The position numbers and the translations under genes were made by a program. 64,000 bases of DNA, taken from positions 23,374-87,373 of the forward strand of contig JBLNAZ010000082.1 in assembly GCA_050259615.1 (NCBI GenBank), written 5' to 3'. The DNA comes from Syntrophomonadaceae bacterium. Lineage in GTDB: Bacteria > Bacteroidota > Ignavibacteria > Ignavibacteriales > SURF-24. Below, piece by piece: positions 1 to 64,000 of this stretch; positions within the stretch are counted from its first letter, which is position 1; the number at the start of each line of letters is the position of its first letter. Below the pieces are notes generated by a model. That model was not told where the DNA came from and did not search any database. It saw only the letters and a program-made list of their open reading frames with translations.

Positions 1-1041
1 AGCCCCATTTACCGTGTAAACATCGAATCGGAAAAGATCGATAAGGTAACAGCTGATGAGTCTGTTGCATCTTTTGGCCTGGCTCCCGGATCGAAGTTTA
101 TTGTTTACAACAAAAGAACAGTTGAGAAACCGGGCGAGATCTTCAGTCTCGATCTGGCATCAAAAGAGGTAAAGGAACTGACAAATGCGAATAAGGAATT
201 CCTGGATGAGGTGGATGTAAGACCCGCTGAACAGATGTGGGTTAAGGGCGCAGACGGTAAGGAGGTTCACGTATTTATTGTTAAGCCTCATAACTTCGAC
301 CCGAATAAAAAGTATCCCCTTATCTTAAACGTCCACGGAGGCCCTCAGAGCCAGTGGATGGATGCCTTCAGGGGCGACTGGCAGGTTTATCCCGGCGCAG
401 GTTATGTGGTTGCTTTTGCAAATCCGCACGGATCTACAGGTTACGGGCAGGAATATACTCATGAGATCTCTGGCGATTACGGCGGCAAGGTATTTGAGGA
501 CATGATGAAGGTTACCGACGCCCTCGAGAGACTCCCTTATGTAGATAAAACCCGCATGGGGGCTATGGGCTGGTCGTACGGCGGCTATATGATGGACTGG
601 TTTGAAGGGCATACAAAACGCTTCAAATGCATCGCTTCAATGATGGGCCTGTATGATCTGAAGTCGTTCTATGGAACAACTGAGGAACTCTGGTTCCCGG
701 AGTATGACCAGAAGGGTCAGCCCTGGAATTCAAAGCTTTTTGAAAAATGGGACCCGTCGGCATATGTGAAGAATTTCGTTACTCCTGTACTTATTATTAC
801 AGGCGAAAGGGACTACAGGGTATCTTATACACAGAGCCTGGAGTTTTTTACTGCCCTTCAGAAAATGGGTATCGATTCACGCCTGATAGTCTTTTCTAAC
901 GACGGCCACTGGCCGAATAACGTAAAATCGATGCCGCTTTACTATAATGCACATCTGGACTGGTTCCATAAGTATCTGGGAGGCGAGGCCGCTCCTTACG
1001 ATATGACACTTATGATTAGGAACAGAGCATTTAATAAGTAG
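1..1041 (+). CDS. S9-family serine peptidase (prolyl oligopeptidase / dipeptidyl-peptidase type), catalytic C-terminal part; 5-prime end outside window
   Basis: Frame 1 is open from base 1 straight into tracked ORF 211..1041. The alpha/beta-hydrolase triad motifs are readable: GWSYGG (Ser), ITGERDYRV (Asp), SNDGHW (His). Confidence 0.9.
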   Translation, partial: SPIYRVNIESEKIDKVTADESVASFGLAPGSKFIVYNKRTVEKPGEIFSLDLASKEVKELTNANKEFLDEVDVRPAEQMWVKGADGKEVHVFIVKPHNFDPNKKYPLILNVHGGPQSQWMDAFRGDWQVYPGAGYVVAFANPHGSTGYGQEYTHEISGDYGGKVFEDMMKVTDALERLPYVDKTRMGAMGWSYGGYMMDWFEGHTKRFKCIASMMGLYDLKSFYGTTEELWFPEYDQKGQPWNSKLFEKWDPSAYVKNFVTPVLIITGERDYRVSYTQSLEFFTALQKMGIDSRLIVFSNDGHWPNNVKSMPLYYNAHLDWFHKYLGGEAAPYDMTLMIRNRAFNK

Positions 1042-1162
1042 TATGCGGTTAATTTAATGCTGTAAAAGAGCAGGAGAAATCCCGTGTCAGAGATATTCTG
1101 CTTGCTCTTTTTCCCCTTTTTATGTATATCATGTGTGAAAAAAGTTAAAACTGGTGGTAATT

Positions 1163-2776
1163 ATGGGTTTTCTAAAAGGAATGTTTTCCAAGAACGAATC
1201 GGAGAAGCTCATTAAGGCAGCCTCCGCAATGTATACTCAAGGCGACTATAAGGCCGCTGTTGAAACTTACAGTAAAGTTCTTGAAGCCGAGGACAAGAAT
1301 ATTCAGGCCCTTTATGGCAGAGGCTTATCCTACTTTTTTCTGGAAAACTTCAGCGGTGCTGCTGCCGATTTCGACGACGTTATACGGATTGACCCGAACT
1401 ATTCTGTTAAAGCCTATTATAACCGTGGTATGGCAAAAAGCGCACTGGGAGATACTGAAAGTGCCCTGAATGACTTTAATAAGTTTCTTTCCATCAACTC
1501 AAAAAGCGCACTTGCTTTATTTAAAAGAGGCGAAATAAGGGAAAACGCAGGAGATCTCCGGGGTGCCGAGGATGATTATTCGGCCGCATCTATACTGCAT
1601 GCCGATAATCCGGAGATTTTTTGCGCCATGGGCCGTGTAAAATATAAACTTAAAGACTTCAAAAAGGCCCTGCTGGATCTTAATAAGGCTGTTGAAATTA
1701 ACCCATCTCACGTAAACTCCTATTTCTTAAGAGGCAGAATTGAACTGGATATGGAATCTTACCCTGCAGCTATTGATGATTTCAAAAGAACAATTGAACT
1801 TAGACCTAAAAGCCCTGAAGCCCAGTATTATATAGCTCTTATTAAAAGAAAACAGGAAGATATTGCAGGCATGCTTTCTGCTCTGGATGAACTCTTTAAG
1901 ATGGACCCGGCATTCGCCAGAGGTTATGAACTCAGGGCATCCGTCAGGCTGGTTCAGAGGGATTTTGAGGGAGCTGAGAGCGACTTTACTCACATGATTG
2001 AATCTTCCTCTCAGGACTATTCTGCTTATATGAAAAGAGGGGATGTAAGAAGAATTCTGTTTGACTATGACGGGGCCAGGGAAGATTATATGAAAGCCCT
2101 TTCATTGAACTCCTCTTCTTATGAGATATTCTATAATCTTGGGCTCCTGGAAACCAACTTTAAGAATTATGAAAATGCCTTAAGCCATTTTATAAAAGCA
2201 ATTGAGCTGTGCCCTGACTCGGGGGATGCTTTTAACGGCAGGGGAGTTGTTAAGCACCGTATGAAGGATTATAACGGCGCCGTTAAGGATTTTACCAAGG
2301 CGCTGGAATTTAATCCTGAAAATTCAGAGTACTACCTGAACAGGGGAAATTCAAAAGCGGCGCTGCAGGATAACCATGGAGCCATCGGTGATTATACGAA
2401 AGCGCTTATGAATCCCAACTTTTCAGAGGCATTTATGGCGCGCGGAAGGATGAAATATACACTCAGCGATTACTACGGGGCGGTGCTGGATTTCAGTAAG
2501 GCAATCAATCTTGAGCCAAATGATCCCGCAAAATATTTTATCAGGGCAAATGCCAATAAAAACCTGGAAAACTACGCCGAAGCTATGGATGATCTCAACA
2601 GGGTTATCAACTTAAGTCCCAAATATGCAAAGGCTTATTTTCTGCGTGGTTTAATCTTCTATAATATGCGGAGCTACAAAAATGCTGTAAACGACTGGGA
2701 GACCACAATAAAGCTGGACGAATCTTTCAGCACTCAGCTGGCCAAGCTAATAGCGGAAGCAAAAGGAAAGCTGTAA
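1163..2776 (+). CDS. TPR-repeat protein
   Basis: Tracked ORF 1154..2776 starts at a GTG; I prefer ATG 1163, which follows a GGTGG. The protein is almost entirely 34-residue TPR-like repeats (recurring A..Y.RG....G....A..DF..AI.L.P pattern). A hairpin terminator follows. Confidence 0.85.
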   Translation: MGFLKGMFSKNESEKLIKAASAMYTQGDYKAAVETYSKVLEAEDKNIQALYGRGLSYFFLENFSGAAADFDDVIRIDPNYSVKAYYNRGMAKSALGDTESALNDFNKFLSINSKSALALFKRGEIRENAGDLRGAEDDYSAASILHADNPEIFCAMGRVKYKLKDFKKALLDLNKAVEINPSHVNSYFLRGRIELDMESYPAAIDDFKRTIELRPKSPEAQYYIALIKRKQEDIAGMLSALDELFKMDPAFARGYELRASVRLVQRDFEGAESDFTHMIESSSQDYSAYMKRGDVRRILFDYDGAREDYMKALSLNSSSYEIFYNLGLLETNFKNYENALSHFIKAIELCPDSGDAFNGRGVVKHRMKDYNGAVKDFTKALEFNPENSEYYLNRGNSKAALQDNHGAIGDYTKALMNPNFSEAFMARGRMKYTLSDYYGAVLDFSKAINLEPNDPAKYFIRANANKNLENYAEAMDDLNRVINLSPKYAKAYFLRGLIFYNMRSYKNAVNDWETTIKLDESFSTQLAKLIAEAKGKL

Positions 2777-2795
2777 TTAAGAATTTGGATGAAAA

Positions 2796-2828
2796 TAAAA
2801 AAGCCGGAGATAATCTCCGGCTTTTTTA
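2796..2828. terminator. bidirectional rho-independent terminator between convergent genes
   Basis: Stem GCCGGAGA (2802..2809) pairs with TCTCCGGC (2813..2820). It has an A-run upstream and a TTTTTT run downstream. Confidence 0.8.
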
Positions 2829-2853
2829 TTTCTCTTTTATTTCAGAAGTACTA

Positions 2854-3291
2854 TTAATAATTTCTGGTAGGAAGATGATAGGCCTTTATTTCTCCGTCTT
2901 CAGTTGAATGCAGTATCTGGAATTTGCTGACTGGTTTTACGCTTGCTTTCTTCTCCTGCATGGGTCTTCTTTCTGATACATTTCTTCTCTCGGGAACACT
3001 TCTTTCAGTATTTTGCGTTCTTTCGGAAACAAGCCTTCTTTCAGCAGAATCCTGCATTTCAGCAGCTGCAGCCATCCGCGGAGCCGCGGGCTTTTCAGCG
3101 GACGGGTAATATGCTGCCTGAAAAGCCGGCGAATAACCCGGCTGCACAAGATAAGGCGCATTAGATGTTCTGTTGTAAGGTTTATTTTTCGAAGATCTCA
3201 TTTTATATAATATGAATGATATAGTCAAAGCTGTTACACTCAATAATGAAAAGAGCCCCAGAGCCTTTTCAACTATCGGTAATAATCCCAT
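2854..3291 (-). CDS. hypothetical membrane-anchored protein with ERR/SER-rich low-complexity region
   Basis: 145-aa ORF with an N-terminal hydrophobic helix (LGLFSLLSVTALTISFILY), then repeated SERR/PERR-like segments. No family recognised. The overlapping small ORFs in other frames look like shadows. Confidence 0.55.
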   Translation of the reverse strand: MGLLPIVEKALGLFSLLSVTALTISFILYKMRSSKNKPYNRTSNAPYLVQPGYSPAFQAAYYPSAEKPAAPRMAAAAEMQDSAERRLVSERTQNTERSVPERRNVSERRPMQEKKASVKPVSKFQILHSTEDGEIKAYHLPTRNY

Positions 3292-3593
3292 TTTTCTACT
3301 CCTGTCAATTTTACATCTGTAATTTCAATTCCTGTGCCAATTGTGATATAGCGCAAAATCGAAGTTTTTATTTTTCAGTGTGGTTCCAAAATGAGATGTT
3401 ATATCAATTTGAGACAACTTCAGCCGGTCAATCTTCAGACAGAGGCATTCCTGCCGCTGATACCATAAGCATCGTGATCTAAACGAGTTAGGAAGCAATT
3501 TTTGTTGGATTTAATGAAAAAATTTAATAACTTACTGCACTTTAATAGAAAAATTGTTTGAAAAATAAACATGGTAATTTTTAAGGGCTGATA

Positions 3594-3905
3594 ATGACAA
3601 AGGCGGATATAGTAGAAAAAATAGCACTTGGGACGGGCGTTACGAAATTAGAGACTGAAGCTATTGTTGAAGGTTTCCTGAATACGGTTATAGAAGCTTT
3701 GAAAGAAGGAAAAGGAATTGAAATAAGAGGCTTCGGAAGCTACAAGGTTAGAAAGAAAAAAGCCCGTTTGGCCAGGAACCCCAAAACCGGAGAAAAAGTA
3801 TTCGTCGATGAGCATTATGTACCGAGCTTTAAGTTCTCCAAGGACTTTAAGGCAATTGTTGATAAAGGTTTAAAAGAAGAAACAAAGCTGGCTGTCAATA
3901 AATGA
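3594..3905 (+). CDS. HU/IHF-family nucleoid DNA-binding protein
   Basis: 103 aa with typical HU-fold sequence: MTKADIVEKIA..., GFGSYKVRKKKARLARNPKTGEKV beta-arm with the RNPxTGE signature. Its stop overlaps the next start (ATGA). Confidence 0.92.
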   Translation: MTKADIVEKIALGTGVTKLETEAIVEGFLNTVIEALKEGKGIEIRGFGSYKVRKKKARLARNPKTGEKVFVDEHYVPSFKFSKDFKAIVDKGLKEETKLAVNK

Positions 3906-4870
3906 GAAACTGCCCGAATTGTAATAATTCTCTTGATAAGGAATATAATTTCTGCCCTTCATGCGGATTTGACTTAAAGAGCATTCAGGAGAATAATTCC
4001 GGAATAGATGAAATTGAGGAATTAAAGAAGTATATTATTTGTGATGTATGCGGTGAGGAAGTTCCTGAAGGTTCGCAGTTATGCGGCTCATGCGGAGCTA
4101 AGATAACAGGAAACGAAAAGACTGTTGAAAAAAGGGTGGAAAAGCCCTCTGAGAAGCAGCCGGCTGTAGAAAAAAAGCCTGTTTCGAAAGAAAAAGCTGC
4201 GGTTCAAAAGCCTCAGAATAGCAAGCCCCAGGCGGCAGCTCAGAAAAAAGCTGCACCTAAAAAAGCTCCTCAGCAGATTCCCGCGGGCTCAGGTAAAAAG
4301 TTGAGTCCAATACAGCTGGGAGTAATGATAGCGGGATTTTTGGCTGTTGGTGTTTTAATAATGTGGGGAGCCGGGGTGTTCGGAGGAGGACATACTACTG
4401 ATTCAGAGCAGCAGCGCTCAGTAGAGCAGCCGCAGCAGTCAGTAAATCCGTCTGTGAACCTGGAGAATGTACAAAGGATAAACGAGCTTGAATCTGCGGT
4501 TAATAGAGACTCAACAAATCTTACAACAGTTTTGGAACTGGCTCACCTGTTAAACGATTCCGGCTTGAAAGAAAGGTCGGTTCCTTATTATCAGATGTAT
4601 TTAAGGGCGAACCCAAAAAATGCCGACGTTCAGGTGGATTTAGGAGTGGTTTATTACGAGATGCAGCAGTTTGATATGGCCAAAGCCAGAATGAGAAAGG
4701 GACTTGCATTGAATCCAAGGCATCAGATAGCTAATTTTAATATGGGAATTGTCAACCTTGGCGCCGGAAGCATTGACTCGGCAAAAATCTGGTGGAACAA
4801 GGCTGTTACAATAGATCCAACTTCAGAGATTGGAAAGAAAGCAAAAGAATTAATAGATTCACATAAATGA
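3902..4870 (+). CDS. double zinc-ribbon / single-pass membrane / TPR protein
   Basis: Two CxxC...CxxC pairs (CPNCNN..CPSCG and CDVCGE..CGSCG), a Lys/Pro/Ala/Gln-rich linker, one TM helix (LGVMIAGFLAVGVLIMWGAGVF) and C-terminal TPR-like repeats. 4-nt overlap with the HU-like gene. Confidence 0.8.
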   Translation: MRNCPNCNNSLDKEYNFCPSCGFDLKSIQENNSGIDEIEELKKYIICDVCGEEVPEGSQLCGSCGAKITGNEKTVEKRVEKPSEKQPAVEKKPVSKEKAAVQKPQNSKPQAAAQKKAAPKKAPQQIPAGSGKKLSPIQLGVMIAGFLAVGVLIMWGAGVFGGGHTTDSEQQRSVEQPQQSVNPSVNLENVQRINELESAVNRDSTNLTTVLELAHLLNDSGLKERSVPYYQMYLRANPKNADVQVDLGVVYYEMQQFDMAKARMRKGLALNPRHQIANFNMGIVNLGAGSIDSAKIWWNKAVTIDPTSEIGKKAKELIDSHK

Positions 4871-4885
4871 AAGAAGGAGGTTTAA

Positions 4886-4981
4886 ATGCCCTGCGGTAAA
4901 AAACGTAAACGCCATAAAATGGCAACGCACAAGCGTAAAAAAAGACTTAGGAAGAACAGACATAAGAAAAAATTAAGATAG
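4886..4981 (+). CDS. 31-aa highly basic small protein, bS22-like ribosomal protein candidate (not in ORF track)
   Basis: ATG 4886 is preceded by AAGGAGG ending 5 nt upstream. Translation is MPCGKKRKRHKMATHKRKKRLRKNRHKKKLR, with 21 of 31 residues K/R/H, and TAG at 4979..4981. It lies between an upstream operon and a tRNA. Confidence 0.6.
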   Translation: MPCGKKRKRHKMATHKRKKRLRKNRHKKKLR

Positions 4982-5052
4982 TATACTGGTGAAAAATGGA
5001 AGATTGAAGTTGCAAAGCCAATGTCTTCCATTTAGCATCTTATACAGGTCAG

Positions 5053-5125
<73 letters not shown>

Positions 5126-5152
5126 CGAGTATAAAATACTATTTAAGAATTT

Positions 5153-5183
5153 GCCCTGCAGCATTGTGCCGCGGGGCTTTTTT
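5153..5183 (+). terminator. rho-independent terminator after tRNA-Thr
   Basis: GCCCTGC (5153..5159) pairs with GCGGGGC (5171..5177) with one G-U pair, followed by TTTTTT (5178..5183). Confidence 0.65.
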
Positions 5184-5356
5184 GATTTTAAACGGCCTCA
5201 TGTTCTGCCGCTGTATAGCTTCTTTGAAAAAATATTTCAAAAAAATAAAAAATATTTTTTTATTTCACTCTTATTCGTTGCTATTATTTAATAATCTTCA
5301 TATCATAAAAATAGGGCGAAAATAGTGACCTTCTTTAAGGTGTTCGAGCGATAAGT

Positions 5357-6502
5357 TTGTCATATAATTCTTCAGAATCACCTGCCAATCAGAGAGAGGG
5401 AGACAATACGATGGATGATATTTCTGTAGAGTACATCAGTAGAAAGAATACGGTGCTAGATGTAGTACTGAACGGAATAGCAGACGGTGTCTATATTGTA
5501 GATGCTAAAAGAAAAATTATTTTCTGGAATGAGGGCGCTGAAAATCTCACCGGCTATAGGTCAGAAGAGGTCCTGGGCTACAGGTGCAGCGAGGACATAT
5601 TAAAACATATCGATGAAAACGGCGAGCCGCTGGGACTTGAAACCTGCCCGCTCGAATTGGCACTGTCGCAGGGCAAATCAACCAAGATTAAAATCTATCC
5701 GCAGCACAAAAACGGTAAACGATTCCCCGTTATGGCCCATATCTCTCCAATTAGAAATAAAGATGATGAAATAATTGCCGCCGTGGAGGTGTTCCGCGAT
5801 ATCTCAAAAGAAGAAGACCTGCGCATTCTGCAGGAGAAATTTAATAATATGATTAAACGCTACGTCTCTTATGCTACAGTTGAAAGGGTAATGGCCCAGG
5901 TTCTCTCGGGCAAGGATTCCAAATCAAGAAAAAGTGATCTTACGATCCTCTATCTGGACCTTGTGCAGTTTACCGCCCTATCTGAGAAGTATCCGCCTGA
6001 AGAGGTGGCGCAGAGGCTTAACGAGGTCTTCGGAATATGTGAAGCAGTTATTAAAGAATTTTACGGGGATATCGACAAGTTCATAGGGGATGCCCTGATG
6101 GCTGAATTTGTTGATGCCAACGACGCCGTTAAAGCAGCTGAAAAAATTCTTGTTTCACTTGTTTCACTTAACAGGCGTTATGTTATGGAGGGCAGGGAGG
6201 TAATTAACGTCAGAATTGCATTAAACAGCGGCAATGTGGTTCAGGCCGAAATCGGCACCCCTGCAAGAAAAGAACTCACCGTAATCGGAGACGTTGTAAA
6301 TACAACCGTCCGCATCGAAAAGCTGGCAACACCAAATACAGTTTTTATAACTGAATCCACACTCTCCCGACTGCAGGACAGCAAAGGATTCCTTTTTGAC
6401 AGAAGAATTCTGGTTAAAGGCAAAACCGAACCTGTTTCTATTTACTCTTTAGTGAAGGTTCCGCAATTGAGTAATGTTCCCGGCAATAACGTAAGAATCT
6501 AG
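5357..6502 (+). CDS. PAS-sensor class III adenylate cyclase
   Basis: N-terminal PAS-like region (GVYIVDAKRKIIFWNEGAENLTGY). The C-terminal cyclase homology domain has metal Asp residues (LYLDLVQFT, KFIGDALMAEF), adenine-type Lys/Asp (KFIGD, TVIGD) and a VN..R transition-state pair (GDVVNTTVRIE). The start is uncertain: tracked TTG 5357 or ATG 5411. Confidence 0.85.
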   Translation: MSYNSSESPANQREGDNTMDDISVEYISRKNTVLDVVLNGIADGVYIVDAKRKIIFWNEGAENLTGYRSEEVLGYRCSEDILKHIDENGEPLGLETCPLELALSQGKSTKIKIYPQHKNGKRFPVMAHISPIRNKDDEIIAAVEVFRDISKEEDLRILQEKFNNMIKRYVSYATVERVMAQVLSGKDSKSRKSDLTILYLDLVQFTALSEKYPPEEVAQRLNEVFGICEAVIKEFYGDIDKFIGDALMAEFVDANDAVKAAEKILVSLVSLNRRYVMEGREVINVRIALNSGNVVQAEIGTPARKELTVIGDVVNTTVRIEKLATPNTVFITESTLSRLQDSKGFLFDRRILVKGKTEPVSIYSLVKVPQLSNVPGNNVRI

Positions 6503-6532
6503 CATAAAATATTCATTCCTTATGAATTCTGC

Positions 6533-6562
6533 AGAGGCGCTATTTTAAGGCGCCTCTTTTTT
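6533..6562 (+). terminator. rho-independent terminator after cyclase gene
   Basis: AGAGGCGC (6533..6540) pairs with GCGCCTCT (6550..6557), followed by TTTTT. Confidence 0.8.
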
Positions 6563-6794
6563 CCCCCCTGCATCCCCACCTTAATAAATAAGAACGGAAA
6601 CAATGTAAGTACATTGGAAATAAAGGGTTAGGGCATTTTTTCGTCCCCATCGGGAGTGCTCAGATGTTTAATATTAGCCAACATTTCATGCCTGGCACCG
6701 GCATAATAGTTTGATTACAGCCTGAAATTAAAGAACCCACATGTGGCACCCGAGTTGTCTTATCCTAGGCACGATCAATTATATAAGGAATGAA

Positions 6795-8804
6795 ATGATG
6801 ACTAGTATTACGACTCGAGGCCTGGTTACAACACTGCTCCTCAGCTTGTTTACTCTGCAGATTTTTGCGCAGAGTAATAACAAATCTACATCAGCTAACG
6901 CTGCTGCAGCTTTGTTAGATGTTTACTCAATGCCCGCTACACTGCACCAGGAACTGACAGGAAAGAATACCCCGGCTACAATTACTCCGATTTCAAAGAT
7001 GTCAGTCCGCGTAGCAAGAGGCGAGTTTGAATCACTTTCGCTGTTTATTCAGCCCAAAGCCCAGATAAACAACATTAAGTTTAACTGGACAGACTTCAAA
7101 AACGGTTCAATGACTATTCCTGCAAACCGCATGGATGTTTCAATAGTTAAGGTTTGGTACCAGTCGGGCTACAAATCAGATATCGCCGAAACCGGCGTAA
7201 TTAAACACCTGACACAGGAAGTTCTTGTAAAAAATGACAACCTGATTAAAGTTGACTACTCTGCACAGACCAACTTACTTCTTTGTACAAAAAAGTCAGA
7301 CGGTACACAGTACTATCAGAATATCAGCGATCCTAATGGAACCTTCCCGACAAATGATGTAACTGTAAAGGATGCCGATACTCTTCAGCCCTTCTCACTA
7401 GATGGTACAACAAACAGACAGATCTGGATGACAGTTCACGTTCCTGACAATGCCCAGGCTGGCAAGTATACAACAACAATGACAGTTACAAGCGACCAGG
7501 GAACAGTAACATCTTTCCCGATCGAAATTGAAGTTTTGCCTTTCAATCTCGATCAGTCACGCCTGACATACAGCATTTATTACCATGGCTATGCTGATAA
7601 ATGGGTTGATGTGCCTTTCAATTACAACACGAAAAACCTTGATGAGTACAGAAAAGAAATGCAGGATCTTAAGGATCACGGCGTTCTCTATCCGACAACT
7701 TACCAGATCCTTAATAACCTCGACCTGGACCTCCAGATCAGGAAAGAAGTCGGTCTTCCTATGGATAAACTCTTCACACTCGGTCTTGGAACGGGTAATT
7801 CCACTTCTACTTCAGATCTGAACAACCTTAAGTCACAGGTTCAGCAGTGGAAAGATAAGATTGCACAGTACGGCGGTAAAGAACTTTATGTATATGGTAT
7901 TGATGAAGCCCGCGGTACACAGCTTACAAGCCAGAGAGCCGCATGGACCGCAGTCCACGATGCAGGTGCCAAGGTGTTCGTTGCCGGCTACTATGAAACA
8001 TTTGATTCAATGGGTGACATACTTGACGTAGCAAACATTCAGCAGGACCTCCGTCCCGACCAGGCTCAGAAGTATCACTCAAAAGGCAACAAGATATTCT
8101 CTTACTCCAACCCTCAGGTTGGGCAGGAAAACCCTGAACTCTACAGAAGAAACTACGGTCTTGCGCTCTGGAAAGCCGGTTATGATGGCGCTATGAACTA
8201 CGCATATCAGAAATTCTATAACAGTGAGTGGAACGATTTCGATAACTCACGCTACCGCGAAGAAACTTTTACATATGCTACAAGCAATGGCATCTTAGGC
8301 ACAATTGAATGGGACGGTTTCCGTGAAGGTGTTGATGACGTAAGATACCTCTCAACACTCTTAAACAAAATCGATTCACTGAAAAAAGCAGGCAAGGACG
8401 TTTCTACTGCTGAAGCTTTTGTAAACAGCATAGATCCCACCCAGGATATGGACCAGACAAGAAGCCAGATCATAGACCAGATCCTCAATCTTCAGGGTAC
8501 AACAACTACCGCAGTTGAGACTGTAAAATCAACAGCTCCAGGGGATTACAAGCTGGATCAGAACTATCCTAATCCGTTTAATCCTTCGACAAAGATCAGC
8601 TATACCATTCCGCAGAACTCAATGGTATCACTGAAAGTATTTGACATGCTGGGTAAGGAAGTGGCAACACTGGTCAATGAGCAGAAGGCGCCGGGCAGCT
8701 ATGAGGTAACTTTCGACGGAGCAAATCTTACAAGCGGTATGTACGTCTATGAACTGAAGACTAACAACTTCGTTCAGAATAAAAAAATGATGCTTGTGAA
8801 GTAA
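6795..8804 (+). CDS. secreted glycoside-hydrolase-like protein (DUF4091-like architecture) with T9SS C-terminal sorting domain
   Basis: ATG 6795 (AAGGA upstream) gives a signal peptide MMTSITTRGLVTTLLLSLFTLQIFAQ. The beta-sandwich region ending IEIEVLPFNLD resembles DUF4091/GH123-like proteins, from memory. The last ~85 aa (YKLDQNYPNPFNPSTKISYTIP...MYVYELK) form a Por_Secre_tail-type domain. Confidence 0.8.
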   Translation: MMTSITTRGLVTTLLLSLFTLQIFAQSNNKSTSANAAAALLDVYSMPATLHQELTGKNTPATITPISKMSVRVARGEFESLSLFIQPKAQINNIKFNWTDFKNGSMTIPANRMDVSIVKVWYQSGYKSDIAETGVIKHLTQEVLVKNDNLIKVDYSAQTNLLLCTKKSDGTQYYQNISDPNGTFPTNDVTVKDADTLQPFSLDGTTNRQIWMTVHVPDNAQAGKYTTTMTVTSDQGTVTSFPIEIEVLPFNLDQSRLTYSIYYHGYADKWVDVPFNYNTKNLDEYRKEMQDLKDHGVLYPTTYQILNNLDLDLQIRKEVGLPMDKLFTLGLGTGNSTSTSDLNNLKSQVQQWKDKIAQYGGKELYVYGIDEARGTQLTSQRAAWTAVHDAGAKVFVAGYYETFDSMGDILDVANIQQDLRPDQAQKYHSKGNKIFSYSNPQVGQENPELYRRNYGLALWKAGYDGAMNYAYQKFYNSEWNDFDNSRYREETFTYATSNGILGTIEWDGFREGVDDVRYLSTLLNKIDSLKKAGKDVSTAEAFVNSIDPTQDMDQTRSQIIDQILNLQGTTTTAVETVKSTAPGDYKLDQNYPNPFNPSTKISYTIPQNSMVSLKVFDMLGKEVATLVNEQKAPGSYEVTFDGANLTSGMYVYELKTNNFVQNKKMMLVK

Positions 8805-8827
8805 AACTGAAGCTAAAAGTTAATTAA

Positions 8828-8869
8828 AGCCTCGGCCGATAGAAATATCTGCTGAGGCTTTCTTGTTTT
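8828..8869. terminator. terminator hairpin between convergent genes
   Basis: AGCCTCGGC (8828..8836) pairs with GCTGAGGCT (8851..8859), 9 bp with one G-U pair, followed by TTCTTGTTTT. Confidence 0.6.
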
Positions 8870-8907
8870 AAATATTGCGAAGGGTATCAATAGTTTTCAG
8901 CTGAATT

Positions 8908-9906
8908 CTATAATTTAAACTTCATTCTCAGCCATTCATACGCGGCGTTGATCTCTTTGGTTTTCCTTTCTGCCAGCTCAATCAGTTCCTCACCCAGGCT
9001 TGCTACTTTATCGGGATGGTACTTGGCCATTTCATCAATATATCTTTTTCTTATTTCGGATTTGGTTACTTTTCCCCTTAAACCCAGAATGACGCCAAAA
9101 TACCTTGTTTTTTCTTCATCTGATGAATCGGAAAAACTGAACTGGTATTCTTCTTTTCTATAGTCGGAAGAATTGTCTTTCCCCGAAGGCCCGGCTTTGC
9201 CGTGTTTTTCATGTCTTTCCGATTTTTCTTTTCTTTTTTGGCTGCTGCTGTGCTTTTTCCACTTTTCCCTGCTTTGGTCCGAAACGCTGAAAATGGAGCG
9301 GTAAAGCTCGTTTTTACCGGTAGTTTTATCCAGGTAATCAAGCATGGTGAGATTAAGATTATTCCAGTCCGTGTACCTCAACTTTTCAGCCGACTGTATG
9401 AGCAGTTTATCGGCAGAAACCGGGGCAAGATTGAGCCTGATTTTCTTTAGACGGTAACTGTCTGCAACCGGAGTTGCAATCTTAAAGATATGAGTAATCC
9501 ATTTGTCCTCTGCTGCGTGCAGTATAAGGTTATAAAGGATTAAATAATCTGTAATAACATTGCCTGCGGGCTGCTTTTCAATTAAAGAGCTGGAAAGGCA
9601 GATGCACTGAAGGCGGCCGGAGGCGGAAAAGATAAATTCGTTCAGCGTCTGATCAATATCGAGGTTAAACCATTTAAGAAATATGGTGTTGACCGCAGGA
9701 GTCCAGAAATGATTCTTAAACTCTATTGCCTGACGTATATTGTGCGTAAGATAACTGAATGAGAAATCAGACAGCCCGCTCTGAACTGAAGCTAAAGCGC
9801 TCCAGATCTGGGAATAGACTTCATCGTAAACGTCGAAAGCCTCTTCATACCTATCCATGCTGAACAGCAGGTCAGCTGCATCTCTTAACTTGGAAATGTC
9901 ACCCAT
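8908..9906 (-). CDS. J-domain (DnaJ-like) protein with uncharacterised N-terminal domain
   Basis: The C-terminal ~65 aa form a J domain with the HPD tripeptide (YFGVILGL...IRKRYIDEMAKYHPDK...INAAYEWL). It is preceded by a K/S/E-rich linker and a ~230-aa region with no motif I recognise. No zinc-finger or G/F region. Confidence 0.85.
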   Translation of the reverse strand: MGDISKLRDAADLLFSMDRYEEAFDVYDEVYSQIWSALASVQSGLSDFSFSYLTHNIRQAIEFKNHFWTPAVNTIFLKWFNLDIDQTLNEFIFSASGRLQCICLSSSLIEKQPAGNVITDYLILYNLILHAAEDKWITHIFKIATPVADSYRLKKIRLNLAPVSADKLLIQSAEKLRYTDWNNLNLTMLDYLDKTTGKNELYRSIFSVSDQSREKWKKHSSSQKRKEKSERHEKHGKAGPSGKDNSSDYRKEEYQFSFSDSSDEEKTRYFGVILGLRGKVTKSEIRKRYIDEMAKYHPDKVASLGEELIELAERKTKEINAAYEWLRMKFKL

Positions 9907-9998
9907 TTATAAAATTTCTAATTTTGAAAAGTGAATTTAGCAATACTTTGCGAAATATAAAAGAAAATGGATGACCTGAAAAGGGACTCTTTTAAGCT

Positions 9999-11324
9999 TT
10001 AATTTATCTCTCTGATTTTCTTCCAGAGCCTTTCTGCCTGAAGTCTTGCCTTTTCGTAAAACGGACTGGTATCAAAAGGAAAACTTCCTTCTTCGAGAAC
10101 AATCCTGCCGTTAATTATTACCGTTTCAACATTCTTTGAAGATAATCCGAAAATAATATGTCCTCCAAGGTTCTCAGATAATAAAGGCGTAGGGGATTGG
10201 TAATTAAACACAACAAGGTCAGCTGCAAAACCTTTCTCGATCTTTCCGAAATTTCTTTCAAAGTATTTATTAAGAATCAGGTTTCCATTCTGCAGGGCTT
10301 TAAGCAGGCCATCCAATGAAAAGTCCGCTCCGGCATCTGAACTTTTGTAGAAAGCCGTTTTCAGTTCTTCCAGCATGTCGGACCCAATGCCGTCAGTGCC
10401 CAGGGCGAGGTTATCAACGGATTTCAGCTTGTCTGAATATCCGACAGAATTGTTCATGTTTGAGCGCGGGTTATGCACAAGAAAAGACCCGCTGCGGTTT
10501 ATAAGATCAATATCATTTAGGCCAAGATGCACTCCGTGGGCCAGAATTGCCTTTTCATTCAGAAGGCCCGAGTTTTCCAGCCGCTCTGCAATGTCAAGAT
10601 CATGGTAATGATGTGAATAAGCTACGTCGTATCTGTCCTCGGCAGCGTGTATGTGAATGCCTCTTGCGGTTTCGCGTACTGTTTCAGAGAGCATCCTTAA
10701 GCTCCTGTCGCTTAAAGTGAACAGGGCATGAGCTCCTATTGCGCCTTCAATTAACCTGGATCTTTCCTCTTCTTGTTTTAAGCATTTCAGTTTACCAATA
10801 AACTCAACCGATTCCTCAATGCCTTCAAGAGTTCCTGTCTTTCCGTTTCTGTCCGTAACCTCATAGCACAGAATGCCGCGGAGTCCTGCCTTTAGAAATG
10901 ATTCTTTCAGCGTGTCGAGGGAGCCTTTAATAAATGAAGGCGATGCATTATGATCTATTACAGAAGTGGTGCCGCATTTTATAGCTTCAAGAGCACCAAT
11001 AACTCCGCTGTAATAAAGAGATTCTTCATCAAGTGCTCTATCCAGCCGCCACCATAGGTTCTTTAATATTCCGATAAAATCCCTGGATGGCTTAATTCCC
11101 GCCATTATGCCTCTTGCAAGCACTGAATAAAAATGATTATGCGAGCATACGAGACCGGGTGAGACGTACTTGCCCGTGCAGTCAATTACCCTGGCCTGGC
11201 TGTTATCCGGCGCGATATTGCTGCCCGCAGCAGTTATTTCACTTCCTTCAATTAAGACATCAATATTGTTTTTAACCGAAGGGGGATAGAAACTGATTAC
11301 GTTTGCATTTTTAAGTAATATCAT
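9999..11324 (-). CDS. ssnA: SsnA-type aminohydrolase (amidohydrolase superfamily)
   Basis: Metal motif CSHNHF, HIHAAED, and the block LKNLWWRLDRALDEESLYYSG that I recall as characteristic of E. coli SsnA. Its start overlaps the ygfK-like stop (ATGA). Confidence 0.88.
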   Translation of the reverse strand: MILLKNANVISFYPPSVKNNIDVLIEGSEITAAGSNIAPDNSQARVIDCTGKYVSPGLVCSHNHFYSVLARGIMAGIKPSRDFIGILKNLWWRLDRALDEESLYYSGVIGALEAIKCGTTSVIDHNASPSFIKGSLDTLKESFLKAGLRGILCYEVTDRNGKTGTLEGIEESVEFIGKLKCLKQEEERSRLIEGAIGAHALFTLSDRSLRMLSETVRETARGIHIHAAEDRYDVAYSHHYHDLDIAERLENSGLLNEKAILAHGVHLGLNDIDLINRSGSFLVHNPRSNMNNSVGYSDKLKSVDNLALGTDGIGSDMLEELKTAFYKSSDAGADFSLDGLLKALQNGNLILNKYFERNFGKIEKGFAADLVVFNYQSPTPLLSENLGGHIIFGLSSKNVETVIINGRIVLEEGSFPFDTSPFYEKARLQAERLWKKIREIN

Positions 11325-14300
11325 AACTGCCTCCCTCCATGGTATAATTCTTTAACTGAACTGCCCGGTATGAGATACCTGTAATTCTTGAGAACCAGCA
11401 CAATGGTTTTAATGAACTGATGAAAGGATTCATCCTGAAGGCTTGCTTCGAACGATGTAGTTATGACTTCTCCGAATCTGTCCAGCATTATTAGTCCTGT
11501 CTCATCTTCGTATCTTGCCAGGATAGAAGTTTCTGCGGATCCTTTATCCATTAAAAAACCGTTATTGCTGCTCCCGTAAAAGGATTTTTCATCGTAGAAT
11601 AGCGTGAGTTTATCCTTAAACGGGGAACCCTCGTGGGGACAGAAAGTTTCGCAGTTGCCGCAGCTGTTGCAAAGACTGTCGATGTGGAGTATCTGAAATC
11701 TGTCACTGAAGAGGTCGCAGTCTTCAGTTGAAACTGCAATGTTGGCGCGGTTCGGGCAAACCTCGACACAGATATTGCAAAGCAGATTGCAGTTCAGGCA
11801 TGCCCCAGCGCGGGTCTGATCGGAATTAGAAATATCTTTAATTACATTTCCCTTCAGGCTTACAATTCCGGAAAGGTCTCTTTTTTTATTATCTGATGTG
11901 CCGTTTTCTCCGGGCACAATTCCTTCCTTTGCAATTATATATTCTGCTGTTTTCTTTCCGTCTGAAATTGCATTTAATACGCTTGAAGGCCCCCTGAGAG
12001 CGTCTCCGCCAATAAATACATTATCCAGCACTGTTTCGTTTGAATTTATATTTACCCTTGGGCTAACGGCCTCATCTCCTGTTAAATTATTATTTCTTAA
12101 TAACTGATAATCTGTGTGTTCGCCTATTGCAGAAATTACCGTATCAATTTCAATCTCTTCAAATGAGCCATTTACAGCTCTTATGCCCATGCGTCCATCG
12201 GCCTCAGGAGCCGCGAGCTCCATTACCTGGCATTTAAGTGTGTTATCCTTAAAGCTAAAAGGCAGAAGGAGCTCTTTAATATTTATTCCTTCACTTATTG
12301 CTGCCTCAAGTTCCTCTTTATCGGCCGGCATGTATTTAATAGTCCTCCGGTAAATTATATACACCTGTTCCACGCCTTCAATTCTTCCGGCGGCTCTTGC
12401 CGAGTCCATTGCAGAATTGCCTCCGCCTATTACGGCTACATATTTCCCTAAAGAAAGTTTACTGCCGGAATTAAACGATCTTAAGAATTCAATTGCATTA
12501 TATATCCTGCCGGTTCCGCTTAATCCTGGTTCTGTTGACTCTGAGGCGCCAATGGCAACATAAATATATTTATAGCCGTCTTCCTTTAATTTCTGAACGG
12601 AGAAATTTCTATCAATATTGTAAATGAATTTTACGCCGTGTTTCTCAATGAATTCAACGTCGCGGTCAATTGCACTTTGAGGAATTCTGAAGTTAGGTAT
12701 TGAATGTCTGACAGTTCCCCCGGCTTTGGACTGGGTTTCGAAGACCGTAACATCAAAGCCTGCCTTTGCAAGAAAATATGCTGCCGTAAGTCCTGCCGGT
12801 CCGCCGCCTATTATTGCCGCCTTCGGGCTTCCGGGCTTAAGTGTTAAACTATCCCTGTTTTCCCTCATATATTGAACGAACCCGTTTTCTGCTGCTGATT
12901 TCTTCAGCTCACGTATCTGAACGGGCTCATCATATTCACGCCTTTGACAATTCCGCATGCAGTTGTGGTCGCAAATGTAGCCCGTAATATTAGGAAGCGG
13001 GTTTTTTTGGACAATGAGGTCAAAAGCTTTACTATAATTGCCTTCTTTTATAAAACTTATGTATTCCGGAATATCCTGATGTATCGGGCAGGCTTCAACA
13101 CACGGGGAAATGCAGCAGTCGAACATTTTCAGCTTTGATGTAACTTTTGGGGCAGTTACATTTTTTTTCGACTTACTGTAGTCTGCGTTTGTAAGAGAAT
13201 CCTCTGCCAGCTGTTTTAGTTTTTCAATATCAAGTATTTCCTTTGGAGAATCAGCCAGTATGATGCTTTCTTCTATAAGGTCTGCCATCTGCTTTAAGCG
13301 CATGTAACCGCCCGGCTTTAAGAGGTCCGTTACAAGCGTTACAGGATATATTCCTGTTTCTAGTATGGATAGGATGTTGCCTGAAACGGCTCCGCCAGAA
13401 AAAGATATATTGATTTTACCCGCAAACTCTTCTGCCAGGTGGTATGCAAGATTAACTGTCAGAGGGAAAAGAGTTCTTCCCGACATGTACATCTGACTTT
13501 CAGCAAATCTGTGTCTAATGTTATTTACCGGCAGTGTATTGGAAAGTTTTATGCCGAATGATTTTTTAAGACCTTCAGAAAAAGTTTGTAAGTTCTTAAT
13601 TAAGCTCACGGCCTCATCCATTTTTATGTCATGCCGAAAAGAACTTTCATCCAAAGAGAAATTACGTGACGTGGAATTAAGGATATTTTCAATCCGGTCA
13701 TACCCGAGAAGGGTAGGATTCAACTTAACAAAAGTATTAAGCTCTTTTTCCTTTAAGAGATATTCTGCAATTTTCTCAATCTCCCCCGGGGGGCAGCCGT
13801 GCATAGTAGAGAGCGTAACAGAATTGGACACCGCGGGTGAAATGCTTTCCAGCTGAGCGATTACTCTTTCAGTCAATTTCCCGGAACCTTTATTTTCAAG
13901 TGAGTCTCTGAATATGCGGAACAGTTTGCCCTGAGTGAAGGAAAGAACCGTATGCCGGTATTCGTCAAACAGGTCGTTTTTTGAAGCGTCTTTCAAACCT
14001 TCAATGAAATTATCCATTGTTTCATGCCTTATTCCGTCAAGATCATAACCCACACTCATATTGAAAACAAATGACCTCGTGGAATTATCTGAAAATCCGA
14101 ATGCAGCATTTAAGAAATGAATTAAAAACCACGCTTTCAAATATTCCCGGTATGAATCCTTAAGTGATAACTCCTGCGACCATTCCACATTGTAAGCTTC
14201 ATCCTCAGCATCAATACAGGGTCTGGCAACTTTTATATCATCCAGCTTCTGCACGGTTTTTAATTCGAAGAATCTTGCGCCGCAAAGAAAGGCTGTTACA

Positions 14301-14506
14301 ATGTTCTGCGACATCTGGGTGTGCGGGCCCGCAGCAGGACCAAGCGGAAGGTCGAGCCTCTGGCCGAAAATGCTGGCTGCATCATGCTTTCTCTTGTAGA
14401 AAAACTTTTCTTCAGGAATACCGAAAATAGACTTTTGATAAATGAATTCGCTTAGAATCCATTCAAGAAGGTCCTTTATGGCTACGGGCCTCATGCATTC
14501 GGACAT
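11321..14506 (-). CDS. ygfK: YgfK-type large Fe-S flavoprotein oxidoreductase (putative selenate reductase subunit YgfK family)
   Basis: The tracked ORF runs to 14644, but the conserved N-terminus begins MSECMRPVAIKDLLEWIL (ATG 14506). Motifs: GPAAGPHTQ/ELKTVQ TIM-barrel-like region, Rossmann motifs IIGGGPAGLTAA and VIGGGNSAMD, and Cys clusters (CCISPCVEACP, CLNCNLLCNICVEVCP, CNSCGNCETFCP). Confidence 0.88.
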   Translation of the reverse strand: MSECMRPVAIKDLLEWILSEFIYQKSIFGIPEEKFFYKRKHDAASIFGQRLDLPLGPAAGPHTQMSQNIVTAFLCGARFFELKTVQKLDDIKVARPCIDAEDEAYNVEWSQELSLKDSYREYLKAWFLIHFLNAAFGFSDNSTRSFVFNMSVGYDLDGIRHETMDNFIEGLKDASKNDLFDEYRHTVLSFTQGKLFRIFRDSLENKGSGKLTERVIAQLESISPAVSNSVTLSTMHGCPPGEIEKIAEYLLKEKELNTFVKLNPTLLGYDRIENILNSTSRNFSLDESSFRHDIKMDEAVSLIKNLQTFSEGLKKSFGIKLSNTLPVNNIRHRFAESQMYMSGRTLFPLTVNLAYHLAEEFAGKINISFSGGAVSGNILSILETGIYPVTLVTDLLKPGGYMRLKQMADLIEESIILADSPKEILDIEKLKQLAEDSLTNADYSKSKKNVTAPKVTSKLKMFDCCISPCVEACPIHQDIPEYISFIKEGNYSKAFDLIVQKNPLPNITGYICDHNCMRNCQRREYDEPVQIRELKKSAAENGFVQYMRENRDSLTLKPGSPKAAIIGGGPAGLTAAYFLAKAGFDVTVFETQSKAGGTVRHSIPNFRIPQSAIDRDVEFIEKHGVKFIYNIDRNFSVQKLKEDGYKYIYVAIGASESTEPGLSGTGRIYNAIEFLRSFNSGSKLSLGKYVAVIGGGNSAMDSARAAGRIEGVEQVYIIYRRTIKYMPADKEELEAAISEGINIKELLLPFSFKDNTLKCQVMELAAPEADGRMGIRAVNGSFEEIEIDTVISAIGEHTDYQLLRNNNLTGDEAVSPRVNINSNETVLDNVFIGGDALRGPSSVLNAISDGKKTAEYIIAKEGIVPGENGTSDNKKRDLSGIVSLKGNVIKDISNSDQTRAGACLNCNLLCNICVEVCPNRANIAVSTEDCDLFSDRFQILHIDSLCNSCGNCETFCPHEGSPFKDKLTLFYDEKSFYGSSNNGFLMDKGSAETSILARYEDETGLIMLDRFGEVITTSFEASLQDESFHQFIKTIVLVLKNYRYLIPGSSVKELYHGGRQL

Positions 14507-14815
14507 ATACAGGCTCCCTAAAATTGTTACGTAAAGAGCATTTAGTAACTGAAAAGCCGGCGAAAATCTTTGGTCAGAACGGAAAATTAAAGACAATATA
14601 AAAAGAATTTTTAAAATAATCCCAATACAAATTTTATTTGTCAAAAGTTGATATTAAAGAAAAAACTTATATTTTGCAGGGTACGTCTAAATTAATACAT
14701 GGTATTTTCAGCAAAATGATATCGCTGGCTCCAAATATTTTTAATAAAGCAGCTCTTTCAGGAATACTTCTTTCAATAAATGCCGTTCATTATAAAAACC
14801 ATAAAAGGATGATAT

Positions 14816-16000
14816 ATGGAACTTGCAAAGAGGATTTTAGAATGCGCACTGGGATATCAGCAATATACCGCAGAGAACCTTTCAAAATTAGTAAGGTGTA
14901 AATCTTTAAGCACGAAGGAAGAAAGTGCTGCCCTTGAACTAAAGGATATTATGACAAAGGCAGGCTTTGATGAAGTTGTAATAGACGGCCTCGGCAATGT
15001 AATAGGAAGAATAGGCTCAGGCAGTAAAGTAATTGCATTTGATGCCCATATAGATACTGTTGACGCGGGCAATTTGGAGAACTGGCACTTTGATCCCTTC
15101 GGCGGCGAAATTCAAGACGGATTTGTTCATGGGCGCGGCTCAGTAGACCAGAAGGGAGGTGCCGCAGCATTTGTCACCGCCGGAAAAATCATAAAGGAGC
15201 TGGGACTTTCAGAAGGTAAAACAATTTACTTCATCGGCTCAGTTATGGAGGAGGACTGCGACGGACTCTGCTGGAAATACATAATTGAGGAAGACAGGAT
15301 CAGACCAGGCTTTGTTGTTGTTACAGAGCCTACCAACCTTAATATCTACCGCGGGCATAGGGGCCGCATGGAAATTGAAATTGCGTTTCACGGCGTGTCA
15401 TCCCATGGAAGCGCCCCTGAAAGGGGAATAAACGCAATCTACATGGGATCAGGAACCGCCCTGAAAATAAAATCGCTCAATGAATGCCTTGCAGATGACG
15501 CTTTTCTCGGAAAAGGCTCTGTTACAGTTACAGAGTTCGTCTCCTCAAGCCCTTCTTTATGCGCTGTTGCTGATTACAGCAGAATACACCTCGACCGCAG
15601 GCTCACCTGGGGTGAAGACAGGGAAACGGCACTCCGCGAGGTACAGAATGTTATACTCGATTTGAATGCAAAAGCCGAAGTACTTACCTATAGCGGGAAA
15701 GCCTACACCGGCCTTGAATACGGTATGGAGAAATACTACCCCACCTGGAAGCTTGAAGAAAATGATCCCTTAATCCGCGCAGGAAAAGAAACCTTTGAAG
15801 AACTCTTTAATACTGATGCCTTTATTGATAAATGGACTTTCTCTACAAATGGGGTGGTCATAAAAGGGACCTATGGAATTCCTGTCCTGGGATTTGGACC
15901 CGGAGATGAGATTCTTGCGCATGCTCCTGATGAAAAGGTTCCTGTTGAGCATCTTTTTAAGGCGTCTGCATTCTATGCTTATCTGTGCAGTAAAGTGTAA
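14816..16000 (+). CDS. ygeY: YgeY-type M20 metallopeptidase/deacylase
   Basis: M20 motifs AHIDTV, GRGSVDQKG, MEEDCDG and HAPDE. It is adjacent to a ygeW-type gene, as in E. coli. Confidence 0.82.
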   Translation: MELAKRILECALGYQQYTAENLSKLVRCKSLSTKEESAALELKDIMTKAGFDEVVIDGLGNVIGRIGSGSKVIAFDAHIDTVDAGNLENWHFDPFGGEIQDGFVHGRGSVDQKGGAAAFVTAGKIIKELGLSEGKTIYFIGSVMEEDCDGLCWKYIIEEDRIRPGFVVVTEPTNLNIYRGHRGRMEIEIAFHGVSSHGSAPERGINAIYMGSGTALKIKSLNECLADDAFLGKGSVTVTEFVSSSPSLCAVADYSRIHLDRRLTWGEDRETALREVQNVILDLNAKAEVLTYSGKAYTGLEYGMEKYYPTWKLEENDPLIRAGKETFEELFNTDAFIDKWTFSTNGVVIKGTYGIPVLGFGPGDEILAHAPDEKVPVEHLFKASAFYAYLCSKV

Positions 16001-16038
16001 GTCATTTATAAATTTAATAAAGTAAACCGGGAGTATTT

Positions 16039-17049
16039 ATGGTTTCCAATCTTTACAGGAAGCACTTCCTGAGCGATGACGACTGGACGAGGCAGGAGCT
16101 TGATACCGCTTTTGAAACTGCATTCGACCTGAAGAAAATGTTTGCCCGCGGTGAGTCGCACAGGCTTCTTCAGGATAAAACACTTTTTAATATCTTCTTT
16201 GAGCAGTCAACACGCACAAGAAATTCAATGGAAGCGGGTATGACGCAGCTCGGCGGCCATGCGCACGACCTGACGGCAGACAAGATGCAGATCTCGCACG
16301 GCGAGTCGGCAAAGGATACAGCAATTATTTTGTCCCGAATGGGCCACGGCATCGCATGCAGAAACTGCTTTTACGGAACAGGAAAAAAGTACCTCGACGA
16401 AATGGCCAGGTACGCCACAGTGCCTGTTATGTCGCTTCAGGATGACGTTTATCACCCCTTCCAGGGACTAGCCGACCTGATGACGATATTTGAACACTTC
16501 GGGCGTAATACTAAAGGACTTAAAGTTACAGTCTCATGGGCTTTTGCCGATACGCATTCCAAACCCCTTTCTGTGCCTCAGACTCAGATCCTTCTTTTCC
16601 CGAGGTACGGAATAGATGTAACAGTAGCACACCCGGCGGAATTTCCGCTAAGCAAAAATATTATGGAAAAGGCGTGCAAGAATGCCATATCCGGAGGCGG
16701 AAGCCTCAGGTTTACAAATAATATGGATGAGGCATTTGAAGGAGCCCAGATTGTAATCCCTAAAAACTGGGGCGGCTTCGGCTTCTACAGCATGGAGGAT
16801 TATCTTAGTAATGAGGATGAATGCAAAAAGGAAATGAGAGCTAACATTATTAAATATAAAAGCTGGATATGTGATGAAAGAAGAATCAGACTGGCTGATA
16901 AAAATGTAAAGCTTATGCATGCACTTCCGGCCGACAGGGGGCATGAGGTTACAGATGAAATTCTTGATAACCCTGAAATATCAATTGTGTATGATGAGGC
17001 CGAAAACCGCCTCCATACAGCCAAGGCCATTATGTCTTTGACGATGTAA
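16039..17049 (+). CDS. ygeW: YgeW-type (knotted) carbamoyltransferase
   Basis: Carbamoyl-phosphate motif STRTR, plus HPFQ and HALPADRG. The blocks QISHGES, KPLSVPQ and DVTVAHP match my recollection of YgeW rather than OTC/ATC. Confidence 0.82.
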   Translation: MVSNLYRKHFLSDDDWTRQELDTAFETAFDLKKMFARGESHRLLQDKTLFNIFFEQSTRTRNSMEAGMTQLGGHAHDLTADKMQISHGESAKDTAIILSRMGHGIACRNCFYGTGKKYLDEMARYATVPVMSLQDDVYHPFQGLADLMTIFEHFGRNTKGLKVTVSWAFADTHSKPLSVPQTQILLFPRYGIDVTVAHPAEFPLSKNIMEKACKNAISGGGSLRFTNNMDEAFEGAQIVIPKNWGGFGFYSMEDYLSNEDECKKEMRANIIKYKSWICDERRIRLADKNVKLMHALPADRGHEVTDEILDNPEISIVYDEAENRLHTAKAIMSLTM

Positions 17050-17067
17050 CAAAGATTTTTATCAGAA

Positions 17068-18321
17068 ATGAGTTGTATGATGAAAGATGAATTTTATTAT
17101 TTATGCAGCTCCTGCGGCAGGGCGTATCCCATATCAAAAGATTTAATGCTATGCCCCGGATGCCGCGAAAGGGACCTGAAGGGAAAGCCCCTTAAAGGCG
17201 TTCTTAAGGTTATGCTTCCACAGCGCCTGAGGAATTCTAAAAAGCCGGGTGAGACTTATGACATTTTTGACTATCTGCCCGTGGAAAAGGAATTTTTCCC
17301 GCCAATTCCCGTCGGCAATACGCCTCTTATACAAGCTCATAACCTTGAAAAAAAAATCGGGTTTAATAATATTTACCTGAAATTTGACGGCACCAACCCT
17401 ACGGCTTCATATAAGGACAGGGCTTCTTATCTTGTTTCTGCTTTGGCAATTAAGTGGAATGAAAATAATATCGCTATAGCATCAACCGGTAATGCAGCCT
17501 CCTCGATGTCGGGCATTGCTGCCTCGGCAGGCCAGAAAGTATTTGTCTTTATGCCTTCTAAAGCTCCCAGGGCAAAGCTCGTGCAGTGCCTTCAGTATGG
17601 CGCCACTCTTATTCCTGTAAACGGTACTTACGATGATGCATTTGACCTGTCGCTGGAATTTTCAGATTTGACAGGCATCCTGAACAGAAATACGGCCTAT
17701 AATCCTATGACGCTCGAAGGAAAGAAAACTGCCGCCTTTGAAATTCTAAGGCAGATGAAGGGAACGGGTATAAGCCACCTGTTCCTGCCTGTTGGCGACG
17801 GCGTAATATTAAGCGGCATTATTAAAGGATTTATGGATTTAAGATTCCTGGGGCTTATTGAGGAAATTCCTCAGATTGTAGGAGTTCAGGCCGAGGGAAG
17901 CTCTTTTCTTTTTAAGGCTTTTAATGAGAATGTTTATGACCTCCACTATTCAGCCTGCACACAGGCTGATTCAATTTCAGTCAATGCAGCCCGTAATGCC
18001 TACACTGCCGTAAGGGACCTTCAGCATGTAAATGGCAAAATGGTTCTTGTAAGCGACAATGATATACTCGAAGCTCAGAAAACTGTTTCTGAACTTTCAG
18101 GCATATTCTGCGAGCCCTCTTCAGCAGCTGCATTTGCGGGATTCGTTAAAATGAAAGAGGAGATGCCTCAGCCTTCTAACGCGGTTATTCTTCTTACCGG
18201 ACACGGCCTGAAGGATATTGAAGTTTCCTCAAAAAAGCTTAAATTTCCTCAGGCTTTTGAACCTGATATTAAGTATATAATTAAAAAGCTTGAATTAAAG
18301 GAAAGTCTGATCAGCAAATGA
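17068..18321 (+). CDS. threonine-synthase-like fold-type II PLP enzyme with N-terminal zinc ribbon
   Basis: CSSCG...CPGC ribbon, PLP-lysine context NPTASYKDRAS, GNAASS. Confidence 0.8.
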   Translation: MSCMMKDEFYYLCSSCGRAYPISKDLMLCPGCRERDLKGKPLKGVLKVMLPQRLRNSKKPGETYDIFDYLPVEKEFFPPIPVGNTPLIQAHNLEKKIGFNNIYLKFDGTNPTASYKDRASYLVSALAIKWNENNIAIASTGNAASSMSGIAASAGQKVFVFMPSKAPRAKLVQCLQYGATLIPVNGTYDDAFDLSLEFSDLTGILNRNTAYNPMTLEGKKTAAFEILRQMKGTGISHLFLPVGDGVILSGIIKGFMDLRFLGLIEEIPQIVGVQAEGSSFLFKAFNENVYDLHYSACTQADSISVNAARNAYTAVRDLQHVNGKMVLVSDNDILEAQKTVSELSGIFCEPSSAAAFAGFVKMKEEMPQPSNAVILLTGHGLKDIEVSSKKLKFPQAFEPDIKYIIKKLELKESLISK

Positions 18322-18995
18322 CTTCAGGATTTGAGAAGAAAAGGTTTTCGGGCATAGTACTTGCGGCCGGATTTTCATCCAGAATGAATACGTGGAAGAT
18401 GGAACTTAGTATAAAAGGACGCCCTCTGCTGTATTATACATTAAGACCGATGCTGGAAGTGTGCACAGAGATTATCGTTGTAGGCGGATACAGCATTGAA
18501 AGGCTCTCTGAACTGATTGAATCAGTTTGCAGAACGGAAGGGTTTGAGAAGGAGAATGTCAGGCTCGTTAATAACAGTGACTTCCGGAAAGGAATGTTCT
18601 CTTCTGTAAGAAGCGGGCTTCGGGAAGTTAATACTGATTCTGATGGCATTTTTATTATGCCTGGAGATATGCCTTTTGTGAATCTTGATACATATAGGAA
18701 GCTAGCGGATTTACTGGATTCTGAAAATAATAAGGATATTATTTTTCCGGCTGCTCTCGTGGCTTCGGCCGATGGCGGGAAGCGCTGGAAGAAAGGGCAT
18801 CCTGTCCTTTTGAGAAAAAGAGTAAAGGACCTGATCATTCAGAATGAAAATGAAGCTGTCTTCCGCGATGTACTGAAGCCGTTTAGTTATGAGCTCTGCC
18901 CTGTTACCGACGATGGGATCTGCTTTGATATTGATGATGAAACGGACCTTGAAAAAGCACTGTCGTATATGGAAAACAGATACAATTATTCTTGA
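18318..18995 (+). CDS. mocA: MocA/YgfJ-like molybdenum cofactor nucleotidyl(cytidylyl)transferase
   Basis: MobA-like NTP-transferase N-terminus GIVLAAGFSSRM, plus PGDMPFV. ATGA overlap with the upstream gene. Confidence 0.75.
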   Translation: MTSGFEKKRFSGIVLAAGFSSRMNTWKMELSIKGRPLLYYTLRPMLEVCTEIIVVGGYSIERLSELIESVCRTEGFEKENVRLVNNSDFRKGMFSSVRSGLREVNTDSDGIFIMPGDMPFVNLDTYRKLADLLDSENNKDIIFPAALVASADGGKRWKKGHPVLLRKRVKDLIIQNENEAVFRDVLKPFSYELCPVTDDGICFDIDDETDLEKALSYMENRYNYS

Positions 18996-19058
18996 AATAA
19001 ATTTTTTCCTAAATAAGCTATTCCTAAATAAGTGTTTCTTAATAAAAGGGAAATTGCC

Positions 19059-20528
19059 ATGATCAGCCTTGAAATCAATGAGAAAGCCCGCAAGAATAAC
19101 GTTCAGAGGTGCAGGGAAAAAAATATTATAATCCCTTCATTCGCCCAGATGAAAAATCCCGATACTGTTCCCGGCAATGTTAAGGAATGTCTGAAGCAGA
19201 CCGGAATGAAAGACATTGACCCTGTCAATCTGTTCCGCATCACGTGGAAAAATGAGCCCAAAGACAAAGGCGGGCTTTTTTCGGGCGTTAATTATCTTGA
19301 GCTTCCTGAAGAACTTACAGGCGTAAAGGCCAGGATAATAGCCCTTTTAGGTAAATGGTTTCCCATCGGGGCTCATAAAGTGGGGGCAGCTTTCGGATGC
19401 CTCGTCCCTCAGCTGGTTACAGGAAACTTCGATTCCACGTGGCAGAAAGCTGTATGGCCTTCAACGGGAAATTACTGCCGCGGCGGCGCCTTTAACTCTG
19501 CACTGCTTGGCTGCAGCTCAATTGCAATACTGCCCGAAGGAATGAGCAGGGAGAGATTTGAATGGCTGAAAAGCCTTTCCGGAGAAGTTATTGCCACGCC
19601 CGGAAGTGAAAGTAACGTTAAGGAGATTTTTGATAAGTGCAAAGAGCTGAAGTCGGAAAGGCCGGATGTTGTTATATTCAACCAGTTTGACGAGCCCGGC
19701 AATTACCTCTGGCACTATGAGGTGACGGGAAGCGCCATTTCTGAACTCTTTGAAGCCCTTAGAAAAAGAAACGCCCGGCTGAGTATGGCAGGTTTTGTTT
19801 CTTCAACCGGCTCTGCAGGCACAATAGCCGCAGGCGACAACCTGAAGGAAAAATATCCCTTTATGAAGATTGCAGCTTCAGAAGCCCTGCAGTGCCCTAC
19901 ACTCCTCGAAAACGGCTTCGGAAGCCACAGAATTGAGGGAATTGGGGATAAACATGTTCCCTGGATCCATAACGTGCGCAATACGGACGTTGTGACGGAT
20001 ATTGATGATAATGCCTGCATAAGCCTTCTCAGGCTCTTTAACGAGCCACTGGGGCGTGAATTCATGATAAGGGAGGGCATTCCTGCAGATGTCGTCCTGA
20101 AACTTCACCTTGCGGGAATTTCGGGAATTGCAAACCTGCTTTCTGCAGTTAAAATGGCAAGATATTATGAGCTAACCGAAAATGACGTTATTTTTACTGT
20201 TCTTACCGATTCAAGCGATATGTACAATTCCAGGATTCAGGAACTGAGAGGCTCAGACGGGGAGTTTACCTTAAGAGAGGCTTCCAAGGCTTTCGACAGG
20301 TATTTAATGCCCTCAACGGACATCTCGCACCTTAAAGAGCTTGATTATTACGAGAAAAAAAGAATTCACAACTTAAAATATTTCACCTGGGTAGAGCAGC
20401 AGAACAAGAGCGTAGATGAGCTTAATGCCCAGTGGTACGATCCTGAATACTGGAATGGAATTAGAAAACAGGCTGGTGAAATTGACCGTCTGATTGAAGA
20501 TTTTAACAAAGAGGTTAGCTGCATATGA
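19059..20528 (+). CDS. long fold-type II PLP-dependent enzyme (cysteine synthase / TrpB-like superfamily), specific function unknown
   Basis: Lysine context GAHKVGAAFG and glycine-rich loop SSTGSAGT. I prefer ATG 19059 (AAGGG 8 nt upstream) over the tracked GTG 19032. Confidence 0.8.
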   Translation: MISLEINEKARKNNVQRCREKNIIIPSFAQMKNPDTVPGNVKECLKQTGMKDIDPVNLFRITWKNEPKDKGGLFSGVNYLELPEELTGVKARIIALLGKWFPIGAHKVGAAFGCLVPQLVTGNFDSTWQKAVWPSTGNYCRGGAFNSALLGCSSIAILPEGMSRERFEWLKSLSGEVIATPGSESNVKEIFDKCKELKSERPDVVIFNQFDEPGNYLWHYEVTGSAISELFEALRKRNARLSMAGFVSSTGSAGTIAAGDNLKEKYPFMKIAASEALQCPTLLENGFGSHRIEGIGDKHVPWIHNVRNTDVVTDIDDNACISLLRLFNEPLGREFMIREGIPADVVLKLHLAGISGIANLLSAVKMARYYELTENDVIFTVLTDSSDMYNSRIQELRGSDGEFTLREASKAFDRYLMPSTDISHLKELDYYEKKRIHNLKYFTWVEQQNKSVDELNAQWYDPEYWNGIRKQAGEIDRLIEDFNKEVSCI

Positions 20529-21394
20529 TGGAGGTTTTTGAAGAACTTCAAAACAGAGTAAAAGGAAATAAGGCTTCGGTTCTTGTTACAATAATCAGCT
20601 CAAAGGGAAGCTCTCCCGGAAAGCCCGGCTTTAAGATGCTTGTTGGCGAAGAGGGCAGAATATTAGGAACTGTGGGCGGCGGGGGACCGGAGTTCTACGC
20701 CATTTCGAGAAGTAAAGAGCTGCTGGCCTCAGGCATTAATAACATAACTGAGACTCTGGTCTTAAGAGAGTCCTCCGAAGAAGCGGCTAAGGAAGGGAAA
20801 AGGGAAGACGGCAAAATTGAAATTCCCTCGCTTTGCGGAGGCGAAGTTACGCTCTTCTATGAAGTCTTCGGCAAAGCAGATTTATTATACATATTCGGTG
20901 CCGGACACGTGGGGCAGGCTGTAGCCCGTATGGGTAAAATACTCAACTATAATGTTGTTATGATTGATAACAGGGAAGATGTATTAAGCGGAATTCCTCT
21001 TAATTATTATAATGAAAAGCATTATGCCGATTTCCCGAAACTTGTTTCTGAGGCGAAGAGCCCTATTGACGTTAATGTACAGGGCTTTGCGATAATTCTT
21101 ACACATAACCATTTAAATGACATGAACGTTCTCCATTTTTTGTATAAGAATTATCCCGAAATGAAATATATAGGTTTAATAGGATCCGTACGCAAGGTTA
21201 AAGAGGCCCTGGGCATTGTGAACAGGGAATTGGGTGGAAATCTGAATTTTCAGAATCTTTATGCCCCCATTGGAGCGGACCTCGGGGGCAATACTCCGGA
21301 TGAAATTGCCTTAAGCATCCTTTCCGAGATTCAGGCTCTCAGATACGGTAAAGAGTTAAAACACCTGCGCCTGGATTACAATAAAATTTTATAA
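20525..21394 (+). CDS. XdhC/CoxI-family molybdenum hydroxylase maturation protein (YqeB-related)
   Basis: XdhC N-domain VLVTIISSKGSSPGKPGFKMLV and Rossmann part LYIFGAGHVGQAVA. ATGA overlap with the upstream gene. Confidence 0.82.
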   Translation: MMEVFEELQNRVKGNKASVLVTIISSKGSSPGKPGFKMLVGEEGRILGTVGGGGPEFYAISRSKELLASGINNITETLVLRESSEEAAKEGKREDGKIEIPSLCGGEVTLFYEVFGKADLLYIFGAGHVGQAVARMGKILNYNVVMIDNREDVLSGIPLNYYNEKHYADFPKLVSEAKSPIDVNVQGFAIILTHNHLNDMNVLHFLYKNYPEMKYIGLIGSVRKVKEALGIVNRELGGNLNFQNLYAPIGADLGGNTPDEIALSILSEIQALRYGKELKHLRLDYNKIL

Positions 21395-21702
21395 ATAATT
21401 ATTATAAATTTTCAGGAAATTTGTATAATTTAACGGAACAAAATCTATTTACTAATCGTCTTAATTATTGATAAAAAAGGGAAATGAGGTATTCTGTTAT
21501 CCCGAATTTTGTGCTGAAAGTAAATATTTAATTAATCAGTTAAATTAATATTACTTAATAGACTTAGGAGCAGCTTTTTCCTGTGGCCGGTTCTCCAGTT
21601 GCTTTTAATGAATTTCATTAGTCTCCTTAAGCCATTTTCTGCAAAATCCGGAATTATCAGATCCTCTCTTACAAATCAAACAAATTAATTATTGGAGTTA
21701 TT

Positions 21703-22134
21703 ATGAGGATCCAGCGTTATTTATTGGTTGCTGCTGCTGTTTTATGCTTATCATTCAGCCTTAAAGCAGCCGTTCAGGGGGAAGATGAAGTTAAACAGGC
21801 AGTTACAAGTTTCGAAAAAGCTATTGATACCAAAAATGTTTCCAATCTCCAGCAGCTTCTGGCTGCTAATGCCAGCATCTCAACCCTTAATAAGATTAAC
21901 AACAACTTTACCCAGTTTGCTGCTGCAGATTACATCAACTCTGTAAAATCCGGTAAAATAGGCGGATGGGAAAGAAACATGACAATCAGCTCAGTTGACG
22001 TTAACGACAACTTAGCAATAGCTAAAGTTGAGCTTACAGACGCCAGATTAAAACAGGTTGAATATGTCACTTTGATGAAAGTAGGTGGCAGCTGGAAGGT
22101 TGTTAACTCAGCTCTTACGATTGAAAAGAAGTAA
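21703..22134 (+). CDS. secreted NTF2/SnoaL-like protein (putative lumazine-binding family-like)
   Basis: Signal peptide LLVAAAVLCLSFSLKA. Single small domain ending YVTLMKVGGSWKVVN, a pattern I recall from the Lumazine_bd_2 family. A strong terminator follows. Confidence 0.7.
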   Translation: MRIQRYLLVAAAVLCLSFSLKAAVQGEDEVKQAVTSFEKAIDTKNVSNLQQLLAANASISTLNKINNNFTQFAAADYINSVKSGKIGGWERNMTISSVDVNDNLAIAKVELTDARLKQVEYVTLMKVGGSWKVVNSALTIEKK

Positions 22135-22156
22135 TTCTGAAAAAAGAATGCTTTAA

Positions 22157-22191
22157 TGAAAATCCCGGCCCCTTTCGGCCGGGATTTTTTT
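22157..22191. terminator. bidirectional rho-independent terminator
   Basis: 10-bp stem AATCCCGGCC (22161..22170) / GGCCGGGATT (22177..22186), with an A-run before and a T-run after. It lies between convergent genes. Confidence 0.85.
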
Positions 22192-22199
22192 CTAAATTT

Positions 22200-23624
22200 T
22201 TAATTGAACAAATATTTCCCGTATCCCTTGTTAACAGTTATCCCTGCCTTGCTGCCGTAAATAATTCTGCCCCTTAAAATTGTAAGAAGAACTTTACCAT
22301 TGAATGTTTCGCCGAAAAACGGGGAAGTTTCACCTTTCGACAGGAGGTCTTCTTTCCGGAATGTCCAGGCGGCATCTTTATCTATAAGAGTCAGGTCGGC
22401 ATCTGAACCCTTAAGGATGCACCCCTTTTGGGGATAAATGTTGTATCTCAATGCTGCATTTTTTGAAGTAACTTCAATAAATCTTTTCAGGTCAATGCGG
22501 CCTTTCATATAACCCTCTGAAAAGACAGACGTCATAAGCGTCTGCGTTCCCGGAATTCCTCCGTAATCCAATGCGAATGAGCCTGAGCTTTTTTCCTTCA
22601 GGCTTGCAGGGGCATGGTCCGATGCTGCAAATGAGCAGCTGCCGTCCTTCAGATACTGCCATAGGCCCTCCCTGTCAATTTTATCCTTCACGCCTGGCAT
22701 GGTCTTTAAGGATGAACCTTTTGCTTCATAATCCTTGTACGTAAACCAAAGGTAATGAGGGCACGTCTCATAAGTTACGTCCAGTTTATCCTTTACGTCA
22801 TTTATTATTCTGGCTGCAGCCGAACTTCCCACGTGAACAATATGCAGGCTTCCCTGGACGGCTCTTGTTATTTCAACGGCATTTGCAACGGCCAGTATTT
22901 CGGCAAGGGCCGGCCTCGATAAATAGTACCTGTAGTAATCATCAGCCCTGTCCTTTAAGACTGCCTCCAGTTCTCTGATCAGATCGTATTCCTCGGCGTG
23001 AAGAAGAACAGGCATTGAGAGTTCTTTGGCTTTCTGCATTATCTTGAAAAACTGATATTTGCTTACCCTGGGATATGACGCCATGCCAGATGTAAAATAG
23101 GTCTTAAAGCCTTTTACGCCGCGCTCTGCAAGTTCACACATATTCCTGCAGTAACTTTCAAAATTACCCGCATCAATGCCACCGAAGAGGGCGAAATCCA
23201 CGCACGAACCCAATTTCACTGCATCCAGTTTAACGTCAAAACTGTTCCCGTTTACTACCGGGGGGATAGATGTGCACGGCATATCTATTACCGTGGTAAC
23301 ACCGCCGGCAGCAGAAGACATGCTGCCATGGTAAAAATCCTCCCTTTCTGTAAAGCCCGGAGTATCAAAGTGCACATGAGGGTCTATACCTCCCGGAACG
23401 GCAATTATCCCTTCGGCATCAATGATGGATTTTTCAGGTTCACTGTTGATAACCTTTATATCTTCCTTTGTCAGTTCTTTTAACCTGTAAGTCTTTGCTG
23501 AGCCTTCGGGCATTATGAGTGCCAGGTTTTCTTCATAGCCCGTTATCTTGTCGGTAAAAAGAAAATCAACAGTTCTTTGGCTCTGTGTGACTTCATCGTA
23601 TATATAGCAGTTTTTTAGTATCAT
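22200..23624 (-). CDS. cyclic amidohydrolase (allantoinase / hydantoinase / dihydropyrimidinase family; hyuA position)
   Basis: GGIDPHVHFDTPG (HxH), VKGFKTY (carbamylated Lys context), LLHAEE, ASDHAP. FDTPGFTEREDF looks more allantoinase-like than D-hydantoinase-like. Confidence 0.85.
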   Translation of the reverse strand: MILKNCYIYDEVTQSQRTVDFLFTDKITGYEENLALIMPEGSAKTYRLKELTKEDIKVINSEPEKSIIDAEGIIAVPGGIDPHVHFDTPGFTEREDFYHGSMSSAAGGVTTVIDMPCTSIPPVVNGNSFDVKLDAVKLGSCVDFALFGGIDAGNFESYCRNMCELAERGVKGFKTYFTSGMASYPRVSKYQFFKIMQKAKELSMPVLLHAEEYDLIRELEAVLKDRADDYYRYYLSRPALAEILAVANAVEITRAVQGSLHIVHVGSSAAARIINDVKDKLDVTYETCPHYLWFTYKDYEAKGSSLKTMPGVKDKIDREGLWQYLKDGSCSFAASDHAPASLKEKSSGSFALDYGGIPGTQTLMTSVFSEGYMKGRIDLKRFIEVTSKNAALRYNIYPQKGCILKGSDADLTLIDKDAAWTFRKEDLLSKGETSPFFGETFNGKVLLTILRGRIIYGSKAGITVNKGYGKYLFN

Positions 23625-23656
23625 AATAATTTCTGTTTAGATAATTATTCATATTA

Positions 23657-26002
23657 TTACAAAGTCAGCTTTTCCGAAATTGAATTTTCAAATGCACGGA
23701 GTACTTTTTCAGGCGTAAACGGCGCAGAGAAAAGCCTTTTGCCCGTAGCATTATAAAAAGCATTTGCCACTGAAGGCAGAGCCCCGTTTATGTTTATTTC
23801 AGAAATTGACTTTGCGCCGAACGGGCCGGTTTCCTCGTATGAATTTACTAAAAATACTTCAACCGGGGGAACGTCGGGTGCCGTCATTACTCCGTACTTT
23901 CCGAATGTATCATTAAGAAGCTTCCCTTTTTCTGAGAAGTAATAGTCCTCAAAAAGAGCATAAGCAAGGCCGCTTACAATCGCACCCTGCGCCTGCCCTT
24001 CAGCCAGCACAGGATTAATAGGTATTCCACAGTCAACAGCAGCCACATAGTTCAGCACTTTTATAGTTCCCGTCAGGCTGTCAACCTCAATTTCCGCAAA
24101 ATGCGCCGCAAACGGGGGCGGCGACTTGGGGGACATATGTGAGGCAGTGGCCTGTATCTGGTACTGGTTTTTTCCGTAAAAACTATAGCGGCATATTTCT
24201 TCAAAAGAAACTCCTGACATGCCGTCTTTCGAAATAACCGAGCTGTCTTTTAATTCCACTTTGCTTTCTTCAAGATTTAAGATCTCGGCGCCGGTCTTTA
24301 GTATCTGGTTTCTGATTTCCCCGGCACATTTTATTACTGCCTGCCCAGATAAATAAGTAGTTGATGAAGCGTAAGCTCCTTTATCAAACGGCGTATGGTC
24401 TGTGTCGGATGAATTAACAATCATCTTACTAACCGGTGTGTCCAGCACTTCGGAGGCTATCTGTGCCAGAATGGTATCGGAGCCTGTTCCAAGGTCAGTT
24501 GCTCCAATAAGGAGGTTGAAAGATCCGTCGTCATTCATTTTCATATAGGCTGAGGCCATATCAATTTCAGGAATGGCACTTCCCTGCATCATAACGCTCA
24601 TTCCTATTCCTCTTTTAATTCTGCCCGAGTTAAAAGGGGAGTCTTTGCCGTAGAGTTTTCTTTTTTCGTACCAGCCGGACTCCTTTGCGCCAATAGTGAT
24701 GCATTCTTCAAGAGAAGAAGATCCTATTGTCATTGCAACGCCTTCTTTTCCTTCTCCCAAGGCCTGGAAAATCGGGGAGGTTTCGCCTGACCTGATCGTC
24801 CATTTTTTATAGAATTCAATTATGTCTGTACCTGTATCCTCGCAGATCATATCAACTATTTGTCCAAAGCCGAAATATGCTTCAGTTGCCCCGTAGCCCC
24901 TGTAGGCCCCGCCGCATGGGAGATTTGTATAGACCCCCTTGCCTGTAAACTTCAGGTGTTCAATTTTATTGAGTAACGGAAGAGTCTTGCTTCCCGCGTT
25001 TGAAAGCACCGTAAGGGCGTGTGAGCCGTAGCCGCCGGAGTTTTCAAGAGCGTCGAGGTGCAGGGCATTAATTCTGCCGTCAGGGTCATACCCGGCCTTA
25101 AAAATTGTTCTGTACTGATGGCGTGTGCGTGAGGACCTGAAGACCTCTTTTCTTGAATAGGTGAGTTTTGCAGGGCGCTTTGTGCGCCAGGTAATTAAAG
25201 CCGCGACGGGTTCAAGTAAAACTTCCTGCTTGCCCCCGAAACCTCCGCCAACCCTGGGTTTTATTACCCTGATCTGTGAAATTGGAATTTCACATACAGA
25301 AGAAACAATTCTTCTTACATGAAACGGCACCTGTGTTGTGGAGCGGATTACAAGGCGCCCGCGGCTGTCGAGGTATGAAATAGCAGCATGCGGCTCAATT
25401 GCGCAATGTGAAGCATATGGCGCATGGAATGTGCACTCCAGTTTTTTTGGCGAGCTTTCATATGCCTCCTCAAAGTCGCCTACCGAGGCTTCCACTTTTG
25501 CTGCAATGTTTTCAGGAGCGTTGTAGTAAACAGGTATTTTTGCATGGGAGCCGTCGTTATCATGAATTACAATATCAGAACCCTCGGCCTTTTCAAAATC
25601 GAGCACTGCATTTAGAACATTAAATTTTACTTTTATTTTGCTTAATGCGGCTTCTGCAATTTCTTTGCTTTCTGCCGCAACGGCACACACATTATCCCCA
25701 ACAAAGCGCATAACATCGTTGAAGAGGCAGGTATCATATGGTGAAGGCTCCGGGTATCCCTGCCCTGCAGTGGTATAAAGAATTTTTTTTATGTTTTTAT
25801 ATGAAAGGACTTCAACAACGCCGTCCATTTTGCGGGCTTCCGAGTCGTCAATATCTTCTATTTTTGCGTGGGCATAGCCGGAGTGCAGAATTGCAACGTA
25901 AAGCATGTCCTTGTACTTAAAGTCGTCGGTATATTGTTCCTCGCCCGTAACCAGAGCCATGCCGTCAGTTTTTTCTATTGGGTGGTTTACATATCTGAAC
26001 AT
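23657..26002 (-). CDS. xanthine dehydrogenase-family molybdopterin-binding subunit (three-subunit enzyme)
   Basis: 781 aa. a/b-hammerhead N-terminus, GGGFGGK, GGAYRGYGATE, C-terminal PFGAKSISE (active-site Glu region). It overlaps the Fe-S subunit gene by 16 nt. Confidence 0.9.
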   Translation of the reverse strand: MFRYVNHPIEKTDGMALVTGEEQYTDDFKYKDMLYVAILHSGYAHAKIEDIDDSEARKMDGVVEVLSYKNIKKILYTTAGQGYPEPSPYDTCLFNDVMRFVGDNVCAVAAESKEIAEAALSKIKVKFNVLNAVLDFEKAEGSDIVIHDNDGSHAKIPVYYNAPENIAAKVEASVGDFEEAYESSPKKLECTFHAPYASHCAIEPHAAISYLDSRGRLVIRSTTQVPFHVRRIVSSVCEIPISQIRVIKPRVGGGFGGKQEVLLEPVAALITWRTKRPAKLTYSRKEVFRSSRTRHQYRTIFKAGYDPDGRINALHLDALENSGGYGSHALTVLSNAGSKTLPLLNKIEHLKFTGKGVYTNLPCGGAYRGYGATEAYFGFGQIVDMICEDTGTDIIEFYKKWTIRSGETSPIFQALGEGKEGVAMTIGSSSLEECITIGAKESGWYEKRKLYGKDSPFNSGRIKRGIGMSVMMQGSAIPEIDMASAYMKMNDDGSFNLLIGATDLGTGSDTILAQIASEVLDTPVSKMIVNSSDTDHTPFDKGAYASSTTYLSGQAVIKCAGEIRNQILKTGAEILNLEESKVELKDSSVISKDGMSGVSFEEICRYSFYGKNQYQIQATASHMSPKSPPPFAAHFAEIEVDSLTGTIKVLNYVAAVDCGIPINPVLAEGQAQGAIVSGLAYALFEDYYFSEKGKLLNDTFGKYGVMTAPDVPPVEVFLVNSYEETGPFGAKSISEININGALPSVANAFYNATGKRLFSAPFTPEKVLRAFENSISEKLTL

Positions 26003-26490
26003 ACTGCCTCCGGTTTATTTGTTTCTTCTATAAGAGAAGCTTTTGCCGCGTTTTCTACGGCTTCCACAATTTTAACATATCCCGTGCAGCGGCAGAGATT
26101 TCCGTCAAGTCCGCGTTTTATGTCCTCTTTACTGGGTTTGTTGTTTGTTTGCTTCAGAATGCTGTATGAGGCAACGACCATTCCCGGTGAACAGAAGCCG
26201 CACTGGTCGGCTCCGGCTTCAACAAAAGCTTTCTGTATCATGTGCGGGAGGTGAATTGTCCCAATGCCTTTTACGGTTTTGATTTTTTTATCCCTCACGC
26301 TCATTGCAAGAACCTGGCACGAGTTTACCGGCCAGTCATCCAGAAGCACCAGGCAGGCGCCGCATTCGCCTTCATTGCAGCCGCATTTTACTTCTGTATA
26401 ATCGTTATTTCTTAAAACTGCAAGAAGCGTTTCATTCGGCTTTACTTCCAGCTCTTTTGTCCGGGAGTTTATGCTAAAGGGAATTTTCAT
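25987..26490 (-). CDS. [2Fe-2S]-binding subunit of molybdenum hydroxylase
   Basis: CGCNEGECGACLV (plant-type cluster), plus CGFCSPG and CRCTGY (second cluster). Confidence 0.9.
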   Translation of the reverse strand: MKIPFSINSRTKELEVKPNETLLAVLRNNDYTEVKCGCNEGECGACLVLLDDWPVNSCQVLAMSVRDKKIKTVKGIGTIHLPHMIQKAFVEAGADQCGFCSPGMVVASYSILKQTNNKPSKEDIKRGLDGNLCRCTGYVKIVEAVENAAKASLIEETNKPEAVCSDM

Positions 26491-27311
26491 CTTGCGCCTC
26501 CCTTAAGTTCGTTTAATAGGTCCATGAAGTATATGCGCGCCGTTTTATCCTTATAGCCGGCGCTGAACTTATAGTCGGAAATAAACCCCGGATTAATATG
26601 CTTTAGCACATTCTCCAGAGGCATATCATCCATTGTTCTTCCTGAAAGCATTTTCTCTGCTTTCAGGAATCTCTTAAATCTTCCCCTTACTCCTGTAATT
26701 ACGAGTCGGGCATCTTCTATAATGCCGCCGTTTAGCCTGAGGCCTGCTGCAATTGTAAATAACGGATATTCAAATGCCAGCTGCGAAAACCTCTTTACCC
26801 CTGAAACTAAATTATTCTCATCATCAATTATAACATGCTTTATTACGTGTTTGTTTTTTATTATTCCTTTAGTAACATAGTCTTCAACCGTATGGATTTC
26901 AGATTTCCCCCTTAAGATTTCAATTCTGGCATTTAAGGCGATAAGAGGCGCATAAAGGCTCGACCAGACCGGAAAATCCTTCAGGGAGCCTCCAAGTGTA
27001 ATTCTGTTTCTTAAGGGAGTTGAAGCTGCATGTGAAAGTGCCTCACCCAGAATATGGAGCTTGTTTTCTTTCTTTGAAAATTTTACTAGTTCAGCGAACG
27101 TAACAGCCGAGCCTATATAGAAAGCATTGTCGATGTAGTTGATATAATTGAGGCCCAGAGAGCCCACGTCTATAAGAAGTTTTACCGATTTGGGGCAGGT
27201 TTTAAGTATTCTTGTTCCTCCGGCATGAAGTATTGCTCCGGGGCGCTTTAGTAATTGCGCCGCCTTTTCAACTGAGGAGGGGAATTCCCACTCTAAATTT
27301 TCTGGAAGCAT
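26487..27311 (-). CDS. FAD-binding subunit of molybdenum hydroxylase (CoxM/YgfM-like)
   Basis: HAGGTRIL and RNRITLGGSL motifs of the FAD_binding_5 / CO-dehydrogenase flavoprotein type. 4-nt overlap with the Fe-S subunit gene. Confidence 0.88.
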   Translation of the reverse strand: MLPENLEWEFPSSVEKAAQLLKRPGAILHAGGTRILKTCPKSVKLLIDVGSLGLNYINYIDNAFYIGSAVTFAELVKFSKKENKLHILGEALSHAASTPLRNRITLGGSLKDFPVWSSLYAPLIALNARIEILRGKSEIHTVEDYVTKGIIKNKHVIKHVIIDDENNLVSGVKRFSQLAFEYPLFTIAAGLRLNGGIIEDARLVITGVRGRFKRFLKAEKMLSGRTMDDMPLENVLKHINPGFISDYKFSAGYKDKTARIYFMDLLNELKGGAR

Positions 27312-27345
27312 ATTGTTTGCCTTTTTATGTTTTGTAAATAATTTG

Positions 27346-28707
27346 TTAGTTAAGCCTGCTCAAAAGCCTCCGGGAGATTTCATTCCCTTTTTTAATTAAA
27401 TATTCCTCATCCTCTCCAACGAGGTATCCGTTTTCAACCATAACTTTTCCGTTTACAACGGTGTATTTTGTTTCGTGGCTGATACCTGCAAAGATAAGTG
27501 CAGCAAGAGGATCCGACAGGCTTCCCGCATACTCCAGTTTATTTAAATTAAAGACAGCCAGGTCAGCCAGGAATCCTTCCCTTATTTTGCCCGTATTATT
27601 GTAGTTCAGTATTCTTGCTCCGTTTTCAGTTGCCATCTTAAAGACATCTTCACATTTCAAGGCCTCCGCGCCGTATTTTACCCTTTGCAGAAGCAGCGCA
27701 TTTCTCAGCTCGCCCAGCATGTCTGAACTGTCGTTTGAAGCCGAACCGTCAACGGCAAGCCCCACGTTTATTCCAAGCTTAAGCATATCCTTTATTCTTG
27801 CCACTCCTGAGCCGAGGCGCATATTTGAAGTAGGGCAGTGTGCAATTGATGTGTTTGTACGTGCAAGAACTTCCAGCTCCTCGTCGTTAAAGAAAACTCC
27901 GTGCGCAAAGAAAACATCGCTGCCGAGGAAGTCCACCTCTTCCATTACGGCAAGTGGATTTTTACCGAACATATTATTGCAGAAAACTTCTTCATCCATT
28001 GTTTCGGCTAAATGAGTATGGAGCCGCACGTTATGCTTTCTTGCAAGCTCGGCCGTTTTCTTCATATTTTCTTTTGTAACTGAAAATGGTGAGCATGGTG
28101 CCAGGACTATTTTCCGCATCGAGTCTTCTTCAGGGTCGTGATAGGTTTCTATTACACGCTCGCTGTCTTCAAGAATTCTATCTTCATTCTGCACCACGGA
28201 ATCCGGAGGCAGCCCGCCGAGCTTTTCCCCAAGCGACATGGAGCCGCGTGAAGGGGAGAACCGGATGCCAAGCTGACAGGCGGCTGAAAACTGGATCCCC
28301 ATCAGATCTCCCTTAAATCCTTCGGGATAAAGGTAATGGTGGTCGGTTGTCAGCGTGCAGCCTGTTTTCAAAAGCTCGCCAATTGCCATCATGGAAGAAT
28401 AATAAACAGCCTCTTCATCAATATTTTTCCATACCTGATAAAGATATTTAAGCCAGTCGAAAAGTTTTGCATTCTGCACTTCTTTCAGATTCCGTGTAAG
28501 CGTCTGAAAGAAATGATGATGCGTATTTACAAGCCCCGGTATAACAATGCATCCGGAGCAGTCGAGTATCTTATCAGTAATTAAATCGGCCTCAATATCC
28601 TTCCCGATCCGTTTTATACGGTTGTCGTCAATTAGTATGTCGGAGTTTGTAATTATCCTGTCCTGGTCAGGCTGTGCTATATAAGCACAATTTTTAAGCA
28701 GCAGCAT
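27346..28707 (-). CDS. amidohydrolase-superfamily deaminase (8-oxoguanine / guanine / isoxanthopterin deaminase-like)
   Basis: PGLVNTHHHFFQTLTR (HxH), HTHLAET, FAHGV, AVDGSASND. It lies between two molybdenum hydroxylase gene sets. Confidence 0.82.
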   Translation of the reverse strand: MLLLKNCAYIAQPDQDRIITNSDILIDDNRIKRIGKDIEADLITDKILDCSGCIVIPGLVNTHHHFFQTLTRNLKEVQNAKLFDWLKYLYQVWKNIDEEAVYYSSMMAIGELLKTGCTLTTDHHYLYPEGFKGDLMGIQFSAACQLGIRFSPSRGSMSLGEKLGGLPPDSVVQNEDRILEDSERVIETYHDPEEDSMRKIVLAPCSPFSVTKENMKKTAELARKHNVRLHTHLAETMDEEVFCNNMFGKNPLAVMEEVDFLGSDVFFAHGVFFNDEELEVLARTNTSIAHCPTSNMRLGSGVARIKDMLKLGINVGLAVDGSASNDSSDMLGELRNALLLQRVKYGAEALKCEDVFKMATENGARILNYNNTGKIREGFLADLAVFNLNKLEYAGSLSDPLAALIFAGISHETKYTVVNGKVMVENGYLVGEDEEYLIKKGNEISRRLLSRLN

Positions 28708-28740
28708 TTGAAACCTGTTTTTATTTATAAGTTAATTTTC

Positions 28741-31017
28741 TCAAGCCGGTACGGAATGCTTTTCTTCTTCATATAGCAAAAGCAGCACCCTCTCGTTTGT
28801 AAGCGGGGCTTTTAGCTCAAACCTTTTTTCAGGTCTGAACTCCTTCATGGCATTAAGAATTGCAAAGAAAACCCCTATCCCATACATGAATGGAGGCTCG
28901 CCAACAGCCTTTGAGTTGAAGACGCCGCGCTCGTTAAATGAATTCTCCAGATTTTCCACCTTAAGCTCCCTGGGCGAAAAATATATATCAGGCACCTTAT
29001 AACTTGAAAGCGCGTCACTCTTAAGCTTGCCTGCTTTATCATAAACTACTTCTTCCAGTGTCAGCCATCCAAGACCCTGAAGAATGGCGCCTTCGGCCTG
29101 TCCGCGGTCAATTGTCGGATTTAATGAATTGCCGAAATCGTGCACGGCTTTAACAGAATCAATTTCATACGTTCCTTTAATACAGTTAAGTGTCACTTCG
29201 ATTATTGCGGTTCCATAGACGTGATAGTTGAACGGGCGTCCCTGATTCAGATCCCGGTCGAAATAAATTCCAGGCGTGGCATAATGAGCATGCGCGGAAA
29301 GGTCTGTTCTCCTCCTGAATGCCTTTAGTACAAGATCCTTCCAGCTAATACCGGCTAATTCTCCTTTCATGAGAACTTCTTCATTTTCAATTGTCACCTC
29401 TGAGACTTCTTTAGTATCCAGCTCCAGCGCAGCAATTTTTATTAAGCGCTCCAGCAGCTCCTGGCAGGCTATTTCCAGAGCCTTTCCGTTCATATCGGCA
29501 GCCGAGCTTGCTGCAGTTGGCGAGGTGTTTGCTACGCGCGTTGTATTTGCAGCCTCAGTTTTTACATTGCCTATATCAACTGAAAATATTTTTGCCGCAA
29601 TCTGCCTCAGCTTCATATTCACACCCTGGCCCATTTCAACAGCTGCAGTGCTTATTCCTATAGTGCCGTCTGAATAGATGTGTACAAGGGCGCCTGCCTG
29701 ATTCATAAAAGTATTTGTAAATGATATTCCAAAGCATATGGGCATCATTGCAAAGCCCTTTTTTAAGAACATATTCTCGCGGTTAAACTTTCTGATGCTC
29801 TCTTCCATATGGCTTAAATTAAAAGTATTTACTGCAGATTTCCAGCTTCTTAAAGCATTGCAGCTTTCGGCTTTCTGGCCATACGGGAATGTGTCTCCTT
29901 CCTTTAGGAGATTTTTTTCCTGAATCAGTCTTGCTTCAACTCCCATTTTTTCTGCAGCCCTGTAAATTGCGCTTTCAATTACAAACATCCCCTGCGGTGC
30001 CCCGAAGCCGCGGAATGCAGTATTTGGAGGGAGGTTTGTCCTTAAGCTGTAAGCGGTTGCCTTTACGTTTGGAATATAGTAGCTGTTCGTAGAGTGAAAA
30101 AGCGTTCTGTCGAGTATGGCAGGCGACAGGTCAGCTGAAGCCCCGGCGTTCTGGTAAAATGTCACCTCATAGGCAAGTATTTTCCCGTCCAGGTCAAGAC
30201 CCATCCTGAAGTCCGATGAATAAGGATGCCTTTTGCCCGTAACTTTTATATCCTCATGCCTCGGTAAAACAAGTTTTATGGGACGTTTTAATTTTAATGC
30301 GGCCAGCGCTGCCATTGCGGCAAATGCGTTAGCCTGATCCTCCTTGCCTCCAAAGCCGCCGCCCAGGCGTGGAACTTCAACTTCAATTTTGTTCATCGGG
30401 AGACCCGTAACCTTTGACACGGCCCTCTGGACTGCTGTTGGAGCCTGCGTTGCTGAGATGATCTTTATGCCCCCTGAGTCTGACGGATAAGCAATTGAGC
30501 CCTGTGTTTCAAGGTAAAGGTGTTCCTGAGCGCCTGTTTCAGCTGTGCCTTCTACAATTACAGGGCACCTGTCCCAAACAAGGGAAGTATCTCCCATGGT
30601 AAACACCCTTGGAGGTAGGATAAAGTCCCCGTTTTTGAAAGCTTCACGCGGATCTGTAACTACAGGCAGCTCCTCAAATTCAATTTTTATTTTCCCCGCG
30701 GCTTTTCTTGCTGCATCCTGGCTTTCAGCAACAGCAACTGCAATTGACTGCCCTGCGTAGTGCACAAAATCCTCTGCAAGCAAAGGCTCATCATCAATAA
30801 TGCCACCAATCTGGTTTTCCCCCGGAATATGCACTGAGGTAAAAACTGCTTTAACTCCCGGTACAGAATACGCATCTGCCAAATTAATGCTCAGTATTCT
30901 GGCGTGAGCCTGTGAAGAGTAAAATATGGAAGCATAGAGCGCGTCACCAGGAAGACTTATGTCGTCAATAAACTTCGACTCACCGCAGGCGTGAAAATTG
31001 TTGTCGCTGTTTTTCAT
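28741..31017 (-). CDS. xdhB: xanthine dehydrogenase molybdopterin-binding subunit (XdhB in R. capsulatus nomenclature)
   Basis: 758 aa. GGGFGGKE, FRGFGAPQG, and SKAVGEPPF containing the catalytic Glu of true XDH enzymes. Confidence 0.9.
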   Translation of the reverse strand: MKNSDNNFHACGESKFIDDISLPGDALYASIFYSSQAHARILSINLADAYSVPGVKAVFTSVHIPGENQIGGIIDDEPLLAEDFVHYAGQSIAVAVAESQDAARKAAGKIKIEFEELPVVTDPREAFKNGDFILPPRVFTMGDTSLVWDRCPVIVEGTAETGAQEHLYLETQGSIAYPSDSGGIKIISATQAPTAVQRAVSKVTGLPMNKIEVEVPRLGGGFGGKEDQANAFAAMAALAALKLKRPIKLVLPRHEDIKVTGKRHPYSSDFRMGLDLDGKILAYEVTFYQNAGASADLSPAILDRTLFHSTNSYYIPNVKATAYSLRTNLPPNTAFRGFGAPQGMFVIESAIYRAAEKMGVEARLIQEKNLLKEGDTFPYGQKAESCNALRSWKSAVNTFNLSHMEESIRKFNRENMFLKKGFAMMPICFGISFTNTFMNQAGALVHIYSDGTIGISTAAVEMGQGVNMKLRQIAAKIFSVDIGNVKTEAANTTRVANTSPTAASSAADMNGKALEIACQELLERLIKIAALELDTKEVSEVTIENEEVLMKGELAGISWKDLVLKAFRRRTDLSAHAHYATPGIYFDRDLNQGRPFNYHVYGTAIIEVTLNCIKGTYEIDSVKAVHDFGNSLNPTIDRGQAEGAILQGLGWLTLEEVVYDKAGKLKSDALSSYKVPDIYFSPRELKVENLENSFNERGVFNSKAVGEPPFMYGIGVFFAILNAMKEFRPEKRFELKAPLTNERVLLLLYEEEKHSVPA

Positions 31018-31078
31018 ATAACTTCAGACTATCTCCGGTTACTGAAAAAATATTGCCGCTTCTGCTGAAAAAAATCTA

Positions 31079-32494
31079 CTATTCACTAAAGAGCATTTCA
31101 GGACTTTCAACGAGTTCATGAGAAAATTTCAGAAAATGGGCAAATATGATCTGCCTGAGGAGAAGACTTTTATACTCTTTAGAGCCCCTTATGTCGCTGA
31201 TGGGGCTTATTTCATTCTGCGCAATTAAAGCAGCATTCCGTACGTTTTCAAAAGTAATTTCTCTGCCGGTTAAGAAGGAAACTGTTTCTTTCAGGTATAA
31301 AGGAACCGGTGCAACACCCCCGGCGGAAATGTGAATGGTTTTAATAAACCCGTCCTCCGCTTTCATTAAGAAAGACGAATTAACGCTGGCAATGTCCAGG
31401 TGTGTCCTTCGCGAGATTTTTTCATAGTTAAAAAAGGATCCCTTTTCAGGCAGGGGAAATTTTACTTTTACTATCAGCTCGTCTTCTTCTTTCTCAAGGT
31501 TCTTATATCCCAGGTAAAAATCTTTTAAGGCTGTTTCTCTTAACTGACTGCCCTGAATTGCAAGGGTGCTGTCAAGAGCTAGAAGAATATTTACCATGTC
31601 GGCAGCAGGGGAGGCGTTTACAATATTTCCGCCAAGCGTAGCCCGGTTTCTTATCTGCTGCGATCCGAAGAGCCTTGCGTAATTACTAATATCGGGGAAA
31701 TAGCTTTTCAGAATTTCTGAATCCATTATGCGGGAAATAGTCACTCCGGCATCCAGAATTATAAAGCCGTCTTCCAGGCATATTTCCTCTTCTTTACTTT
31801 CCTTCTGGAACTTAAGACTTATATCCGGAATTATATCACGCTTCTGCAGCATAACGTCTGTCCCTCCGGCAATATAAATTCCGGGGGTGTCCATTCTTTC
31901 AGGTTCGGGTATATCTTTAAGTAAATCGGGAATATCAATAAAATAATAGGGGAGATAGCCTCTTTCAACAAGCCATTCAAGCCGTCTGTTGTCCGGCTGA
32001 GGGTTTATTTCAAAATCGGTTAAGAAGTACTGAACTGCTCTTTTAATTGACTGATAGCCTGTGCAGCGGCATAAGTTGCCTGCCATAAAATCAACTGCAT
32101 TTTCCAGGCTGAGGAATTTACCGGAAAGGAGGAAGCCCGTCAAGGACATGACCATTCCGGGGGTGCAGAATCCGCACTGAATGGCTCCTTCACTTACCAG
32201 GGCCTCCTGGAAAGGTGTAAGAGCCTTCTGGTTGATACCTTCAATTGTAACAACGTGTTTGCCGTGAACAGATCCTATAGGCAAAAGGCACGAGTTCTGT
32301 GTACTATAGGTGGTTTTGCCCCCTTTATATTCGCCTATAAGCACCGTGCATGCCCCGCAGTCACCCTCGCGGCATCCTTCCTTTGTTCCGGTTAAATAAA
32401 GTTCACCCCTGATAAAATCAAGCAAAGTCATGGCGGGGCTTAAGAAAGTGCGTATCTCTTTCCCGTTGCAGATAAAGATAACCGGATTTTCCAA
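31079..32494 (-). CDS. xdhA: xanthine dehydrogenase small subunit, [2Fe-2S] + FAD domains (XdhA in R. capsulatus nomenclature)
   Basis: CREGDCGACTV, CGFCTPG, CRCTGY, then FAD domain AGGTDVMLQ and RNRATLGGNI. The only in-frame start after the upstream TAG is TTG 32494, with GAGG 8 nt upstream. Confidence 0.88.
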   Translation of the reverse strand: MENPVIFICNGKEIRTFLSPAMTLLDFIRGELYLTGTKEGCREGDCGACTVLIGEYKGGKTTYSTQNSCLLPIGSVHGKHVVTIEGINQKALTPFQEALVSEGAIQCGFCTPGMVMSLTGFLLSGKFLSLENAVDFMAGNLCRCTGYQSIKRAVQYFLTDFEINPQPDNRRLEWLVERGYLPYYFIDIPDLLKDIPEPERMDTPGIYIAGGTDVMLQKRDIIPDISLKFQKESKEEEICLEDGFIILDAGVTISRIMDSEILKSYFPDISNYARLFGSQQIRNRATLGGNIVNASPAADMVNILLALDSTLAIQGSQLRETALKDFYLGYKNLEKEEDELIVKVKFPLPEKGSFFNYEKISRRTHLDIASVNSSFLMKAEDGFIKTIHISAGGVAPVPLYLKETVSFLTGREITFENVRNAALIAQNEISPISDIRGSKEYKSLLLRQIIFAHFLKFSHELVESPEMLFSE

Positions 32495-32856
32495 TGAATG
32501 CCTCTATGATATAAACTTAACTGCAAAGTAATTGCCGGTACAAAGTCTCCTGGAACTATGTAACTTTTCAGAACAAATCACTTCTTATAAGCAAGATATC
32601 AGCCTCAAAGGCAGGCTCCTTTTTTAGTCTGCAGAAAAAAGCATCTCCGGACTAAAATTCATAGGTAACAGCACCGGTTTTATGGCCGGGCACCCAAAAA
32701 GATAGTATAAAAATAGTTAAAATGCCACATGGAACTTCTTATCCATGGCCAAAATTTTTCCCTTTCCGGCAGAAATGGAAAATCTTACCATTTTTTTTAC
32801 TATTTTAACGCCCTGAGTAGAGTATTTTTAGTATTTATAGGGATGGTCCTCTTCAG

Positions 32857-33714
32857 ATGGAATTAAATATAAGAGTCTTAGGCAGTTCAAGTGCGGGAAA
32901 TTGTACTTTAGTATGGGATAATGAGAGCGCTCTCATGATCGACTGCGGTTTTAATCCGAAGTATATACTGGCAAACCTGGAACTGCTTGATATGGATCTT
33001 TCTTTTATCTCAGGTGTAGTTATTACACATACTCACGGTGACCATGTTAACCGTACAATGATGAAGGAGTTCAATAAGGCGGGCATTCCTGTATTTTGCC
33101 ATTACAATATCAGGCGTGACCTGACTCAGAAGTTCGTTTCAATGGGACACGGCCACAAACCGGGGCTCCTTAAGGTATTTACAGATGAAGAGATACAGAT
33201 TGGAAATTTCAGGATCACAAGCTTTGAAGTCCCGCATGATTCTACGGGCGGCTGCTTCGGATATAATATTCTAAAGGAAACCGCCTCTGAGATGAAAAAA
33301 ATTACCGTGGCTACGGATATAGGTTTTTTTCATGATGAGATTATCAGCAGGTTTCTTGATTCCGATATAATCATCGTTGAATCCAATCACGATCCTGATA
33401 TGCTGGATAATTCAGGCCGTCCGGAGTACCTGAAGCAAAGAATCAGGGAGATCGGCCACCTGTCAAACTTTCAGTGCGCCGAACTCCTCGACAAAGTAAT
33501 AAAAGGCTCCACGAAGCTTCCTGAGGCTGTAATACTTGCCCACATAAGTCAGCAGTGCAACCTGCCCCATCTGGCCCTTGACTCAGCGCAGGAGGTCCTT
33601 AACAGCAACGGACTTATATCCACAAGACTCTACCTTACGCATAGGAACAGGGCAAATGAAATCCTCAGAACTAAAGCCGACAGCAAACCTTTTCAGCAGC
33701 TTAATCTCTTTTAG
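32857..33714 (+). CDS. cytoplasmic MBL-fold metallo-hydrolase
   Basis: VLGSSSAGNC, ITHTHGDHVN (HxHxDH), downstream His/Asp ligands (FEVPHD, VESNHD, LAHIS). No signal peptide. Confidence 0.85.
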   Translation: MELNIRVLGSSSAGNCTLVWDNESALMIDCGFNPKYILANLELLDMDLSFISGVVITHTHGDHVNRTMMKEFNKAGIPVFCHYNIRRDLTQKFVSMGHGHKPGLLKVFTDEEIQIGNFRITSFEVPHDSTGGCFGYNILKETASEMKKITVATDIGFFHDEIISRFLDSDIIIVESNHDPDMLDNSGRPEYLKQRIREIGHLSNFQCAELLDKVIKGSTKLPEAVILAHISQQCNLPHLALDSAQEVLNSNGLISTRLYLTHRNRANEILRTKADSKPFQQLNLF

Positions 33715-34539
33715 TTATTTCGAAACTATATCTATCGTGTGCCTGATTATTTCAATGCCGCCCATGGAGCCGTGACCAGGTATAACAAGTTTTGCCTCAG
33801 GGTACTTTTCAAGAAGCTTTTCAACCGATCCCTTCCAGGCATGTACATCCGCATCCCCCAGGTTTCCCTTTGAAGAGCTTTCCATGGCTTTCAGTATGCA
33901 TCCGCCGAAAAGTATCTTCTTTTCCGGGTAATAAACAACCACGTTATCGGGAGTATGACCTGCTCCCGGATACCAGACTTCCACAGTATCCTTTCCAAAA
34001 GTAAGTTTAAGCCCTTTTTCAACGGGGAAAACCTTTCTGGGTGCTGTGAGCTCTTTGTTTTTATAATATGTATAATATCTGTCATTTGGTAAATTCTTCA
34101 TGGATTCAAGCATGCCCTTACCAAGACCCCGTTCCTTGAGGAGTTTTACCGTAAGATCACTTCCGTAAACTCCAGCATGGATCTTTCTTAAATAGCCGTT
34201 TCCGCCCAGGTTATCCACATGGAAGTGCGTGTTTATGGCACTTATTTTAATTTTCCCGCGGGTATTCTTCTTAAGAAACTCTACAAGCCTTTCCGTTGCC
34301 TCATCGGTATATGGAGTATCAATAAGAAGGAAATTATTTTTCTTAAACTTTAACACCAGCGAATTGGCAGGCCAGGGGAATGTATGCGTTACAAGAAAAG
34401 CTTCAGCATCAATTTCCTTAATTACCATTTCACCGTCGGAATAAAGTACCTTGTAATTATCTGCCTGAGCAAAAATAGAATGAGCCGAAAATATAATGCC
34501 CATGAAAAGAAAAGGGAGTATAAGGAGTTTAGTTTTCAT
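33715..34539 (-). CDS. secreted subclass B1-type metallo-beta-lactamase
   Basis: Signal peptide, then INTHFHVDNLGG (HxHxD), GHTPDNVVVYYPEKKILFGGCILK (His...Cys-x-x-Lys) and PGHGS (His). This is the complete B1 zinc-ligand pattern. Confidence 0.82.
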   Translation of the reverse strand: MKTKLLILPFLFMGIIFSAHSIFAQADNYKVLYSDGEMVIKEIDAEAFLVTHTFPWPANSLVLKFKKNNFLLIDTPYTDEATERLVEFLKKNTRGKIKISAINTHFHVDNLGGNGYLRKIHAGVYGSDLTVKLLKERGLGKGMLESMKNLPNDRYYTYYKNKELTAPRKVFPVEKGLKLTFGKDTVEVWYPGAGHTPDNVVVYYPEKKILFGGCILKAMESSSKGNLGDADVHAWKGSVEKLLEKYPEAKLVIPGHGSMGGIEIIRHTIDIVSK

Positions 34540-34680
34540 TTTGTCCAGAATGATTTTTTAGCAAAATATTAATTAAAGAACGGGTTCAGAAAATTAATAA
34601 TATTGCAAAATATTTCAAATCAAAACCGGAGGATATAAATAATTTTTGTATGAAAATACCTAATGGCAATTGTGCGTTTT

Positions 34681-34711
34681 AAAACAAAAAAGGCCGCCTG
34701 AAAAGGCGGCC
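34681..34711 (-). terminator. rho-independent terminator ending the cytochrome operon
   Basis: AGGCCGCC (34690..34697) pairs with GGCGGCCT (34704..34711). On the minus strand it is followed by TTTTTTGTTT. Confidence 0.85.
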
Positions 34712-34732
34712 TTTATATACTTCAAATGGATT

Positions 34733-35638
34733 TTACAATCCTCTGACGTTCACAGTACCGTTTATGTGTTTGTTTTTGTCAAGAATATTACCCTGCTCGT
34801 CAACAACTCCATTGTGGCATCCGGCACAGCTCTGAATTCCAAAGGTTCCGTGTCCTAAGTGCCCCTTTGGAGGCAGGTCATGGCACGATCCGCATTTCTG
34901 AGCCTGATTTGCAGCCTTTGAGATTATAAGGTCTGTCCAGGTGGCTGTAAAGTTGTTACCCGTGATCTGCATTGGTTTGCCTGTGGCAGGATCAGTTACA
35001 AAGATGTACTTGTCCTGTGCCGCTGCTGAATCTGCCGAGAAGGCGAAGTTGCCATGGCAGTATGTATTTGCGCAGGTCGGATTATCAGACGGACTGTATG
35101 TTGCATTTGGTGATTTGTTTCCTGTGAATGTACCGAATCTTACCTCAGCAGGCTTGCCGTCTATGTGTCCTGCCTGCCAGACAGAAGTTGGAACCAAATG
35201 GCATTCGGAGCATTCAACAGTCTTTCCGATCTGGTTTGTATAAAGGTGGCTCCAGTGAGCTCCCACACCGCGCATAGTTGTTTTTGAACTGTCGTTTGTA
35301 TCTTCCGGCGGAGCGATGTAGTTAGGATTTGTGAAATCGCCGTGGCATGTGTTGCATGCCTCAGGTCCCGCAGCCTGTGTATGGCACGTTTTACAGCTGA
35401 CGCCTGTGCCGCCGGCATTGTAGCCCGTATGGCAGCCCTGGCACTGCTTGATGTCCCAATTGCTTTTCTTGAGATGGTTTCCGTGGAAGTTTGGATGTCC
35501 AAACTGTGCGAAACCCTCTCCGTGGACAACTGAAGCTGAGGTTGCCTGAACCGGAAGATCTTTCTTAATTTCGCTGCAGCCGGCTGCAAAAAGCCCGGCT
35601 ATTAAGATGAATGAAAGATATGTGATTATGTATTTCAT
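34733..35638 (-). CDS. lipoprotein multihaem c-type cytochrome (6 CxxCH + 1 CxxxxCH)
   Basis: Lipobox LFAAGC. Haem motifs CQGCH, CKTCH, CNTCH, CSECH, CGSCH, CAGCH, plus CANTYCH followed by CGSCH, as in the Geobacter CxxxxCH...CxxCH domain family. Confidence 0.88.
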   Translation of the reverse strand: MKYIITYLSFILIAGLFAAGCSEIKKDLPVQATSASVVHGEGFAQFGHPNFHGNHLKKSNWDIKQCQGCHTGYNAGGTGVSCKTCHTQAAGPEACNTCHGDFTNPNYIAPPEDTNDSSKTTMRGVGAHWSHLYTNQIGKTVECSECHLVPTSVWQAGHIDGKPAEVRFGTFTGNKSPNATYSPSDNPTCANTYCHGNFAFSADSAAAQDKYIFVTDPATGKPMQITGNNFTATWTDLIISKAANQAQKCGSCHDLPPKGHLGHGTFGIQSCAGCHNGVVDEQGNILDKNKHINGTVNVRGL

Positions 35639-35657
35639 TTTTTTCTCTTCAATTTGT

Positions 35658-36878
35658 CTATTTAGTATTATGGCAGTAGCCGCAGAATCCTACTCCGGCA
35701 GGGGAGTTAGGTGAGGCACTGGTATGGCAATTATAGCAAAGCGAGGCCTGTGTGTCATGCCAGTCGCCGTGTGTATCGTGCATATAGTTAGAAGCATGTG
35801 TCTTCGGATTGGTACCCTTAATACCATCTGGATCAGTATGGCACCTTAAGCATGCTGGATCTCCGCCCTGTACGTCGTGGCATGAAGCGCAGCTTTCAAT
35901 GTCGCGCTTGGCATCAACGGCATGCAGGCCGCCGCCTGAACCGACTGCAGCAGTTATAAAGTTAGGCTGTCTGTGTGAAGAAGGCATAACTCCCGGTATT
36001 GAAAAGTCACGCTGCCCGGCATTCTGATGGCATTCAGCGCAGAAGGTTTCAATCTGATGGCAGGTCTGGCATTCCATTGTGCCGCCTTTAAGATCAATTC
36101 CGTGATTATACACATAATTCAGGTCGTGAACACGTGTAATCTGCTGCTTCTGAGCCTTGCTGTCAAAAGAGTTGACCGGAGTATAAGGAGCATAGGCATT
36201 TGCTGGAGTGTTCTTTTCTGTCAGCATGTTGTTTCCTACGTGGCACTCCTGGCAGGAAGTGTTATCGTGGCACATGGCGCAGTTTGCATCTGCCTGCAGT
36301 GCATCAAACTTATGCGTCTTTTTGAAGTTTCCTGTCTGGTGGCTTACAGGTCTTAGATCAGCCGTCGACTGGTGGCAGACGTCGCATTCGTTTGTAGCAA
36401 TGTCTTTGTTATTGTTGTGGCATGTGTTGCAAAGACTCATCGGGGGATAGGGTTCAGGTGTAGCCTGAAATCCGTATTCAACCTGGTCGATGCCTTTGTG
36501 GCAGCCCAGGCACTCGAGCTTCTGCTCTGAAATATGGAACTTGTGATTAAAATTGAGCCCTGATTTTCTGTACTGCAGAGGCTCAAAGTTCTCATCGAAA
36601 TGGCACATCTTGCAGTTGTTAGTATCTTCCACGTCGTGACAGGCGCCGCAATTCTCGTGATTGGGATATAAATCCTTTCCGATTTCTGTGCTTTCGGCAG
36701 CTTTGGAATGGCATCCCTGACAGTCTGTCACTTCAGCATGAAGTTTGTGAGAAAATTTTATAATCTTCTCATTGCCGGTTCCTTTCGGAGCAGCCTCCTG
36801 CCCGGATGTGAAGGCATTAAATGCCAGAAATCCGGTAACGGCTAATGTCAGTATTAAATAAATGTATTTTGGTTTCAT
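35658..36878 (-). CDS. 14-haem c-type cytochrome (c7/c3-like repeats), Sec signal
   Basis: I counted 14 CxxCH by hand (CQGCH, CGACH, CKMCH, CLGCH, CNTCH, CDVCH, CAMCH, CQECH, CQTCH, CAECH, CASCH, CLRCH, CYNCH, CGYCH). F[SN]HK.H motifs typical of c7/c3-type domains. Its start lies 1 nt after the upstream stop. Confidence 0.9.
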   Translation of the reverse strand: MKPKYIYLILTLAVTGFLAFNAFTSGQEAAPKGTGNEKIIKFSHKLHAEVTDCQGCHSKAAESTEIGKDLYPNHENCGACHDVEDTNNCKMCHFDENFEPLQYRKSGLNFNHKFHISEQKLECLGCHKGIDQVEYGFQATPEPYPPMSLCNTCHNNNKDIATNECDVCHQSTADLRPVSHQTGNFKKTHKFDALQADANCAMCHDNTSCQECHVGNNMLTEKNTPANAYAPYTPVNSFDSKAQKQQITRVHDLNYVYNHGIDLKGGTMECQTCHQIETFCAECHQNAGQRDFSIPGVMPSSHRQPNFITAAVGSGGGLHAVDAKRDIESCASCHDVQGGDPACLRCHTDPDGIKGTNPKTHASNYMHDTHGDWHDTQASLCYNCHTSASPNSPAGVGFCGYCHNTK

Positions 36879-36879
36879 A

Positions 36880-38163
36880 TCAAATCAGCTTTAAGTTAGT
36901 GTTAAACCAATAGTTAATTTTGAAGAAAAGCCTGAGATCGTCTTTGTAAATACGGTTGTTCAGGTACTGTCCCTGGAGGTCAAAAGAAAGCGCCTTCCAC
37001 GGGCGCAGGTTGAATCCTGCCAGGACCGAGGTCAGGTTGTTCTTCGGATCATCCTTAGAAAGTTTGTATGAAGTATATGCCAGGCCTAATGACGGGGTAA
37101 GGAATCCGTCCATCATTGTATAGGCGCCGTATAAAGAAACTGCGTCCATCTCACCTGCATAGCCTAAATTCTTGCGGTAGCTGAGGCTGGCGTAATTGGT
37201 GTTCACACCGACAGTGATTCTCTGCGAATTGTCATCTTTATAGGTAACGTTTGCAAACTTTCCGAAAACTGTATACTGATTAAAGAACCTGTAATCCAAT
37301 CCGCCCTCGATTTCCTGAGTATTTCCGAAATCGAAAACAGAGAAAATTGAGTTATATCTGACCCTTGGTTCTCTATAGTTGTAATATAAATCAACTCCAA
37401 GATTTTCAATCTGTTCGTATCTTCCTGAAACTTCAAACTTCGAAGTCGTCTTGTAGTTCAGGTCGTAGTCATACCTGGTGTCGAGGCTGAACATATTCTC
37501 CTGGCGGTAGGATACATCAGCTGAAGCAAATTTGTACTGATTTGAATTGTTTTCAATCAGTACCTGCATCGGATTCATGTTGGCATCGAAACGTGTGGCA
37601 TAATAATCCAGAGGCTTGAAGTTCTTGTTTATATAACTTAAACCGATCTGAGTATTCTTAATAAAATTAGCGGTGAATTTGCCGCCAAGTATATAGTCGT
37701 CTTTCCAGTTCTTCGTGGTTTCAAACTTCTGATACGCAGGAGTATTTCCCCCGTAATATCCCGAAAGCTTAAAGCCGCTGTATCTTAAATCCATGTCAAC
37801 GCCGTCGAATACGCCGCCGCCGGCAATTGAGTTGAATATCGGCTGGCGTCCAATCTTTATAGTAGCAATATCAAATAAGTTTCTTCCTTCCAGATATAAA
37901 TTATAAAGCCTGAATCTCGGGTCATAATCCTGTTTCTTTGAAAGATCGGATTCGAGATTCATGTAAGAGCGTATAGAAAACTGTCCTTTGTTGATATTCA
38001 AATTGAGCATTTGATATGAGCGGACATTAGTATTAGAAACATCGGTTGTGTCGAATCGCTCAAACGTATAAATGGAAGACGAAAGTCTTCCATTTATATT
38101 TTGTGCAGAAATCAAAACAGGCAAACCGAGAAGCAATATACAGAATGATATAAATTTATTCAT
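36880..38163 (-). CDS. outer-membrane beta-barrel protein (porin component of a porin-cytochrome module, inferred)
   Basis: Signal peptide MNKFISFCILLLGLPVLISAQ. 427 aa, no Cys/haem motif, rich in Y/G/N/S with alternating hydrophobic pattern. It is embedded between cytochrome genes with 16-nt and 1-nt spacers. Confidence 0.75.
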   Translation of the reverse strand: MNKFISFCILLLGLPVLISAQNINGRLSSSIYTFERFDTTDVSNTNVRSYQMLNLNINKGQFSIRSYMNLESDLSKKQDYDPRFRLYNLYLEGRNLFDIATIKIGRQPIFNSIAGGGVFDGVDMDLRYSGFKLSGYYGGNTPAYQKFETTKNWKDDYILGGKFTANFIKNTQIGLSYINKNFKPLDYYATRFDANMNPMQVLIENNSNQYKFASADVSYRQENMFSLDTRYDYDLNYKTTSKFEVSGRYEQIENLGVDLYYNYREPRVRYNSIFSVFDFGNTQEIEGGLDYRFFNQYTVFGKFANVTYKDDNSQRITVGVNTNYASLSYRKNLGYAGEMDAVSLYGAYTMMDGFLTPSLGLAYTSYKLSKDDPKNNLTSVLAGFNLRPWKALSFDLQGQYLNNRIYKDDLRLFFKINYWFNTNLKLI

Positions 38164-38179
38164 TGCCTTCCCATTTAAA

Positions 38180-38746
38180 TTATTTAGTTTCTTTTGGAAC
38201 CATGTGACTTATTTTCGCCCAGAATTTGTCATATTCAAAGCCTGTGAACGTCGGGCTCTTTGAGTTATGGCAGCCTGTGCAGAATTTTTCCTTGTCCTTG
38301 TGAACTACCAGGCCTTTTGCCATGGCTTCTTCCTGATTCTTCATTACCTTCTGGTATTCCGAACCGGCGCCGTGGCAGGTTTCGCACTGAACGCCGTCTT
38401 CAACTTTGAATTTGGCACCCTTTAAAGAAGCATCAACATCGTATCCGCTTGCATGGCACTGAAGGCATTCTTTTGTCTCGGCAGCTTTAGTGGTAAAGCC
38501 CTTTTCTTTTGCTATCTTATCGGCTTTTTCTGTCTGAAGAGTTTTATAAGCTTCTGCGTGTTTTGAGCTCTGCCATATTGATAACTGTTTGCCCTGCTTT
38601 TCTGTCTTGTGGCACATACCGCACTTTTCCACACCAACGTATCCAAATTTCTTTGCGCTGGTGTCCTTGTCCTGGGCATTTGCAGTAACTGCAAACAGGC
38701 CTATCGATCCCAGAAGGACTGTACCAGCTAATAGTCTGTGTAACAT
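38180..38746 (-). CDS. periplasmic tetrahaem c-type cytochrome (cytochrome c554-like motifs)
   Basis: I prefer ATG 38746 (GGAGG 5 nt upstream) over the tracked TTG 38758. Signal peptide ...AVTANAQ. Haem motifs CGMCH, CLQCH, CETCH, CTGCH; C..CH......W.SSKHA pattern. Confidence 0.88.
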   Translation of the reverse strand: MLHRLLAGTVLLGSIGLFAVTANAQDKDTSAKKFGYVGVEKCGMCHKTEKQGKQLSIWQSSKHAEAYKTLQTEKADKIAKEKGFTTKAAETKECLQCHASGYDVDASLKGAKFKVEDGVQCETCHGAGSEYQKVMKNQEEAMAKGLVVHKDKEKFCTGCHNSKSPTFTGFEYDKFWAKISHMVPKETK

Positions 38747-38950
38747 TATAACCTCCAATTAATTAATGATGAGCATATATGATTTATTTAGTGTTCCCCA
38801 ATTATGTCACAGATGAGTCAAATCGTAAAAAAATGAGCTACAATATATTCAAATAACGGTTAAAGAAGCAATAAAATGATAATGGAATCCTTAAATATTA
38901 TTATCAAATTTCAGAACAAAATATAGTGGAAATTCTTTGCATAATAGCAA

Positions 38951-38975
38951 TACAGGCGATAGAAGATCGCCTGTA
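38951..38975. other. perfect 10-bp stem-loop inside the 311-nt AT-rich spacer of the cytochrome operon
   Basis: TACAGGCGAT (38951..38960), loop AGAAG, ATCGCCTGTA (38966..38975). TTTT follows on the plus strand only. Confidence 0.5.
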
Positions 38976-39057
38976 TTTTGGAATGTTTTATATTTAAAAA
39001 GAACATATGTATTAAAAGCTTCAGCACCTGGGGGGGAGGGAGGCTGAAAACTTTAAC

Positions 39058-41685
39058 TTATTTTACACTTTCCGGCTCGCTTTCCTGAATGTTGGCGAGT
39101 TCTTCGTTTCTTATTCTTTCAAGTTCACGCGGATGTTCACTTTCCATTTCTTCCTCTGTCAGGGTTCCCTTGATAAAGGCCTTGTTTAAAGGATAGACCT
39201 CAGGGTTGAAGATGATGTAGTAAAAATGCCATACTACAATTGCAAGTGTTGCAAGCCATGCTTCATAAAGGTGAACAAGGGTTGCAATGTCAAGCAGGAA
39301 CTTTGGCGCAATTTTAAGGAAATAAGTGTTGAACATGAGCAGTGCTCCTGTTGCGCTCATTACAATTACGCCCCAGACGAGAGCCCAGTATTCGGCTTTC
39401 TCCATATATGAGAAGCGTCCGAAGAATGGTTTCTCTTTGCTTATTCCTAAAAGGAACTTCACGTTAATCAAAACATCCTTTGCATCCTGGAGATTCGGCA
39501 GCATGTCCATGAACATGCGTCTGCCTCTTCTTGTGAATGCAAGGTAATATGTGTGATACAAAGAGACGGATACCATTGCAATACCGAAGAAACGGTGCGT
39601 GAGGCTTCTGATCTCAAAGGCGTTTTCACCTAAAATTGTTCTTACTACAGTTGCCCACCAGCTTTCAGGATATTTCAGGGCAAATCCTGAGAATACCAGA
39701 GTAATAAAGCTTGTAAGCATGATAAAGTGCTGAATGCGCTCGTTTACGCTCATTCTTAAGTAAACCTTACCTTCTTTTTTCAGCTTTTCAATTTCTTTGT
39801 GGTGTTTTTTCTTTTCCTGGCGTTTCCTGATAAGATCCAGAATGTTGTGAACGAGCATTCCTCCAATGATCACAATGATCATGACCAGGTAGCCCTTTGA
39901 AAGCCAGAAGAGGATAGGGGATTCACTTTCTGTACCTTTCAGGTGAACCTGCTTGAATTCAGCAGTCAGGTTTGCGCCGGGATGGCACTTTCCGCATGTT
40001 TCAGAAAGATTTTTATCATTAATATTTGAAGTAGGATCACTGCTCGGCTTTATATTGTGTGAGCCGTGGCAGCTTGAACAGTCGGCAGCATACTTTGATC
40101 CGCCCCGAACGGCAAGCCCATGGTAGCTATCCATATAGCTTGAAGCCTGTGCTGTGGGAAGGCCGAACTTCTTATTAAGCTTAACGTCTCCGTGGCAGCT
40201 TGAGCAGAGAATAACAACCTGCTTACCGTGGTTAACCTTGCTTAAGGGATTATCCTTGTCGAATATCTGGTGGTTACCGTGGCAGTTAATGCAAGTAGGG
40301 GCTTCCTTAACGCCTTTGCTGACAGCCACTCCGTGCACGCTCTGGTTATAAACGCTTGCAATTGAAGCGTGGCATTCAGGGCTGCTTCCGCAGTTTTTGG
40401 CAATGTTCATCTTGTTGGTTTTTGAACTAGCCATTGATGCATTCTGCATCAGGTGGCCGCCATGGCAGTTGGAGCATGTAGGCGCCTTGTCGTTACCGTT
40501 TTTAAGAGCGATATAGTGAGCTGACTTTTCATATGCCATAACGTCAGTTGAAGGTCTTCCTGTCAGTTTAACAACTTCGGGATTCTTAACGTGGCAGTTG
40601 TAGCATACGTCCTTTTCAGTTACTTTGCCCAGCTTGTTGTCCTTATCCTGAATTGAGTGGATGGTATGTTCACCATGGCAGTCAACGCAGCTTGGTGCAA
40701 CAGCAAGACCCTTTGCAAAAGCCATTCCGTGAGCCGACTTTTTATAATCTTTCAGTATATCGGCATGGCACTTTCCGCACGTGCTAGGAATATTCTCGCG
40801 CGATGTAAGTGCTTTTGAAGCATTCGTTCCCATGATCATATGATCGCCGTGGCAATCGATGCATGTGGCAGCTTCCTTGCCTTTAGTACCCTTGGAGTGA
40901 ATGCTTGTTACGTAGTTCTTAACAAAACCGACTAACTCTGTTTTGCCTGCAGAAGCGAACTTTGAGGTGTTCAGGTGGCATTTAAGGCACGCCTGTGAAG
41001 AAATTGAGTATTTGCTGTTATAAACTTCGTGAGCACCGTGGCAGCTGACACAGCCCGGAGTATTGGAATCTTTAGCCAGCTTGTGAATGCTCTTTGCAAA
41101 TTCTCCCTGAATCTGCTGATGACAGGTTGCACACAGCTTCTCTTCGCTGTTTTTATCGAATTTTGCAGCCTGGATCTGGTGCGCCGACTTGTTATGGCAG
41201 TCGGTACAGATTGGAGCCTTTGTTTTGGCTAAGAATTTCTGGTAATGAACGCTTTTTTTGTAAGAGGCAACAGAAGCAGATTTATGACATTTAATGCACA
41301 AATCCGCTTCTGATTTTTTTACACTTGCAGCGCTCGTTATCTGATGTTTTGTATGGCAGCTGTAGCATTCAACATTTTTCTGGGCGTGAATGCTTTTAGA
41401 AAAGACCTGAGTATCGTGGCATTGTGCACAATCAACTTTCGCAATGTCCTTGCCTTCTTTATGAGGAATATTATCAGCATCAAAGCCGGCATGGCAGTCG
41501 GTACATTCAATATCAGCGTGAACGGATTTCTTAAAACCATCGTTGTCAACATAAAGAGAAACTGCTTTCCCGTTTCTCTCTGTTGTTAATTCTTTATCGC
41601 TATGGCAGTCAATACATGGAGTTTTTGTCTGAGCCACGGCAAAGGAACTGGATAGGGCAAGGAACAGAGCTAGAAAAAGCCTCAT
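39058..41685 (-). CDS. inner-membrane multihaem c-type / di-haem b-type fusion cytochrome (CbcL-like quinol oxidoreductase)
   Basis: Start moved to ATG 41685 (AGGAG upstream; signal peptide MRLFLALFLALSSSFAVAQ; avoids overlap with rrf2). I counted 18 CxxCH by hand, mostly as S[VI]H...CxxCH pairs, plus one CGSSPECH. The C-terminal ~270 aa has 5 hydrophobic helices with conserved His (ERIQHF, THRFFG...LYH, LVHLYEAW...VWH) like FdnI/HydC b-type subunits. Confidence 0.85.
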   Translation of the reverse strand: MRLFLALFLALSSSFAVAQTKTPCIDCHSDKELTTERNGKAVSLYVDNDGFKKSVHADIECTDCHAGFDADNIPHKEGKDIAKVDCAQCHDTQVFSKSIHAQKNVECYSCHTKHQITSAASVKKSEADLCIKCHKSASVASYKKSVHYQKFLAKTKAPICTDCHNKSAHQIQAAKFDKNSEEKLCATCHQQIQGEFAKSIHKLAKDSNTPGCVSCHGAHEVYNSKYSISSQACLKCHLNTSKFASAGKTELVGFVKNYVTSIHSKGTKGKEAATCIDCHGDHMIMGTNASKALTSRENIPSTCGKCHADILKDYKKSAHGMAFAKGLAVAPSCVDCHGEHTIHSIQDKDNKLGKVTEKDVCYNCHVKNPEVVKLTGRPSTDVMAYEKSAHYIALKNGNDKAPTCSNCHGGHLMQNASMASSKTNKMNIAKNCGSSPECHASIASVYNQSVHGVAVSKGVKEAPTCINCHGNHQIFDKDNPLSKVNHGKQVVILCSSCHGDVKLNKKFGLPTAQASSYMDSYHGLAVRGGSKYAADCSSCHGSHNIKPSSDPTSNINDKNLSETCGKCHPGANLTAEFKQVHLKGTESESPILFWLSKGYLVMIIVIIGGMLVHNILDLIRKRQEKKKHHKEIEKLKKEGKVYLRMSVNERIQHFIMLTSFITLVFSGFALKYPESWWATVVRTILGENAFEIRSLTHRFFGIAMVSVSLYHTYYLAFTRRGRRMFMDMLPNLQDAKDVLINVKFLLGISKEKPFFGRFSYMEKAEYWALVWGVIVMSATGALLMFNTYFLKIAPKFLLDIATLVHLYEAWLATLAIVVWHFYYIIFNPEVYPLNKAFIKGTLTEEEMESEHPRELERIRNEELANIQESEPESVK

Positions 41686-41708
41686 AAGTAACCACTCCTG
41701 AAAAGGGA

Positions 41709-42137
41709 TTATTTGTTTTTGTTCAATGTCTCGGCATATTTTTCTGCTACCTCCTGTACTGATTTGCTTGAAACCAACTGATAAATCCTGTCCCTGACCT
41801 GAGCCCATTCTTCATGTAAAGGGCATGGGTTTTCTTCTGAGCATTCCTTGAGCCCTGTAACGCATTTAAGGTTAATAACAGGCCCTTCAACTCTTTCAAC
41901 AATTTCAAGGATAGAACTTTTCATAGCTAAATCAGTAATCTGGAATCCGCCGCCTCTTCCCTTAAAAGAATCGACGTAACCATATTTTGCCATTCTCTGC
42001 AGAATTTTTGCCAGATAATGTGCCGGAATGTCCTCGCTTTTGGCTATTTCCGAAGACATAATCAGACTTTCTTTAGGCTGCCTGGCTAGAAAAAGAATAG
42101 CACGGATAGCATACTCACCCGTTTTTGTGTAAATCAT
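41709..42137 (-). CDS. Rrf2-family transcriptional regulator with IscR-like cluster ligands
   Basis: N-terminal wHTH (GEYAIRAILFLARQ...SSEIAKSEDIPAHYLAKILQRM) and C-x6-C-x5-C-x2-H (CVTGLKECSEENPCPLH). It is the first gene of the cytochrome operon, 23 nt before the next start. Confidence 0.88.
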   Translation of the reverse strand: MIYTKTGEYAIRAILFLARQPKESLIMSSEIAKSEDIPAHYLAKILQRMAKYGYVDSFKGRGGGFQITDLAMKSSILEIVERVEGPVINLKCVTGLKECSEENPCPLHEEWAQVRDRIYQLVSSKSVQEVAEKYAETLNKNK

Positions 42138-42395
42138 AAAGTTTCCCCAAATTTTTGAATGATAAATGAGTGGTTAAAATAGATCTCAATGTCCGGAATA
42201 AAATTAGATATAAAAATACATTTTGTCAACTTTCTCATTTCATTATTTCAAAGAATCGGAGAAACTAACTGCATGCAACAATAATTATACCATGGGGCTT
42301 ATTTTGGAAAATGTTGAAATTATTTACTTTTGCGTGAAATTATTCCTAAAAATGATAAGAATATTTTCTCAAATGCCTATAAATTCAACATTTAA

Positions 42396-43019
42396 CTAAA
42401 GGTAGATATATTCGTTTTTATCCAGTATTTGAACTTTTCCGCTGAGTGTTTCGTTGAAGAAGTTAATTAAGCGGGGCAGGCCGATGGGCGTCACCAGGCA
42501 TTCAAGGCTTACTTTATCCTCGTAGTAAGTGTTAAGTATTTTTGAGGTTACTTTCGACAAAGCATGGTGAACATGGCTGATTAGCTGGAAATCGGACGTA
42601 ATGAGTATCTTTTTATAGCACGTTTTTTTAATAACCTGGGCATTTTCAAGGGCTGTAAAAGCAGAGTTGTAGTAAGCTTTACCTAAAGGACCTACCCCGA
42701 GCTTTGTGCCTCCGAAATACCGGATGCTTACGACGATGAGGTTATTAAGCGAAAAATGCTGTATAGCGTTCAGAATTCTTATTCCGGCGGTGCCTGTGGG
42801 TTCCCCGGCATCGGAATATTTGGTTTCGCTGTTTGCAAGGCTGTAAGCATAGCAGTGGTGCGTGGCATCGTAATATTTCTTCCGGGTGGCCTCAAGATGT
42901 GCCATGGCTTCATCCTCACTGCCTGCAGGATAGCATTGTCCTATAAAAAGGGAGCCTTTTTCTTTGAATTTCGACTCTGAAAACTCTTTTATTGTTAAGA
43001 ATTCTTCAGGGAACTGCAT
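42396..43019 (-). CDS. YigZ/IMPACT-family protein (UPF0029)
   Basis: ATHHCYAY and SDAGEPTGTAG motifs typical of the IMPACT N-terminal domain. 207 aa. Confidence 0.8.
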   Translation of the reverse strand: MQFPEEFLTIKEFSESKFKEKGSLFIGQCYPAGSEDEAMAHLEATRKKYYDATHHCYAYSLANSETKYSDAGEPTGTAGIRILNAIQHFSLNNLIVVSIRYFGGTKLGVGPLGKAYYNSAFTALENAQVIKKTCYKKILITSDFQLISHVHHALSKVTSKILNTYYEDKVSLECLVTPIGLPRLINFFNETLSGKVQILDKNEYIYL

Positions 43020-43118
43020 CGTTTGTACCTGATTTATGCACTAAATAAATTTGATTTTCAATAAAGCGATACTTAATATAACATTTTAAATTAAAAAATT
43101 TGAACCAAAGAATAGAAA

Positions 43119-45944
43119 ATGGATTTTCAGAATAAGATTATAATAAAGGGTGCCAGAGAACATAACTTAAAAAATATCGACTTAGAATTCCCTCGTGATT
43201 CCTTCGTGGTTATTACCGGACTTTCGGGTTCCGGCAAGTCCAGTCTCGCTTTTGACACAATTTATGCTGAAGGGCAGAGAAGATATATTGAATCTCTTTC
43301 ATCTTACGCCAGACAATTTTTAGACCAGCTCGAAAAACCTGACGTGGACCTAATTGAAGGCCTGAGCCCGGCAATTTCAATTGAGCAGAAGGCAACTTCC
43401 GGAAGCCCCAGAAGTACCGTTGGCACAGTTACAGAAATTTATGACTACTTAAGGCTTCTTTTTGCAAGGCTTGGCATTCCGCACTGCTATAACTGCGGGC
43501 GCCCGGTTACAAAACAGTCAGCCGAGCAGATGGTGGATTCAATTCTTGAGGGGCAGGACGGAAAGAAAATACAGGTGCTTGCACCCGTTGTAAGGGGTAG
43601 AAAAGGCCATTACAGAGAGCTTTTTGAAGAAATTGCAGCCGACGGATTCCTTAGGGTGAGGGTTGACGGCGAACTCTTTGAAATTACCAAGGGCTTCCAG
43701 GTAGACCGTTATAAACTTCACAACATCGAAATTCTAATAGACCGCCTGAAAGTAGACAGCAAGTCGAGAGCCAGGGTGGCAGAATCCGTGGAAGTTGCGC
43801 TTAATTACGGCTCGGGCAGCGTTATTGTTAATGACGGGGCGGAAGACTTTATCTTCAGCCGAAACCTTGCCTGTCTGCACTGCGGACTCAGCTTCCAGGA
43901 GCTTGCTCCTAATTCATTCTCTTTTAACTCTCCTTATGGATACTGCCCCGACTGCGACGGCCTCGGGGAGAAAAAAGAGCTGGATATCGATATGATAGTC
44001 CCGGACTGGGATAAATCAATTAACGAGGAGGGTCTGGCGCCATTGGGAAAACCGCGCCAGATATGGTTCTATAATCAGGTTAAGGGTGTAGCCGACCTTT
44101 ACGGCTTCAATTACGACACAAAACTCAAAGACCTTACCCAGCCTCAGAAAGATGTTCTTTTGTACGGGACAAAAGATAAGGTGCCTTTTACCTACACTTT
44201 CGGCGGCGGAAGAACTGTAACTTATGTCCATAAGTACTCGGGCGTGGTAAATTATGTAAAGCACTACTACGATACCACAACGTCTCCTAAGATAAGGGAA
44301 TGGGCCGAGTCATTTATGAACACGCTTCCGTGCCGTACGTGTAACGGCGGAAGGCTGAAGAAAGAATCGCTTTCTGTTACATTTAAGGATATGAATATCA
44401 GCCAGGTGACTTCTCTTTCAATCAGAAAAGCGCTCGATTTCTTTAACAATGTTAATCTCAAAGGCCGCGAAGGGATTATTGCCCATCAGATCTTAAAGGA
44501 AATTACATCGCGCCTGCAGTTCCTGTTAAACGTTGGGCTGGATTACCTTACTTTAGACCGCTCAGCCCGAACGCTCTCAGGCGGGGAGACGCAGCGCATC
44601 CGCCTGGCAACCCAGATCGGAAGCCAGCTTGCCGGAGTGCTCTACGTTCTGGATGAACCCTCAATAGGACTTCATCAGAGCGATAACATAAAGCTGATCA
44701 ATTCGCTGAAAAACCTGAGAAACCTGGGCAATACGGTAGTTGTGGTTGAACACGACAGGGAGACCATGGAAAGTTCGGACTATATAGTCGACCTTGGCCC
44801 CAGAGCCGGCGTTCACGGAGGAGAAGTCTGCCTTTCAGGTGAAACTAAAAAGATCGTTAATTCAAAAAACGGTTTTGAGTCGCTTACCTTAAAGTACCTG
44901 AAAGATGAAATCAGAATTGAAATTCCTGAGGTAAGAAGGAATGGCAACGGGCATTATCTTGAAATAAGAAAGGCTGCGGGCAATAACCTTAAAGAGGTTG
45001 ATCTTAAAATTCCTCTTGGCACTTTTACAGCAATATCGGGCGTCAGCGGGTCTGGCAAATCCTCACTTATAAATGAAACGCTCGTCAGAATACTGATGAA
45101 GAAGATCTATAAATCAAAGATCATTCCGCTTCCGCACCAGGATGTGCTGGGTCTTGAAAACATAGACAAGGTGATTGAAATAGACCAGTCTCCAATTGGA
45201 AGAACCCCGAGGTCGAACCCCGCAACATACACGGGCGTGTTTACACATATCAGGGATCTTTTTGCACAGCTTCCTGAAAGCAAGATGAGGGGCTATGCTG
45301 TGGGGCGCTTCAGCTTTAACGTCTCAGGCGGCAGGTGCGAGGAGTGCCAGGGCGACGGCTTAAAGAAAATTGAAATGAATTTTCTGCCCGACGTTTACGT
45401 TGAATGCGACGTCTGCCACGGCAAGCGCTACAACAGGGAAACACTTGAAGTTCTCTATAAAACCAAGTCGATTGCCGACGTGCTGGCAATGACAGTTGAA
45501 GAAGCTTTAACATTCTTTGAGGACCTGCCGAGAATAAAAAGAAAAATCCAGTCGATCTACGACGTCGGTCTGGGATACATAACCTTAGGCCAGCAGGCAA
45601 CCACCTTATCCGGCGGAGAAGCCCAGAGGGTAAAGCTTGCAACAGAGCTCAGTAAGGTTGGTACAGGTAAAACAATTTACGTTCTTGATGAACCCACAAC
45701 CGGGCTGCATTTTGAAGACGTACGGATTCTGCTTGGAGTATTGAACAAGCTGGTGGAAAAAGGCAACACTGTTGTAGTTGTTGAGCACAACCTGGACGTA
45801 ATAAAAGTTGCCGATCATGTAATAGATTTAGGTCCCGGAGGCGGCGAGTACGGCGGCGAAATTGTAGCCTACGGCACGCCCGAGGAAGTTGCGGATAATC
45901 CGAAGAGCCTTACGGGAGAATATCTTAAAAAAGAGTTAAAGTAA
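43119..45944 (+). CDS. uvrA: excinuclease ABC subunit A
   Basis: 941 aa. Two ABC modules (Walker [10 protein letters not shown] and GVSGSGKSS; signature LSGGE twice), zinc-finger Cys pairs (CYNCG, CLHCG...CPDC, CEEC...CDVCHG). Confidence 0.95.
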
Positions 45945-46225
45945 ATTTCCTGAATCCGTATTTTATCATTTCCGTTTCTCATTTTTGTCAGGCAGGGCAG
46001 TTAGTCTGCTCTGCCTGCAGGTAGACCCTCCTTAAAAAATCAGACTTTTATTTTTTTACCCCGATACATTATCTGGTCCTATTGCTTTTCAGAATACCAA
46101 AAGCTAACTTGTTTTTAACCGGTTTATTCTTCACAATATAATGATAGTACTTACATTATCCTTTGACAGCCGGGTATCCGGATAAGAAAAGGGCAACTTA
46201 AAAAAGTCATTAAAGGAGAGGTATA

Positions 46226-48121
46226 ATGTCTGAAGAAAACAAACTCCATGGCGAGGTTTTCTATCCTTCTGAAGCCGTTATTAATAAGGCGCATGCAAAG
46301 GACTGGGATAAAATCTGCAAAGAAGCAGAAGAGGATCTGGAGGGCTTCTGGGCTAGTGAGGCAGAGGAACTCCATTGGTTTAAGAAATGGGATAAGGTTT
46401 TGGACGACAGCCAGAAACCTTTTTATAAATGGTTTACAGGGGCAAAGACTAACATTGTCTATAACTGCCTCGACCGTCATACACAGACTTTCCGCAGGAA
46501 CAAGCTTGCACTCATCTGGGAAGGGGAGAGCGGGGAATTCCGCAGCTTTTCATATTTTGCACTCAGGCGCGATACATGCCGCTTTGCCAGCATTCTGAAA
46601 AGTCTCGGTGTACAAAAAGGAGACAGGGTAACACTCTACATGGGAAGAATACCCGAACTTGTAATAGCAATGCTTGCATGTGCAAGAATAGGAGCCATAC
46701 ACTCCGTGGTTTACGGAGGCTTTTCCGTGGAAGCCCTTCACGAAAGACTTGAGGACAGCCAGTCGAAAGTTCTTGTTGTAGCCGACGGAAGCTACCAGAG
46801 AGGGAAAACTGTACACCTGAAGCAGATTGCCGATGAGGCACTTCAAAGAGCTGCAACAGTTGAAAGCGTGCTGGTTGTAAAACGTACGGGCGAGGAAGTA
46901 AACATGGAAGCCGGGCGCGACATGTGGTACCACGAGCTGATGAACCTTCCTATTGCCGGCTCAGCCTGCCACATTGAAGTAATGGATGCCGAGGATCCGC
47001 TTTTTATTCTTTATACCTCAGGTACTACCGGAAAACCCAAGGCTATCGTACACACGCACGGCGGCTACATGGTGGGTGTTTATTCAACTCTTAAATATGT
47101 GTTTGATATACATGAGGAAGACCGCTACTGGTGCAGCGCCGATCCGGGCTGGATCACTGGCCACAGCTATATCGTTTACGGACCCCTTCTGAACGGCACC
47201 ACATCTTTTATGTATGAGGGCGCCCCGACGCACCCGTTCCCGAACCGCTGGTGGCAGATGATTGAAAAGTACGGCATTAATCTTCTCTATACGGCACCTA
47301 CTGCCATCAGGGGACTTATGCGTTACGGCGAGGCCTGGCCTAACAGGTACGACCTCTCATCACTCCGCATACTCGGTTCCGTTGGCGAACCGATAAATCC
47401 CGAAGCATGGAAATGGTACTACAGGACTATCGGAAAGGAACGCTGCCCGATAATGGATACGTGGTGGCAGACTGAAACAGGGATGTTCATGGTTACGCCT
47501 GTTCCCACCATGCCCCTTAAACCGGGCTCGGGTACAAGACCTTTTGCAGGACTTCAGATGGATGTGGTAAACGAGGATGGAGTGCCGGCAGCTCCCAATG
47601 AAGAAGGATACCTCGTTATCAAAACTCCATGGCCCGCAATGATAAGAACTATTTATAAGGATCCCGACAGATATGTAAACCAGTACTGGAGCCGATTCCC
47701 GGGGATGTATATGACAGGCGACTCTGCGCGTAAGGACGAGGACGGCTACTTCTGGATAATAGGCAGGGTTGATGATGTACTTAAAGTTTCAGGCTACCGC
47801 CTGGGAACAGCTGAAATTGAAAGCGCCCTGGTAAGCCACCCGGCCGTTGCCGAGGCTGCTGCAATAGGACTGCCGCACGATGTAAAGGGAAATGCAATTT
47901 ATTCTTATGTGATACTGAAATCGGGATTTGAAAAAAGCGACCAGCTTGCCGAAGAGCTGCGCCAGCACGTGGGCCATGAAATGGGTCCAATTGCAAAACC
48001 CGAAAAAGTGGAATTTGTGGATACGCTTCCAAAAACCAGGAGCGGAAAAATAATGCGCCGCGTCCTAAAGGCTCAGGCCCTGGGGCAGGATCCCGGAAAC
48101 ATTTCCACGCTCGAAGAATAA
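46226..48121 (+). CDS. acs: acetyl-CoA synthetase (AMP-forming)
   Basis: 631 aa. YTSGTTGKPK, C-terminal PKTRSGKIMRR, N-terminal region typical of Acs. GGAGAGG lies upstream of the ATG. Confidence 0.9.
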   Translation: MSEENKLHGEVFYPSEAVINKAHAKDWDKICKEAEEDLEGFWASEAEELHWFKKWDKVLDDSQKPFYKWFTGAKTNIVYNCLDRHTQTFRRNKLALIWEGESGEFRSFSYFALRRDTCRFASILKSLGVQKGDRVTLYMGRIPELVIAMLACARIGAIHSVVYGGFSVEALHERLEDSQSKVLVVADGSYQRGKTVHLKQIADEALQRAATVESVLVVKRTGEEVNMEAGRDMWYHELMNLPIAGSACHIEVMDAEDPLFILYTSGTTGKPKAIVHTHGGYMVGVYSTLKYVFDIHEEDRYWCSADPGWITGHSYIVYGPLLNGTTSFMYEGAPTHPFPNRWWQMIEKYGINLLYTAPTAIRGLMRYGEAWPNRYDLSSLRILGSVGEPINPEAWKWYYRTIGKERCPIMDTWWQTETGMFMVTPVPTMPLKPGSGTRPFAGLQMDVVNEDGVPAAPNEEGYLVIKTPWPAMIRTIYKDPDRYVNQYWSRFPGMYMTGDSARKDEDGYFWIIGRVDDVLKVSGYRLGTAEIESALVSHPAVAEAAAIGLPHDVKGNAIYSYVILKSGFEKSDQLAEELRQHVGHEMGPIAKPEKVEFVDTLPKTRSGKIMRRVLKAQALGQDPGNISTLEE

Positions 48122-48130
48122 TCTTTTCTG

Positions 48131-48158
48131 TGGTGTCAGGAACCACTTCCTGACACCA
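48131..48158. terminator. perfect 12-bp hairpin between convergent acs and dGTPase-like genes
   Basis: TGGTGTCAGGAA (48131..48142), loop CCAC, TTCCTGACACCA (48147..48158). No clean U-run on either side. Confidence 0.5.
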
Positions 48159-48183
48159 TAGTCCTCCGTGGAGGGCGGGCTTT

Positions 48184-49554
48184 TCATATGCTTGCCAGCG
48201 AAATACCTTTTACCCTTCTGAATAAAGAAATGGCGTATGTATCTGTCATCCCCGATACATAATCCGTAATCCTGAGCAGTCTTAAGTACAGATCTTTCTC
48301 CGGAATGCCTCCGGAATTTAAGAACTGTTTGGGCAAAAGCTGAAGCACCTTTGAATTCTTATGGCTTGCATTGCCGTCCGAGGCGGCATTGACGGCAGTA
48401 ATAAAAATGTCCAGCAGTCCGCCTAAGACCTCATAGCCCGCAGTCTCTCTTTCAATCACGCTCTTATAGGAATAAATCTCTTCCTTGGAAACCCTTTTAA
48501 TTTCTTTCAGGACTTTAGCCGAAGGGATTATATTTATCAGGTCCTCGGTAAGTCTGCCTTCCATGATGTTCTCCTCCTCATCTGAGAAGACTTCAGAAAG
48601 CTGATAAACCAAAGAACTCATCGCCTTGGCTCTGAGATAACCGATCTTATCGTTATTGTCGCGTCCTTCGTAGGACTTCAGTGTGCTTTCATCAATAAGC
48701 GCTCTAAGCATTTCTTCAGTCCTGCTGAAAGATTCAAGTCCAAGATGGAATCCGTCCTCAAGGTCCATGATCCTGTATGTGATATCATCTGCAGCTTCAA
48801 CGAGGAATGACAGCGGGTGCCGGCTCCAGAAGAAGCAGTTTTCATCTTCGCAGTTTTTCAGAAGTCCCACTTCTTTAGCAACTTCCCTGAAGAGTTCTTT
48901 TTCCGACTGAAAGAAGCCGTATTTTTTATGAGCCTTGCCCCTGAGGATCACAGATTCACCGGGTACAAATGATTCCTGAGGGTATTTTGTAAGTGCAGAA
49001 AGAGTTGCTGCTGTAAGGCAGAGGCCTCCGAATATAGTAGGGTTCTGAAGCTTGGTTATAATTCTGAATCCCTGGGCGTTACCTTCAAATTTTATGAAGT
49101 CGTTCCATTTCTTTTTGTCTTTAAGCTTTTTTTCAAACTGACTTCCGTTGCCGTGTTTGAAGTACTCCGAAATTGCGTCTTCGCCGGAGTGTCCAAAGGG
49201 CGGGTTGCCGATGTCGTGTGCCAGGCAAGCTGCGGCCACAATTTCGCCGAAGTGGAATTTTGTAAATTTATCTTTAAGATCTGAGTGTCTTTCAAGAATT
49301 CTTTCGCCGACGAGGTTGCCGAGTGATCGTCCGATGCACGAGACTTCAAGGGAGTGAGTAAGGCGGTTATGCACAAAGTCACTTTCGGGCAGAGGGAATA
49401 CCTGAGTCTTATCCTGCAGGCGTCTGAAGGCAGAAGAAAACACAATTCTGTCGAAGTCGCGCTGGAACTCGCTGCGTCCGTCATTAGAAAGCGGAAGGGC
49501 CGCCTTACCTATTTCACCGAGGCGTCTGTTAGAAAGTAAACGTTCCCAATTCAT
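48184..49554 (-). CDS. dGTP triphosphohydrolase-like HD-domain protein
   Basis: RLTHSLEVS and CLAHDIGNPPFGHSGE HD-domain motifs; FQRDFDRIVFSSAFRRLQDKTQV N-terminal block typical of the Dgt family. Confidence 0.85.
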   Translation of the reverse strand: MNWERLLSNRRLGEIGKAALPLSNDGRSEFQRDFDRIVFSSAFRRLQDKTQVFPLPESDFVHNRLTHSLEVSCIGRSLGNLVGERILERHSDLKDKFTKFHFGEIVAAACLAHDIGNPPFGHSGEDAISEYFKHGNGSQFEKKLKDKKKWNDFIKFEGNAQGFRIITKLQNPTIFGGLCLTAATLSALTKYPQESFVPGESVILRGKAHKKYGFFQSEKELFREVAKEVGLLKNCEDENCFFWSRHPLSFLVEAADDITYRIMDLEDGFHLGLESFSRTEEMLRALIDESTLKSYEGRDNNDKIGYLRAKAMSSLVYQLSEVFSDEEENIMEGRLTEDLINIIPSAKVLKEIKRVSKEEIYSYKSVIERETAGYEVLGGLLDIFITAVNAASDGNASHKNSKVLQLLPKQFLNSGGIPEKDLYLRLLRITDYVSGMTDTYAISLFRRVKGISLASI

Positions 49555-49675
49555 ATGAACCTTTTAATAAAAAATTTATATCCCTAAATCTACAGAAAAG
49601 AGTTCAAATATTTCTTATTAATTCACAAAAAACACGGTTTGACAATGAATTGGCTTACACAATTCATTTTCATCT

Positions 49676-50851
49676 CTACTCAAACGCGTACAGATATCCA
49701 TCGTCGCAGCCGATATACATTACGCCATTGTCAATTACGGGAGACGACTGGACTGGGCCTTCTAAATATACTCCCCACTTCTCTTCGCCTGTTAATGCAT
49801 TTACTCCATATATAACTCCGTTCCAGCACCCGAAATATACCATATTGCCTGCAACTACTGGTGAGGAGAAAACATTTGCCTGAGTTTTTACTCTCCACTT
49901 TTCTTTTCCCGTTTTCATATCCACTGCATTGAAAAACTGCGCGTCGGAACTGCCTGAATATACAAGTCCGTTTACAACGGCAGGAGATGTAATAACCCAT
50001 GAGCCTTCATGATCAAACGTCCACTTCTTTTCTCCCGTTTTAATATCAAGCGCATAAAGCATCCCGTCGCGGCTGCCGAAAAATACCATGCTGTCTGTTA
50101 CTGCAGGACTAGACTGCACTTCTCCTTTGGGAAAATATTTGTTTCCTTTTGTCTTGAATTTCCAGACCGCCTTGCCTGAGGATGCATCGAGTGCGAAAAG
50201 ATTGCCGTCGTGGCTTCCGAAATATACAACGCCGTCTTTAATTGCCGGGGAAGAGCGCACAATGCCCTCGGTCCTGAATTTCCAACTGAGACTTCCGTCC
50301 TTTGCATTTAATGCATAGACATTTCCGTCACCGGCACCGAAGAAAACTGTTCCCTTATCAACTGCAGGAGACGACAAAAAGTAATCCCAGCCTCCGTTTT
50401 TATAACTGCCCCTCGGCTGATTTAACTCTTCACCCGTTTCAAATTTCCAGAGGAGCTTTCCTGTCTTTGCTTCAAGCGCATAGAAATAATTATCATGGCT
50501 TAAAAAATAAACCGTGCCTTCTGAAAGAGCAGGGGAGGATGATATTTCATCTGCTGTCCCATATTTCCACAGCATTTTGCCTGATGCCTTATCCAGGGCA
50601 TAAAAATGTTTATCCCTGCTTCCGAAAAATACCATTCCGTCATAAACTGCCGGAGTGCTTCTTACCATTCCATCTGTCTTAAACTTCCATTTGAATTTTC
50701 CTGAATCGCTGAACGAAGATGAACTGCAGACGCCAGTATGCTGAAGGTTTCCCCTGAAAGTCTGGCACGGACTCTGGGCCATGAGGCTATGGAATAAGAA
50801 GAAAAATAAAAGAGTATGAAGAATGCCGGGATTGATCTTTAAGTTATGCAC
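49676..50851 (-). CDS. secreted PQQ-like (BamB-like) beta-propeller repeat protein
   Basis: Signal peptide, then repeated units G.V(Y/F)FGS.D..(L/F)YALD..(T/S)GK..WKF.T. Confidence 0.8.
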   Translation of the reverse strand: MHNLKINPGILHTLLFFFLFHSLMAQSPCQTFRGNLQHTGVCSSSSFSDSGKFKWKFKTDGMVRSTPAVYDGMVFFGSRDKHFYALDKASGKMLWKYGTADEISSSPALSEGTVYFLSHDNYFYALEAKTGKLLWKFETGEELNQPRGSYKNGGWDYFLSSPAVDKGTVFFGAGDGNVYALNAKDGSLSWKFRTEGIVRSSPAIKDGVVYFGSHDGNLFALDASSGKAVWKFKTKGNKYFPKGEVQSSPAVTDSMVFFGSRDGMLYALDIKTGEKKWTFDHEGSWVITSPAVVNGLVYSGSSDAQFFNAVDMKTGKEKWRVKTQANVFSSPVVAGNMVYFGCWNGVIYGVNALTGEEKWGVYLEGPVQSSPVIDNGVMYIGCDDGYLYAFE

Positions 50852-50877
50852 AGAGAATTACTCCTTATATGTTGTCA

Positions 50878-50910
50878 GAAAACAGTTAGAGCGGAAAATA
50901 TTCCGCTCTA
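50878..50910 (-). terminator. terminator of the tricarboxylate operon
   Basis: TAGAGCGGAA (50887..50896), loop AATA, TTCCGCTCTA (50901..50910). On the minus strand it is followed by ACTGTTTTC. Confidence 0.7.
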
Positions 50911-50943
50911 AATATAACACGAACCAAATATATAATTTGGGTA

Positions 50944-52500
50944 TTATTCGGTAACCTGGAACACTGAATCGAGCACTGTCCCGTCCACCCATTTGACTAC
51001 AGCCACAACTTTGTCCTTATTGATTTTCGGCTTAGCCGGGGCGCCGCCGCAGATCTCGAAAACCTCGTCGCGTATCTGCTCAATCGGCTTAATTGGAAGG
51101 CTTGAATTCTCAACCGCCTTTAAGAGGTCCTGCCTCTTAGGGTTTATTGCAATGCCGCGTTCAGTTATAATGACGTCTATCAGCTCGCCGGGCCCGCAGA
51201 GTGTGGTGACTTCATCCACAATTACAGGTATTCTGTCGCGGAAAGAGGGAATTGCAAGAATGGTGCATTTTGAGTAGAGACAGTTCTGCCAGCCGCCTAT
51301 TCCGTGTAGAAGGTATCCGTCTGAATGCGTTACAACGTTTGCATTAAAGTTTACATCCACTTCGGTAGCCCCAAGGACTGCGGTATCGATAATGGAGGCA
51401 AAGTTGCCCTTGCCGTGGAAGTTATAGCTGGTAAAGGGACTCGTGTTAACGTGATTGGGGTTTTCTCTCATCGAGCGTACGCCTTCAAGATCGAATGTCT
51501 GTCCGTCTAATATGTAATCTGTAAGTCCTTCTTCCAGAAGCTGCACAAGGTACTTCGTGCTGCCGCCTCTTACAAAACGGGCCTTTACTCCCTTTGCTTT
51601 CATCTTTTCTTTCAGGTATAAAACGAATGCCAGATTAGTTCCTCCTGCACCTGCCTGGAAGGAAAATCCGTCTTTCATGATACCTGCTTCTTCAATAAAC
51701 TGTGCGACGTATTCAGCAATAAGAAGCCTGTCGGGGCTCTTAGTTACTTCCGTTGTTCCTGAAACAATTTTGGAAGCGTCTCCAAGTGAATCTATCTGAA
51801 CTACATAATCCACGTTGTTTCCCTGTATCTGCCAAGGAACGCAGGGGAAGGGAACAAGGTTGTCTGTTACAACAATTACACGGTCGGCATACTCAGAGTC
51901 GCCAAGTGCAAAGCCAATAAGACCGCTTGCCGACTTACCGTTGACGCCGTTTGCATTGCCGAAGGCGTCAGCCGTCGGTGAAGCAATTACTGCAATATCA
52001 ATATGAACCTCACCATCCTGTATCGCCTGGTAGCGACCGCCGTGTGAACGGAGAACACCTACGCCCTTCATTTTCCCCTGTGTGGTATAGCGGCCTAAAG
52101 GACCGTTCATGCTTCCTTCAATGTGGCTTATTGTGCCGTCTTCAAGGTATGGGATCAGGTGCTCATGGCAGGGAAAAGATGCACTCGGGAACCAGCGAAT
52201 GTTCTTAATGCCCATTTCATGAATTACGTCAAAGAGCATATTTGTAAGTACGTCGCCGTTTCTTAAATGGTGATGCGTTGAGATGGTCATGCCGTCTTTA
52301 ATGCCCGCCTTTACTAAAGCTTCCTTAAGGCTGCCAGCCAGTTTATTGCCGTCTTCAGGATAATCTATGCAGCTTCTTATCTGCGGCTTCGCCTTGCAGC
52401 CCTCGGGTTTATATTTATTTACTCCCTGGAAGGGGATCTGGGGCTCTCCGTTTATTTCATCCGGAACAAGTCTTCCGGCAGCATTTTTCAGTAGTTTCAT
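50944..52500 (-). CDS. citF: citrate lyase alpha subunit (citrate CoA-transferase)
   Basis: 518 aa with the STHHHLRNGD block typical of CitF. Its start lies 2 nt after the CitDE stop. Confidence 0.82.
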   Translation of the reverse strand: MKLLKNAAGRLVPDEINGEPQIPFQGVNKYKPEGCKAKPQIRSCIDYPEDGNKLAGSLKEALVKAGIKDGMTISTHHHLRNGDVLTNMLFDVIHEMGIKNIRWFPSASFPCHEHLIPYLEDGTISHIEGSMNGPLGRYTTQGKMKGVGVLRSHGGRYQAIQDGEVHIDIAVIASPTADAFGNANGVNGKSASGLIGFALGDSEYADRVIVVTDNLVPFPCVPWQIQGNNVDYVVQIDSLGDASKIVSGTTEVTKSPDRLLIAEYVAQFIEEAGIMKDGFSFQAGAGGTNLAFVLYLKEKMKAKGVKARFVRGGSTKYLVQLLEEGLTDYILDGQTFDLEGVRSMRENPNHVNTSPFTSYNFHGKGNFASIIDTAVLGATEVDVNFNANVVTHSDGYLLHGIGGWQNCLYSKCTILAIPSFRDRIPVIVDEVTTLCGPGELIDVIITERGIAINPKRQDLLKAVENSSLPIKPIEQIRDEVFEICGGAPAKPKINKDKVVAVVKWVDGTVLDSVFQVTE

Positions 52501-52502
52501 TT

Positions 52503-53720
52503 TCAGCTCATCCTCCAGTCTTCTGGAATAAGTTTATTTAACAGTGCCAGATGAATAGTGTTGCGTGCCCTTTTTACTACAGGCGCATCAATCATTTTGC
52601 TTCCCAGGGAAACCACGCCTATGCCTTTTCTTTCAGCGTCTTCAAAGGCAAGCACAATTTTCTTTGCCTTCTCTATTTCAGCTTCACCCGGGGCAAAGGC
52701 TTCATTGATGACCTTAATCTGCCTCGGGTGTATGCAGCCTTTGCCTTCAAAGCCTAACGACTTTGCTTCAAGGACGCTTTTACGCAGGCCTTCCATATCG
52801 CTTACATCCGAAAATACGGTGTCTATTGCCTGTATGCCCGCAGCCTTTGCGGCATTTACCAGCATGGAACGCGCAAAGAAGCTTTCTTTTCCTTCGTCTG
52901 TCCTCTGAGTGCCAAGGTCTGCCGTATAATCCTCAAGTCCTATTGCAAGCGAACATACATTTTCGCTTGCCGAGGCAATTTCGTAAGCTCTCATTATTCC
53001 GAGCGCGCTTTCAATTATCGGCATGTAGTAAATTTCATTTGTAATATTGTATTCTTTCTTAAGGCGCAGCACCTCGTTATCCACGTCGTATACCTGCTCG
53101 GCGCTTTCGCACTTGGGAATTAAAATTACGTGAACGTTGTGAGGCACAATAAAATTAAGATCGCTTTTACCAAGCGGAAGCTGGTTGATCCTTACCATTC
53201 TTTCCACGCCGTAGAAGTCAACCGTGCGCAGAGCGTTTCTGACCATAAGCTGTGCGGCCTCTTTTTCTACAGGAGCAACGCTGTCCTCAAGATCAAGTAT
53301 TATTCCGTCAGGCTCATGAAGTCCAGCATTCGGGAAGAACTTTGGTTCGTTGCCCGGAAGGTAAAGCCTGCTTCTTCTTAACTTTTCCTTTGTTGTTGCA
53401 TAAGTGTTTCTCTTATTCATCGGAAGAAGGTATTGTTTTTTATTCTCTGGGAATAGCCTGTTTACTGCAAGCTCAAACCTTGCTGCAAGCACAAAGGGGA
53501 GTGCACCGCTGTCCTCCAGGAGGACGTGCGCATTTGCAATTTCAAAATATTCGCACATGTCAAGGATAAGCTTACGGATGGACTCTCCGTACATAGTCTC
53601 AACCTTGCTCTTAATTTCCAGTTCAATTCCGCCGGAGGACTTCAGCTCTATTTCAAAGTAGCAGTCCGAACGGACTTTGTCTCCCTGCTTTCCGGCAGAA
53701 GTTTTCTTTAATTGTTCCAT
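52503..53720 (-). CDS. citE: fused citrate lyase acyl-carrier (gamma, CitD) and citryl-CoA lyase (beta, CitE) subunits
   Basis: The N-terminal ~95 aa align by eye to CitD (SAG...RSD..., SGALPFVLAARFELAV). The remainder carries HpcH/CitE motifs RSRLYLPGNEPKF, DLEDSVAPVEK, GFEGKGCIHPRQI. Confidence 0.78.
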   Translation of the reverse strand: MEQLKKTSAGKQGDKVRSDCYFEIELKSSGGIELEIKSKVETMYGESIRKLILDMCEYFEIANAHVLLEDSGALPFVLAARFELAVNRLFPENKKQYLLPMNKRNTYATTKEKLRRSRLYLPGNEPKFFPNAGLHEPDGIILDLEDSVAPVEKEAAQLMVRNALRTVDFYGVERMVRINQLPLGKSDLNFIVPHNVHVILIPKCESAEQVYDVDNEVLRLKKEYNITNEIYYMPIIESALGIMRAYEIASASENVCSLAIGLEDYTADLGTQRTDEGKESFFARSMLVNAAKAAGIQAIDTVFSDVSDMEGLRKSVLEAKSLGFEGKGCIHPRQIKVINEAFAPGEAEIEKAKKIVLAFEDAERKGIGVVSLGSKMIDAPVVKRARNTIHLALLNKLIPEDWRMS

Positions 53721-53751
53721 ATGTTTCTCTTGAGTTAATTAAAGTTAATTC

Positions 53752-53780
53752 CGGCATTAAGGCCAGAGGTCTTAATGCCG
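53752..53780 (-). other. intercistronic perfect 10-bp stem-loop (PrpD-family / CitDE spacer)
   Basis: CGGCATTAAG (53752..53761), 9-nt loop, CTTAATGCCG (53771..53780). Confidence 0.55.
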
Positions 53781-53796
53781 TAAACATCCGTATTTT

Positions 53797-55164
53797 CTAA
53801 ACTACAAGGCTGGCCATAAATTCTTTTGCTGTCATGTTTTCACAGCTGAATATGGTCTCTTTTACCGCCTTCTGTCTTTCAGCTGAAAGGAGCTTTGATG
53901 AAAGCGCATTGAATTTATTTTCAAGGTCTTCCATTGTCATCGGTTCTCTCGGATCACCTTTGGGGAATTCCAGGTATTCGGTAAATTCACGTCCGTCTAC
54001 TGTTCTGATCTTAACCCTTGAAGGCTGCTTGGCCGGGAACATTTTTTCAAACTCTAAAGATGCCTCGCCCTTTATCTTATCTATTACTTCCCAGATTGCG
54101 GGATCTTTCATCTTTTCTTCAGAGAAGGAGTTTGTAGTAATCTTATGGTCAACCAGTGCCGCGGCAATGCAGTAGGGGAGTGAATGGTCTGCAGTCTCCC
54201 TTGATTCAGGACGGTACTTGTGAGGGTCGAACAGTATGTCGCATGCCCTTGCAATTGTTGTAACAGTAACTGAATCTATATCCTTATAGCTGATATTATT
54301 TTTTGTTACCACTTTCAGCGTGCATGTAATGTGCGTATGCGTAAGGGCTTCAGTGGGGAATGCCTTCATGCTGCATTCCATAATCTTAAACTTCTGCCCG
54401 AGATCGCAGAGGAGCTTATCATTGTCCCATTTGGGACCGAATACATCCATGAATCCCTCTTTTCCTTCAAATACGGCTTCTGTACCCGTGTAGCCTTTCT
54501 GGGCCATAAGAGCTGCAAAGACGCCTGCCTGAACAGCCATGGGGTCAACCGTATTTTTCATCATCGTAAGCTTTCCAGCAGTGGGGCAGCCTATGGTGTG
54601 GTTATGGGAGCCGTTAATACCAATAGCGTGAACCATCTGGTCAACCGTAAGTCCCAGAACTTTTCCGGCAACAATAGGAGAAACAAACTGTGTTAAAGTT
54701 GCATGATGCCACTTGCGCTCACGCACTCCCGGGACTGCAAACTCGCACAGGCGCTGCTCAAATTCATATGCAAGCACAATTGCCGTAATTACGTCCTTCA
54801 TTGAAGCTCCCGAAAGTTCTGCAGCCGAAAGTGCAGCGGGAATTAAATCCGAAGGATGTGAAGGATCTTCTTTCCAGTATATGTCGTTAAAATCCAGTGC
54901 GCGAATCATGAGTGAGTTAACAAGGGCTGCGTTAACAGCAGGCATCTTGTCGCCGAAACCGATCAGTGCTGCCTGGCTGTTTCCGCCCATTTCTTTATAA
55001 ATATCCCTAAGAATGTTAACGTCTTTGGTGTGGTAGCCTCCGTAGGCGCATCCCACAGAATCGTACAGGTATCTTTTGACTTCATTGACTACTTCCTTTG
55101 GAAGGTCCTCATATTTAAGGTTAACTGCAAATTCAGCAATCTGACGTGAAAATGACTTTTCCAT
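53797..55164 (-). CDS. MmgE/PrpD-family protein (2-methylcitrate dehydratase-like)
   Basis: 455 aa. The N-terminal pattern FAVNLKYEDLPKEVVNEVKRYLYDSVGCAYGG is typical of the PrpD family. Substrate not inferable. Confidence 0.8.
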   Translation of the reverse strand: MEKSFSRQIAEFAVNLKYEDLPKEVVNEVKRYLYDSVGCAYGGYHTKDVNILRDIYKEMGGNSQAALIGFGDKMPAVNAALVNSLMIRALDFNDIYWKEDPSHPSDLIPAALSAAELSGASMKDVITAIVLAYEFEQRLCEFAVPGVRERKWHHATLTQFVSPIVAGKVLGLTVDQMVHAIGINGSHNHTIGCPTAGKLTMMKNTVDPMAVQAGVFAALMAQKGYTGTEAVFEGKEGFMDVFGPKWDNDKLLCDLGQKFKIMECSMKAFPTEALTHTHITCTLKVVTKNNISYKDIDSVTVTTIARACDILFDPHKYRPESRETADHSLPYCIAAALVDHKITTNSFSEEKMKDPAIWEVIDKIKGEASLEFEKMFPAKQPSRVKIRTVDGREFTEYLEFPKGDPREPMTMEDLENKFNALSSKLLSAERQKAVKETIFSCENMTAKEFMASLVV

Positions 55165-55236
55165 AATACCTCTGATAAAATTTTACTGGAAGACAGCCCA
55201 TTAAAAGCCGAGCCGCCTTCCAAAGTTTTATAAATC

Positions 55237-57198
55237 TTACAAATTGTTTTTAACCCAGTTTTCAAGTCCGCCGAAAACTATGAGCTCTTGTGCTGCAGCT
55301 CCAACGGGACTTATCTTATATTGTTTTCCTTCTGCCGAAAGAACTGAACGCCTGAAATCAATTTCAGCCGTAATGCCGGTTTTAACAGTAAGCGTGTCCT
55401 GCCCGAATTTGTTCTTCAGTTCTTTAATCAGTTCAGGGGCCTCTATAAGCAGGAATCCGTTATTAAGCGCGTTTCTCTTATAGGTTTCGTTAAACGATCC
55501 GGCCACAACAAGCTGAATGCCCCTGTACTTAAGGGCTGTTGCCGCCTGCTCCCTTGAGCTTCCGGTTCCGAAGTTGAAGCCGCCTGCAAGTATGTCGCCC
55601 TTATTTACAATCTTTCCGAATTCAGGATCATAGTTTTCCATAACAACCTGAGCCTGTTCATCGGGAGTCATGTCGTCGTTATACGTATACTTGCCGGGAT
55701 AAATTCCGTCAGTATTCATATTATCCTGGTGGCAGAAGATAAGTTCACCTATAACTTTTTCAGCAAAGCCTTCAATGATTTTAATTTCTTCATCAACGGA
55801 GGAATTATTCTTTGCTTCTTTTATCGTGCCCGTAAGTTTTGCTGTCTTGCCGGTCCAGTCGAAGGTAATCTTACCTGAAAGTGCGCTTGAGGCCACAACG
55901 GCAGGGGAGGCCAGGTAAGCCTGTGCATTGGGAGAACCCATTCTTCCCTTGAAGTTTCTGTTTGTGGCGGAAATGCCCACTTCACCGTCTTCCAGGAGTC
56001 CTGTTCCAAGTCCTATGCATGGTCCGCAGCCAGGAGGAAGCGGTATTGCCCCGGCATCCAGTAACGCCTGCCAGTCGCCGCGCTTTTCGCTTTCAGCCTG
56101 AACTTCGCTTGAGGCTGCTGCAATGTAGAACTTGACGCCTTCGTGTACTTTCTTTCCCTTAACAATCTTTGCTGCTTCAGAAAGATCATCCACACGGCTG
56201 TTGACGCAGGAAACAAGATACGCCTTATGGATTTTCACGTCCTTATCCTTAATTTCAGAAACAGGCGTCATTACCTTAACCGTATTAGGCCCTGAAACGT
56301 AAGGCTCCACTGAAGAGAGGTCCAGTTCAATTTCCTTTTCATAGAACGCGTCAGTATCAGCCTTCAGCGATTCTTTTTCAAGTGTGTCAATTCTTTCTTT
56401 ATTTATGCGTGTGTTATAGCCATTCGAGTCTGAGTTAACCCCGGCAGGACCTCTTTTTGAAAGGAACATTTCTCTGGTTTTAAGCCAGTTTATTGTTACC
56501 TCATCAATAGGGAATACGCCTGCAAGGGCGCCCCATTCGGTTGTCATATTGGCAATGGAAAGCCTTTCATCAACTGAAAGATACTTTACTCCTTCACCTG
56601 TAAATTCAATTGCATGGTTAAGCACCTCATCGTGGTTGAAGAAACCGCAGAGGGCTATGATTACGTCCTTACCTGTAACCCCGGGCTGAAGTTTTCCCTT
56701 TAGTTCAACTTTAGCTATAGGGGGCACCTGCCACCATGTTCTGCCTGTAGCCCAGATGGCTGCAGCATCGGTTCTGACTATAGGGGTGCCAAGGCATCCC
56801 AGGCCGCCATACATATTAGAATGGCTGTCTGAAGCAACTACCATTGTGCCCGGAAAGGCATAGCCCTCCTCGCACATGATCTGATGCCCGATACCACGGC
56901 CTGCAGGATAAAAATCGGCTCCCATGCTTTTTGAGAACGCCTCTATCTTTTTATACTTCTCGAGGTTCTTTTCGCTTTTATCCTGTACGTTATGGTCAAG
57001 TGTATTTACAACCTGATTCGGGTTCTGGAGTTTTGTTGCTCCGATGCTTTTGAATTTTGGAATTACGGCTCCCGTATTATCGTGTGTCATTACATAGGCG
57101 GGTCTGATCGAAATATAATCCCTGGCGTGAACCTGCTGTGAGGCTGCAAGCCCCACGGCAAATCTCTGTGCAATTTTTTCTATTAATGTCTGCGACAT
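55237..57198 (-). CDS. fused aconitase-family hydro-lyase (LeuC-like + LeuD-like; homoaconitase/isopropylmalate isomerase type)
   Basis: I prefer ATG 57198 (AGGAG 8 nt upstream) over the tracked 57252. Cluster Cys in VSCVNSR and PGCGPCIG; swivel-domain motif GFNFGTGSSREQAA. Confidence 0.85.
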   Translation of the reverse strand: MSQTLIEKIAQRFAVGLAASQQVHARDYISIRPAYVMTHDNTGAVIPKFKSIGATKLQNPNQVVNTLDHNVQDKSEKNLEKYKKIEAFSKSMGADFYPAGRGIGHQIMCEEGYAFPGTMVVASDSHSNMYGGLGCLGTPIVRTDAAAIWATGRTWWQVPPIAKVELKGKLQPGVTGKDVIIALCGFFNHDEVLNHAIEFTGEGVKYLSVDERLSIANMTTEWGALAGVFPIDEVTINWLKTREMFLSKRGPAGVNSDSNGYNTRINKERIDTLEKESLKADTDAFYEKEIELDLSSVEPYVSGPNTVKVMTPVSEIKDKDVKIHKAYLVSCVNSRVDDLSEAAKIVKGKKVHEGVKFYIAAASSEVQAESEKRGDWQALLDAGAIPLPPGCGPCIGLGTGLLEDGEVGISATNRNFKGRMGSPNAQAYLASPAVVASSALSGKITFDWTGKTAKLTGTIKEAKNNSSVDEEIKIIEGFAEKVIGELIFCHQDNMNTDGIYPGKYTYNDDMTPDEQAQVVMENYDPEFGKIVNKGDILAGGFNFGTGSSREQAATALKYRGIQLVVAGSFNETYKRNALNNGFLLIEAPELIKELKNKFGQDTLTVKTGITAEIDFRRSVLSAEGKQYKISPVGAAAQELIVFGGLENWVKNNL

Positions 57199-57261
57199 CG
57201 TTTTATCTCCTGAAAAGAGTTCATTTACGTGCTTTAGAAGTTTACAATACAATTTTAGCAG

Positions 57262-57288
57262 GGCAGGGGGATTATGGGTCCCCCTGCC
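57262..57288 (-). other. intercistronic GC-rich 10-bp stem-loop (HD / aconitase-family spacer)
   Basis: GGCAGGGGGA (57262..57271), loop TTATGGG, TCCCCCTGCC (57279..57288). No U-run after it on the minus strand. Confidence 0.55.
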
Positions 57289-57298
57289 TTAAACTCAA

Positions 57299-57832
57299 TT
57301 AAGCCTTGAACGGATCGAAACTCACAAAATCTGCATGATGAACTATAATGGATTCAACAGTCCTCATCCCAAGGTCGCCCTCTTTGGAGTGTGTTGCAAT
57401 TATGTGCTGAACTTCAGGCGGGATGCCGAAGCGGTCCACTATGCCAATGCCGCTGAAAGGGTGCCTGAGGAGTTTTCCGGCAAAGCTGGTTGTAAGTTTT
57501 CCATCCTTTATTTCATACTCAAGAAGCTTTCCAACGTCAATTAAAATAGCGCCTGCAATAAGTGTATCCATGTCTATTTTAATTTCGCTTCCGAAGTTTT
57601 CCGTCATTGTTTTTGCCATATCAACTGCGAGTTTCACGCAGGTGCGCTTATGGTTCATGAAAGTGATCCTGCAGTCCTTTAAGAGAAGTGAAAATGGGAT
57701 CTTTTCAAGATCTTCTGCAGCAAGAACGCTGTTTTCAATTGCATAAACCCAGCAGTCGGTTACCTTATTCCTGAGATCCTCATTTTTAATCCAGTTGATC
57801 TCGGGCCATATCTTAAGTACTTTATCGCGCAT
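57299..57832 (-). CDS. HD-domain-like protein with altered HD dyad
   Basis: 177 aa. It has the HD-domain layout (NHKRT..., AGAILIDVGK, ATHSKEGD, VHHADF), but ID stands where the canonical LLHDIGK has HD. Confidence 0.7.
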   Translation of the reverse strand: MRDKVLKIWPEINWIKNEDLRNKVTDCWVYAIENSVLAAEDLEKIPFSLLLKDCRITFMNHKRTCVKLAVDMAKTMTENFGSEIKIDMDTLIAGAILIDVGKLLEYEIKDGKLTTSFAGKLLRHPFSGIGIVDRFGIPPEVQHIIATHSKEGDLGMRTVESIIVHHADFVSFDPFKA

Positions 57833-57842
57833 TATTATCCCC

Positions 57843-59018
57843 TCACAGTTTGGCTATTATTGCATCTGTCATTTCCTGTGTTGTACAGGCACCATGCTTA
57901 AATACGTCGGGACCGCCTTTAAGCTTCATCATGTCGTATGTTTTAACGCTGCCTTCTTCAATTACCTGTGAAATTGCGCGGCGGATCTTTCCGGCCTTTT
58001 CATTTTCACCTATATGGTCGAGCATCATGCATGCGCTTAATATCATGGCAATTGGGTTTACAATTGAGGGGTTCAATTCCTGGTACTTTGGTGCAGAACC
58101 GTGTGTGGGTTCGAACACAGCAACTTCCTGTCCAATGTTAGCGCTGCATGCAAAGCCCAGTCCGCCAACGAGGCCTGCAAAGCCGTCGCTTATTATGTCG
58201 CCGAACATATTTTCTGCAACTATAACGCCGTAAGATTCAGGGTTCTTTGTAAGCCACATCATCTGTGCGTCGATGTTTGTATCCCAGAGCTCAATTCCGG
58301 GGTAGTTCTTTGCAATTTCCTTTGCTTCCTTGAACATCATACCTGAAGTTTCCCTTAATACGTTTGGTTTTTCGCACAGGGTGAGGTTCTTATACCCGTA
58401 TTTTTTTGCATACTCGAAGGCCGCCGTAAGGATTCTTCTTGAGGCGTTTCTCGTAACTATACGCGTTGAAACAGCCAGATCTTCACTCGGTGTATCCTTA
58501 AAGAACTTCATCTTGGGGTGTGTTTCAAGAGCATCGCGGACCTGTTTCGGGGGATTTGTCCATTCAACTCCGGCATAGAGACCTTCGGTATTCTGCCTGA
58601 AGATTACAGTATCCACCATCGGCTCTTCAAAGCCATCAGAAGTTCTGCGTATAAAATTGAGCGGATTGCCCTTAAATGAAAGGCATGGACGGATGCAGAT
58701 ATCAAGGTTGAAATGCTGTCTTAAGCCGACAATCGGGCTGAAATAAACATAACCTTTATCGCGGAGCGACGGATCCAGTTCCCTGGCAGCGGCGTCTTTG
58801 GGCTTGCTTGTTATTGCACCAAAAAGGCCTGTTTTGTGCTCAGAAAGAAGATCTATCGTTCTTTGGGGTAATGCATTTCCCTCTTTTATCCAGAAATCCC
58901 ATCCAATATCACCATGGACATAGTTTGCTTCAAAACCTACTGCATCTAAAACTCTGATTGCTTCAGGAAGAACTGTTTTGCCTATACCGTCGCCAGGCAT
59001 TGATACAATTGTGCGCAT
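57843..59018 (-). CDS. isocitrate/isopropylmalate dehydrogenase-family beta-decarboxylating dehydrogenase
   Basis: MPGDGIGKTV, RQNTEGLYAG, NMFGDIISDGFAGLVGGLG family signature. Confidence 0.85.
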   Translation of the reverse strand: MRTIVSMPGDGIGKTVLPEAIRVLDAVGFEANYVHGDIGWDFWIKEGNALPQRTIDLLSEHKTGLFGAITSKPKDAAARELDPSLRDKGYVYFSPIVGLRQHFNLDICIRPCLSFKGNPLNFIRRTSDGFEEPMVDTVIFRQNTEGLYAGVEWTNPPKQVRDALETHPKMKFFKDTPSEDLAVSTRIVTRNASRRILTAAFEYAKKYGYKNLTLCEKPNVLRETSGMMFKEAKEIAKNYPGIELWDTNIDAQMMWLTKNPESYGVIVAENMFGDIISDGFAGLVGGLGFACSANIGQEVAVFEPTHGSAPKYQELNPSIVNPIAMILSACMMLDHIGENEKAGKIRRAISQVIEEGSVKTYDMMKLKGGPDVFKHGACTTQEMTDAIIAKL

Positions 59019-59259
59019 ATATAAGTCCTTATTTGTGAATTGTTGAAATGTCGATATCTAAATTATAGAATTCCTTTTATGTTAGCAAGAAAAATGGCAG
59101 AAAGATAAAGAGGTGCAAAAGAAGAGCCGGAGGCAATAGGAACTTTGATTTATTTTGTTGCTTTTTGTTAAAAATTCAATAATTTAACTCTTAATCTATT
59201 TTTCGCCTGTGTAGAGTGTTCTGTAAAATAAATAATTATTAACCTTAGAGGGATCCCAA

Positions 59260-59973
59260 ATGAAAAAGTTGTACACTTTAGTTGTCCTCTTGCTCATGTC
59301 TTTTTTAATTGCTTCCTGCTCAAAAAAAGATGATAACCCAAATGGTCCGGGAACCAATGATACAGCACCCGGAATTCCCACCGTAACCTTTAAAGGGCCT
59401 AATACCAATTCAACTGATCAGTTTGCACTTTTGACAAAATCATCTGTTGAATCAATGAATGCATACCCGATGCTTTTTTACGGTGTGTTTGCATCAATTC
59501 CGCCAAGTAACAGCGATGGAAAGTGGCAATGGGTAGTTAAGCCTGGCGGTACGGCTACAGAGACATTTACTGCTTCGAAGAACTCGGACGGCAGCTTTAC
59601 ATGGAAGCTGATCTTAAACGGGACAATTGATAACAACAGCTACAATAACTGGAAAGCTCTAGAAGGGACAACCAGTGCAGACGGAAAAAATGGAAACTGG
59701 AAAATATTTGACGATAACACTACAATCCTTGTGGGAGAATTTAACTGGAGCACCAATTCAGGCGGAATTCTTTCAGGCACAATGTTAAGTTACAATAACG
59801 GAGTTGCTTCCGGAAAAATTGAAGTAGTAAATAATCCGGATAATTCAGGTTCACTTAAGGTCTATGGCGAAACTAATGTCCTGGAATTCCTTTCCACCTG
59901 GAAAGCCGATGGCACCGGTACCTGGCATTCTTACGACAACGGCGTGGAGAAGACCAACGGGAACTGGCAGTAA
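59260..59973 (+). CDS. lipoprotein, unknown family, paralog 1 of 3
   Basis: Lipobox LIASC. Blocks shared with the two downstream genes: SFTWKLILNGT, GTTSADGKNGNWKIFDDNTTILVGEFNW, DGTGTWHSYDNG. Confidence 0.85.
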   Translation: MKKLYTLVVLLLMSFLIASCSKKDDNPNGPGTNDTAPGIPTVTFKGPNTNSTDQFALLTKSSVESMNAYPMLFYGVFASIPPSNSDGKWQWVVKPGGTATETFTASKNSDGSFTWKLILNGTIDNNSYNNWKALEGTTSADGKNGNWKIFDDNTTILVGEFNWSTNSGGILSGTMLSYNNGVASGKIEVVNNPDNSGSLKVYGETNVLEFLSTWKADGTGTWHSYDNGVEKTNGNWQ

Positions 59974-60002
59974 GCCTTAAACAGATACAATTTACTTTTT
60001 TC

Positions 60003-60035
60003 AGCCCCTTTCATCATTGGAAGGGGCTTTTTTTT
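60003..60035 (+). terminator. rho-independent terminator after paralog 1
   Basis: AGCCCCTT (60003..60010) pairs with AAGGGGCT (60021..60028), followed by TTTTTTT. Confidence 0.85.
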
Positions 60036-60154
60036 ACTTTCCATAACTTAAGCTTACAGGTTTGGTTTCAGCAAAAAAATATTTAACTTAACCGCTGCAA
60101 ATTCAGGGCTCTGACAGAATTCAAATAACTATAGACTTAAAAAGGGACTCTAAA

Positions 60155-60859
60155 ATGAAAAAATGGCACTCCTTTGTTCTTCTGTTACTTTTTCCCGTTT
60201 TAATTACTTCATGTTCCCAAAAGGATAATCCCGCGGGCGCAGAAAATCAGGATGCTGTTTCACTTCCTACTTTTTCTTTTAAGGCACCTAATACTGCCTC
60301 AAAAGACCAGTATGCCACAAAAACAAAGGAGCAGATTTCTTCAGCTAATGATTACGCTCAGATCATCAGTTCTGCATTTGTCCATATTTCACCAAGTAAG
60401 AACGGGAACACATGGACCTGGGTCTGGCAGGCCGGAGGGGGAGCAACCGAAACCTTGACGGGGTTAAAGAATACTGACGGCAGCATTTCCTGGGAATTGA
60501 TTCTCAATGGAAACATTTATGGTCAAAACTACAGCAACAGGAAAATTATGGACGGCACCACAAGCGCAGACGAAAAAAAGGGAAACTGGAACATTTATGA
60601 CCAAAATACAACCATCCTGGTATCCAGGCTTTCCTGGACTTCTGATGAGAGCGGAGTTATTTCTGGCACAGTGGCAAAATATTCTTTCTCACTTGTGACA
60701 GGTAAAAAGGAAATAATAAACAGGCCGGATAAATCGGGTGAACTGACGGTTTACGATGAAAATAGCCTGATAACATTCCAGTCGAGCTGGAAAACAAATG
60801 GCAGCGGCGACTGGAAGTCATATACGAACGGTCTGGAAACAGCAAGCGGAAGCTGGTAA
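60155..60859 (+). CDS. lipoprotein, unknown family, paralog 2 of 3
   Basis: Lipobox LITSC. Blocks SISWELILNGN, GTTSADEKKGNWNIYDQNTTILVSRLSW, NGSGDWKSYTNG. Confidence 0.85.
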   Translation: MKKWHSFVLLLLFPVLITSCSQKDNPAGAENQDAVSLPTFSFKAPNTASKDQYATKTKEQISSANDYAQIISSAFVHISPSKNGNTWTWVWQAGGGATETLTGLKNTDGSISWELILNGNIYGQNYSNRKIMDGTTSADEKKGNWNIYDQNTTILVSRLSWTSDESGVISGTVAKYSFSLVTGKKEIINRPDKSGELTVYDENSLITFQSSWKTNGSGDWKSYTNGLETASGSW

Positions 60860-60871
60860 TAATATTATTTA

Positions 60872-60903
60872 AGCCCCTTTCATTCTCCGGAAGGGGCTTT
60901 TTT
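60872..60903 (+). terminator. rho-independent terminator after paralog 2
   Basis: AGCCCCTT (60872..60879) pairs with AAGGGGCT (60891..60898), followed by TTTTT. The stem sequence is identical to the terminator at 60003. Confidence 0.85.
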
Positions 60904-61129
60904 CCCTTCCCCCATGGGCCTAAAAACCCGCCTTTCACGTTCAACGGCCTTCACACATCCAGGCCTTCGGCAAATAAGGTAAGTCCCTCCAAAAAGGCAC
61001 TGCTAAGTAAAAAAAGATTTCATATCATATTGTAACGCAAGAAGATTGTTACTTTACATTGCCGCGTTTTTATACGGTCAGGAATTGACGATAAAAGTCT
61101 TGTTAAAATAAGAGAAGGGAGAAGTTCAT

Positions 61130-61855
61130 ATGAAAAGATCATTTAGCTTTTTAGTTCTGTCTTTTTTGATATTGGCTTTCCTTGCAGCGGGCTGTTCCAA
61201 AAAAGACGATAACCCCGCAGCTCCGGCAGTTGTTACTAATCCCGGTACGCCCCCTGAAGTCCCGAACGTTGGTATAAAGGGCCCCTCTTCAACTTCAAAC
61301 GATCCGTTCTTTTTACTGGCCAAAAGCTATTTTAACAGCCTTGGCACCTTCACATATTATTCAGACATGTTCCGAAATGTACAGGCCGTTTATTCAGACA
61401 CCGGCTGGGTAAGAAAATTTCTGAACGGATCTATTACAGCCACACTGACTTCAACCAGGCTTGCCGACGGGTCCATCAGCTGGAAACTGATTTTGAACGG
61501 CACTACGGACAGCGTTACATATAATAACTGGCTCGCCCTGGAGGGCGTCTCAAGTGCCGACGGGAAGTCGGGAACATGGAAACTGTTCCATCAGAATACA
61601 AATCTCCTTACCGGTGACTACAGCTGGCAGAAAAATGCTGACAGCTCAATTACCGCAACTATAAGAGATTATAACGCCAGCGGCACCATCCGTACGAGAA
61701 TAGAAGCTACGGATAAGGCGGACAATTCAGGACAGGTGCTTGTATATTTTTACACCAGTCTCTCGTTTAAGGCCTCCTGGCTCTCAGATGGCACTGGGCA
61801 GTGGTGGACATACGACTCCTCCGGGAACATCCGCCACCAGGGCACCTGGTCATAA
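61130..61855 (+). CDS. lipoprotein, unknown family, paralog 3 of 3
   Basis: Lipobox LAAGC. Blocks SISWKLILNGT, GVSSADGKSGTWKLFHQNTNLLTGDYSW, DGTGQWWTYDSSG. Confidence 0.85.
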   Translation: MKRSFSFLVLSFLILAFLAAGCSKKDDNPAAPAVVTNPGTPPEVPNVGIKGPSSTSNDPFFLLAKSYFNSLGTFTYYSDMFRNVQAVYSDTGWVRKFLNGSITATLTSTRLADGSISWKLILNGTTDSVTYNNWLALEGVSSADGKSGTWKLFHQNTNLLTGDYSWQKNADSSITATIRDYNASGTIRTRIEATDKADNSGQVLVYFYTSLSFKASWLSDGTGQWWTYDSSGNIRHQGTWS

Positions 61856-61877
61856 TTACCATCTGAACATCTTTGCG

Positions 61878-61899
61878 GGGCAGGCACAACAGCCTGCCC
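61878..61899. terminator. hairpin between convergent genes
   Basis: GGGCAGGC (61878..61885), loop ACAACA, GCCTGCCC (61892..61899). It abuts the stop codon of the minus-strand gene. Confidence 0.6.
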
Positions 61900-63876
61900 T
61901 TATAATTTTATGTCCAGCTGAAAACTCAGATAATTGTTTTCCTCTTCGGCCGGATTTGAACCTCCGGATCTGTATGTCTCAGAATATTTCATGGAAGCCG
62001 AGAGTTTTGAAAATATCCTCCCCTGAATATTTATAAACCATTTAACCCCGCTCCCAAAAAGGGAAGAGTTTACAAGGCTGCCCGGTGTATCGTACTCCAG
62101 CTGAAAAATTCTAGAGTAATAGGAATCTGTCCTGAAATATGCTATTCTCGCCGAGAGGGAAAACACGCTCCTTGAAATTCCGGTTTCCTCGTAAAGTACT
62201 AAGCCGCTTTCCTTTTTCCCGGACTTTGGATTAAGGTATCTGTCGATACTGCCGTGCAGTTTTACATATAAAGATCCCGTAAAGCCCAGGCTCAGCTCCC
62301 CCTTAAATGTGCGGCTTTGCCTCAGGAACGTTCCGGAAAAAGGATCCCTGAGGTCGCATATCTCTTCATCTCCGTTTCTGTATCTTAAGTTTAACTTCAG
62401 CTTTCTGAACGGGGAACAGGTATAGCTCAGGCCGAACTTGTTCCCGTTTACAGGCAGCATGCTGCCTGTTTTTTGCTTCTTAAACTGGTCATAGAATAGG
62501 TCAATCGTGCCGAGGAAGCTCCTGATATTTATACCCCCGTAGATCCCGGTTTCCTGCCTCGCACACCCGGAACTGCTGCCCGAGGAGAATGAGTGCATGG
62601 AAGGAAAGCCTGATGGGTAATGCCTGAAGGATATAAGCGCGTTTATCTCTTCGGTTATTATAAATTCCAGAGAGCTGTTAAATGCCGGTTTTTTGTTTCC
62701 CAGTGCTGCCTCGCCGGAAAAATACAGCCTGTTAAGGAAAAGTTTACATGAAAGGGAAAATACATCAAACCTTTTCCCGGAAAGACTTAAAGCGGAGGTT
62801 TCAAGGAACGGATGGCTGAATTCAGAACGGTAAAAAAGTATCCCGGCTTCAAGCAATTCCTCTATAGCTAATTCAGCCCCGGCCCCGAAAAGAACTTCTT
62901 TTACTTTGTCCTTTTTCTGACTTTCCCTCAGGGTCCTGTGGTAGCCTGAAGTATAAAAGGAGGTAACGCTGCCTGAAGCGCTGTCGAGGTTTGCATCCCT
63001 CCGGCTGCCTGAATAGAAAGCTGAAGCCTTAAAACCATTGAAAGAAAATGTTACAGCCCCGCCTCTTAAAAAGCTGTTTTCATCAGTGCTAGTGTAAGGC
63101 TTAATATCCTTTTTCTGCCTGTGTCTGGAACTCACCGCATTGCCATCTTTCAGATACCCATACGGGCTCCAGAGGGCAAGCCCCTGCCCGAACTCTACAC
63201 TGTAGTCGCCTATAAGAACAGTCTCAAATGGCTTAAGTGAGTTTACCATCAGGTGGAATGAATTGAAATCCGCAAAGGAAGTTTCACCGGCATCTTTTTC
63301 AAGAGTTAATCCCATCTGATATCGGTCTTTGCTGCAGACTTTAAGGCGGTTATAAAGCTTAATTGGAGTGCCGGTATAAGTCGCGGCTGTAACACCCTTA
63401 TTATATAAGGAGTTGCTTAATATTCTGATGCGCAAATCCACCTTTGGGATAGTGCTGAGATCCGGTTTTGCCATTAAAGTATTTGCACTTGCGGGAATCA
63501 CCTCTAAAGAGCCTGCATCGATATAGGGTAAAATGTTATTTATAAGCAAGTTAGATAATCCTTTTATCTGCCGGAGCTCATAAACAGAAAAGAACTTACC
63601 CGATTTATTACGGTACTCTATAATGGATTTTGCGTCCTGGTAATTAAGAAACGGTATTCGGAGAAGGTCTTCCAGCTGGGCTGAATTTATATCAACCGGG
63701 CGCGCTGAAAGGTTTTCAAGATCATCAGAAAGTTCACTGTCATTGACATCCGTCAGGTTATCTTCAAGCGCATTGTTCCAGAAGCGTTCAATGTTAAAAA
63801 CGGATGAATCACCCTGCGGGAAAATTAAACTGTTCAGGAGTAAAAATCCTGTTAGTATAAGTGACAGAAATTTCAT
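61900..63876 (-). CDS. outer-membrane protein with N-terminal ComEA-like helix-hairpin-helix domain and large putative beta-barrel
   Basis: Signal peptide MKFLSLILTGFLLLNSLIFPQ. HhH region VDINSAQLEDLLRIPFLNYQDAKSIIEYRNKSGKFFSVYELRQIKGL. The remaining ~520 aa are G/S/Y/F-rich with alternating pattern. Confidence 0.8.
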   Translation of the reverse strand: MKFLSLILTGFLLLNSLIFPQGDSSVFNIERFWNNALEDNLTDVNDSELSDDLENLSARPVDINSAQLEDLLRIPFLNYQDAKSIIEYRNKSGKFFSVYELRQIKGLSNLLINNILPYIDAGSLEVIPASANTLMAKPDLSTIPKVDLRIRILSNSLYNKGVTAATYTGTPIKLYNRLKVCSKDRYQMGLTLEKDAGETSFADFNSFHLMVNSLKPFETVLIGDYSVEFGQGLALWSPYGYLKDGNAVSSRHRQKKDIKPYTSTDENSFLRGGAVTFSFNGFKASAFYSGSRRDANLDSASGSVTSFYTSGYHRTLRESQKKDKVKEVLFGAGAELAIEELLEAGILFYRSEFSHPFLETSALSLSGKRFDVFSLSCKLFLNRLYFSGEAALGNKKPAFNSSLEFIITEEINALISFRHYPSGFPSMHSFSSGSSSGCARQETGIYGGINIRSFLGTIDLFYDQFKKQKTGSMLPVNGNKFGLSYTCSPFRKLKLNLRYRNGDEEICDLRDPFSGTFLRQSRTFKGELSLGFTGSLYVKLHGSIDRYLNPKSGKKESGLVLYEETGISRSVFSLSARIAYFRTDSYYSRIFQLEYDTPGSLVNSSLFGSGVKWFINIQGRIFSKLSASMKYSETYRSGGSNPAEEENNYLSFQLDIKL

Positions 63877-63922
63877 GGCCAGCCGTCAGGTAAATCTCTT
63901 TTGATCCGGGTAAGTCCGGGCT

Positions 63923-64000
63923 TTAATCATTTGCGCTGAAACTCAGGACTGTTCCAATCTGGTGCGTAAGGCCGAGGTCCTGGTGAGTGAATACTGCATA
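63923..64000 (-). CDS. possible 3-prime end of an upstream minus-strand gene (25 codons + TAA), product unknown
   Basis: The minus-strand frame is open from the window edge, reading YAVFTHQDLGLTHQIGTVLSFSAND, with a stop at 63925..63923. It is too short to assign. Confidence 0.3.
   Translation of the reverse strand, partial: YAVFTHQDLGLTHQIGTVLSFSAND

Follow-up and report, generated by a model that had tools for sequence, protein, structure and literature searches.

A probable purine/urate catabolic gene cluster in an uncultured Ignavibacteria bacterium resembles a variant of the reductive uric-acid pathway

The window analysed here, a stretch of 64,000 nt from contig JBLNAZ010000082.1 (GCA_050259615.1; positions 23,374 to 87,373, forward strand), contains a cluster of 15 genes in three units of two, six and seven genes, together with one small conserved open reading frame (ORF) between units. 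Unit 1, on the minus strand (14506 to 9999), encodes YgfK and SsnA. Unit 2, on the plus strand (14816 to 21394), encodes YgeY, a carbamoyltransferase, a PLP enzyme (PLP1), a MocA-like protein, a second PLP enzyme (PLP2) and an XdhC-like protein. Unit 3, again on the minus strand (32494 to 22200), encodes an FeS/FAD subunit, molybdenum (Mo) subunit 2, a deaminase, an FAD subunit, an FeS subunit, Mo subunit 1 and a cyclic amidohydrolase. Four gene pairs (SsnA/YgfK, PLP1/MocA, PLP2/XdhC and FeS1/FAD1) share 4-nt ATGA overlaps, and one further overlap measures 16 nt. An earlier note on this DNA had described the same three units, and the ORFs lie where it placed them. Its count of 16 genes does not hold, since the units contain 15 and the sixteenth conserved ORF (21703-22134) sits between them; the genes it listed are present, but it left out the two PLP genes (PF00291; 17068-18321 and 19032/19059-20528). 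Its FCB-lineage host is borne out by UvrA, which is 92-95% identical to proteins of Ignavibacteria/Ignavibacteriales MAGs. The gene order recurs in related contigs, with 50-90% protein identity and synteny in Ignavibacteria MAGs, so the arrangement is not due to chance.

Two intergenic regions separate the units. The 309-bp gap between the divergent ygfK and ygeY genes (14507..14815), presumed to hold their promoters, has AT-rich blocks in common with the closest relatives, loci L007 and L016, and no Rfam family match. Between the convergent units 2 and 3 lies a perfect 12-bp inverted repeat, AAAATCCCGGCC-6 nt-GGCCGGGATTTT (22159..22188), which is a probable bidirectional terminator. The small ORF (21703..22134, plus strand) encodes a 143-aa Lumazine_bd_2 protein (PF12893) whose N-terminus, judged by eye, is hydrophobic and signal-peptide-like. 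It is kept in the same place in L007, L008 and L016, at 61-85% identity.

Curated NCBIfam cut-offs are passed by SsnA, YgfK, YgeY and the 8-oxoguanine-type deaminase; 7 of the 15 proteins score below the curated threshold of their most similar family. SsnA (9999..11324, minus strand), an amidohydrolase predicted to open the reduced 2,8-dioxopurine ring, scores 535 bits with NF005540 (cut-off 444) and 530 with TIGR03314 (cut-off 455.5), and is 51% identical to E. coli SsnA. YgfK (11321..14506, minus strand), an Fe-S flavoprotein and predicted 2,8-dioxopurine reductase, adjoins ssnA through the 4-nt overlap and scores 1239 bits with TIGR03315 (cut-off 835), a match that in the long ORF begins at residue 48. 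Although that ORF reaches back to a TTG at 14644, the start that fits the family is the ATG at 14506, and from there the protein is 42% identical to E. coli YgfK over 1055 aa. YgeY (14816..16000, plus strand), an M20 hydrolase predicted to remove a ureido (carbamoyl) group to yield 2,3-diaminopropionate, scores 506 bits with NF009555 (cut-off 321) and is 50.5% identical to E. coli YgeY. The HMM searches thus confirm all three family names given in the earlier note, and its likening of the gene set to the E. coli ygeW-ygfM region also stands: the set is homologous to the ygeW-xdhD region, with orthologues of SsnA, YgfK and YgeY at 42-51% identity and a MocA-like gene in both. In E. coli, the ygeW-ygeX-ygeY-hyuA-yqeA ... 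mocA-ygfK-ssnA-ygfM-xdhD region encodes anaerobic, reductive uric-acid degradation (Li et al., Life Metab 2025, PMC12507026), and functions of the E. coli homologues of these three hallmark enzymes have been reconstituted in vitro (PMC12507026; bioRxiv 10.1101/2025.04.24.650524).

The two xanthine-dehydrogenase-family enzymes that the note reported are encoded in unit 3. One is of the canonical XdhAB type; the other is a three-subunit enzyme nearer XdhD than XdhA. The large subunit of the first, Mo subunit 2 (Mo2; 28741..31017, minus strand), is XdhB-type and scores 772 bits with TIGR02965, below the cut-off of 849.5. The canonical xanthine dehydrogenase catalytic residues are kept in its motifs GGGFGGKE, FRGFGAPQ and GEPP, which we take to correspond to bovine Glu802, Arg880 and Glu1261. 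Its partner, an XdhA-type small subunit with 2Fe-2S and FAD domains (31079..32494, minus strand), matches TIGR02963 end to end with 337 bits (cut-off 467) and starts at a TTG, although codon 22, an ATG, is an alternative start. This is the Rhodobacter/Pseudomonas XdhAB type, whereas the E. coli enzyme is of the XdhABC type. The adjacent deaminase (27346..28707, minus strand), listed in the note as a deaminase, belongs to the 8-oxoguanine deaminase family (NF006055, 585 bits; cut-off 532). The two would act as feeders, comparable to E. coli xdhABC and guaD: the deaminase is predicted to deaminate aminopurines, and the XdhAB-type enzyme (28741-32494) would convert hypoxanthine and xanthine to urate.

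The second enzyme (23657-27311) is a candidate for the step that follows, reductive dehydroxylation of urate at C6 to 2,8-dioxopurine. Its molybdopterin subunit, Mo subunit 1 (Mo1; 23657..26002, minus strand), is 36.6% identical to E. coli XdhD (441 bits) versus 30% to XdhA (358 bits), and with HMMs it scores 556 against TIGR03313 (cut-off 1102) and 611 against the XdhA model (cut-off 780). A loop otherwise seen only in XdhD, LGEGKEG, is present in Mo1, including the equivalent of Glu606 (Glu417), and is kept in 20 Mo1 orthologues of related loci. The Glu606 loop of XdhD was tied to urate orientation by Li et al. (PMC12507026). Counting against a urate reductase, the position of bovine Arg880 is Arg in Mo1 and Gln in XdhD. 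The nearest solved relative of Mo1 is the alpha subunit of 4-hydroxybenzoyl-CoA reductase (310 bits). That enzyme (Thauera aromatica, PDB 1rm6) is a reductive dehydroxylase of the xanthine dehydrogenase family and so catalyses the kind of reaction that we propose for the conversion of urate to 2,8-dioxopurine; it differs in having an aromatic CoA thioester substrate and a ferredoxin-dependent electron-transfer module, whereas the FAD subunit here (26487..27311, minus strand; PF00941 and PF03450) is ordinary YgfM/XdhB-like and 25% identical to YgfM. The pairing of an XdhD-like enzyme with such a subunit recalls XdhD-YgfM of E. coli, except that the Fe-S domain, fused in XdhD, is here a separate [2Fe-2S] subunit (25987..26490, minus strand; NF043084, 158 bits, cut-off 217), 40% identical to E. 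coli XdhC.

Maturation of the cytidine-dinucleotide molybdenum cofactor of both hydroxylases would fall to the MocA-like cytidylyltransferase (18318..18995, plus strand; PF12804; 30% identical to E. coli MocA) and the XdhC-like insertion chaperone (20525..21394, plus strand; PF02625 and PF13478). The MocA- and XdhC-type names given earlier are right as to relationship, but both proteins score under the curated cut-offs (TIGR03310, 126 bits against 186; TIGR02964, 109 against 162). The same note had attached a selenium-dependent label to the cluster. The two hydroxylases might carry labile selenium supplied through SelD, YqeB and YqeC, the arrangement known from Clostridium sporogenes and Clostridioides difficile; in gut strains, YqeBC and SelD are present in every urate-cluster genome, and the C. 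sporogenes 2,8-dioxopurine dehydrogenase DOPDH requires SelD (bioRxiv 10.1101/2025.04.24.650524). The XdhC-like protein does align with the N-terminal half of E. coli YqeB at 28% identity, and one related locus, from a Desulforhopalus isolate (L077), encodes a true YqeB (346 bits; cut-off 220). However, the match covers only residues 1-247 of YqeB, its XdhC-like half, and the YqeB model TIGR03309, which clearly detects the L077 protein, matched no protein of the window. By tblastn, the YqeB-specific C-terminal domain was found neither in the window nor in 84 of 85 related loci, and YqeC neither in the window nor in any of the 85. NCBIfam/Pfam scans of the window's long ORFs returned no selenophosphate-synthase family. 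Plain XdhC, as for Rhodobacter xanthine dehydrogenase, is a chaperone of the sulfurated rather than the selenated cofactor. We consider selenium-dependent enzymes unlikely here, and the label is unsupported.

Downstream of SsnA, the E. coli region uses the hydantoinase HyuA. The cyclic amidohydrolase of the cluster (22200..23624, minus strand) is present as the note had claimed, but it is allantoinase-like and not HyuA-like as in the ygeW-ygfM set. It scores 326 bits with the allantoinase model TIGR03178 (cut-off 358) versus 247 with D-hydantoinase TIGR02033 (cut-off 393), its PDB matches are allantoinases 3hm7 and 3e74 (226 and 219 bits) ahead of hydantoinases (about 170), and it is 27% identical to E. 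coli HyuA, a D-hydantoinase-family protein. Allantoin (5-ureidohydantoin) and ureidomethyl-hydantoin are one CH2 apart, and we presume that the enzyme opens the latter, taking the role of HyuA. Its scores with allantoinases would also fit a hydrolytic route in which xanthine dehydrogenase forms urate and the allantoinase-like enzyme, YgeY and the carbamoyltransferase run an anaerobic allantoin pathway. In such a route, YgeY would be an M20 enzyme resembling allantoate amidohydrolase, and the carbamoyltransferase would act as an oxamate carbamoyltransferase; M20 hydrolases and catabolic carbamoyltransferases are also known from the allantoin/oxalurate route. Yet uricase, HIU hydrolase, OHCU decarboxylase, ureidoglycolate dehydrogenase and allantoicase had no family match in NCBIfam/Pfam scans of the long ORFs, SsnA, YgfK and YgeY exceed the specific cut-offs of reductive-pathway families, and the gene for the allantoinase-like hydrolase shares an operon with the XdhD-like enzyme and, in loci of distant phyla, adjoins Mo1 and SsnA. 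An allantoin-type route is therefore very improbable, and the reductive pathway remains our preferred reading.

The carbamoyltransferase (16039..17049, plus strand; 336 aa) had been called YgeW-type. Its best PDB match is E. coli YgeW (3q98, 170 bits), but it fails the YgeW cut-offs (NF005538, 197 against 453; TIGR03316, 191 against 500), and its best-matching model is OTC, also under the cut-off (229 against 306). It shares with YgeW the substrate-side motifs KPLSVPQ and PK(N/S)W, keeps STRTR and HPxQ, lacks the OTC motif D-x-x-x-SMG, and ends in an OTC-like HALPADRG. By its scores and motifs, then, it is a member of a shorter sister subfamily of YgeW and no YgeW equivalog. In two Spirochaetota loci (L023 and L031) a carbamoyltransferase of this type adjoins a carbamate kinase.

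The earlier note had reported that the window lacks a carbamate kinase, yqeC, a purine permease and a regulator, and this holds within the window: tblastn with E. coli proteins gave no match in the 64 kb for yqeA, yqeC, ygeV, xanQ, ghxQ, uacT or ygfS. The YqeA carbamate kinase is present in some related loci. We count the missing carbamate kinase, purine/urate permeases and regulator against the pathway reading. Compared with E. coli, the window is thus without YqeA, the YqeB-specific domain, YqeC, the YgeV regulator and a permease.

It also has no YgeX, and two other PLP enzymes instead. The note's statement that a YgeX-type enzyme is absent is literally correct: tblastn with YgeX gave just weak, fold-level matches in the window, which fell on the two PALP genes and covered 46-108 residues at 25-33% identity, and the DAP ammonia-lyase family was not among the NCBIfam matches. 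It overlooked, however, two conserved fold-type-II PLP enzymes that probably fill that niche. PLP1 (17068..18321, plus strand; PF00291), a candidate terminal C3 enzyme, is threonine-synthase-like, with a CxxC...CxxC zinc ribbon at its N-terminus and threonine synthase 2zsj as best PDB match by profile (234 bits). PLP2 (19059..20528, plus strand; PF00291) has N- and C-terminal extensions; its ORF begins with a GTG (19032), but a start at the ATG of 19059 yields 489 aa, as in its relatives. Its AlphaFold2 model (pLDDT 80) has CBS and CysK as top Foldseek matches (23-27% identity), and the PLP lysine, S-T-G-N loop and GSAGT loop are kept, so the modelled fold is that of CysK/CBS aminoacrylate chemistry.

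The two could be read as ordinary biosynthetic threonine and cysteine synthases, with a YgeX homologue encoded elsewhere handling the C3 product. Relatives are publicly annotated as 'threonine synthase' and 'cysteine synthase', and PLP1 barely meets the thrC cut-off (TIGR00260, 168.6 against 167.1). In PLP1, though, the threonine synthase motif NPYR(I/L)EGQKT reads NPMTIEGKKT, and Thr215, invariant in 21 relatives, replaces the Arg. That Arg binds phosphate in the Thermus threonine synthase structure. PLP2, at most 27% identical to solved CysK/CBS proteins, is still 63-64% identical to Anaerolinea and Anoxybacter proteins. Moreover, the pair's position beside YgeY and the carbamoyltransferase is kept across Ignavibacteria, Spirochaetota, Desulfobacterota, Zixibacteria, Marinimicrobia, WOR-3 and Acidobacteriota. 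We regard two biosynthetic synthases as very improbable.

Among related genome loci, which were picked by PLP1 similarity so that the frequencies are biased, PLP1 lies directly downstream of the carbamoyltransferase, YgeW or YgeY in 41 of 80; of the 45 that span at least 15 kb, 39 carry YgeY, the carbamoyltransferase, YgeW, SsnA or YgfK, 34 carry PLP2 and one carries YgeX. A stand-alone module in Desulfobacterota has the order GntR-YgeY-YqeA-TRAP-PLP1-PLP2-YgeW. Beyond urate clusters, the Anoxybacter PLP2 gene adjoins a glycyl-radical enzyme and the Anaerolinea gene a nucleoside ABC transporter. Given that many anaerobe phyla have the pair next to YgeY and the carbamoyltransferase, and that YgeX occurs in only 3 of the 80 loci, PLP1 and PLP2 probably supply the terminal C3 step. 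They are not simply a YgeX replacement, because those three Geobacteraceae-like loci each carry YgeX together with both. In their neighbourhood analysis, Li et al. scored 'YgeX' by PF00291 (PMC12507026), the Pfam family that PLP1 and PLP2 both match; the ThrC-like plus CysK-like variant, found in Ignavibacteria and wider environmental lineages, is not described there.

These assignments suggest a complete route. After urate is reduced to 2,8-dioxopurine, YgfK would reduce the ring and SsnA would open it to ureidomethyl-hydantoin, which the allantoinase-like hydrolase would open to 2,3-diureidopropionate. The short YgeW-like carbamoyltransferase would then cleave off one ureido group phosphorolytically, yielding carbamoyl phosphate, and hydrolysis of the other by YgeY would leave 2,3-diaminopropionate. 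From this beta-substituted alanine, the ThrC-like and CysK-like enzymes, rather than YgeX, might form pyruvate and ammonia directly or via serine. We infer all substrates from homology, least firmly for the PLP pair, the carbamoyltransferase and the allantoinase-like hydrolase. The proposed chemistry, from urate through ring reduction and opening to diureidopropionate, diaminopropionate and pyruvate, is that of the C. sporogenes 2,8-dioxopurine pathway, which employs DOPDH XdhAC, DOPOR/YgfK, SsnA, HyuA, YgeW, YqeA, YgeY and YgeX (bioRxiv 10.1101/2025.04.24.650524) and which we compared by its description. The clostridial pathway needs SelD and YqeB/YqeC and gains ATP via YgeW and YqeA; neither marker set was seen here.

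Single steps filled by non-orthologous enzymes are likewise frequent among the cluster variants of Li et al. 2025, such as UacX/UacY in C. difficile and an F420-dependent reductase in Chloroflexota (PMC12507026). The phyla they name exclude Bacteroidota and Ignavibacteria (PMC12507026), and among gut isolates urate use was 'notably absent in Bacteroidetes' (Liu et al. 2022). The earlier proposal of anaerobic purine/urate degradation is upheld insofar as the homologous E. coli region encodes it, but several enzymes differ. Taken together, our results indicate that this locus of an uncultured Ignavibacteria bacterium is likely a purine/urate catabolic cluster for a reductive (2,8-dioxopurine) uric-acid pathway. 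Judged by its gene content, the route is a variant of the one worked out in 2025 for gut bacteria, with several enzymes, including the predicted last one, swapped for uncharacterised ones.

The cluster is arranged in three transcription units. YgfK and SsnA make up the first (14506 to 9999, minus strand), six genes the second (14816 to 21394, plus strand) and seven genes the third (32494 to 22200, minus strand). ORF mapping, with start and stop codons and gene junctions verified, recovered these units as proposed in an earlier note, though they hold 15 genes and not the 16 counted there. The 4-nt ATGA overlaps described there are present, four in number, besides one gene overlap of 16 nt. A 16th ORF (21703-22134), encoding a 143-aa protein with a Lumazine_bd_2 domain, lies between the convergent units, as does a perfect 12-bp hairpin (22159-22188). 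The N-terminus of this protein is hydrophobic and signal-peptide-like by eye, and its position is kept in the closest relatives. GC content of the cluster, 0.42-0.46, is the same as in the flanks. The assignment to an FCB-lineage host is sound: the UvrA encoded in the window is 92-95% identical to Ignavibacteria/Ignavibacteriales MAG proteins, and 77% identical to those of Ignavibacterium and Melioribacter.

The genes flanking the cluster include those for a T9SS-tailed protein, a subclass-B1 metallo-beta-lactamase and multihaem cytochromes. The metallo-beta-lactamase gene (33715-34539, minus strand; 202.4 against an NCBIfam cut-off of 200) directly adjoins the cluster in this environmental Ignavibacteria genome, and a second gene of the MBL fold (Lactamase_B_2) is found at 32857-33714 on the plus strand. 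The run of multihaem c-type cytochrome genes (34733-41808, minus strand) points to electron transfer in the periplasm or outside the cell; one of its genes encodes a 916-aa protein in which many CXXCH haem motifs are fused to a membrane domain of the cytochrome b561 type (Ni_hydr_CYTB), and a 427-aa ORF in the run lacks any Pfam match. Further along, an operon-like run of five genes (50944-59018, minus strand) has an unusual combination: citrate lyase alpha (above cut-off), citrate-lyase beta whose N-terminal part is gamma (acyl-carrier)-like, a PrpD/MmgE-like protein, a fused homoaconitase-type large and small subunit (895 bits) and a homoisocitrate/isopropylmalate-dehydrogenase-like protein. 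It may constitute a tricarboxylate catabolic route. A DnaJ-domain protein gene (8908-9906, minus strand), 92 bp downstream of ssnA, may be co-transcribed with it; among related loci from other genomes (L-numbers), this position is kept in L007 and L008 but not in L009.

Reductive urate degradation was solved by two studies in 2025 (Li et al., PMC12507026; Liu et al., bioRxiv 10.1101/2025.04.24.650524). Urate is reduced to 2,8-dioxopurine by XdhD-YgfM in E. coli (PMC12507026) or by the SelD-dependent XdhAC in C. sporogenes (10.1101/2025.04.24.650524). According to the two studies, YgfK and SsnA then lead to ureidomethyl-hydantoin, HyuA gives 2,3-diureidopropionate, and YgeW, acting with phosphate, and YgeY take off the two ureido groups; YqeA uses the carbamoyl phosphate to generate ATP, and YgeX converts 2,3-diaminopropionate to pyruvate and ammonia (PMC12507026; 10.1101/2025.04.24.650524). 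Because this pathway has now been solved for the gene set, anaerobic urate or purine degradation, as the earlier note had it, is the right frame for the locus.

The family-HMM check proposed earlier came out in favour of SsnA, YgfK and YgeY, and against YgeW and YqeB. In the NCBIfam scan, SsnA (535, curated cut-off 444), YgfK (1239, cut-off 835), YgeY (506, cut-off 321) and an 8-oxoguanine-deaminase-family enzyme (585, cut-off 532) scored above their cut-offs. The YgfK match begins at residue 48 of the long ORF, so the ATG start at 14506 is favoured. We also queried the window by tblastn with 22 proteins of the E. coli xdhA-uacT region; identities were 51% for SsnA, 42% over the full length for YgfK and 50.5% for YgeY. 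All remaining cluster proteins scanned fall under the cut-off of their best family, among them the MocA-like (126, cut-off 186) and XdhC-like (109, cut-off 162) proteins and an Fe-S/FAD subunit (337, cut-off 467). YgfK, the cyclic amidohydrolase and YgeY resemble PydA, PydB and PydC, respectively, which raised reductive pyrimidine degradation as an alternative. It was rejected, since the cluster passes purine-specific family cut-offs and its genes share operons with those of XDH-family enzymes.

Two molybdenum enzymes are encoded. The large subunit of the first, Mo1, scores below both the XdhA model (611, cut-off 780) and the XdhD family (556, cut-off 1102) of NCBIfam. By tblastn, XdhD matches Mo1 at 36.6% identity (441 bits) and XdhA at 30% (358 bits). 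In a four-way alignment, Mo1 and XdhD have in common two insertions that XdhA lacks. One of these, the loop LGEGKEG, holds Glu417 of Mo1, the equivalent of XdhD Glu606, which Li et al. singled out as the urate-orienting residue (PMC12507026). The loop is kept in all 20 Mo1-type orthologues from related loci. The closest solved structure is 4-hydroxybenzoyl-CoA reductase, a reductive dehydroxylase. Given that loop and that structure, Mo1 with its Fe-S and FAD subunits (Mo1-FeS1-FAD1) would catalyze the step from urate to 2,8-dioxopurine, with the caveat that at the position of bovine Arg880 Mo1 has Arg and XdhD has Gln. Mo2, the XdhB-type large subunit, scores 772 against a cut-off of 849.5 for XdhB (NCBIfam) but carries the canonical XDH motifs GGGFGGKE, FRGFGAPQ and GEPP, and would oxidize xanthine and hypoxanthine.

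The cluster had also been labelled selenium-dependent. In E. coli YqeB, the N-terminal half is XdhC-like and is followed by a fused, YqeB-specific C-terminal domain (TIGR03309). The XdhC-like protein of the window aligns by tblastn to the N-terminal half only and has no match to TIGR03309 in the NCBIfam scan, a model that does detect the true YqeB of L077 (346 bits). The tblastn queries with the YqeB-specific domain and with YqeC had no match in the window or across the remaining 84 related loci. The label is therefore unsupported for this variant. In L009, a syntenic relative, the XdhC-like gene is followed by a 77-aa ORF and a ThiF/MoeB-like E1 gene (14275-15157), which could be a sulfur-carrier relay for Mo-cofactor sulfuration.

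The carbamoyltransferase (336 aa; 16039-17049, plus strand) had been taken as YgeW-type, yet it falls outside the YgeW equivalog (197, cut-off 453); its top family is OTC (229, cut-off 306; NCBIfam). E. coli YgeW matches it at 34% identity by tblastn, and its top PDB match is E. coli YgeW 3q98 (170 bits), with Pyrococcus OTC narrowly behind. Both it and YgeW have a KPLSVPQ loop and a PK(N/S)W motif, and the OTC ornithine motif is missing. It lacks the YgeW insertions, and its C-terminus is OTC-like (HALPADRG). Among related loci, this short type occurs in 17 and true YgeW (62-70% identity to E. coli) in 15, each substituting for the other, and in Spirochaetota a carbamate kinase adjoins it. 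The short carbamoyltransferase probably works like YgeW.

The cyclic amidohydrolase (22200-23624, minus strand) has allantoinase as its top family (326, cut-off 358; NCBIfam) and is matched by E. coli HyuA at 27% identity (tblastn). Among solved structures, the allantoinase matches reach 226 and 219 bits, ahead of hydantoinases at about 170 bits. The pathway intermediate is one CH2 longer than allantoin (5-ureidohydantoin). In distant loci the allantoinase-like type is flanked by Mo1 and SsnA, and wherever it occurs with any carbamoyltransferase, this is of the short type (9 of 9 loci). HyuA-type enzymes are paired with true YgeW in three loci; one locus, L014, runs counter to the pattern, with a HyuA-type enzyme and the short carbamoyltransferase. 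The pairing may reflect phylogeny or a stereochemical switch.

Carbamate kinase, yqeC, a permease and a regulator had been reported absent, correctly so within the window, because E. coli queries for yqeA, yqeC, ygeV, xanQ, ghxQ, uacT and ygfS gave no tblastn match in the 64 kb. The reported absence of a YgeX-type enzyme also holds, the YgeX query giving only weak matches at the level of the fold. NCBIfam and Pfam scans of the other submitted long ORFs, nearly all of those in the window, likewise contained no carbamate kinase, selenophosphate synthase or NCS2 permease. Since the Ignavibacteria relatives L013 and L014 carry an amino-acid-kinase gene beside SsnA (34-35% identity to YqeA), ATP harvest may be encoded elsewhere, or carbamoyl phosphate may feed biosynthesis. 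For regulation, riboswitches (purine, Moco, guanidine) were considered, and an Rfam scan of the whole window returned only a tRNA. The divergent promoter region yielded no inverted repeats or operators; aligned with relatives, it has only AT-rich blocks in common, in the closest relatives. A sigma-70 promoter and terminator scan did no better than on shuffled sequence. The sole signalling protein nearby, a PAS-domain adenylate/guanylate cyclase (5357-6502, plus strand), is a few kb from the cluster, and no evidence ties it to the genes there.

Two genes of the plus unit, missing from the earlier list, encode fold-type-II PLP enzymes (PF00291): the threonine-synthase-like PLP1 (17068-18321) and the CysK/CBS-like PLP2 (19032 or 19059 to 20528). 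Relatives of PLP1 at 50-78% identity are annotated as threonine synthase. PLP1 has a conserved N-terminal CxxC...CxxC ribbon, and in the threonine-synthase motif NPYR(I/L)EGQKT the Arg, which binds the substrate phosphate in the Thermus enzyme, is replaced by an invariant Thr; threonine synthase activity is thus improbable for PLP1. The predicted model of PLP2 (pLDDT 80) adopts the CysK/CBS fold; no solved member exceeds 27% identity. The PLP lysine is retained in PLP2, as are the S-T-G-N and phosphate loops, and the protein is unusually conserved (about 64% identity to Anaerolinea and Anoxybacter proteins). Enzymes with ThrC-like and CysK/CBS-like folds catalyse elimination or replacement at the beta position of beta-substituted alanines, and 2,3-diaminopropionate and albizziin are such compounds.

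To place the pair in context, GTDB species genomes were scanned with a PLP1 alignment and cluster genes mapped on the 80 loci returned, a sample drawn by PLP1 similarity whose counts are not unbiased frequencies. Of 45 loci of at least 15 kb, YgeY is present in 34, a carbamoyltransferase in 32, PLP2 in 34, SsnA in 25, YgfK in 20 and an XDH-family Mo subunit in 27; 39 have at least one of YgeY, carbamoyltransferase, YgeW, SsnA and YgfK. YgeX appears in just one of the 45, and in 3 of all 80. Directly upstream of PLP1 is a carbamoyltransferase, YgeW or YgeY (41/80 loci), and directly downstream PLP2 or MocA (56/80). The phyla include Ignavibacteria, Spirochaetota, Desulfobacterota, Zixibacteriota, Marinimicrobia/Fidelibacterota, WOR-3, SAR324 and Acidobacteriota. 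In this window PLP2 sits between mocA and xdhC, and we considered it as an S or Se donor for Mo-cofactor maturation. This was rejected as the leading idea, since in most other phyla PLP1 and PLP2 lie beside YgeY, YgeW and YqeA, distant from xdhC.

About ten Desulfobacterota loci have a TRAP transporter immediately upstream of PLP1, in the order GntR-YgeY-YqeA-TRAP(DctQMP)-PLP1-PLP2-YgeW (L046, 2458-13901; also L027, L035, L037, L056, L071, L080 and L087). Their TRAP proteins are 78-92% identical across loci, and several of these loci have no XDH, SsnA or YgfK nearby. The module is a stand-alone lower pathway with the PLP pair at the place of E. coli YgeX, and points to the import and breakdown of a ureido or diamino acid from outside the cell. 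Another link to nucleoside or purine metabolism, in a cultured organism, is Anaerolinea thermophila UNI-1 (L090, 2234-11467), where a 419-aa PALP (PF00291) gene, which may be PLP1-like, and PLP2 lie downstream of the genes for a nucleoside ABC transporter of the Bmp type and a PNPOx-like protein; YgeY, SsnA and YgfK are absent within 10 kb.

Our best guess is that the PLP pair supplies the terminal step, taking the C3 unit to pyruvate, possibly via serine. Serine is hinted at by neighbouring genes: in L046 a serine dehydratase adjoins the module, and in Desulforhopalus L077 an SHMT separates PLP2 from PLP1. Against this, YgeX also occurs in three Geobacteraceae-like loci carrying PLP1/PLP2, and PLP2 is found outside urate clusters too. 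We offer only tentatively the broader idea that the pair forms a so far overlooked terminal module for degrading purines anaerobically, replacing or supplementing YgeX in diverse environmental anaerobes (Ignavibacteria, Spirochaetota, Desulfobacterota, Marinimicrobia, Zixibacteria, WOR-3, Acidobacteriota). Its chemistry may be new to the pathway, for instance beta-replacement of 2,3-diaminopropionate or albizziin to serine; alternatively, urea may be eliminated directly from albizziin. Since the allantoinase-like hydrolase and the short carbamoyltransferase co-vary, the three could jointly be the signature of a pathway branch with different stereochemistry (L-series).

Systems of this kind are known, and to a specialist the cluster itself is nothing unusual. 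Five features of the variant are new: its host lineage, an XdhD-like enzyme of three subunits, an allantoinase-like hydrolase in HyuA's place, a carbamoyltransferase of the short subfamily and a PLP pair in YgeX's place. By its gene content it appears to have no sign of the selenium trait, with four steps filled by other enzyme subfamilies. Elucidation of the pathway dates from no earlier than 2025 and is confined to gut Bacillota and E. coli. Li et al. name neither Ignavibacteria nor Bacteroidota among the phyla with SsnA (PMC12507026), and neither these nor the other phyla searched for occur as terms in the accessible part of the supplementary tables of Liu et al. 2025 (10.1101/2025.04.24.650524). 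Among gut isolates, Liu et al. 2022 reported urate use to be "notably absent in Bacteroidetes". The locus thus extends the predicted pathway to free-living Ignavibacteria of the FCB group, whose gut representatives were reported as non-users of urate. PLP1 and PLP2 are unmentioned in both 2025 papers (PMC12507026; 10.1101/2025.04.24.650524), and our literature search found no report of a threonine-synthase-like enzyme in such a cluster. The conserved pair is a concrete, clonable target for enzymologists and the widely conserved part most worth pursuing. Li et al. scored neighbourhood YgeX by PF00291 (PMC12507026), which matches both PLP1 and PLP2. Surveys that identify YgeX through the Pfam PALP domain, or through BLAST searches with clostridial queries, will assign the environmental version wrongly or overlook it, which would bias estimates of where anaerobic purine mineralisation occurs.

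Follow-up and report, generated by a model that had tools for sequence, protein, structure and literature searches.

A six-gene cluster conserved in Ignavibacteria may encode the lower half of a lysine breakdown route through homocitrate

The analysed window, a 64,000-nucleotide stretch of the genome of an Ignavibacteriales bacterium, contains a cluster encoding an isocitrate dehydrogenase (IDH)-like enzyme, a small HD protein, an aconitase-like hydro-lyase, a PrpD-like protein, a CitD-CitE fusion (CitDE) and CitF (Table 1). Most likely, the cluster converts 2-oxoadipate to 2-oxoglutarate and acetate, the opening half of fungal lysine biosynthesis run in reverse. We tentatively read it as the lower half of an anaerobic-compatible lysine catabolism, a “reverse upper alpha-aminoadipate pathway”, an explanation that could well be right and that we prefer to the others weighed below. 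In this scheme, lysine would be converted to 2-aminoadipate by L-lysine 6-transaminase and L-piperideine-6-carboxylate (P6C) dehydrogenase, both encoded outside the cluster, and 2-aminoadipate to 2-oxoadipate by a transaminase. The IDH-like enzyme would then reductively carboxylate 2-oxoadipate to homoisocitrate, which the Lys4-type hydro-lyase would dehydrate to cis-homoaconitate and the PrpD-family enzyme rehydrate to homocitrate; finally, the CitF transferase and the CitD-CitE carrier-lyase fusion would split homocitrate into 2-oxoglutarate and acetate in an ACP-dependent manner. The net reaction, lysine + 2-oxoglutarate + CO2 -> 2 glutamate + acetate, would be redox-neutral because the carboxylation would consume the NADH from the aldehyde dehydrogenase.

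Table 1. Genes and hairpins of the cluster, in window positions.
Feature	Position	Strand	Match or description
IDH/IPMDH-family beta-decarboxylating dehydrogenase, 391 aa	57843..59018	-	Pfam Iso_dh, 267 bits
Small HD-fold protein, 177 aa	57299..57832	-	TIGR00277 HDIG, 30.6 bits
Perfect 10-bp hairpin, HD/aconitase-like spacer	57262..57288	-	GGCAGGGGGA, loop cccataa, TCCCCCTGCC; no T-run
Single-chain aconitase-family hydro-lyase, fungal Lys4/LysF type, 653 aa from ATG	55237..57198	-	Aconitase + Aconitase_C, one chain
MmgE/PrpD-superfamily protein, 455 aa	53797..55164	-	Pfam MmgE_PrpD_N + MmgE_PrpD_C
Perfect 10-bp hairpin, PrpD-like/CitDE spacer	53752..53780	-	CGGCATTAAG, loop acctctggc, CTTAATGCCG
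CitD-CitE fusion	52503..53720	-	Pfam ACP 55.6 bits (residues 18-88), HpcH_HpaI 183.7 bits (116-332), one chain
CitF-type acetyl-ACP:tricarboxylate ACP-transferase, 518 aa	50944..52500	-	Pfam CitF, 461 bits
Terminator-like hairpin after CitF	50886..50911	-	11-pair stem, 5 G-C pairs, 4-nt loop, then CTGTTTTCTG

The ORF listing of the window and the family matches bear out the six minus-strand genes where a preliminary description had placed them, with spacers of 10, 100, 72, 76 and 2 nt. The longest aconitase-family ORF (55237-57252) starts with a TTG at 57252, which would leave a spacer of 46 nt instead of 100 nt, but the longer spacer is favoured because 12 orthologues start at the position of the ATG at 57198. 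The terminator previously placed at 50887..50910 is present as a hairpin 3' of CitF, although its T-tract is weak; the hairpin in the HD/aconitase-like spacer is possibly an RNA processing or stability element. In RNA libraries of close relatives (93-97% identical), contigs represent five of the six genes and span the IDH/HD and HD/aconitase-like junctions, which weakly supports the co-transcription presumed in the preliminary description.

The gene order IDH-like/HD/aconitase-like/PrpD-like/CitDE/CitF, which indeed matches no textbook operon, is repeated in dozens of Ignavibacteria loci across the order, including those of Ignavibacterium album and Melioribacter. Because this order recurs and the six genes were gained and lost jointly among 41 related genomes, the arrangement is not a chance neighbourhood. 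The PrpD-like gene and the HD gene have identical distributions, occurring in the same 35 genomes out of 41; CitF is present in 33 of these and missing from the remaining six. The HD gene is invariably located upstream of the aconitase-like gene. Aconitase, NADP-IDH (680 bits vs 567), an NAD-IDH-like protein and citrate synthase, the last a search target proposed in the preliminary description, are all encoded elsewhere in the genome, as is a leucine group (leuA/leuC/leuB). With separate TCA enzymes and a separate leucine operon, the cluster is thus an extra tricarboxylate route, belonging to neither the TCA cycle nor leucine synthesis.

The hydro-lyase scores 895 bits against TIGR00139, the curated fungal homoaconitase model with a cut-off of 530. 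In the Atlas it falls closest to “Homoaconitase, mitochondrial family” (score 0.98; a cluster of bacteria and fungi mixed), its top PDB match is the M. jannaschii homoaconitase large subunit, and Cys331, Cys391, Cys394 and the loop PGKYTY are invariant. Its proposed role is the interconversion of homoisocitrate and cis-homoaconitate. In fungi, homoaconitases act only between homoaconitate and homoisocitrate, and the homocitrate half depends on another enzyme (PMC3556520), which would explain the obligate pairing of the hydro-lyase with the PrpD-family enzyme in every lineage seen. The latter, a putative cis-homoaconitate/homocitrate hydro-lyase, represents a very conserved, uncharacterised subfamily of the MmgE/PrpD superfamily: of more than 7900 database clusters, the best 120 are all at least 80% identical, and the next relatives are at most 53% identical, except for one 375-aa partial match at 65%. 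PrpD equivalog models match it with 68-91 bits (cut-offs 458-950), and in the PDB it is nearer to cis-aconitate decarboxylase (105 bits) and iminodisuccinate epimerase than to PrpD (57 bits); its closeness to the decarboxylase counts against the lysine route.

The IDH-like protein is the fourth paralogue of its family in the genome, besides LeuB, NADP-IDH and the NAD-IDH-like protein. Among NCBIfam models, it scores highest with two for methanogen homoisocitrate dehydrogenases, AksF (274 bits) and AksF2 (271 bits), but misses the cut-off of each; at 274 bits vs a cut-off of 500 it belongs to no curated homoisocitrate dehydrogenase model, another point against the lysine route. The specificity helix, S-P-I-V-G-L-R, resembles that of E. 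coli IDH except that Asn115, the isocitrate-binding residue of IDH, is replaced by Ile, and unlike Thermus HICDH the protein lacks Arg85. The predicted reaction is 2-oxoadipate + CO2 + NAD(P)H <-> homoisocitrate. In the HD protein, which has no Pfam match at the default threshold, the H-D dyad reads I-D; orthologues from Ignavibacteria and Zixibacteria loci carry Ile or Ala at the position of the dyad His, and only a distant relative has His there. Sixteen orthologues share H61, D99, H124, H148, H165, H166 and D168 without exception, and the AF2 model (pLDDT 89.6) is nearest in fold to the YhaM HD domain (TMq 0.64). Its part in the proposed route is presumed.

In the CitD-CitE fusion, a CitD-like carrier domain (residues about 16-95) precedes a CitE-like acyl-ACP lyase (about 113-393); both fall below the equivalog cut-offs (citD 48.5 vs 63.5 bits, citE 288.6 vs 443.4 bits), and Ser18-Asp19 is invariant in 38 orthologues. 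CitF, which matches PDB entries 2hj0 (396 bits) and 1xr4 (357 bits), reaches 511 bits with TIGR01584, the curated citrate-lyase alpha model, barely above the cut-off of 501; this match, too, speaks against the lysine route. We infer that CitF would convert acetyl-ACP + homocitrate to homocitryl-ACP + acetate and that the fusion would cleave homocitryl-ACP to 2-oxoglutarate + acetyl-ACP. A search for citC, citG and citX, also proposed in the preliminary description, found none of the three in the genome and no citG in the 41 relatives; this counts against the lysine route as regards activation of the carrier domain, whose priming is assumed here.

In the genome, L-lysine 6-transaminase scores 637.6 bits (cut-off 520.8) and P6C dehydrogenase 812.5 bits (cut-off 730). 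Among 41 Ignavibacteriales genomes, which are related and hence not independent, 33 of the 35 cluster-positive ones have a P6C dehydrogenase orthologue and none of the six cluster-negative ones, which span five genera and four families. Either the transaminase or a lysine-ketoglutarate reductase/saccharopine dehydrogenase pair is present in 34 of the 35 cluster-positive genomes, and the control gene dapA is not associated with the cluster across the 41 genomes. Outside the order, P6C dehydrogenase exceeds its cut-off only in two of five Zixibacteria/Calditrichota-type genomes, both with a CitF orthologue. The link of the cluster to lysine is one of co-occurrence only: no lysine gene lies within 8 kb in Ignavibacteria or in 80 loci around the PrpD-like gene, and the transaminase occurs without the cluster in two lineages (G024, G026), both of which count against the lysine route. 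As to known sinks for 2-oxoadipate, HglS and glutaryl-CoA dehydrogenase were sought in the genome and neither was identified, in favour of the lysine route; the four acyl-CoA dehydrogenases score 231-322 bits with the one curated glutaryl-CoA dehydrogenase model matching them (cut-off 470). Of the three routes offered in the preliminary description, catabolism of a citrate homologue such as homocitrate is best supported, by the homoaconitase model and by the homoisocitrate-type top models of the dehydrogenase, albeit with the cut-offs of the latter missed; the other two are disfavoured. Given the lysine 6-transaminase and the co-inherited P6C dehydrogenase, it is more probable that homocitrate arises during lysine or 2-oxoadipate breakdown than that it serves as a growth substrate.

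Alternatively, the substrate might be some other tricarboxylate or a related acid, and the PrpD-family enzyme perhaps a decarboxylase or an isomerase, or the cluster might consist of two modules (HD-ACN-PrpD and IDH-CitDE-CitF) that are chance neighbours in Ignavibacteria. Such readings, which we consider unlikely, draw on the PDB relatives of the PrpD-like protein, on an HD variant without assigned chemistry and on a dehydrogenase and CitE and CitD parts that meet no curated equivalog. Outside the order, three of five genomes searched (two labelled Zixibacteria, one candidate division Zixibacteria) have the HD-ACN-PrpD trio without a CitF orthologue and without P6C dehydrogenase, and the trio therefore has some use outside the lysine route, against which this counts. 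Moreover, one CitF-carrying genome outside the order (G042) keeps HD-ACN-PrpD, IDH-x-CitDE-CitF and LAT-x-P6CDH as separate modules, and a distant relative of the trio adjoins an isocitrate-lyase/PEP-mutase gene instead. However, the hydro-lyase exceeds the cut-off of a homoaconitase model at equivalog level, the six genes are inherited together within the order, and the specific co-occurrence with lysine-to-aminoadipate enzymes suggests a C6/C7 dicarboxylate or tricarboxylate series.

It is less probable still that the genes encode a true citrate lyase, independent of ATP and equipped with its own aconitase and IDH, either fermenting citrate to acetate + oxaloacetate or running 2-oxoglutarate -> isocitrate -> citrate -> oxaloacetate + acetate, with acetyl-CoA synthetase replacing ATP-citrate lyase in a reductive TCA cycle. 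A reductive-TCA citrate lyase has been suggested for the I. album orthologues IALB_1146/1147, and 2-oxoglutarate and pyruvate ferredoxin oxidoreductases were noted in that genome (PMC3362086). CitF exceeds the citrate-lyase alpha cut-off, and in a short-segment search NADP-IDH chains give the best alignments to the dehydrogenase helix (V-G-L-R-Q...I-C-I-R-P). The AMP-forming acetyl-CoA synthetase noted about 3 kb away is real (46226-48121; TIGR02188, 932 bits); its gene is convergent to the cluster, with a dGTPase gene and a BamB-like gene in between. Its nearness, and its place next to the cluster in one of 80 related loci, speak for the citrate-lyase reading, but it is non-syntenic in the other 79. 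Furthermore, a second three-enzyme set would be redundant because the genome has aconitase, both IDH-type proteins and citrate synthase outside the cluster; the hydro-lyase belongs to the Lys4 type, in fungi confined to homoaconitate/homoisocitrate; Asn115 is Ile; the CitE and CitD parts miss the citrate-lyase cut-offs; searches of the genome yielded no citC, citG or citX, and those of the 41 relatives no citG; and the co-inheritance of P6C dehydrogenase is left unexplained. The separate TCA enzymes and the citC/citG/citX result weaken the reductive-TCA branch of the preliminary description and its citrate fermentation alike. Its methylcitrate route is unlikely because, to our knowledge, an IDH-type enzyme cannot oxidise the carbinol of 2-methylisocitrate.

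The biosynthetic direction is improbable, with the lyase-like complex acting as a synthase (acetyl-ACP + 2-oxoglutarate -> homocitrate) towards 2-oxoadipate for 2-aminoadipate, lysine or a glutaryl/pimeloyl-derived cofactor, even though the three middle enzymes are homologous to the biosynthetic alpha-aminoadipate pathway, several cluster-bearing relatives have lysA and no dapA match, and lysC, asd and dapABD are reported missing in I. album (PMC3362086). The genome itself encodes the diaminopimelate lysine route (dapA and lysA, above cut-offs), so that a biosynthetic role is unneeded; cluster and dapA show no complementary pattern, LysW was not found in this or five other genomes, and no homocitrate synthase was found in the genome, whose sole HMGL-like synthase sits in the leucine group. 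Lys1-like and Lys9-like saccharopine enzymes do occur in some relatives, but their genes adjoin an aldehyde dehydrogenase, an enzyme of the oxidative, catabolic direction, and not an aminoadipate reductase. The known ACP-type lyases are cleaving enzymes, and CitC, the ligase that recharges the carrier, was not found.

Our literature search found no description of the lysine breakdown route proposed here. What is new is that the genome carries the genes for lysine 6-transaminase and P6C dehydrogenase, the latter co-inherited with a cluster whose genes had been read as a plain citrate lyase and which may instead provide the lower half of lysine catabolism in these bacteria.

The six-gene minus-strand cluster of the preliminary description was borne out by open reading frames whose families were assigned with Pfam and NCBIfam (see the table). 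Its spacers of 10, 100, 72, 76 and 2 nt agree as well, the 100-nt spacer only with the ATG start of the aconitase-like gene that is common to twelve orthologues, and the terminator-like element after CitF was found as an 11-pair hairpin; two perfect 10-bp hairpins lie in the internal spacers. The order IDH-like dehydrogenase, HD protein, aconitase-like enzyme, PrpD-like protein, CitDE (CitD-CitE fusion) and CitF is kept in dozens of Ignavibacteria and Melioribacter loci. Among 41 related Ignavibacteriales genomes, the PrpD-like and HD genes occur in an identical set of 35, CitF being present in 33 of these and not found in the remaining six. The cluster is a conserved six-gene unit. In addition, contigs from the RNA libraries of a rice-paddy study match the window at 93-97% identity; they overlap five of the cluster genes in part and bridge the IDH/HD and HD/aconitase junctions, lending weak support to expression and co-transcription in close relatives; most of CitDE and part of the PrpD-like gene are uncovered, and missing cover does not amount to silence.

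Features of the cluster and of the loci for the first steps of lysine breakdown
Feature	Position	Strand	Basis
Iso_dh-family dehydrogenase (IDH-like)	57843-59018	-	ORF + Pfam/NCBIfam
Small HDIG-type protein (HD)	57299-57832	-	ORF + Pfam/NCBIfam
Single-chain aconitase-family enzyme	55237-57252; likelier ATG start at 57198	-	ORF + Pfam/NCBIfam
MmgE/PrpD-family protein	53797-55164	-	ORF + Pfam/NCBIfam
Citrate-lyase-type acyl carrier domain fused to CitE-like lyase (CitDE)	52503-53720	-	ORF + Pfam/NCBIfam
CitF	50944-52500	-	ORF + Pfam/NCBIfam
LAT gene beside tetrapyrrole-methylase gene	own genome (G000), contig C178:41577-43698 (L118)		
Reductase-like and saccharopine-dehydrogenase pair beside tetrapyrrole-methylase gene	related genome G033, contig C80:3071-8481 (L119)		

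In Ignavibacteria and Melioribacter loci the cluster is sometimes split by insertions of mobile genes (restriction-modification, PIN and others). Such genes sit in the spacers with the six-gene order unbroken at L082:4044-7908, L040:5116-7925, L042:6372-7955 and other loci, and in Ignavibacteria they include an Eco57I-type methylase, a PIN protein, a 23S-rRNA-intervening-sequence protein, a DUF4143 ATPase, a YhcG nuclease and a T9SS-tail protein. In one locus (L053:3-3654, Ignavibacteriaceae cMAG.5) a sodium-translocating decarboxylase operon of the acyl-CoA, not the oxaloacetate, type lies directly upstream of the IDH-like gene (MmdA-like carboxyltransferase, 169-aa ORF, biotin carrier and beta subunit; TIGR01109, 504 bits). 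In the window itself, three plus-strand ORFs in a row (59260-61855; 237, 234 and 241 aa), none assigned to a Pfam family, diverge from the cluster; the first matches the Riean_0653 family weakly (24.5 bits), and a strong terminator-like hairpin lies within the run (60003-60028). A run of multihaem cytochrome c genes occupies 34733-41808 on the minus strand, including a 916-aa protein in which cytochrome c7/c3 repeats are joined to a cytochrome b561-type membrane domain.

The preliminary description had proposed, within one of its options, a homoaconitase-type hydro-lyase, and the family placement held. The aconitase-like protein is of the Lys4/LysF type (EC 4.2.1.36), scoring 895.4 bits against the fungal homoaconitase equivalog TIGR00139 (cut-off 529.9), with Aconitase and Aconitase_C in one 653-aa chain and with the mixed bacterial-fungal "Homoaconitase, mitochondrial family" as the nearest named Atlas cluster (score 0.98). 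All 13 orthologues compared keep Cys331, Cys391 and Cys394 (motif CGPC), which, from the known spacing in aconitases, are predicted to ligate a 4Fe-4S cluster. In fungi, homoaconitase interconverts only homoaconitate and homoisocitrate, and the homoaconitate is formed from homocitrate by a different enzyme (PMC3556520). A Lys4-type enzyme that covers one half-reaction would explain why a PrpD-family neighbour is always present, by analogy with PrpD and aconitase in the methylcitrate cycle.

That neighbour belongs to a subfamily of more than 7900 database clusters, all at least 80% identical among the 120 matches listed, while the next full-length relatives in a representative search are at most 53% identical. 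It scored 68.4, 91 and 90 bits against the PrpD (EC 4.2.1.79) equivalogs TIGR02330, NF006943 and NF042438 (cut-offs 458, 575 and 950), and only the superfamily domains MmgE_PrpD_N and MmgE_PrpD_C were assigned. The best PDB family was cis-aconitate decarboxylase (CAD/IRG1), at a low score of 105 bits; in the alignment the HPS histidine, a second histidine and two lysines, which we take to be catalytic residues, match identical residues, and the histidine after FPA faces a glutamate. By sequence, the protein thus appears to lie far from characterised PrpD and nearer, though at a low score, to cis-aconitate decarboxylase; we propose that it would act as a cis-homoaconitate/homocitrate hydro-lyase. 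Six neighbourhoods of relatives 41-53% identical were inspected, of which five were uninformative. The informative one (L113:628-11485, GCA_038882735.1) holds relatives of the HD and PrpD-like proteins (44-46% identity) with a second PrpD-family gene alongside, a split aconitase (420 + 162 aa) and an isocitrate-lyase/PEP-mutase-family gene.

The HD protein has a confident HD-like fold, for which a fold search returned generic HD folds only and no close structural relative; its sequence matched no solved structure. It departs from the H...HD...D motif of HD-domain metal-dependent phosphohydrolases, the dyad histidine being replaced by isoleucine or alanine in each of 15 orthologues taken from loci of Ignavibacteria and Zixibacteria. 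Five histidines and two aspartates are invariant in its orthologues, and the canonical H-D dyad occurs only in the distant L113 relative.

For the dehydrogenase, the same option had proposed a homoisocitrate type, which stood only in part. Homoisocitrate dehydrogenase (HICDH; EC 1.1.1.87/1.1.1.286) models score best, yet below their membership cut-offs (AksF 274.4/500, AksF2 271/540 and iso_homocit_dh 139/680 bits; 345 bits versus 540 for the cluster-linked paralogue of L053), and the IDH equivalogs (EC 1.1.1.41/42) gave 118-239 bits against cut-offs of 432-585. Ser113 and Asn115 of isocitrate dehydrogenase (E. coli numbering) bind the gamma-carboxylate of isocitrate; in the substrate helix of the IDH-like protein, S-P-I-V-G-L-R, the serine is kept and the asparagine is isoleucine. 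Aligned with Thermus HICDH (3asj), P-I-V-G-L-R faces A-I-R85-Y-L-R and Arg85 is absent, a position at which other HICDHs may differ. Short-segment searches with the helix returned no match or IDH chains only, the fungal HICDH structure not being among them, and we set a putative fungal HICDH motif, SSPIVALR, aside as evidence. The dehydrogenase represents a distinct clade.

The six genes sit in a genome that already encodes the standard enzymes. Citrate synthase, for which a search had been suggested, is encoded elsewhere in this 96% complete genome, as are a long aconitase, a bona fide NADP-isocitrate dehydrogenase (680 versus 567 bits) and an NAD-IDH-like protein; a leuC/leuA/leuB group holds the genome's sole HMGL-like synthase. 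With these TCA and leucine paralogues elsewhere, the cluster represents a fourth, separate tricarboxylate set rather than part of the TCA cycle or of leucine synthesis.

A link to lysine breakdown emerged from the distribution of genes in the order. The own genome encodes L-lysine 6-transaminase (LAT; TIGR03251, 637.6 versus 520.8 bits, contig C178) and L-piperideine-6-carboxylate (P6C) dehydrogenase (NF050084, 812.5 versus 730 bits, contig C241). An orthologue of this aldehyde dehydrogenase accompanies the cluster in 33 of 35 genomes and was found in no cluster-negative genome; the six negatives are spread over five genera and four families and include one within-genus contrast. In relatives that lack LAT, lysine-ketoglutarate-reductase-like and saccharopine-dehydrogenase genes adjoin the orthologous aldehyde dehydrogenase gene, and LAT or the reductase is present in 34 of 35 cluster-positive genomes. 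The tetrapyrrole-methylase genes that flank LAT in one locus and the reductase/saccharopine pair in another are orthologous (66% identity), and from this shared flank the two appear to swap at one locus by non-orthologous replacement. Outside the order, P6C dehydrogenase exceeds its cut-off in exactly two of five genomes, namely those with a CitF orthologue. The nominal Fisher values (6e-6 and 7e-4) overstate the case because the genomes are related; the pattern repeats in several lineages. In 80 related loci, the 8 kb on either side of the PrpD-like gene contained no lysine gene.

Past 2-oxoadipate, known lysine catabolism continues through glutaryl-CoA or, with oxygen, through HglS to 2-hydroxyglutarate. 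Searches of the own genome found no HglS (PF07063), and the LOR/SDH N-domain (PF04455) gave no match. Four acyl-CoA dehydrogenases are encoded, none over the cut-off of the sole curated glutaryl-CoA dehydrogenase model that matched, and an enzyme of the decarboxylating type may be among them.

Three readings had been offered in the preliminary description, a reductive TCA branch, a citrate or methylcitrate fermentation and the catabolism of a citrate homologue such as homocitrate. The last came closest: its homo-series is retained, and we recast it as a catabolic route from 2-oxoadipate that is fed by the lysine genes. In this form, with the cluster as the lower half of lysine breakdown, we regard it as the leading but tentative reading, at a little less than even odds. 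LAT, or the saccharopine enzymes in its place, together with the aldehyde dehydrogenase would convert lysine to 2-aminoadipate, which transamination would turn into 2-oxoadipate. The IDH-like enzyme would carboxylate and reduce 2-oxoadipate to homoisocitrate, the Lys4-type enzyme would dehydrate this, and the PrpD-like enzyme would rehydrate the product to homocitrate. CitF would then load homocitrate on the carrier, with acetate leaving in exchange, and the CitE domain would free 2-oxoglutarate and restore the acetyl-carrier. In sum, lysine + 2-oxoglutarate + CO2 would yield 2 glutamate + acetate, redox-neutrally and with no need for oxygen. In the citrate series, IDH-type enzymes are known to run in reverse, and a one-to-two cleavage is known to exert a pull at physiological concentrations; by analogy, both may extend to the homo-series.

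The proposed route has counterparts in several known systems. The fungal upper alpha-aminoadipate pathway comprises Lys20/21 homocitrate synthase, Aco2/AcoA aconitase, Lys4/LysF homoaconitase and Lys12 homoisocitrate dehydrogenase. The cluster resembles it in its Lys4-type single-chain homoaconitase, in a separate second enzyme for the homocitrate half-reaction, in a beta-decarboxylating dehydrogenase of the same superfamily and, as proposed, in three intermediates. It differs in that it would run in reverse, with an ACP-dependent citrate-lyase-type complex in the position of homocitrate synthase, and in that the homoaconitase partner is a PrpD-family protein instead of an aconitase, the dehydrogenase lies outside the curated HICDH models and an HD-variant protein is added. 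Like the 2-methylcitrate cycle, in which PrpD precedes AcnB, it splits a citrate-to-isocitrate-type isomerisation between PrpD-family and aconitase-family enzymes; unlike that cycle, it lacks a PrpC synthase and a PrpB lyase, its PrpD-like protein is far below the PrpD cut-offs, and its product passes to an IDH-type dehydrogenase, which is impossible for 2-methylisocitrate. With the known LAT/P6C dehydrogenase or saccharopine routes it shares upstream enzymes that are above cut-offs and co-occur with the cluster in the order, but the proposed continuation is a carboxylation and C2 cleavage rather than glutaryl-CoA or HglS.

Among the alternatives, the genes may act on another substrate or constitute two independent modules. 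In genomes labelled Zixibacteria only the HD, aconitase-like and PrpD-like genes adjoin one another, and in one of them (G042) the remaining genes make up a second module, IDH-like-x-CitDE-CitF; the trio is also found with neither a CitF orthologue nor P6C dehydrogenase in three genomes. Set beside the conserved six-gene order and the distribution of the lysine genes, this alternative is unlikely, if still to be reckoned with.

A true citrate lyase, serving for instance a reductive TCA route, would fit CitF, which just passes TIGR01584 (511.1 bits, cut-off 501.45; Pfam CitF 461 bits). CitDE has the Pfam HpcH_HpaI and ACP domains and an invariant carrier serine; its CitE and CitD parts fall below the cut-offs of TIGR01588 (288.6 versus 443.4 bits) and TIGR01608 (48.5 versus 63.5 bits). 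The suggested search for citG, citX and citC found none in the own genome (96% complete; PF01874, PF03802 and PF08218, with a positive E. coli control), and citG (PF01874) had no match in the 41 related genomes. With CitE and CitD below their cut-offs and none of these helpers found in the own genome, this is not a canonical citrate lyase system. Compared with CitDEF and CitC/CitG/CitX of Klebsiella pneumoniae and E. coli (EC 4.1.3.6), the cluster has the CitF-type transferase, the CitE-type lyase fold, the CitD-type carrier with its conserved serine and acetate as an expected product; it differs in the fused, below-cut-off CitD and CitE, in having no linked oxaloacetate decarboxylase or citrate carrier, and in that the lyase genes sit among homo-series enzymes. 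The proposed route also parallels the reductive TCA segment from 2-oxoglutarate through isocitrate and citrate to oxaloacetate and an acetyl unit (2-oxoacid carboxylation, isomerisation, C2 cleavage), but would be one CH2 longer, catabolic instead of autotrophic, and ATP-independent in its cleavage, with free acetate released. For I. album, a 2012 description took the last two genes, IALB_1147/IALB_1146, for an ATP-independent citrate lyase that might serve citrate fermentation or an unconventional form of the reductive TCA cycle (PMC3362086). We consider a true citrate lyase or reductive TCA role improbable here. Genes inserted in the spacers in other species were rejected as citX/citG candidates, being patatin, IS200-like, restriction-modification, PIN and similar genes. 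A further CitE-like gene stands alone at G000 contig C58:14404-15282, with 36% identity to the CitE portion of CitDE and with neither a carrier domain nor a CitF neighbour.

Despite the fungal likeness, a biosynthetic reading is very improbable, and lysine biosynthesis as the role of the cluster is unlikely and was set aside: dapA and lysA are above their cut-offs in the own genome, cluster presence is unrelated to dapA presence across the 41 genomes, the own genome has no homocitrate synthase candidate, and searches for LysW found none there or in the five other genomes searched. In related genomes G015, G018, G021, G027, G029, G032-G034 and G036, lysA is well above its cut-off with no dapA match; these Ignavibacteriales echo the lysC/asd/dapABD reported missing from I. 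album (PMC3362086). Conserved in most relatives is a 381-aa protein (G000 contig C20:12949-14094, L108) that combines NADP and C-terminal domains of saccharopine dehydrogenase, has no NCBIfam match and could be a carboxy(nor)spermidine-type or lysine-related enzyme.

All enzyme families of the cluster are already known. New are the phyletic link, within one order, of the cluster to the lysine-to-aminoadipate genes and the absence of the helpers that go with a canonical citrate lyase; the pathway, a homocitrate-cleaving citrate-lyase-type complex and a PrpD-type homoaconitase partner were not found in the searchable literature. With more reserve than the lysine assignment itself, we put forward as possible, though on balance doubtful, a complete, redox-neutral and oxygen-independent lysine degradation with a reversed homocitrate lower half, widespread among Ignavibacteria and their sediment and soil relatives. 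It would combine three activities not described before, namely an ACP-dependent homocitrate lyase lacking CitC/CitG/CitX, a PrpD-family homocitrate/cis-homoaconitate hydro-lyase as the "missing" Lys4 partner and an HD-fold protein with a remodelled metal site as part of the isomerase module. If a homocitrate lyase works without these helpers, its carrier would have to be primed in some new way.

Scavengers of peptides and polymers, Ignavibacteria and related groups are common in sediments, paddy soils, hot-spring mats and wastewater reactors. If true, the proposal would give them a new carboxylating, acetate-releasing lower pathway for lysine catabolism past 2-aminoadipate, and a PrpD subfamily that is very large and strongly conserved would gain a physiological function. 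I. album and M. roseus, both cultured and both with the cluster, make it readily testable. "Citrate lyase" genes in Ignavibacteria genomes would then have to be read differently, which would affect carbon-fixation claims drawn from genomes and metagenomes, since in I. album the case for an unconventional reductive TCA cycle was built on the citrate-lyase reading.
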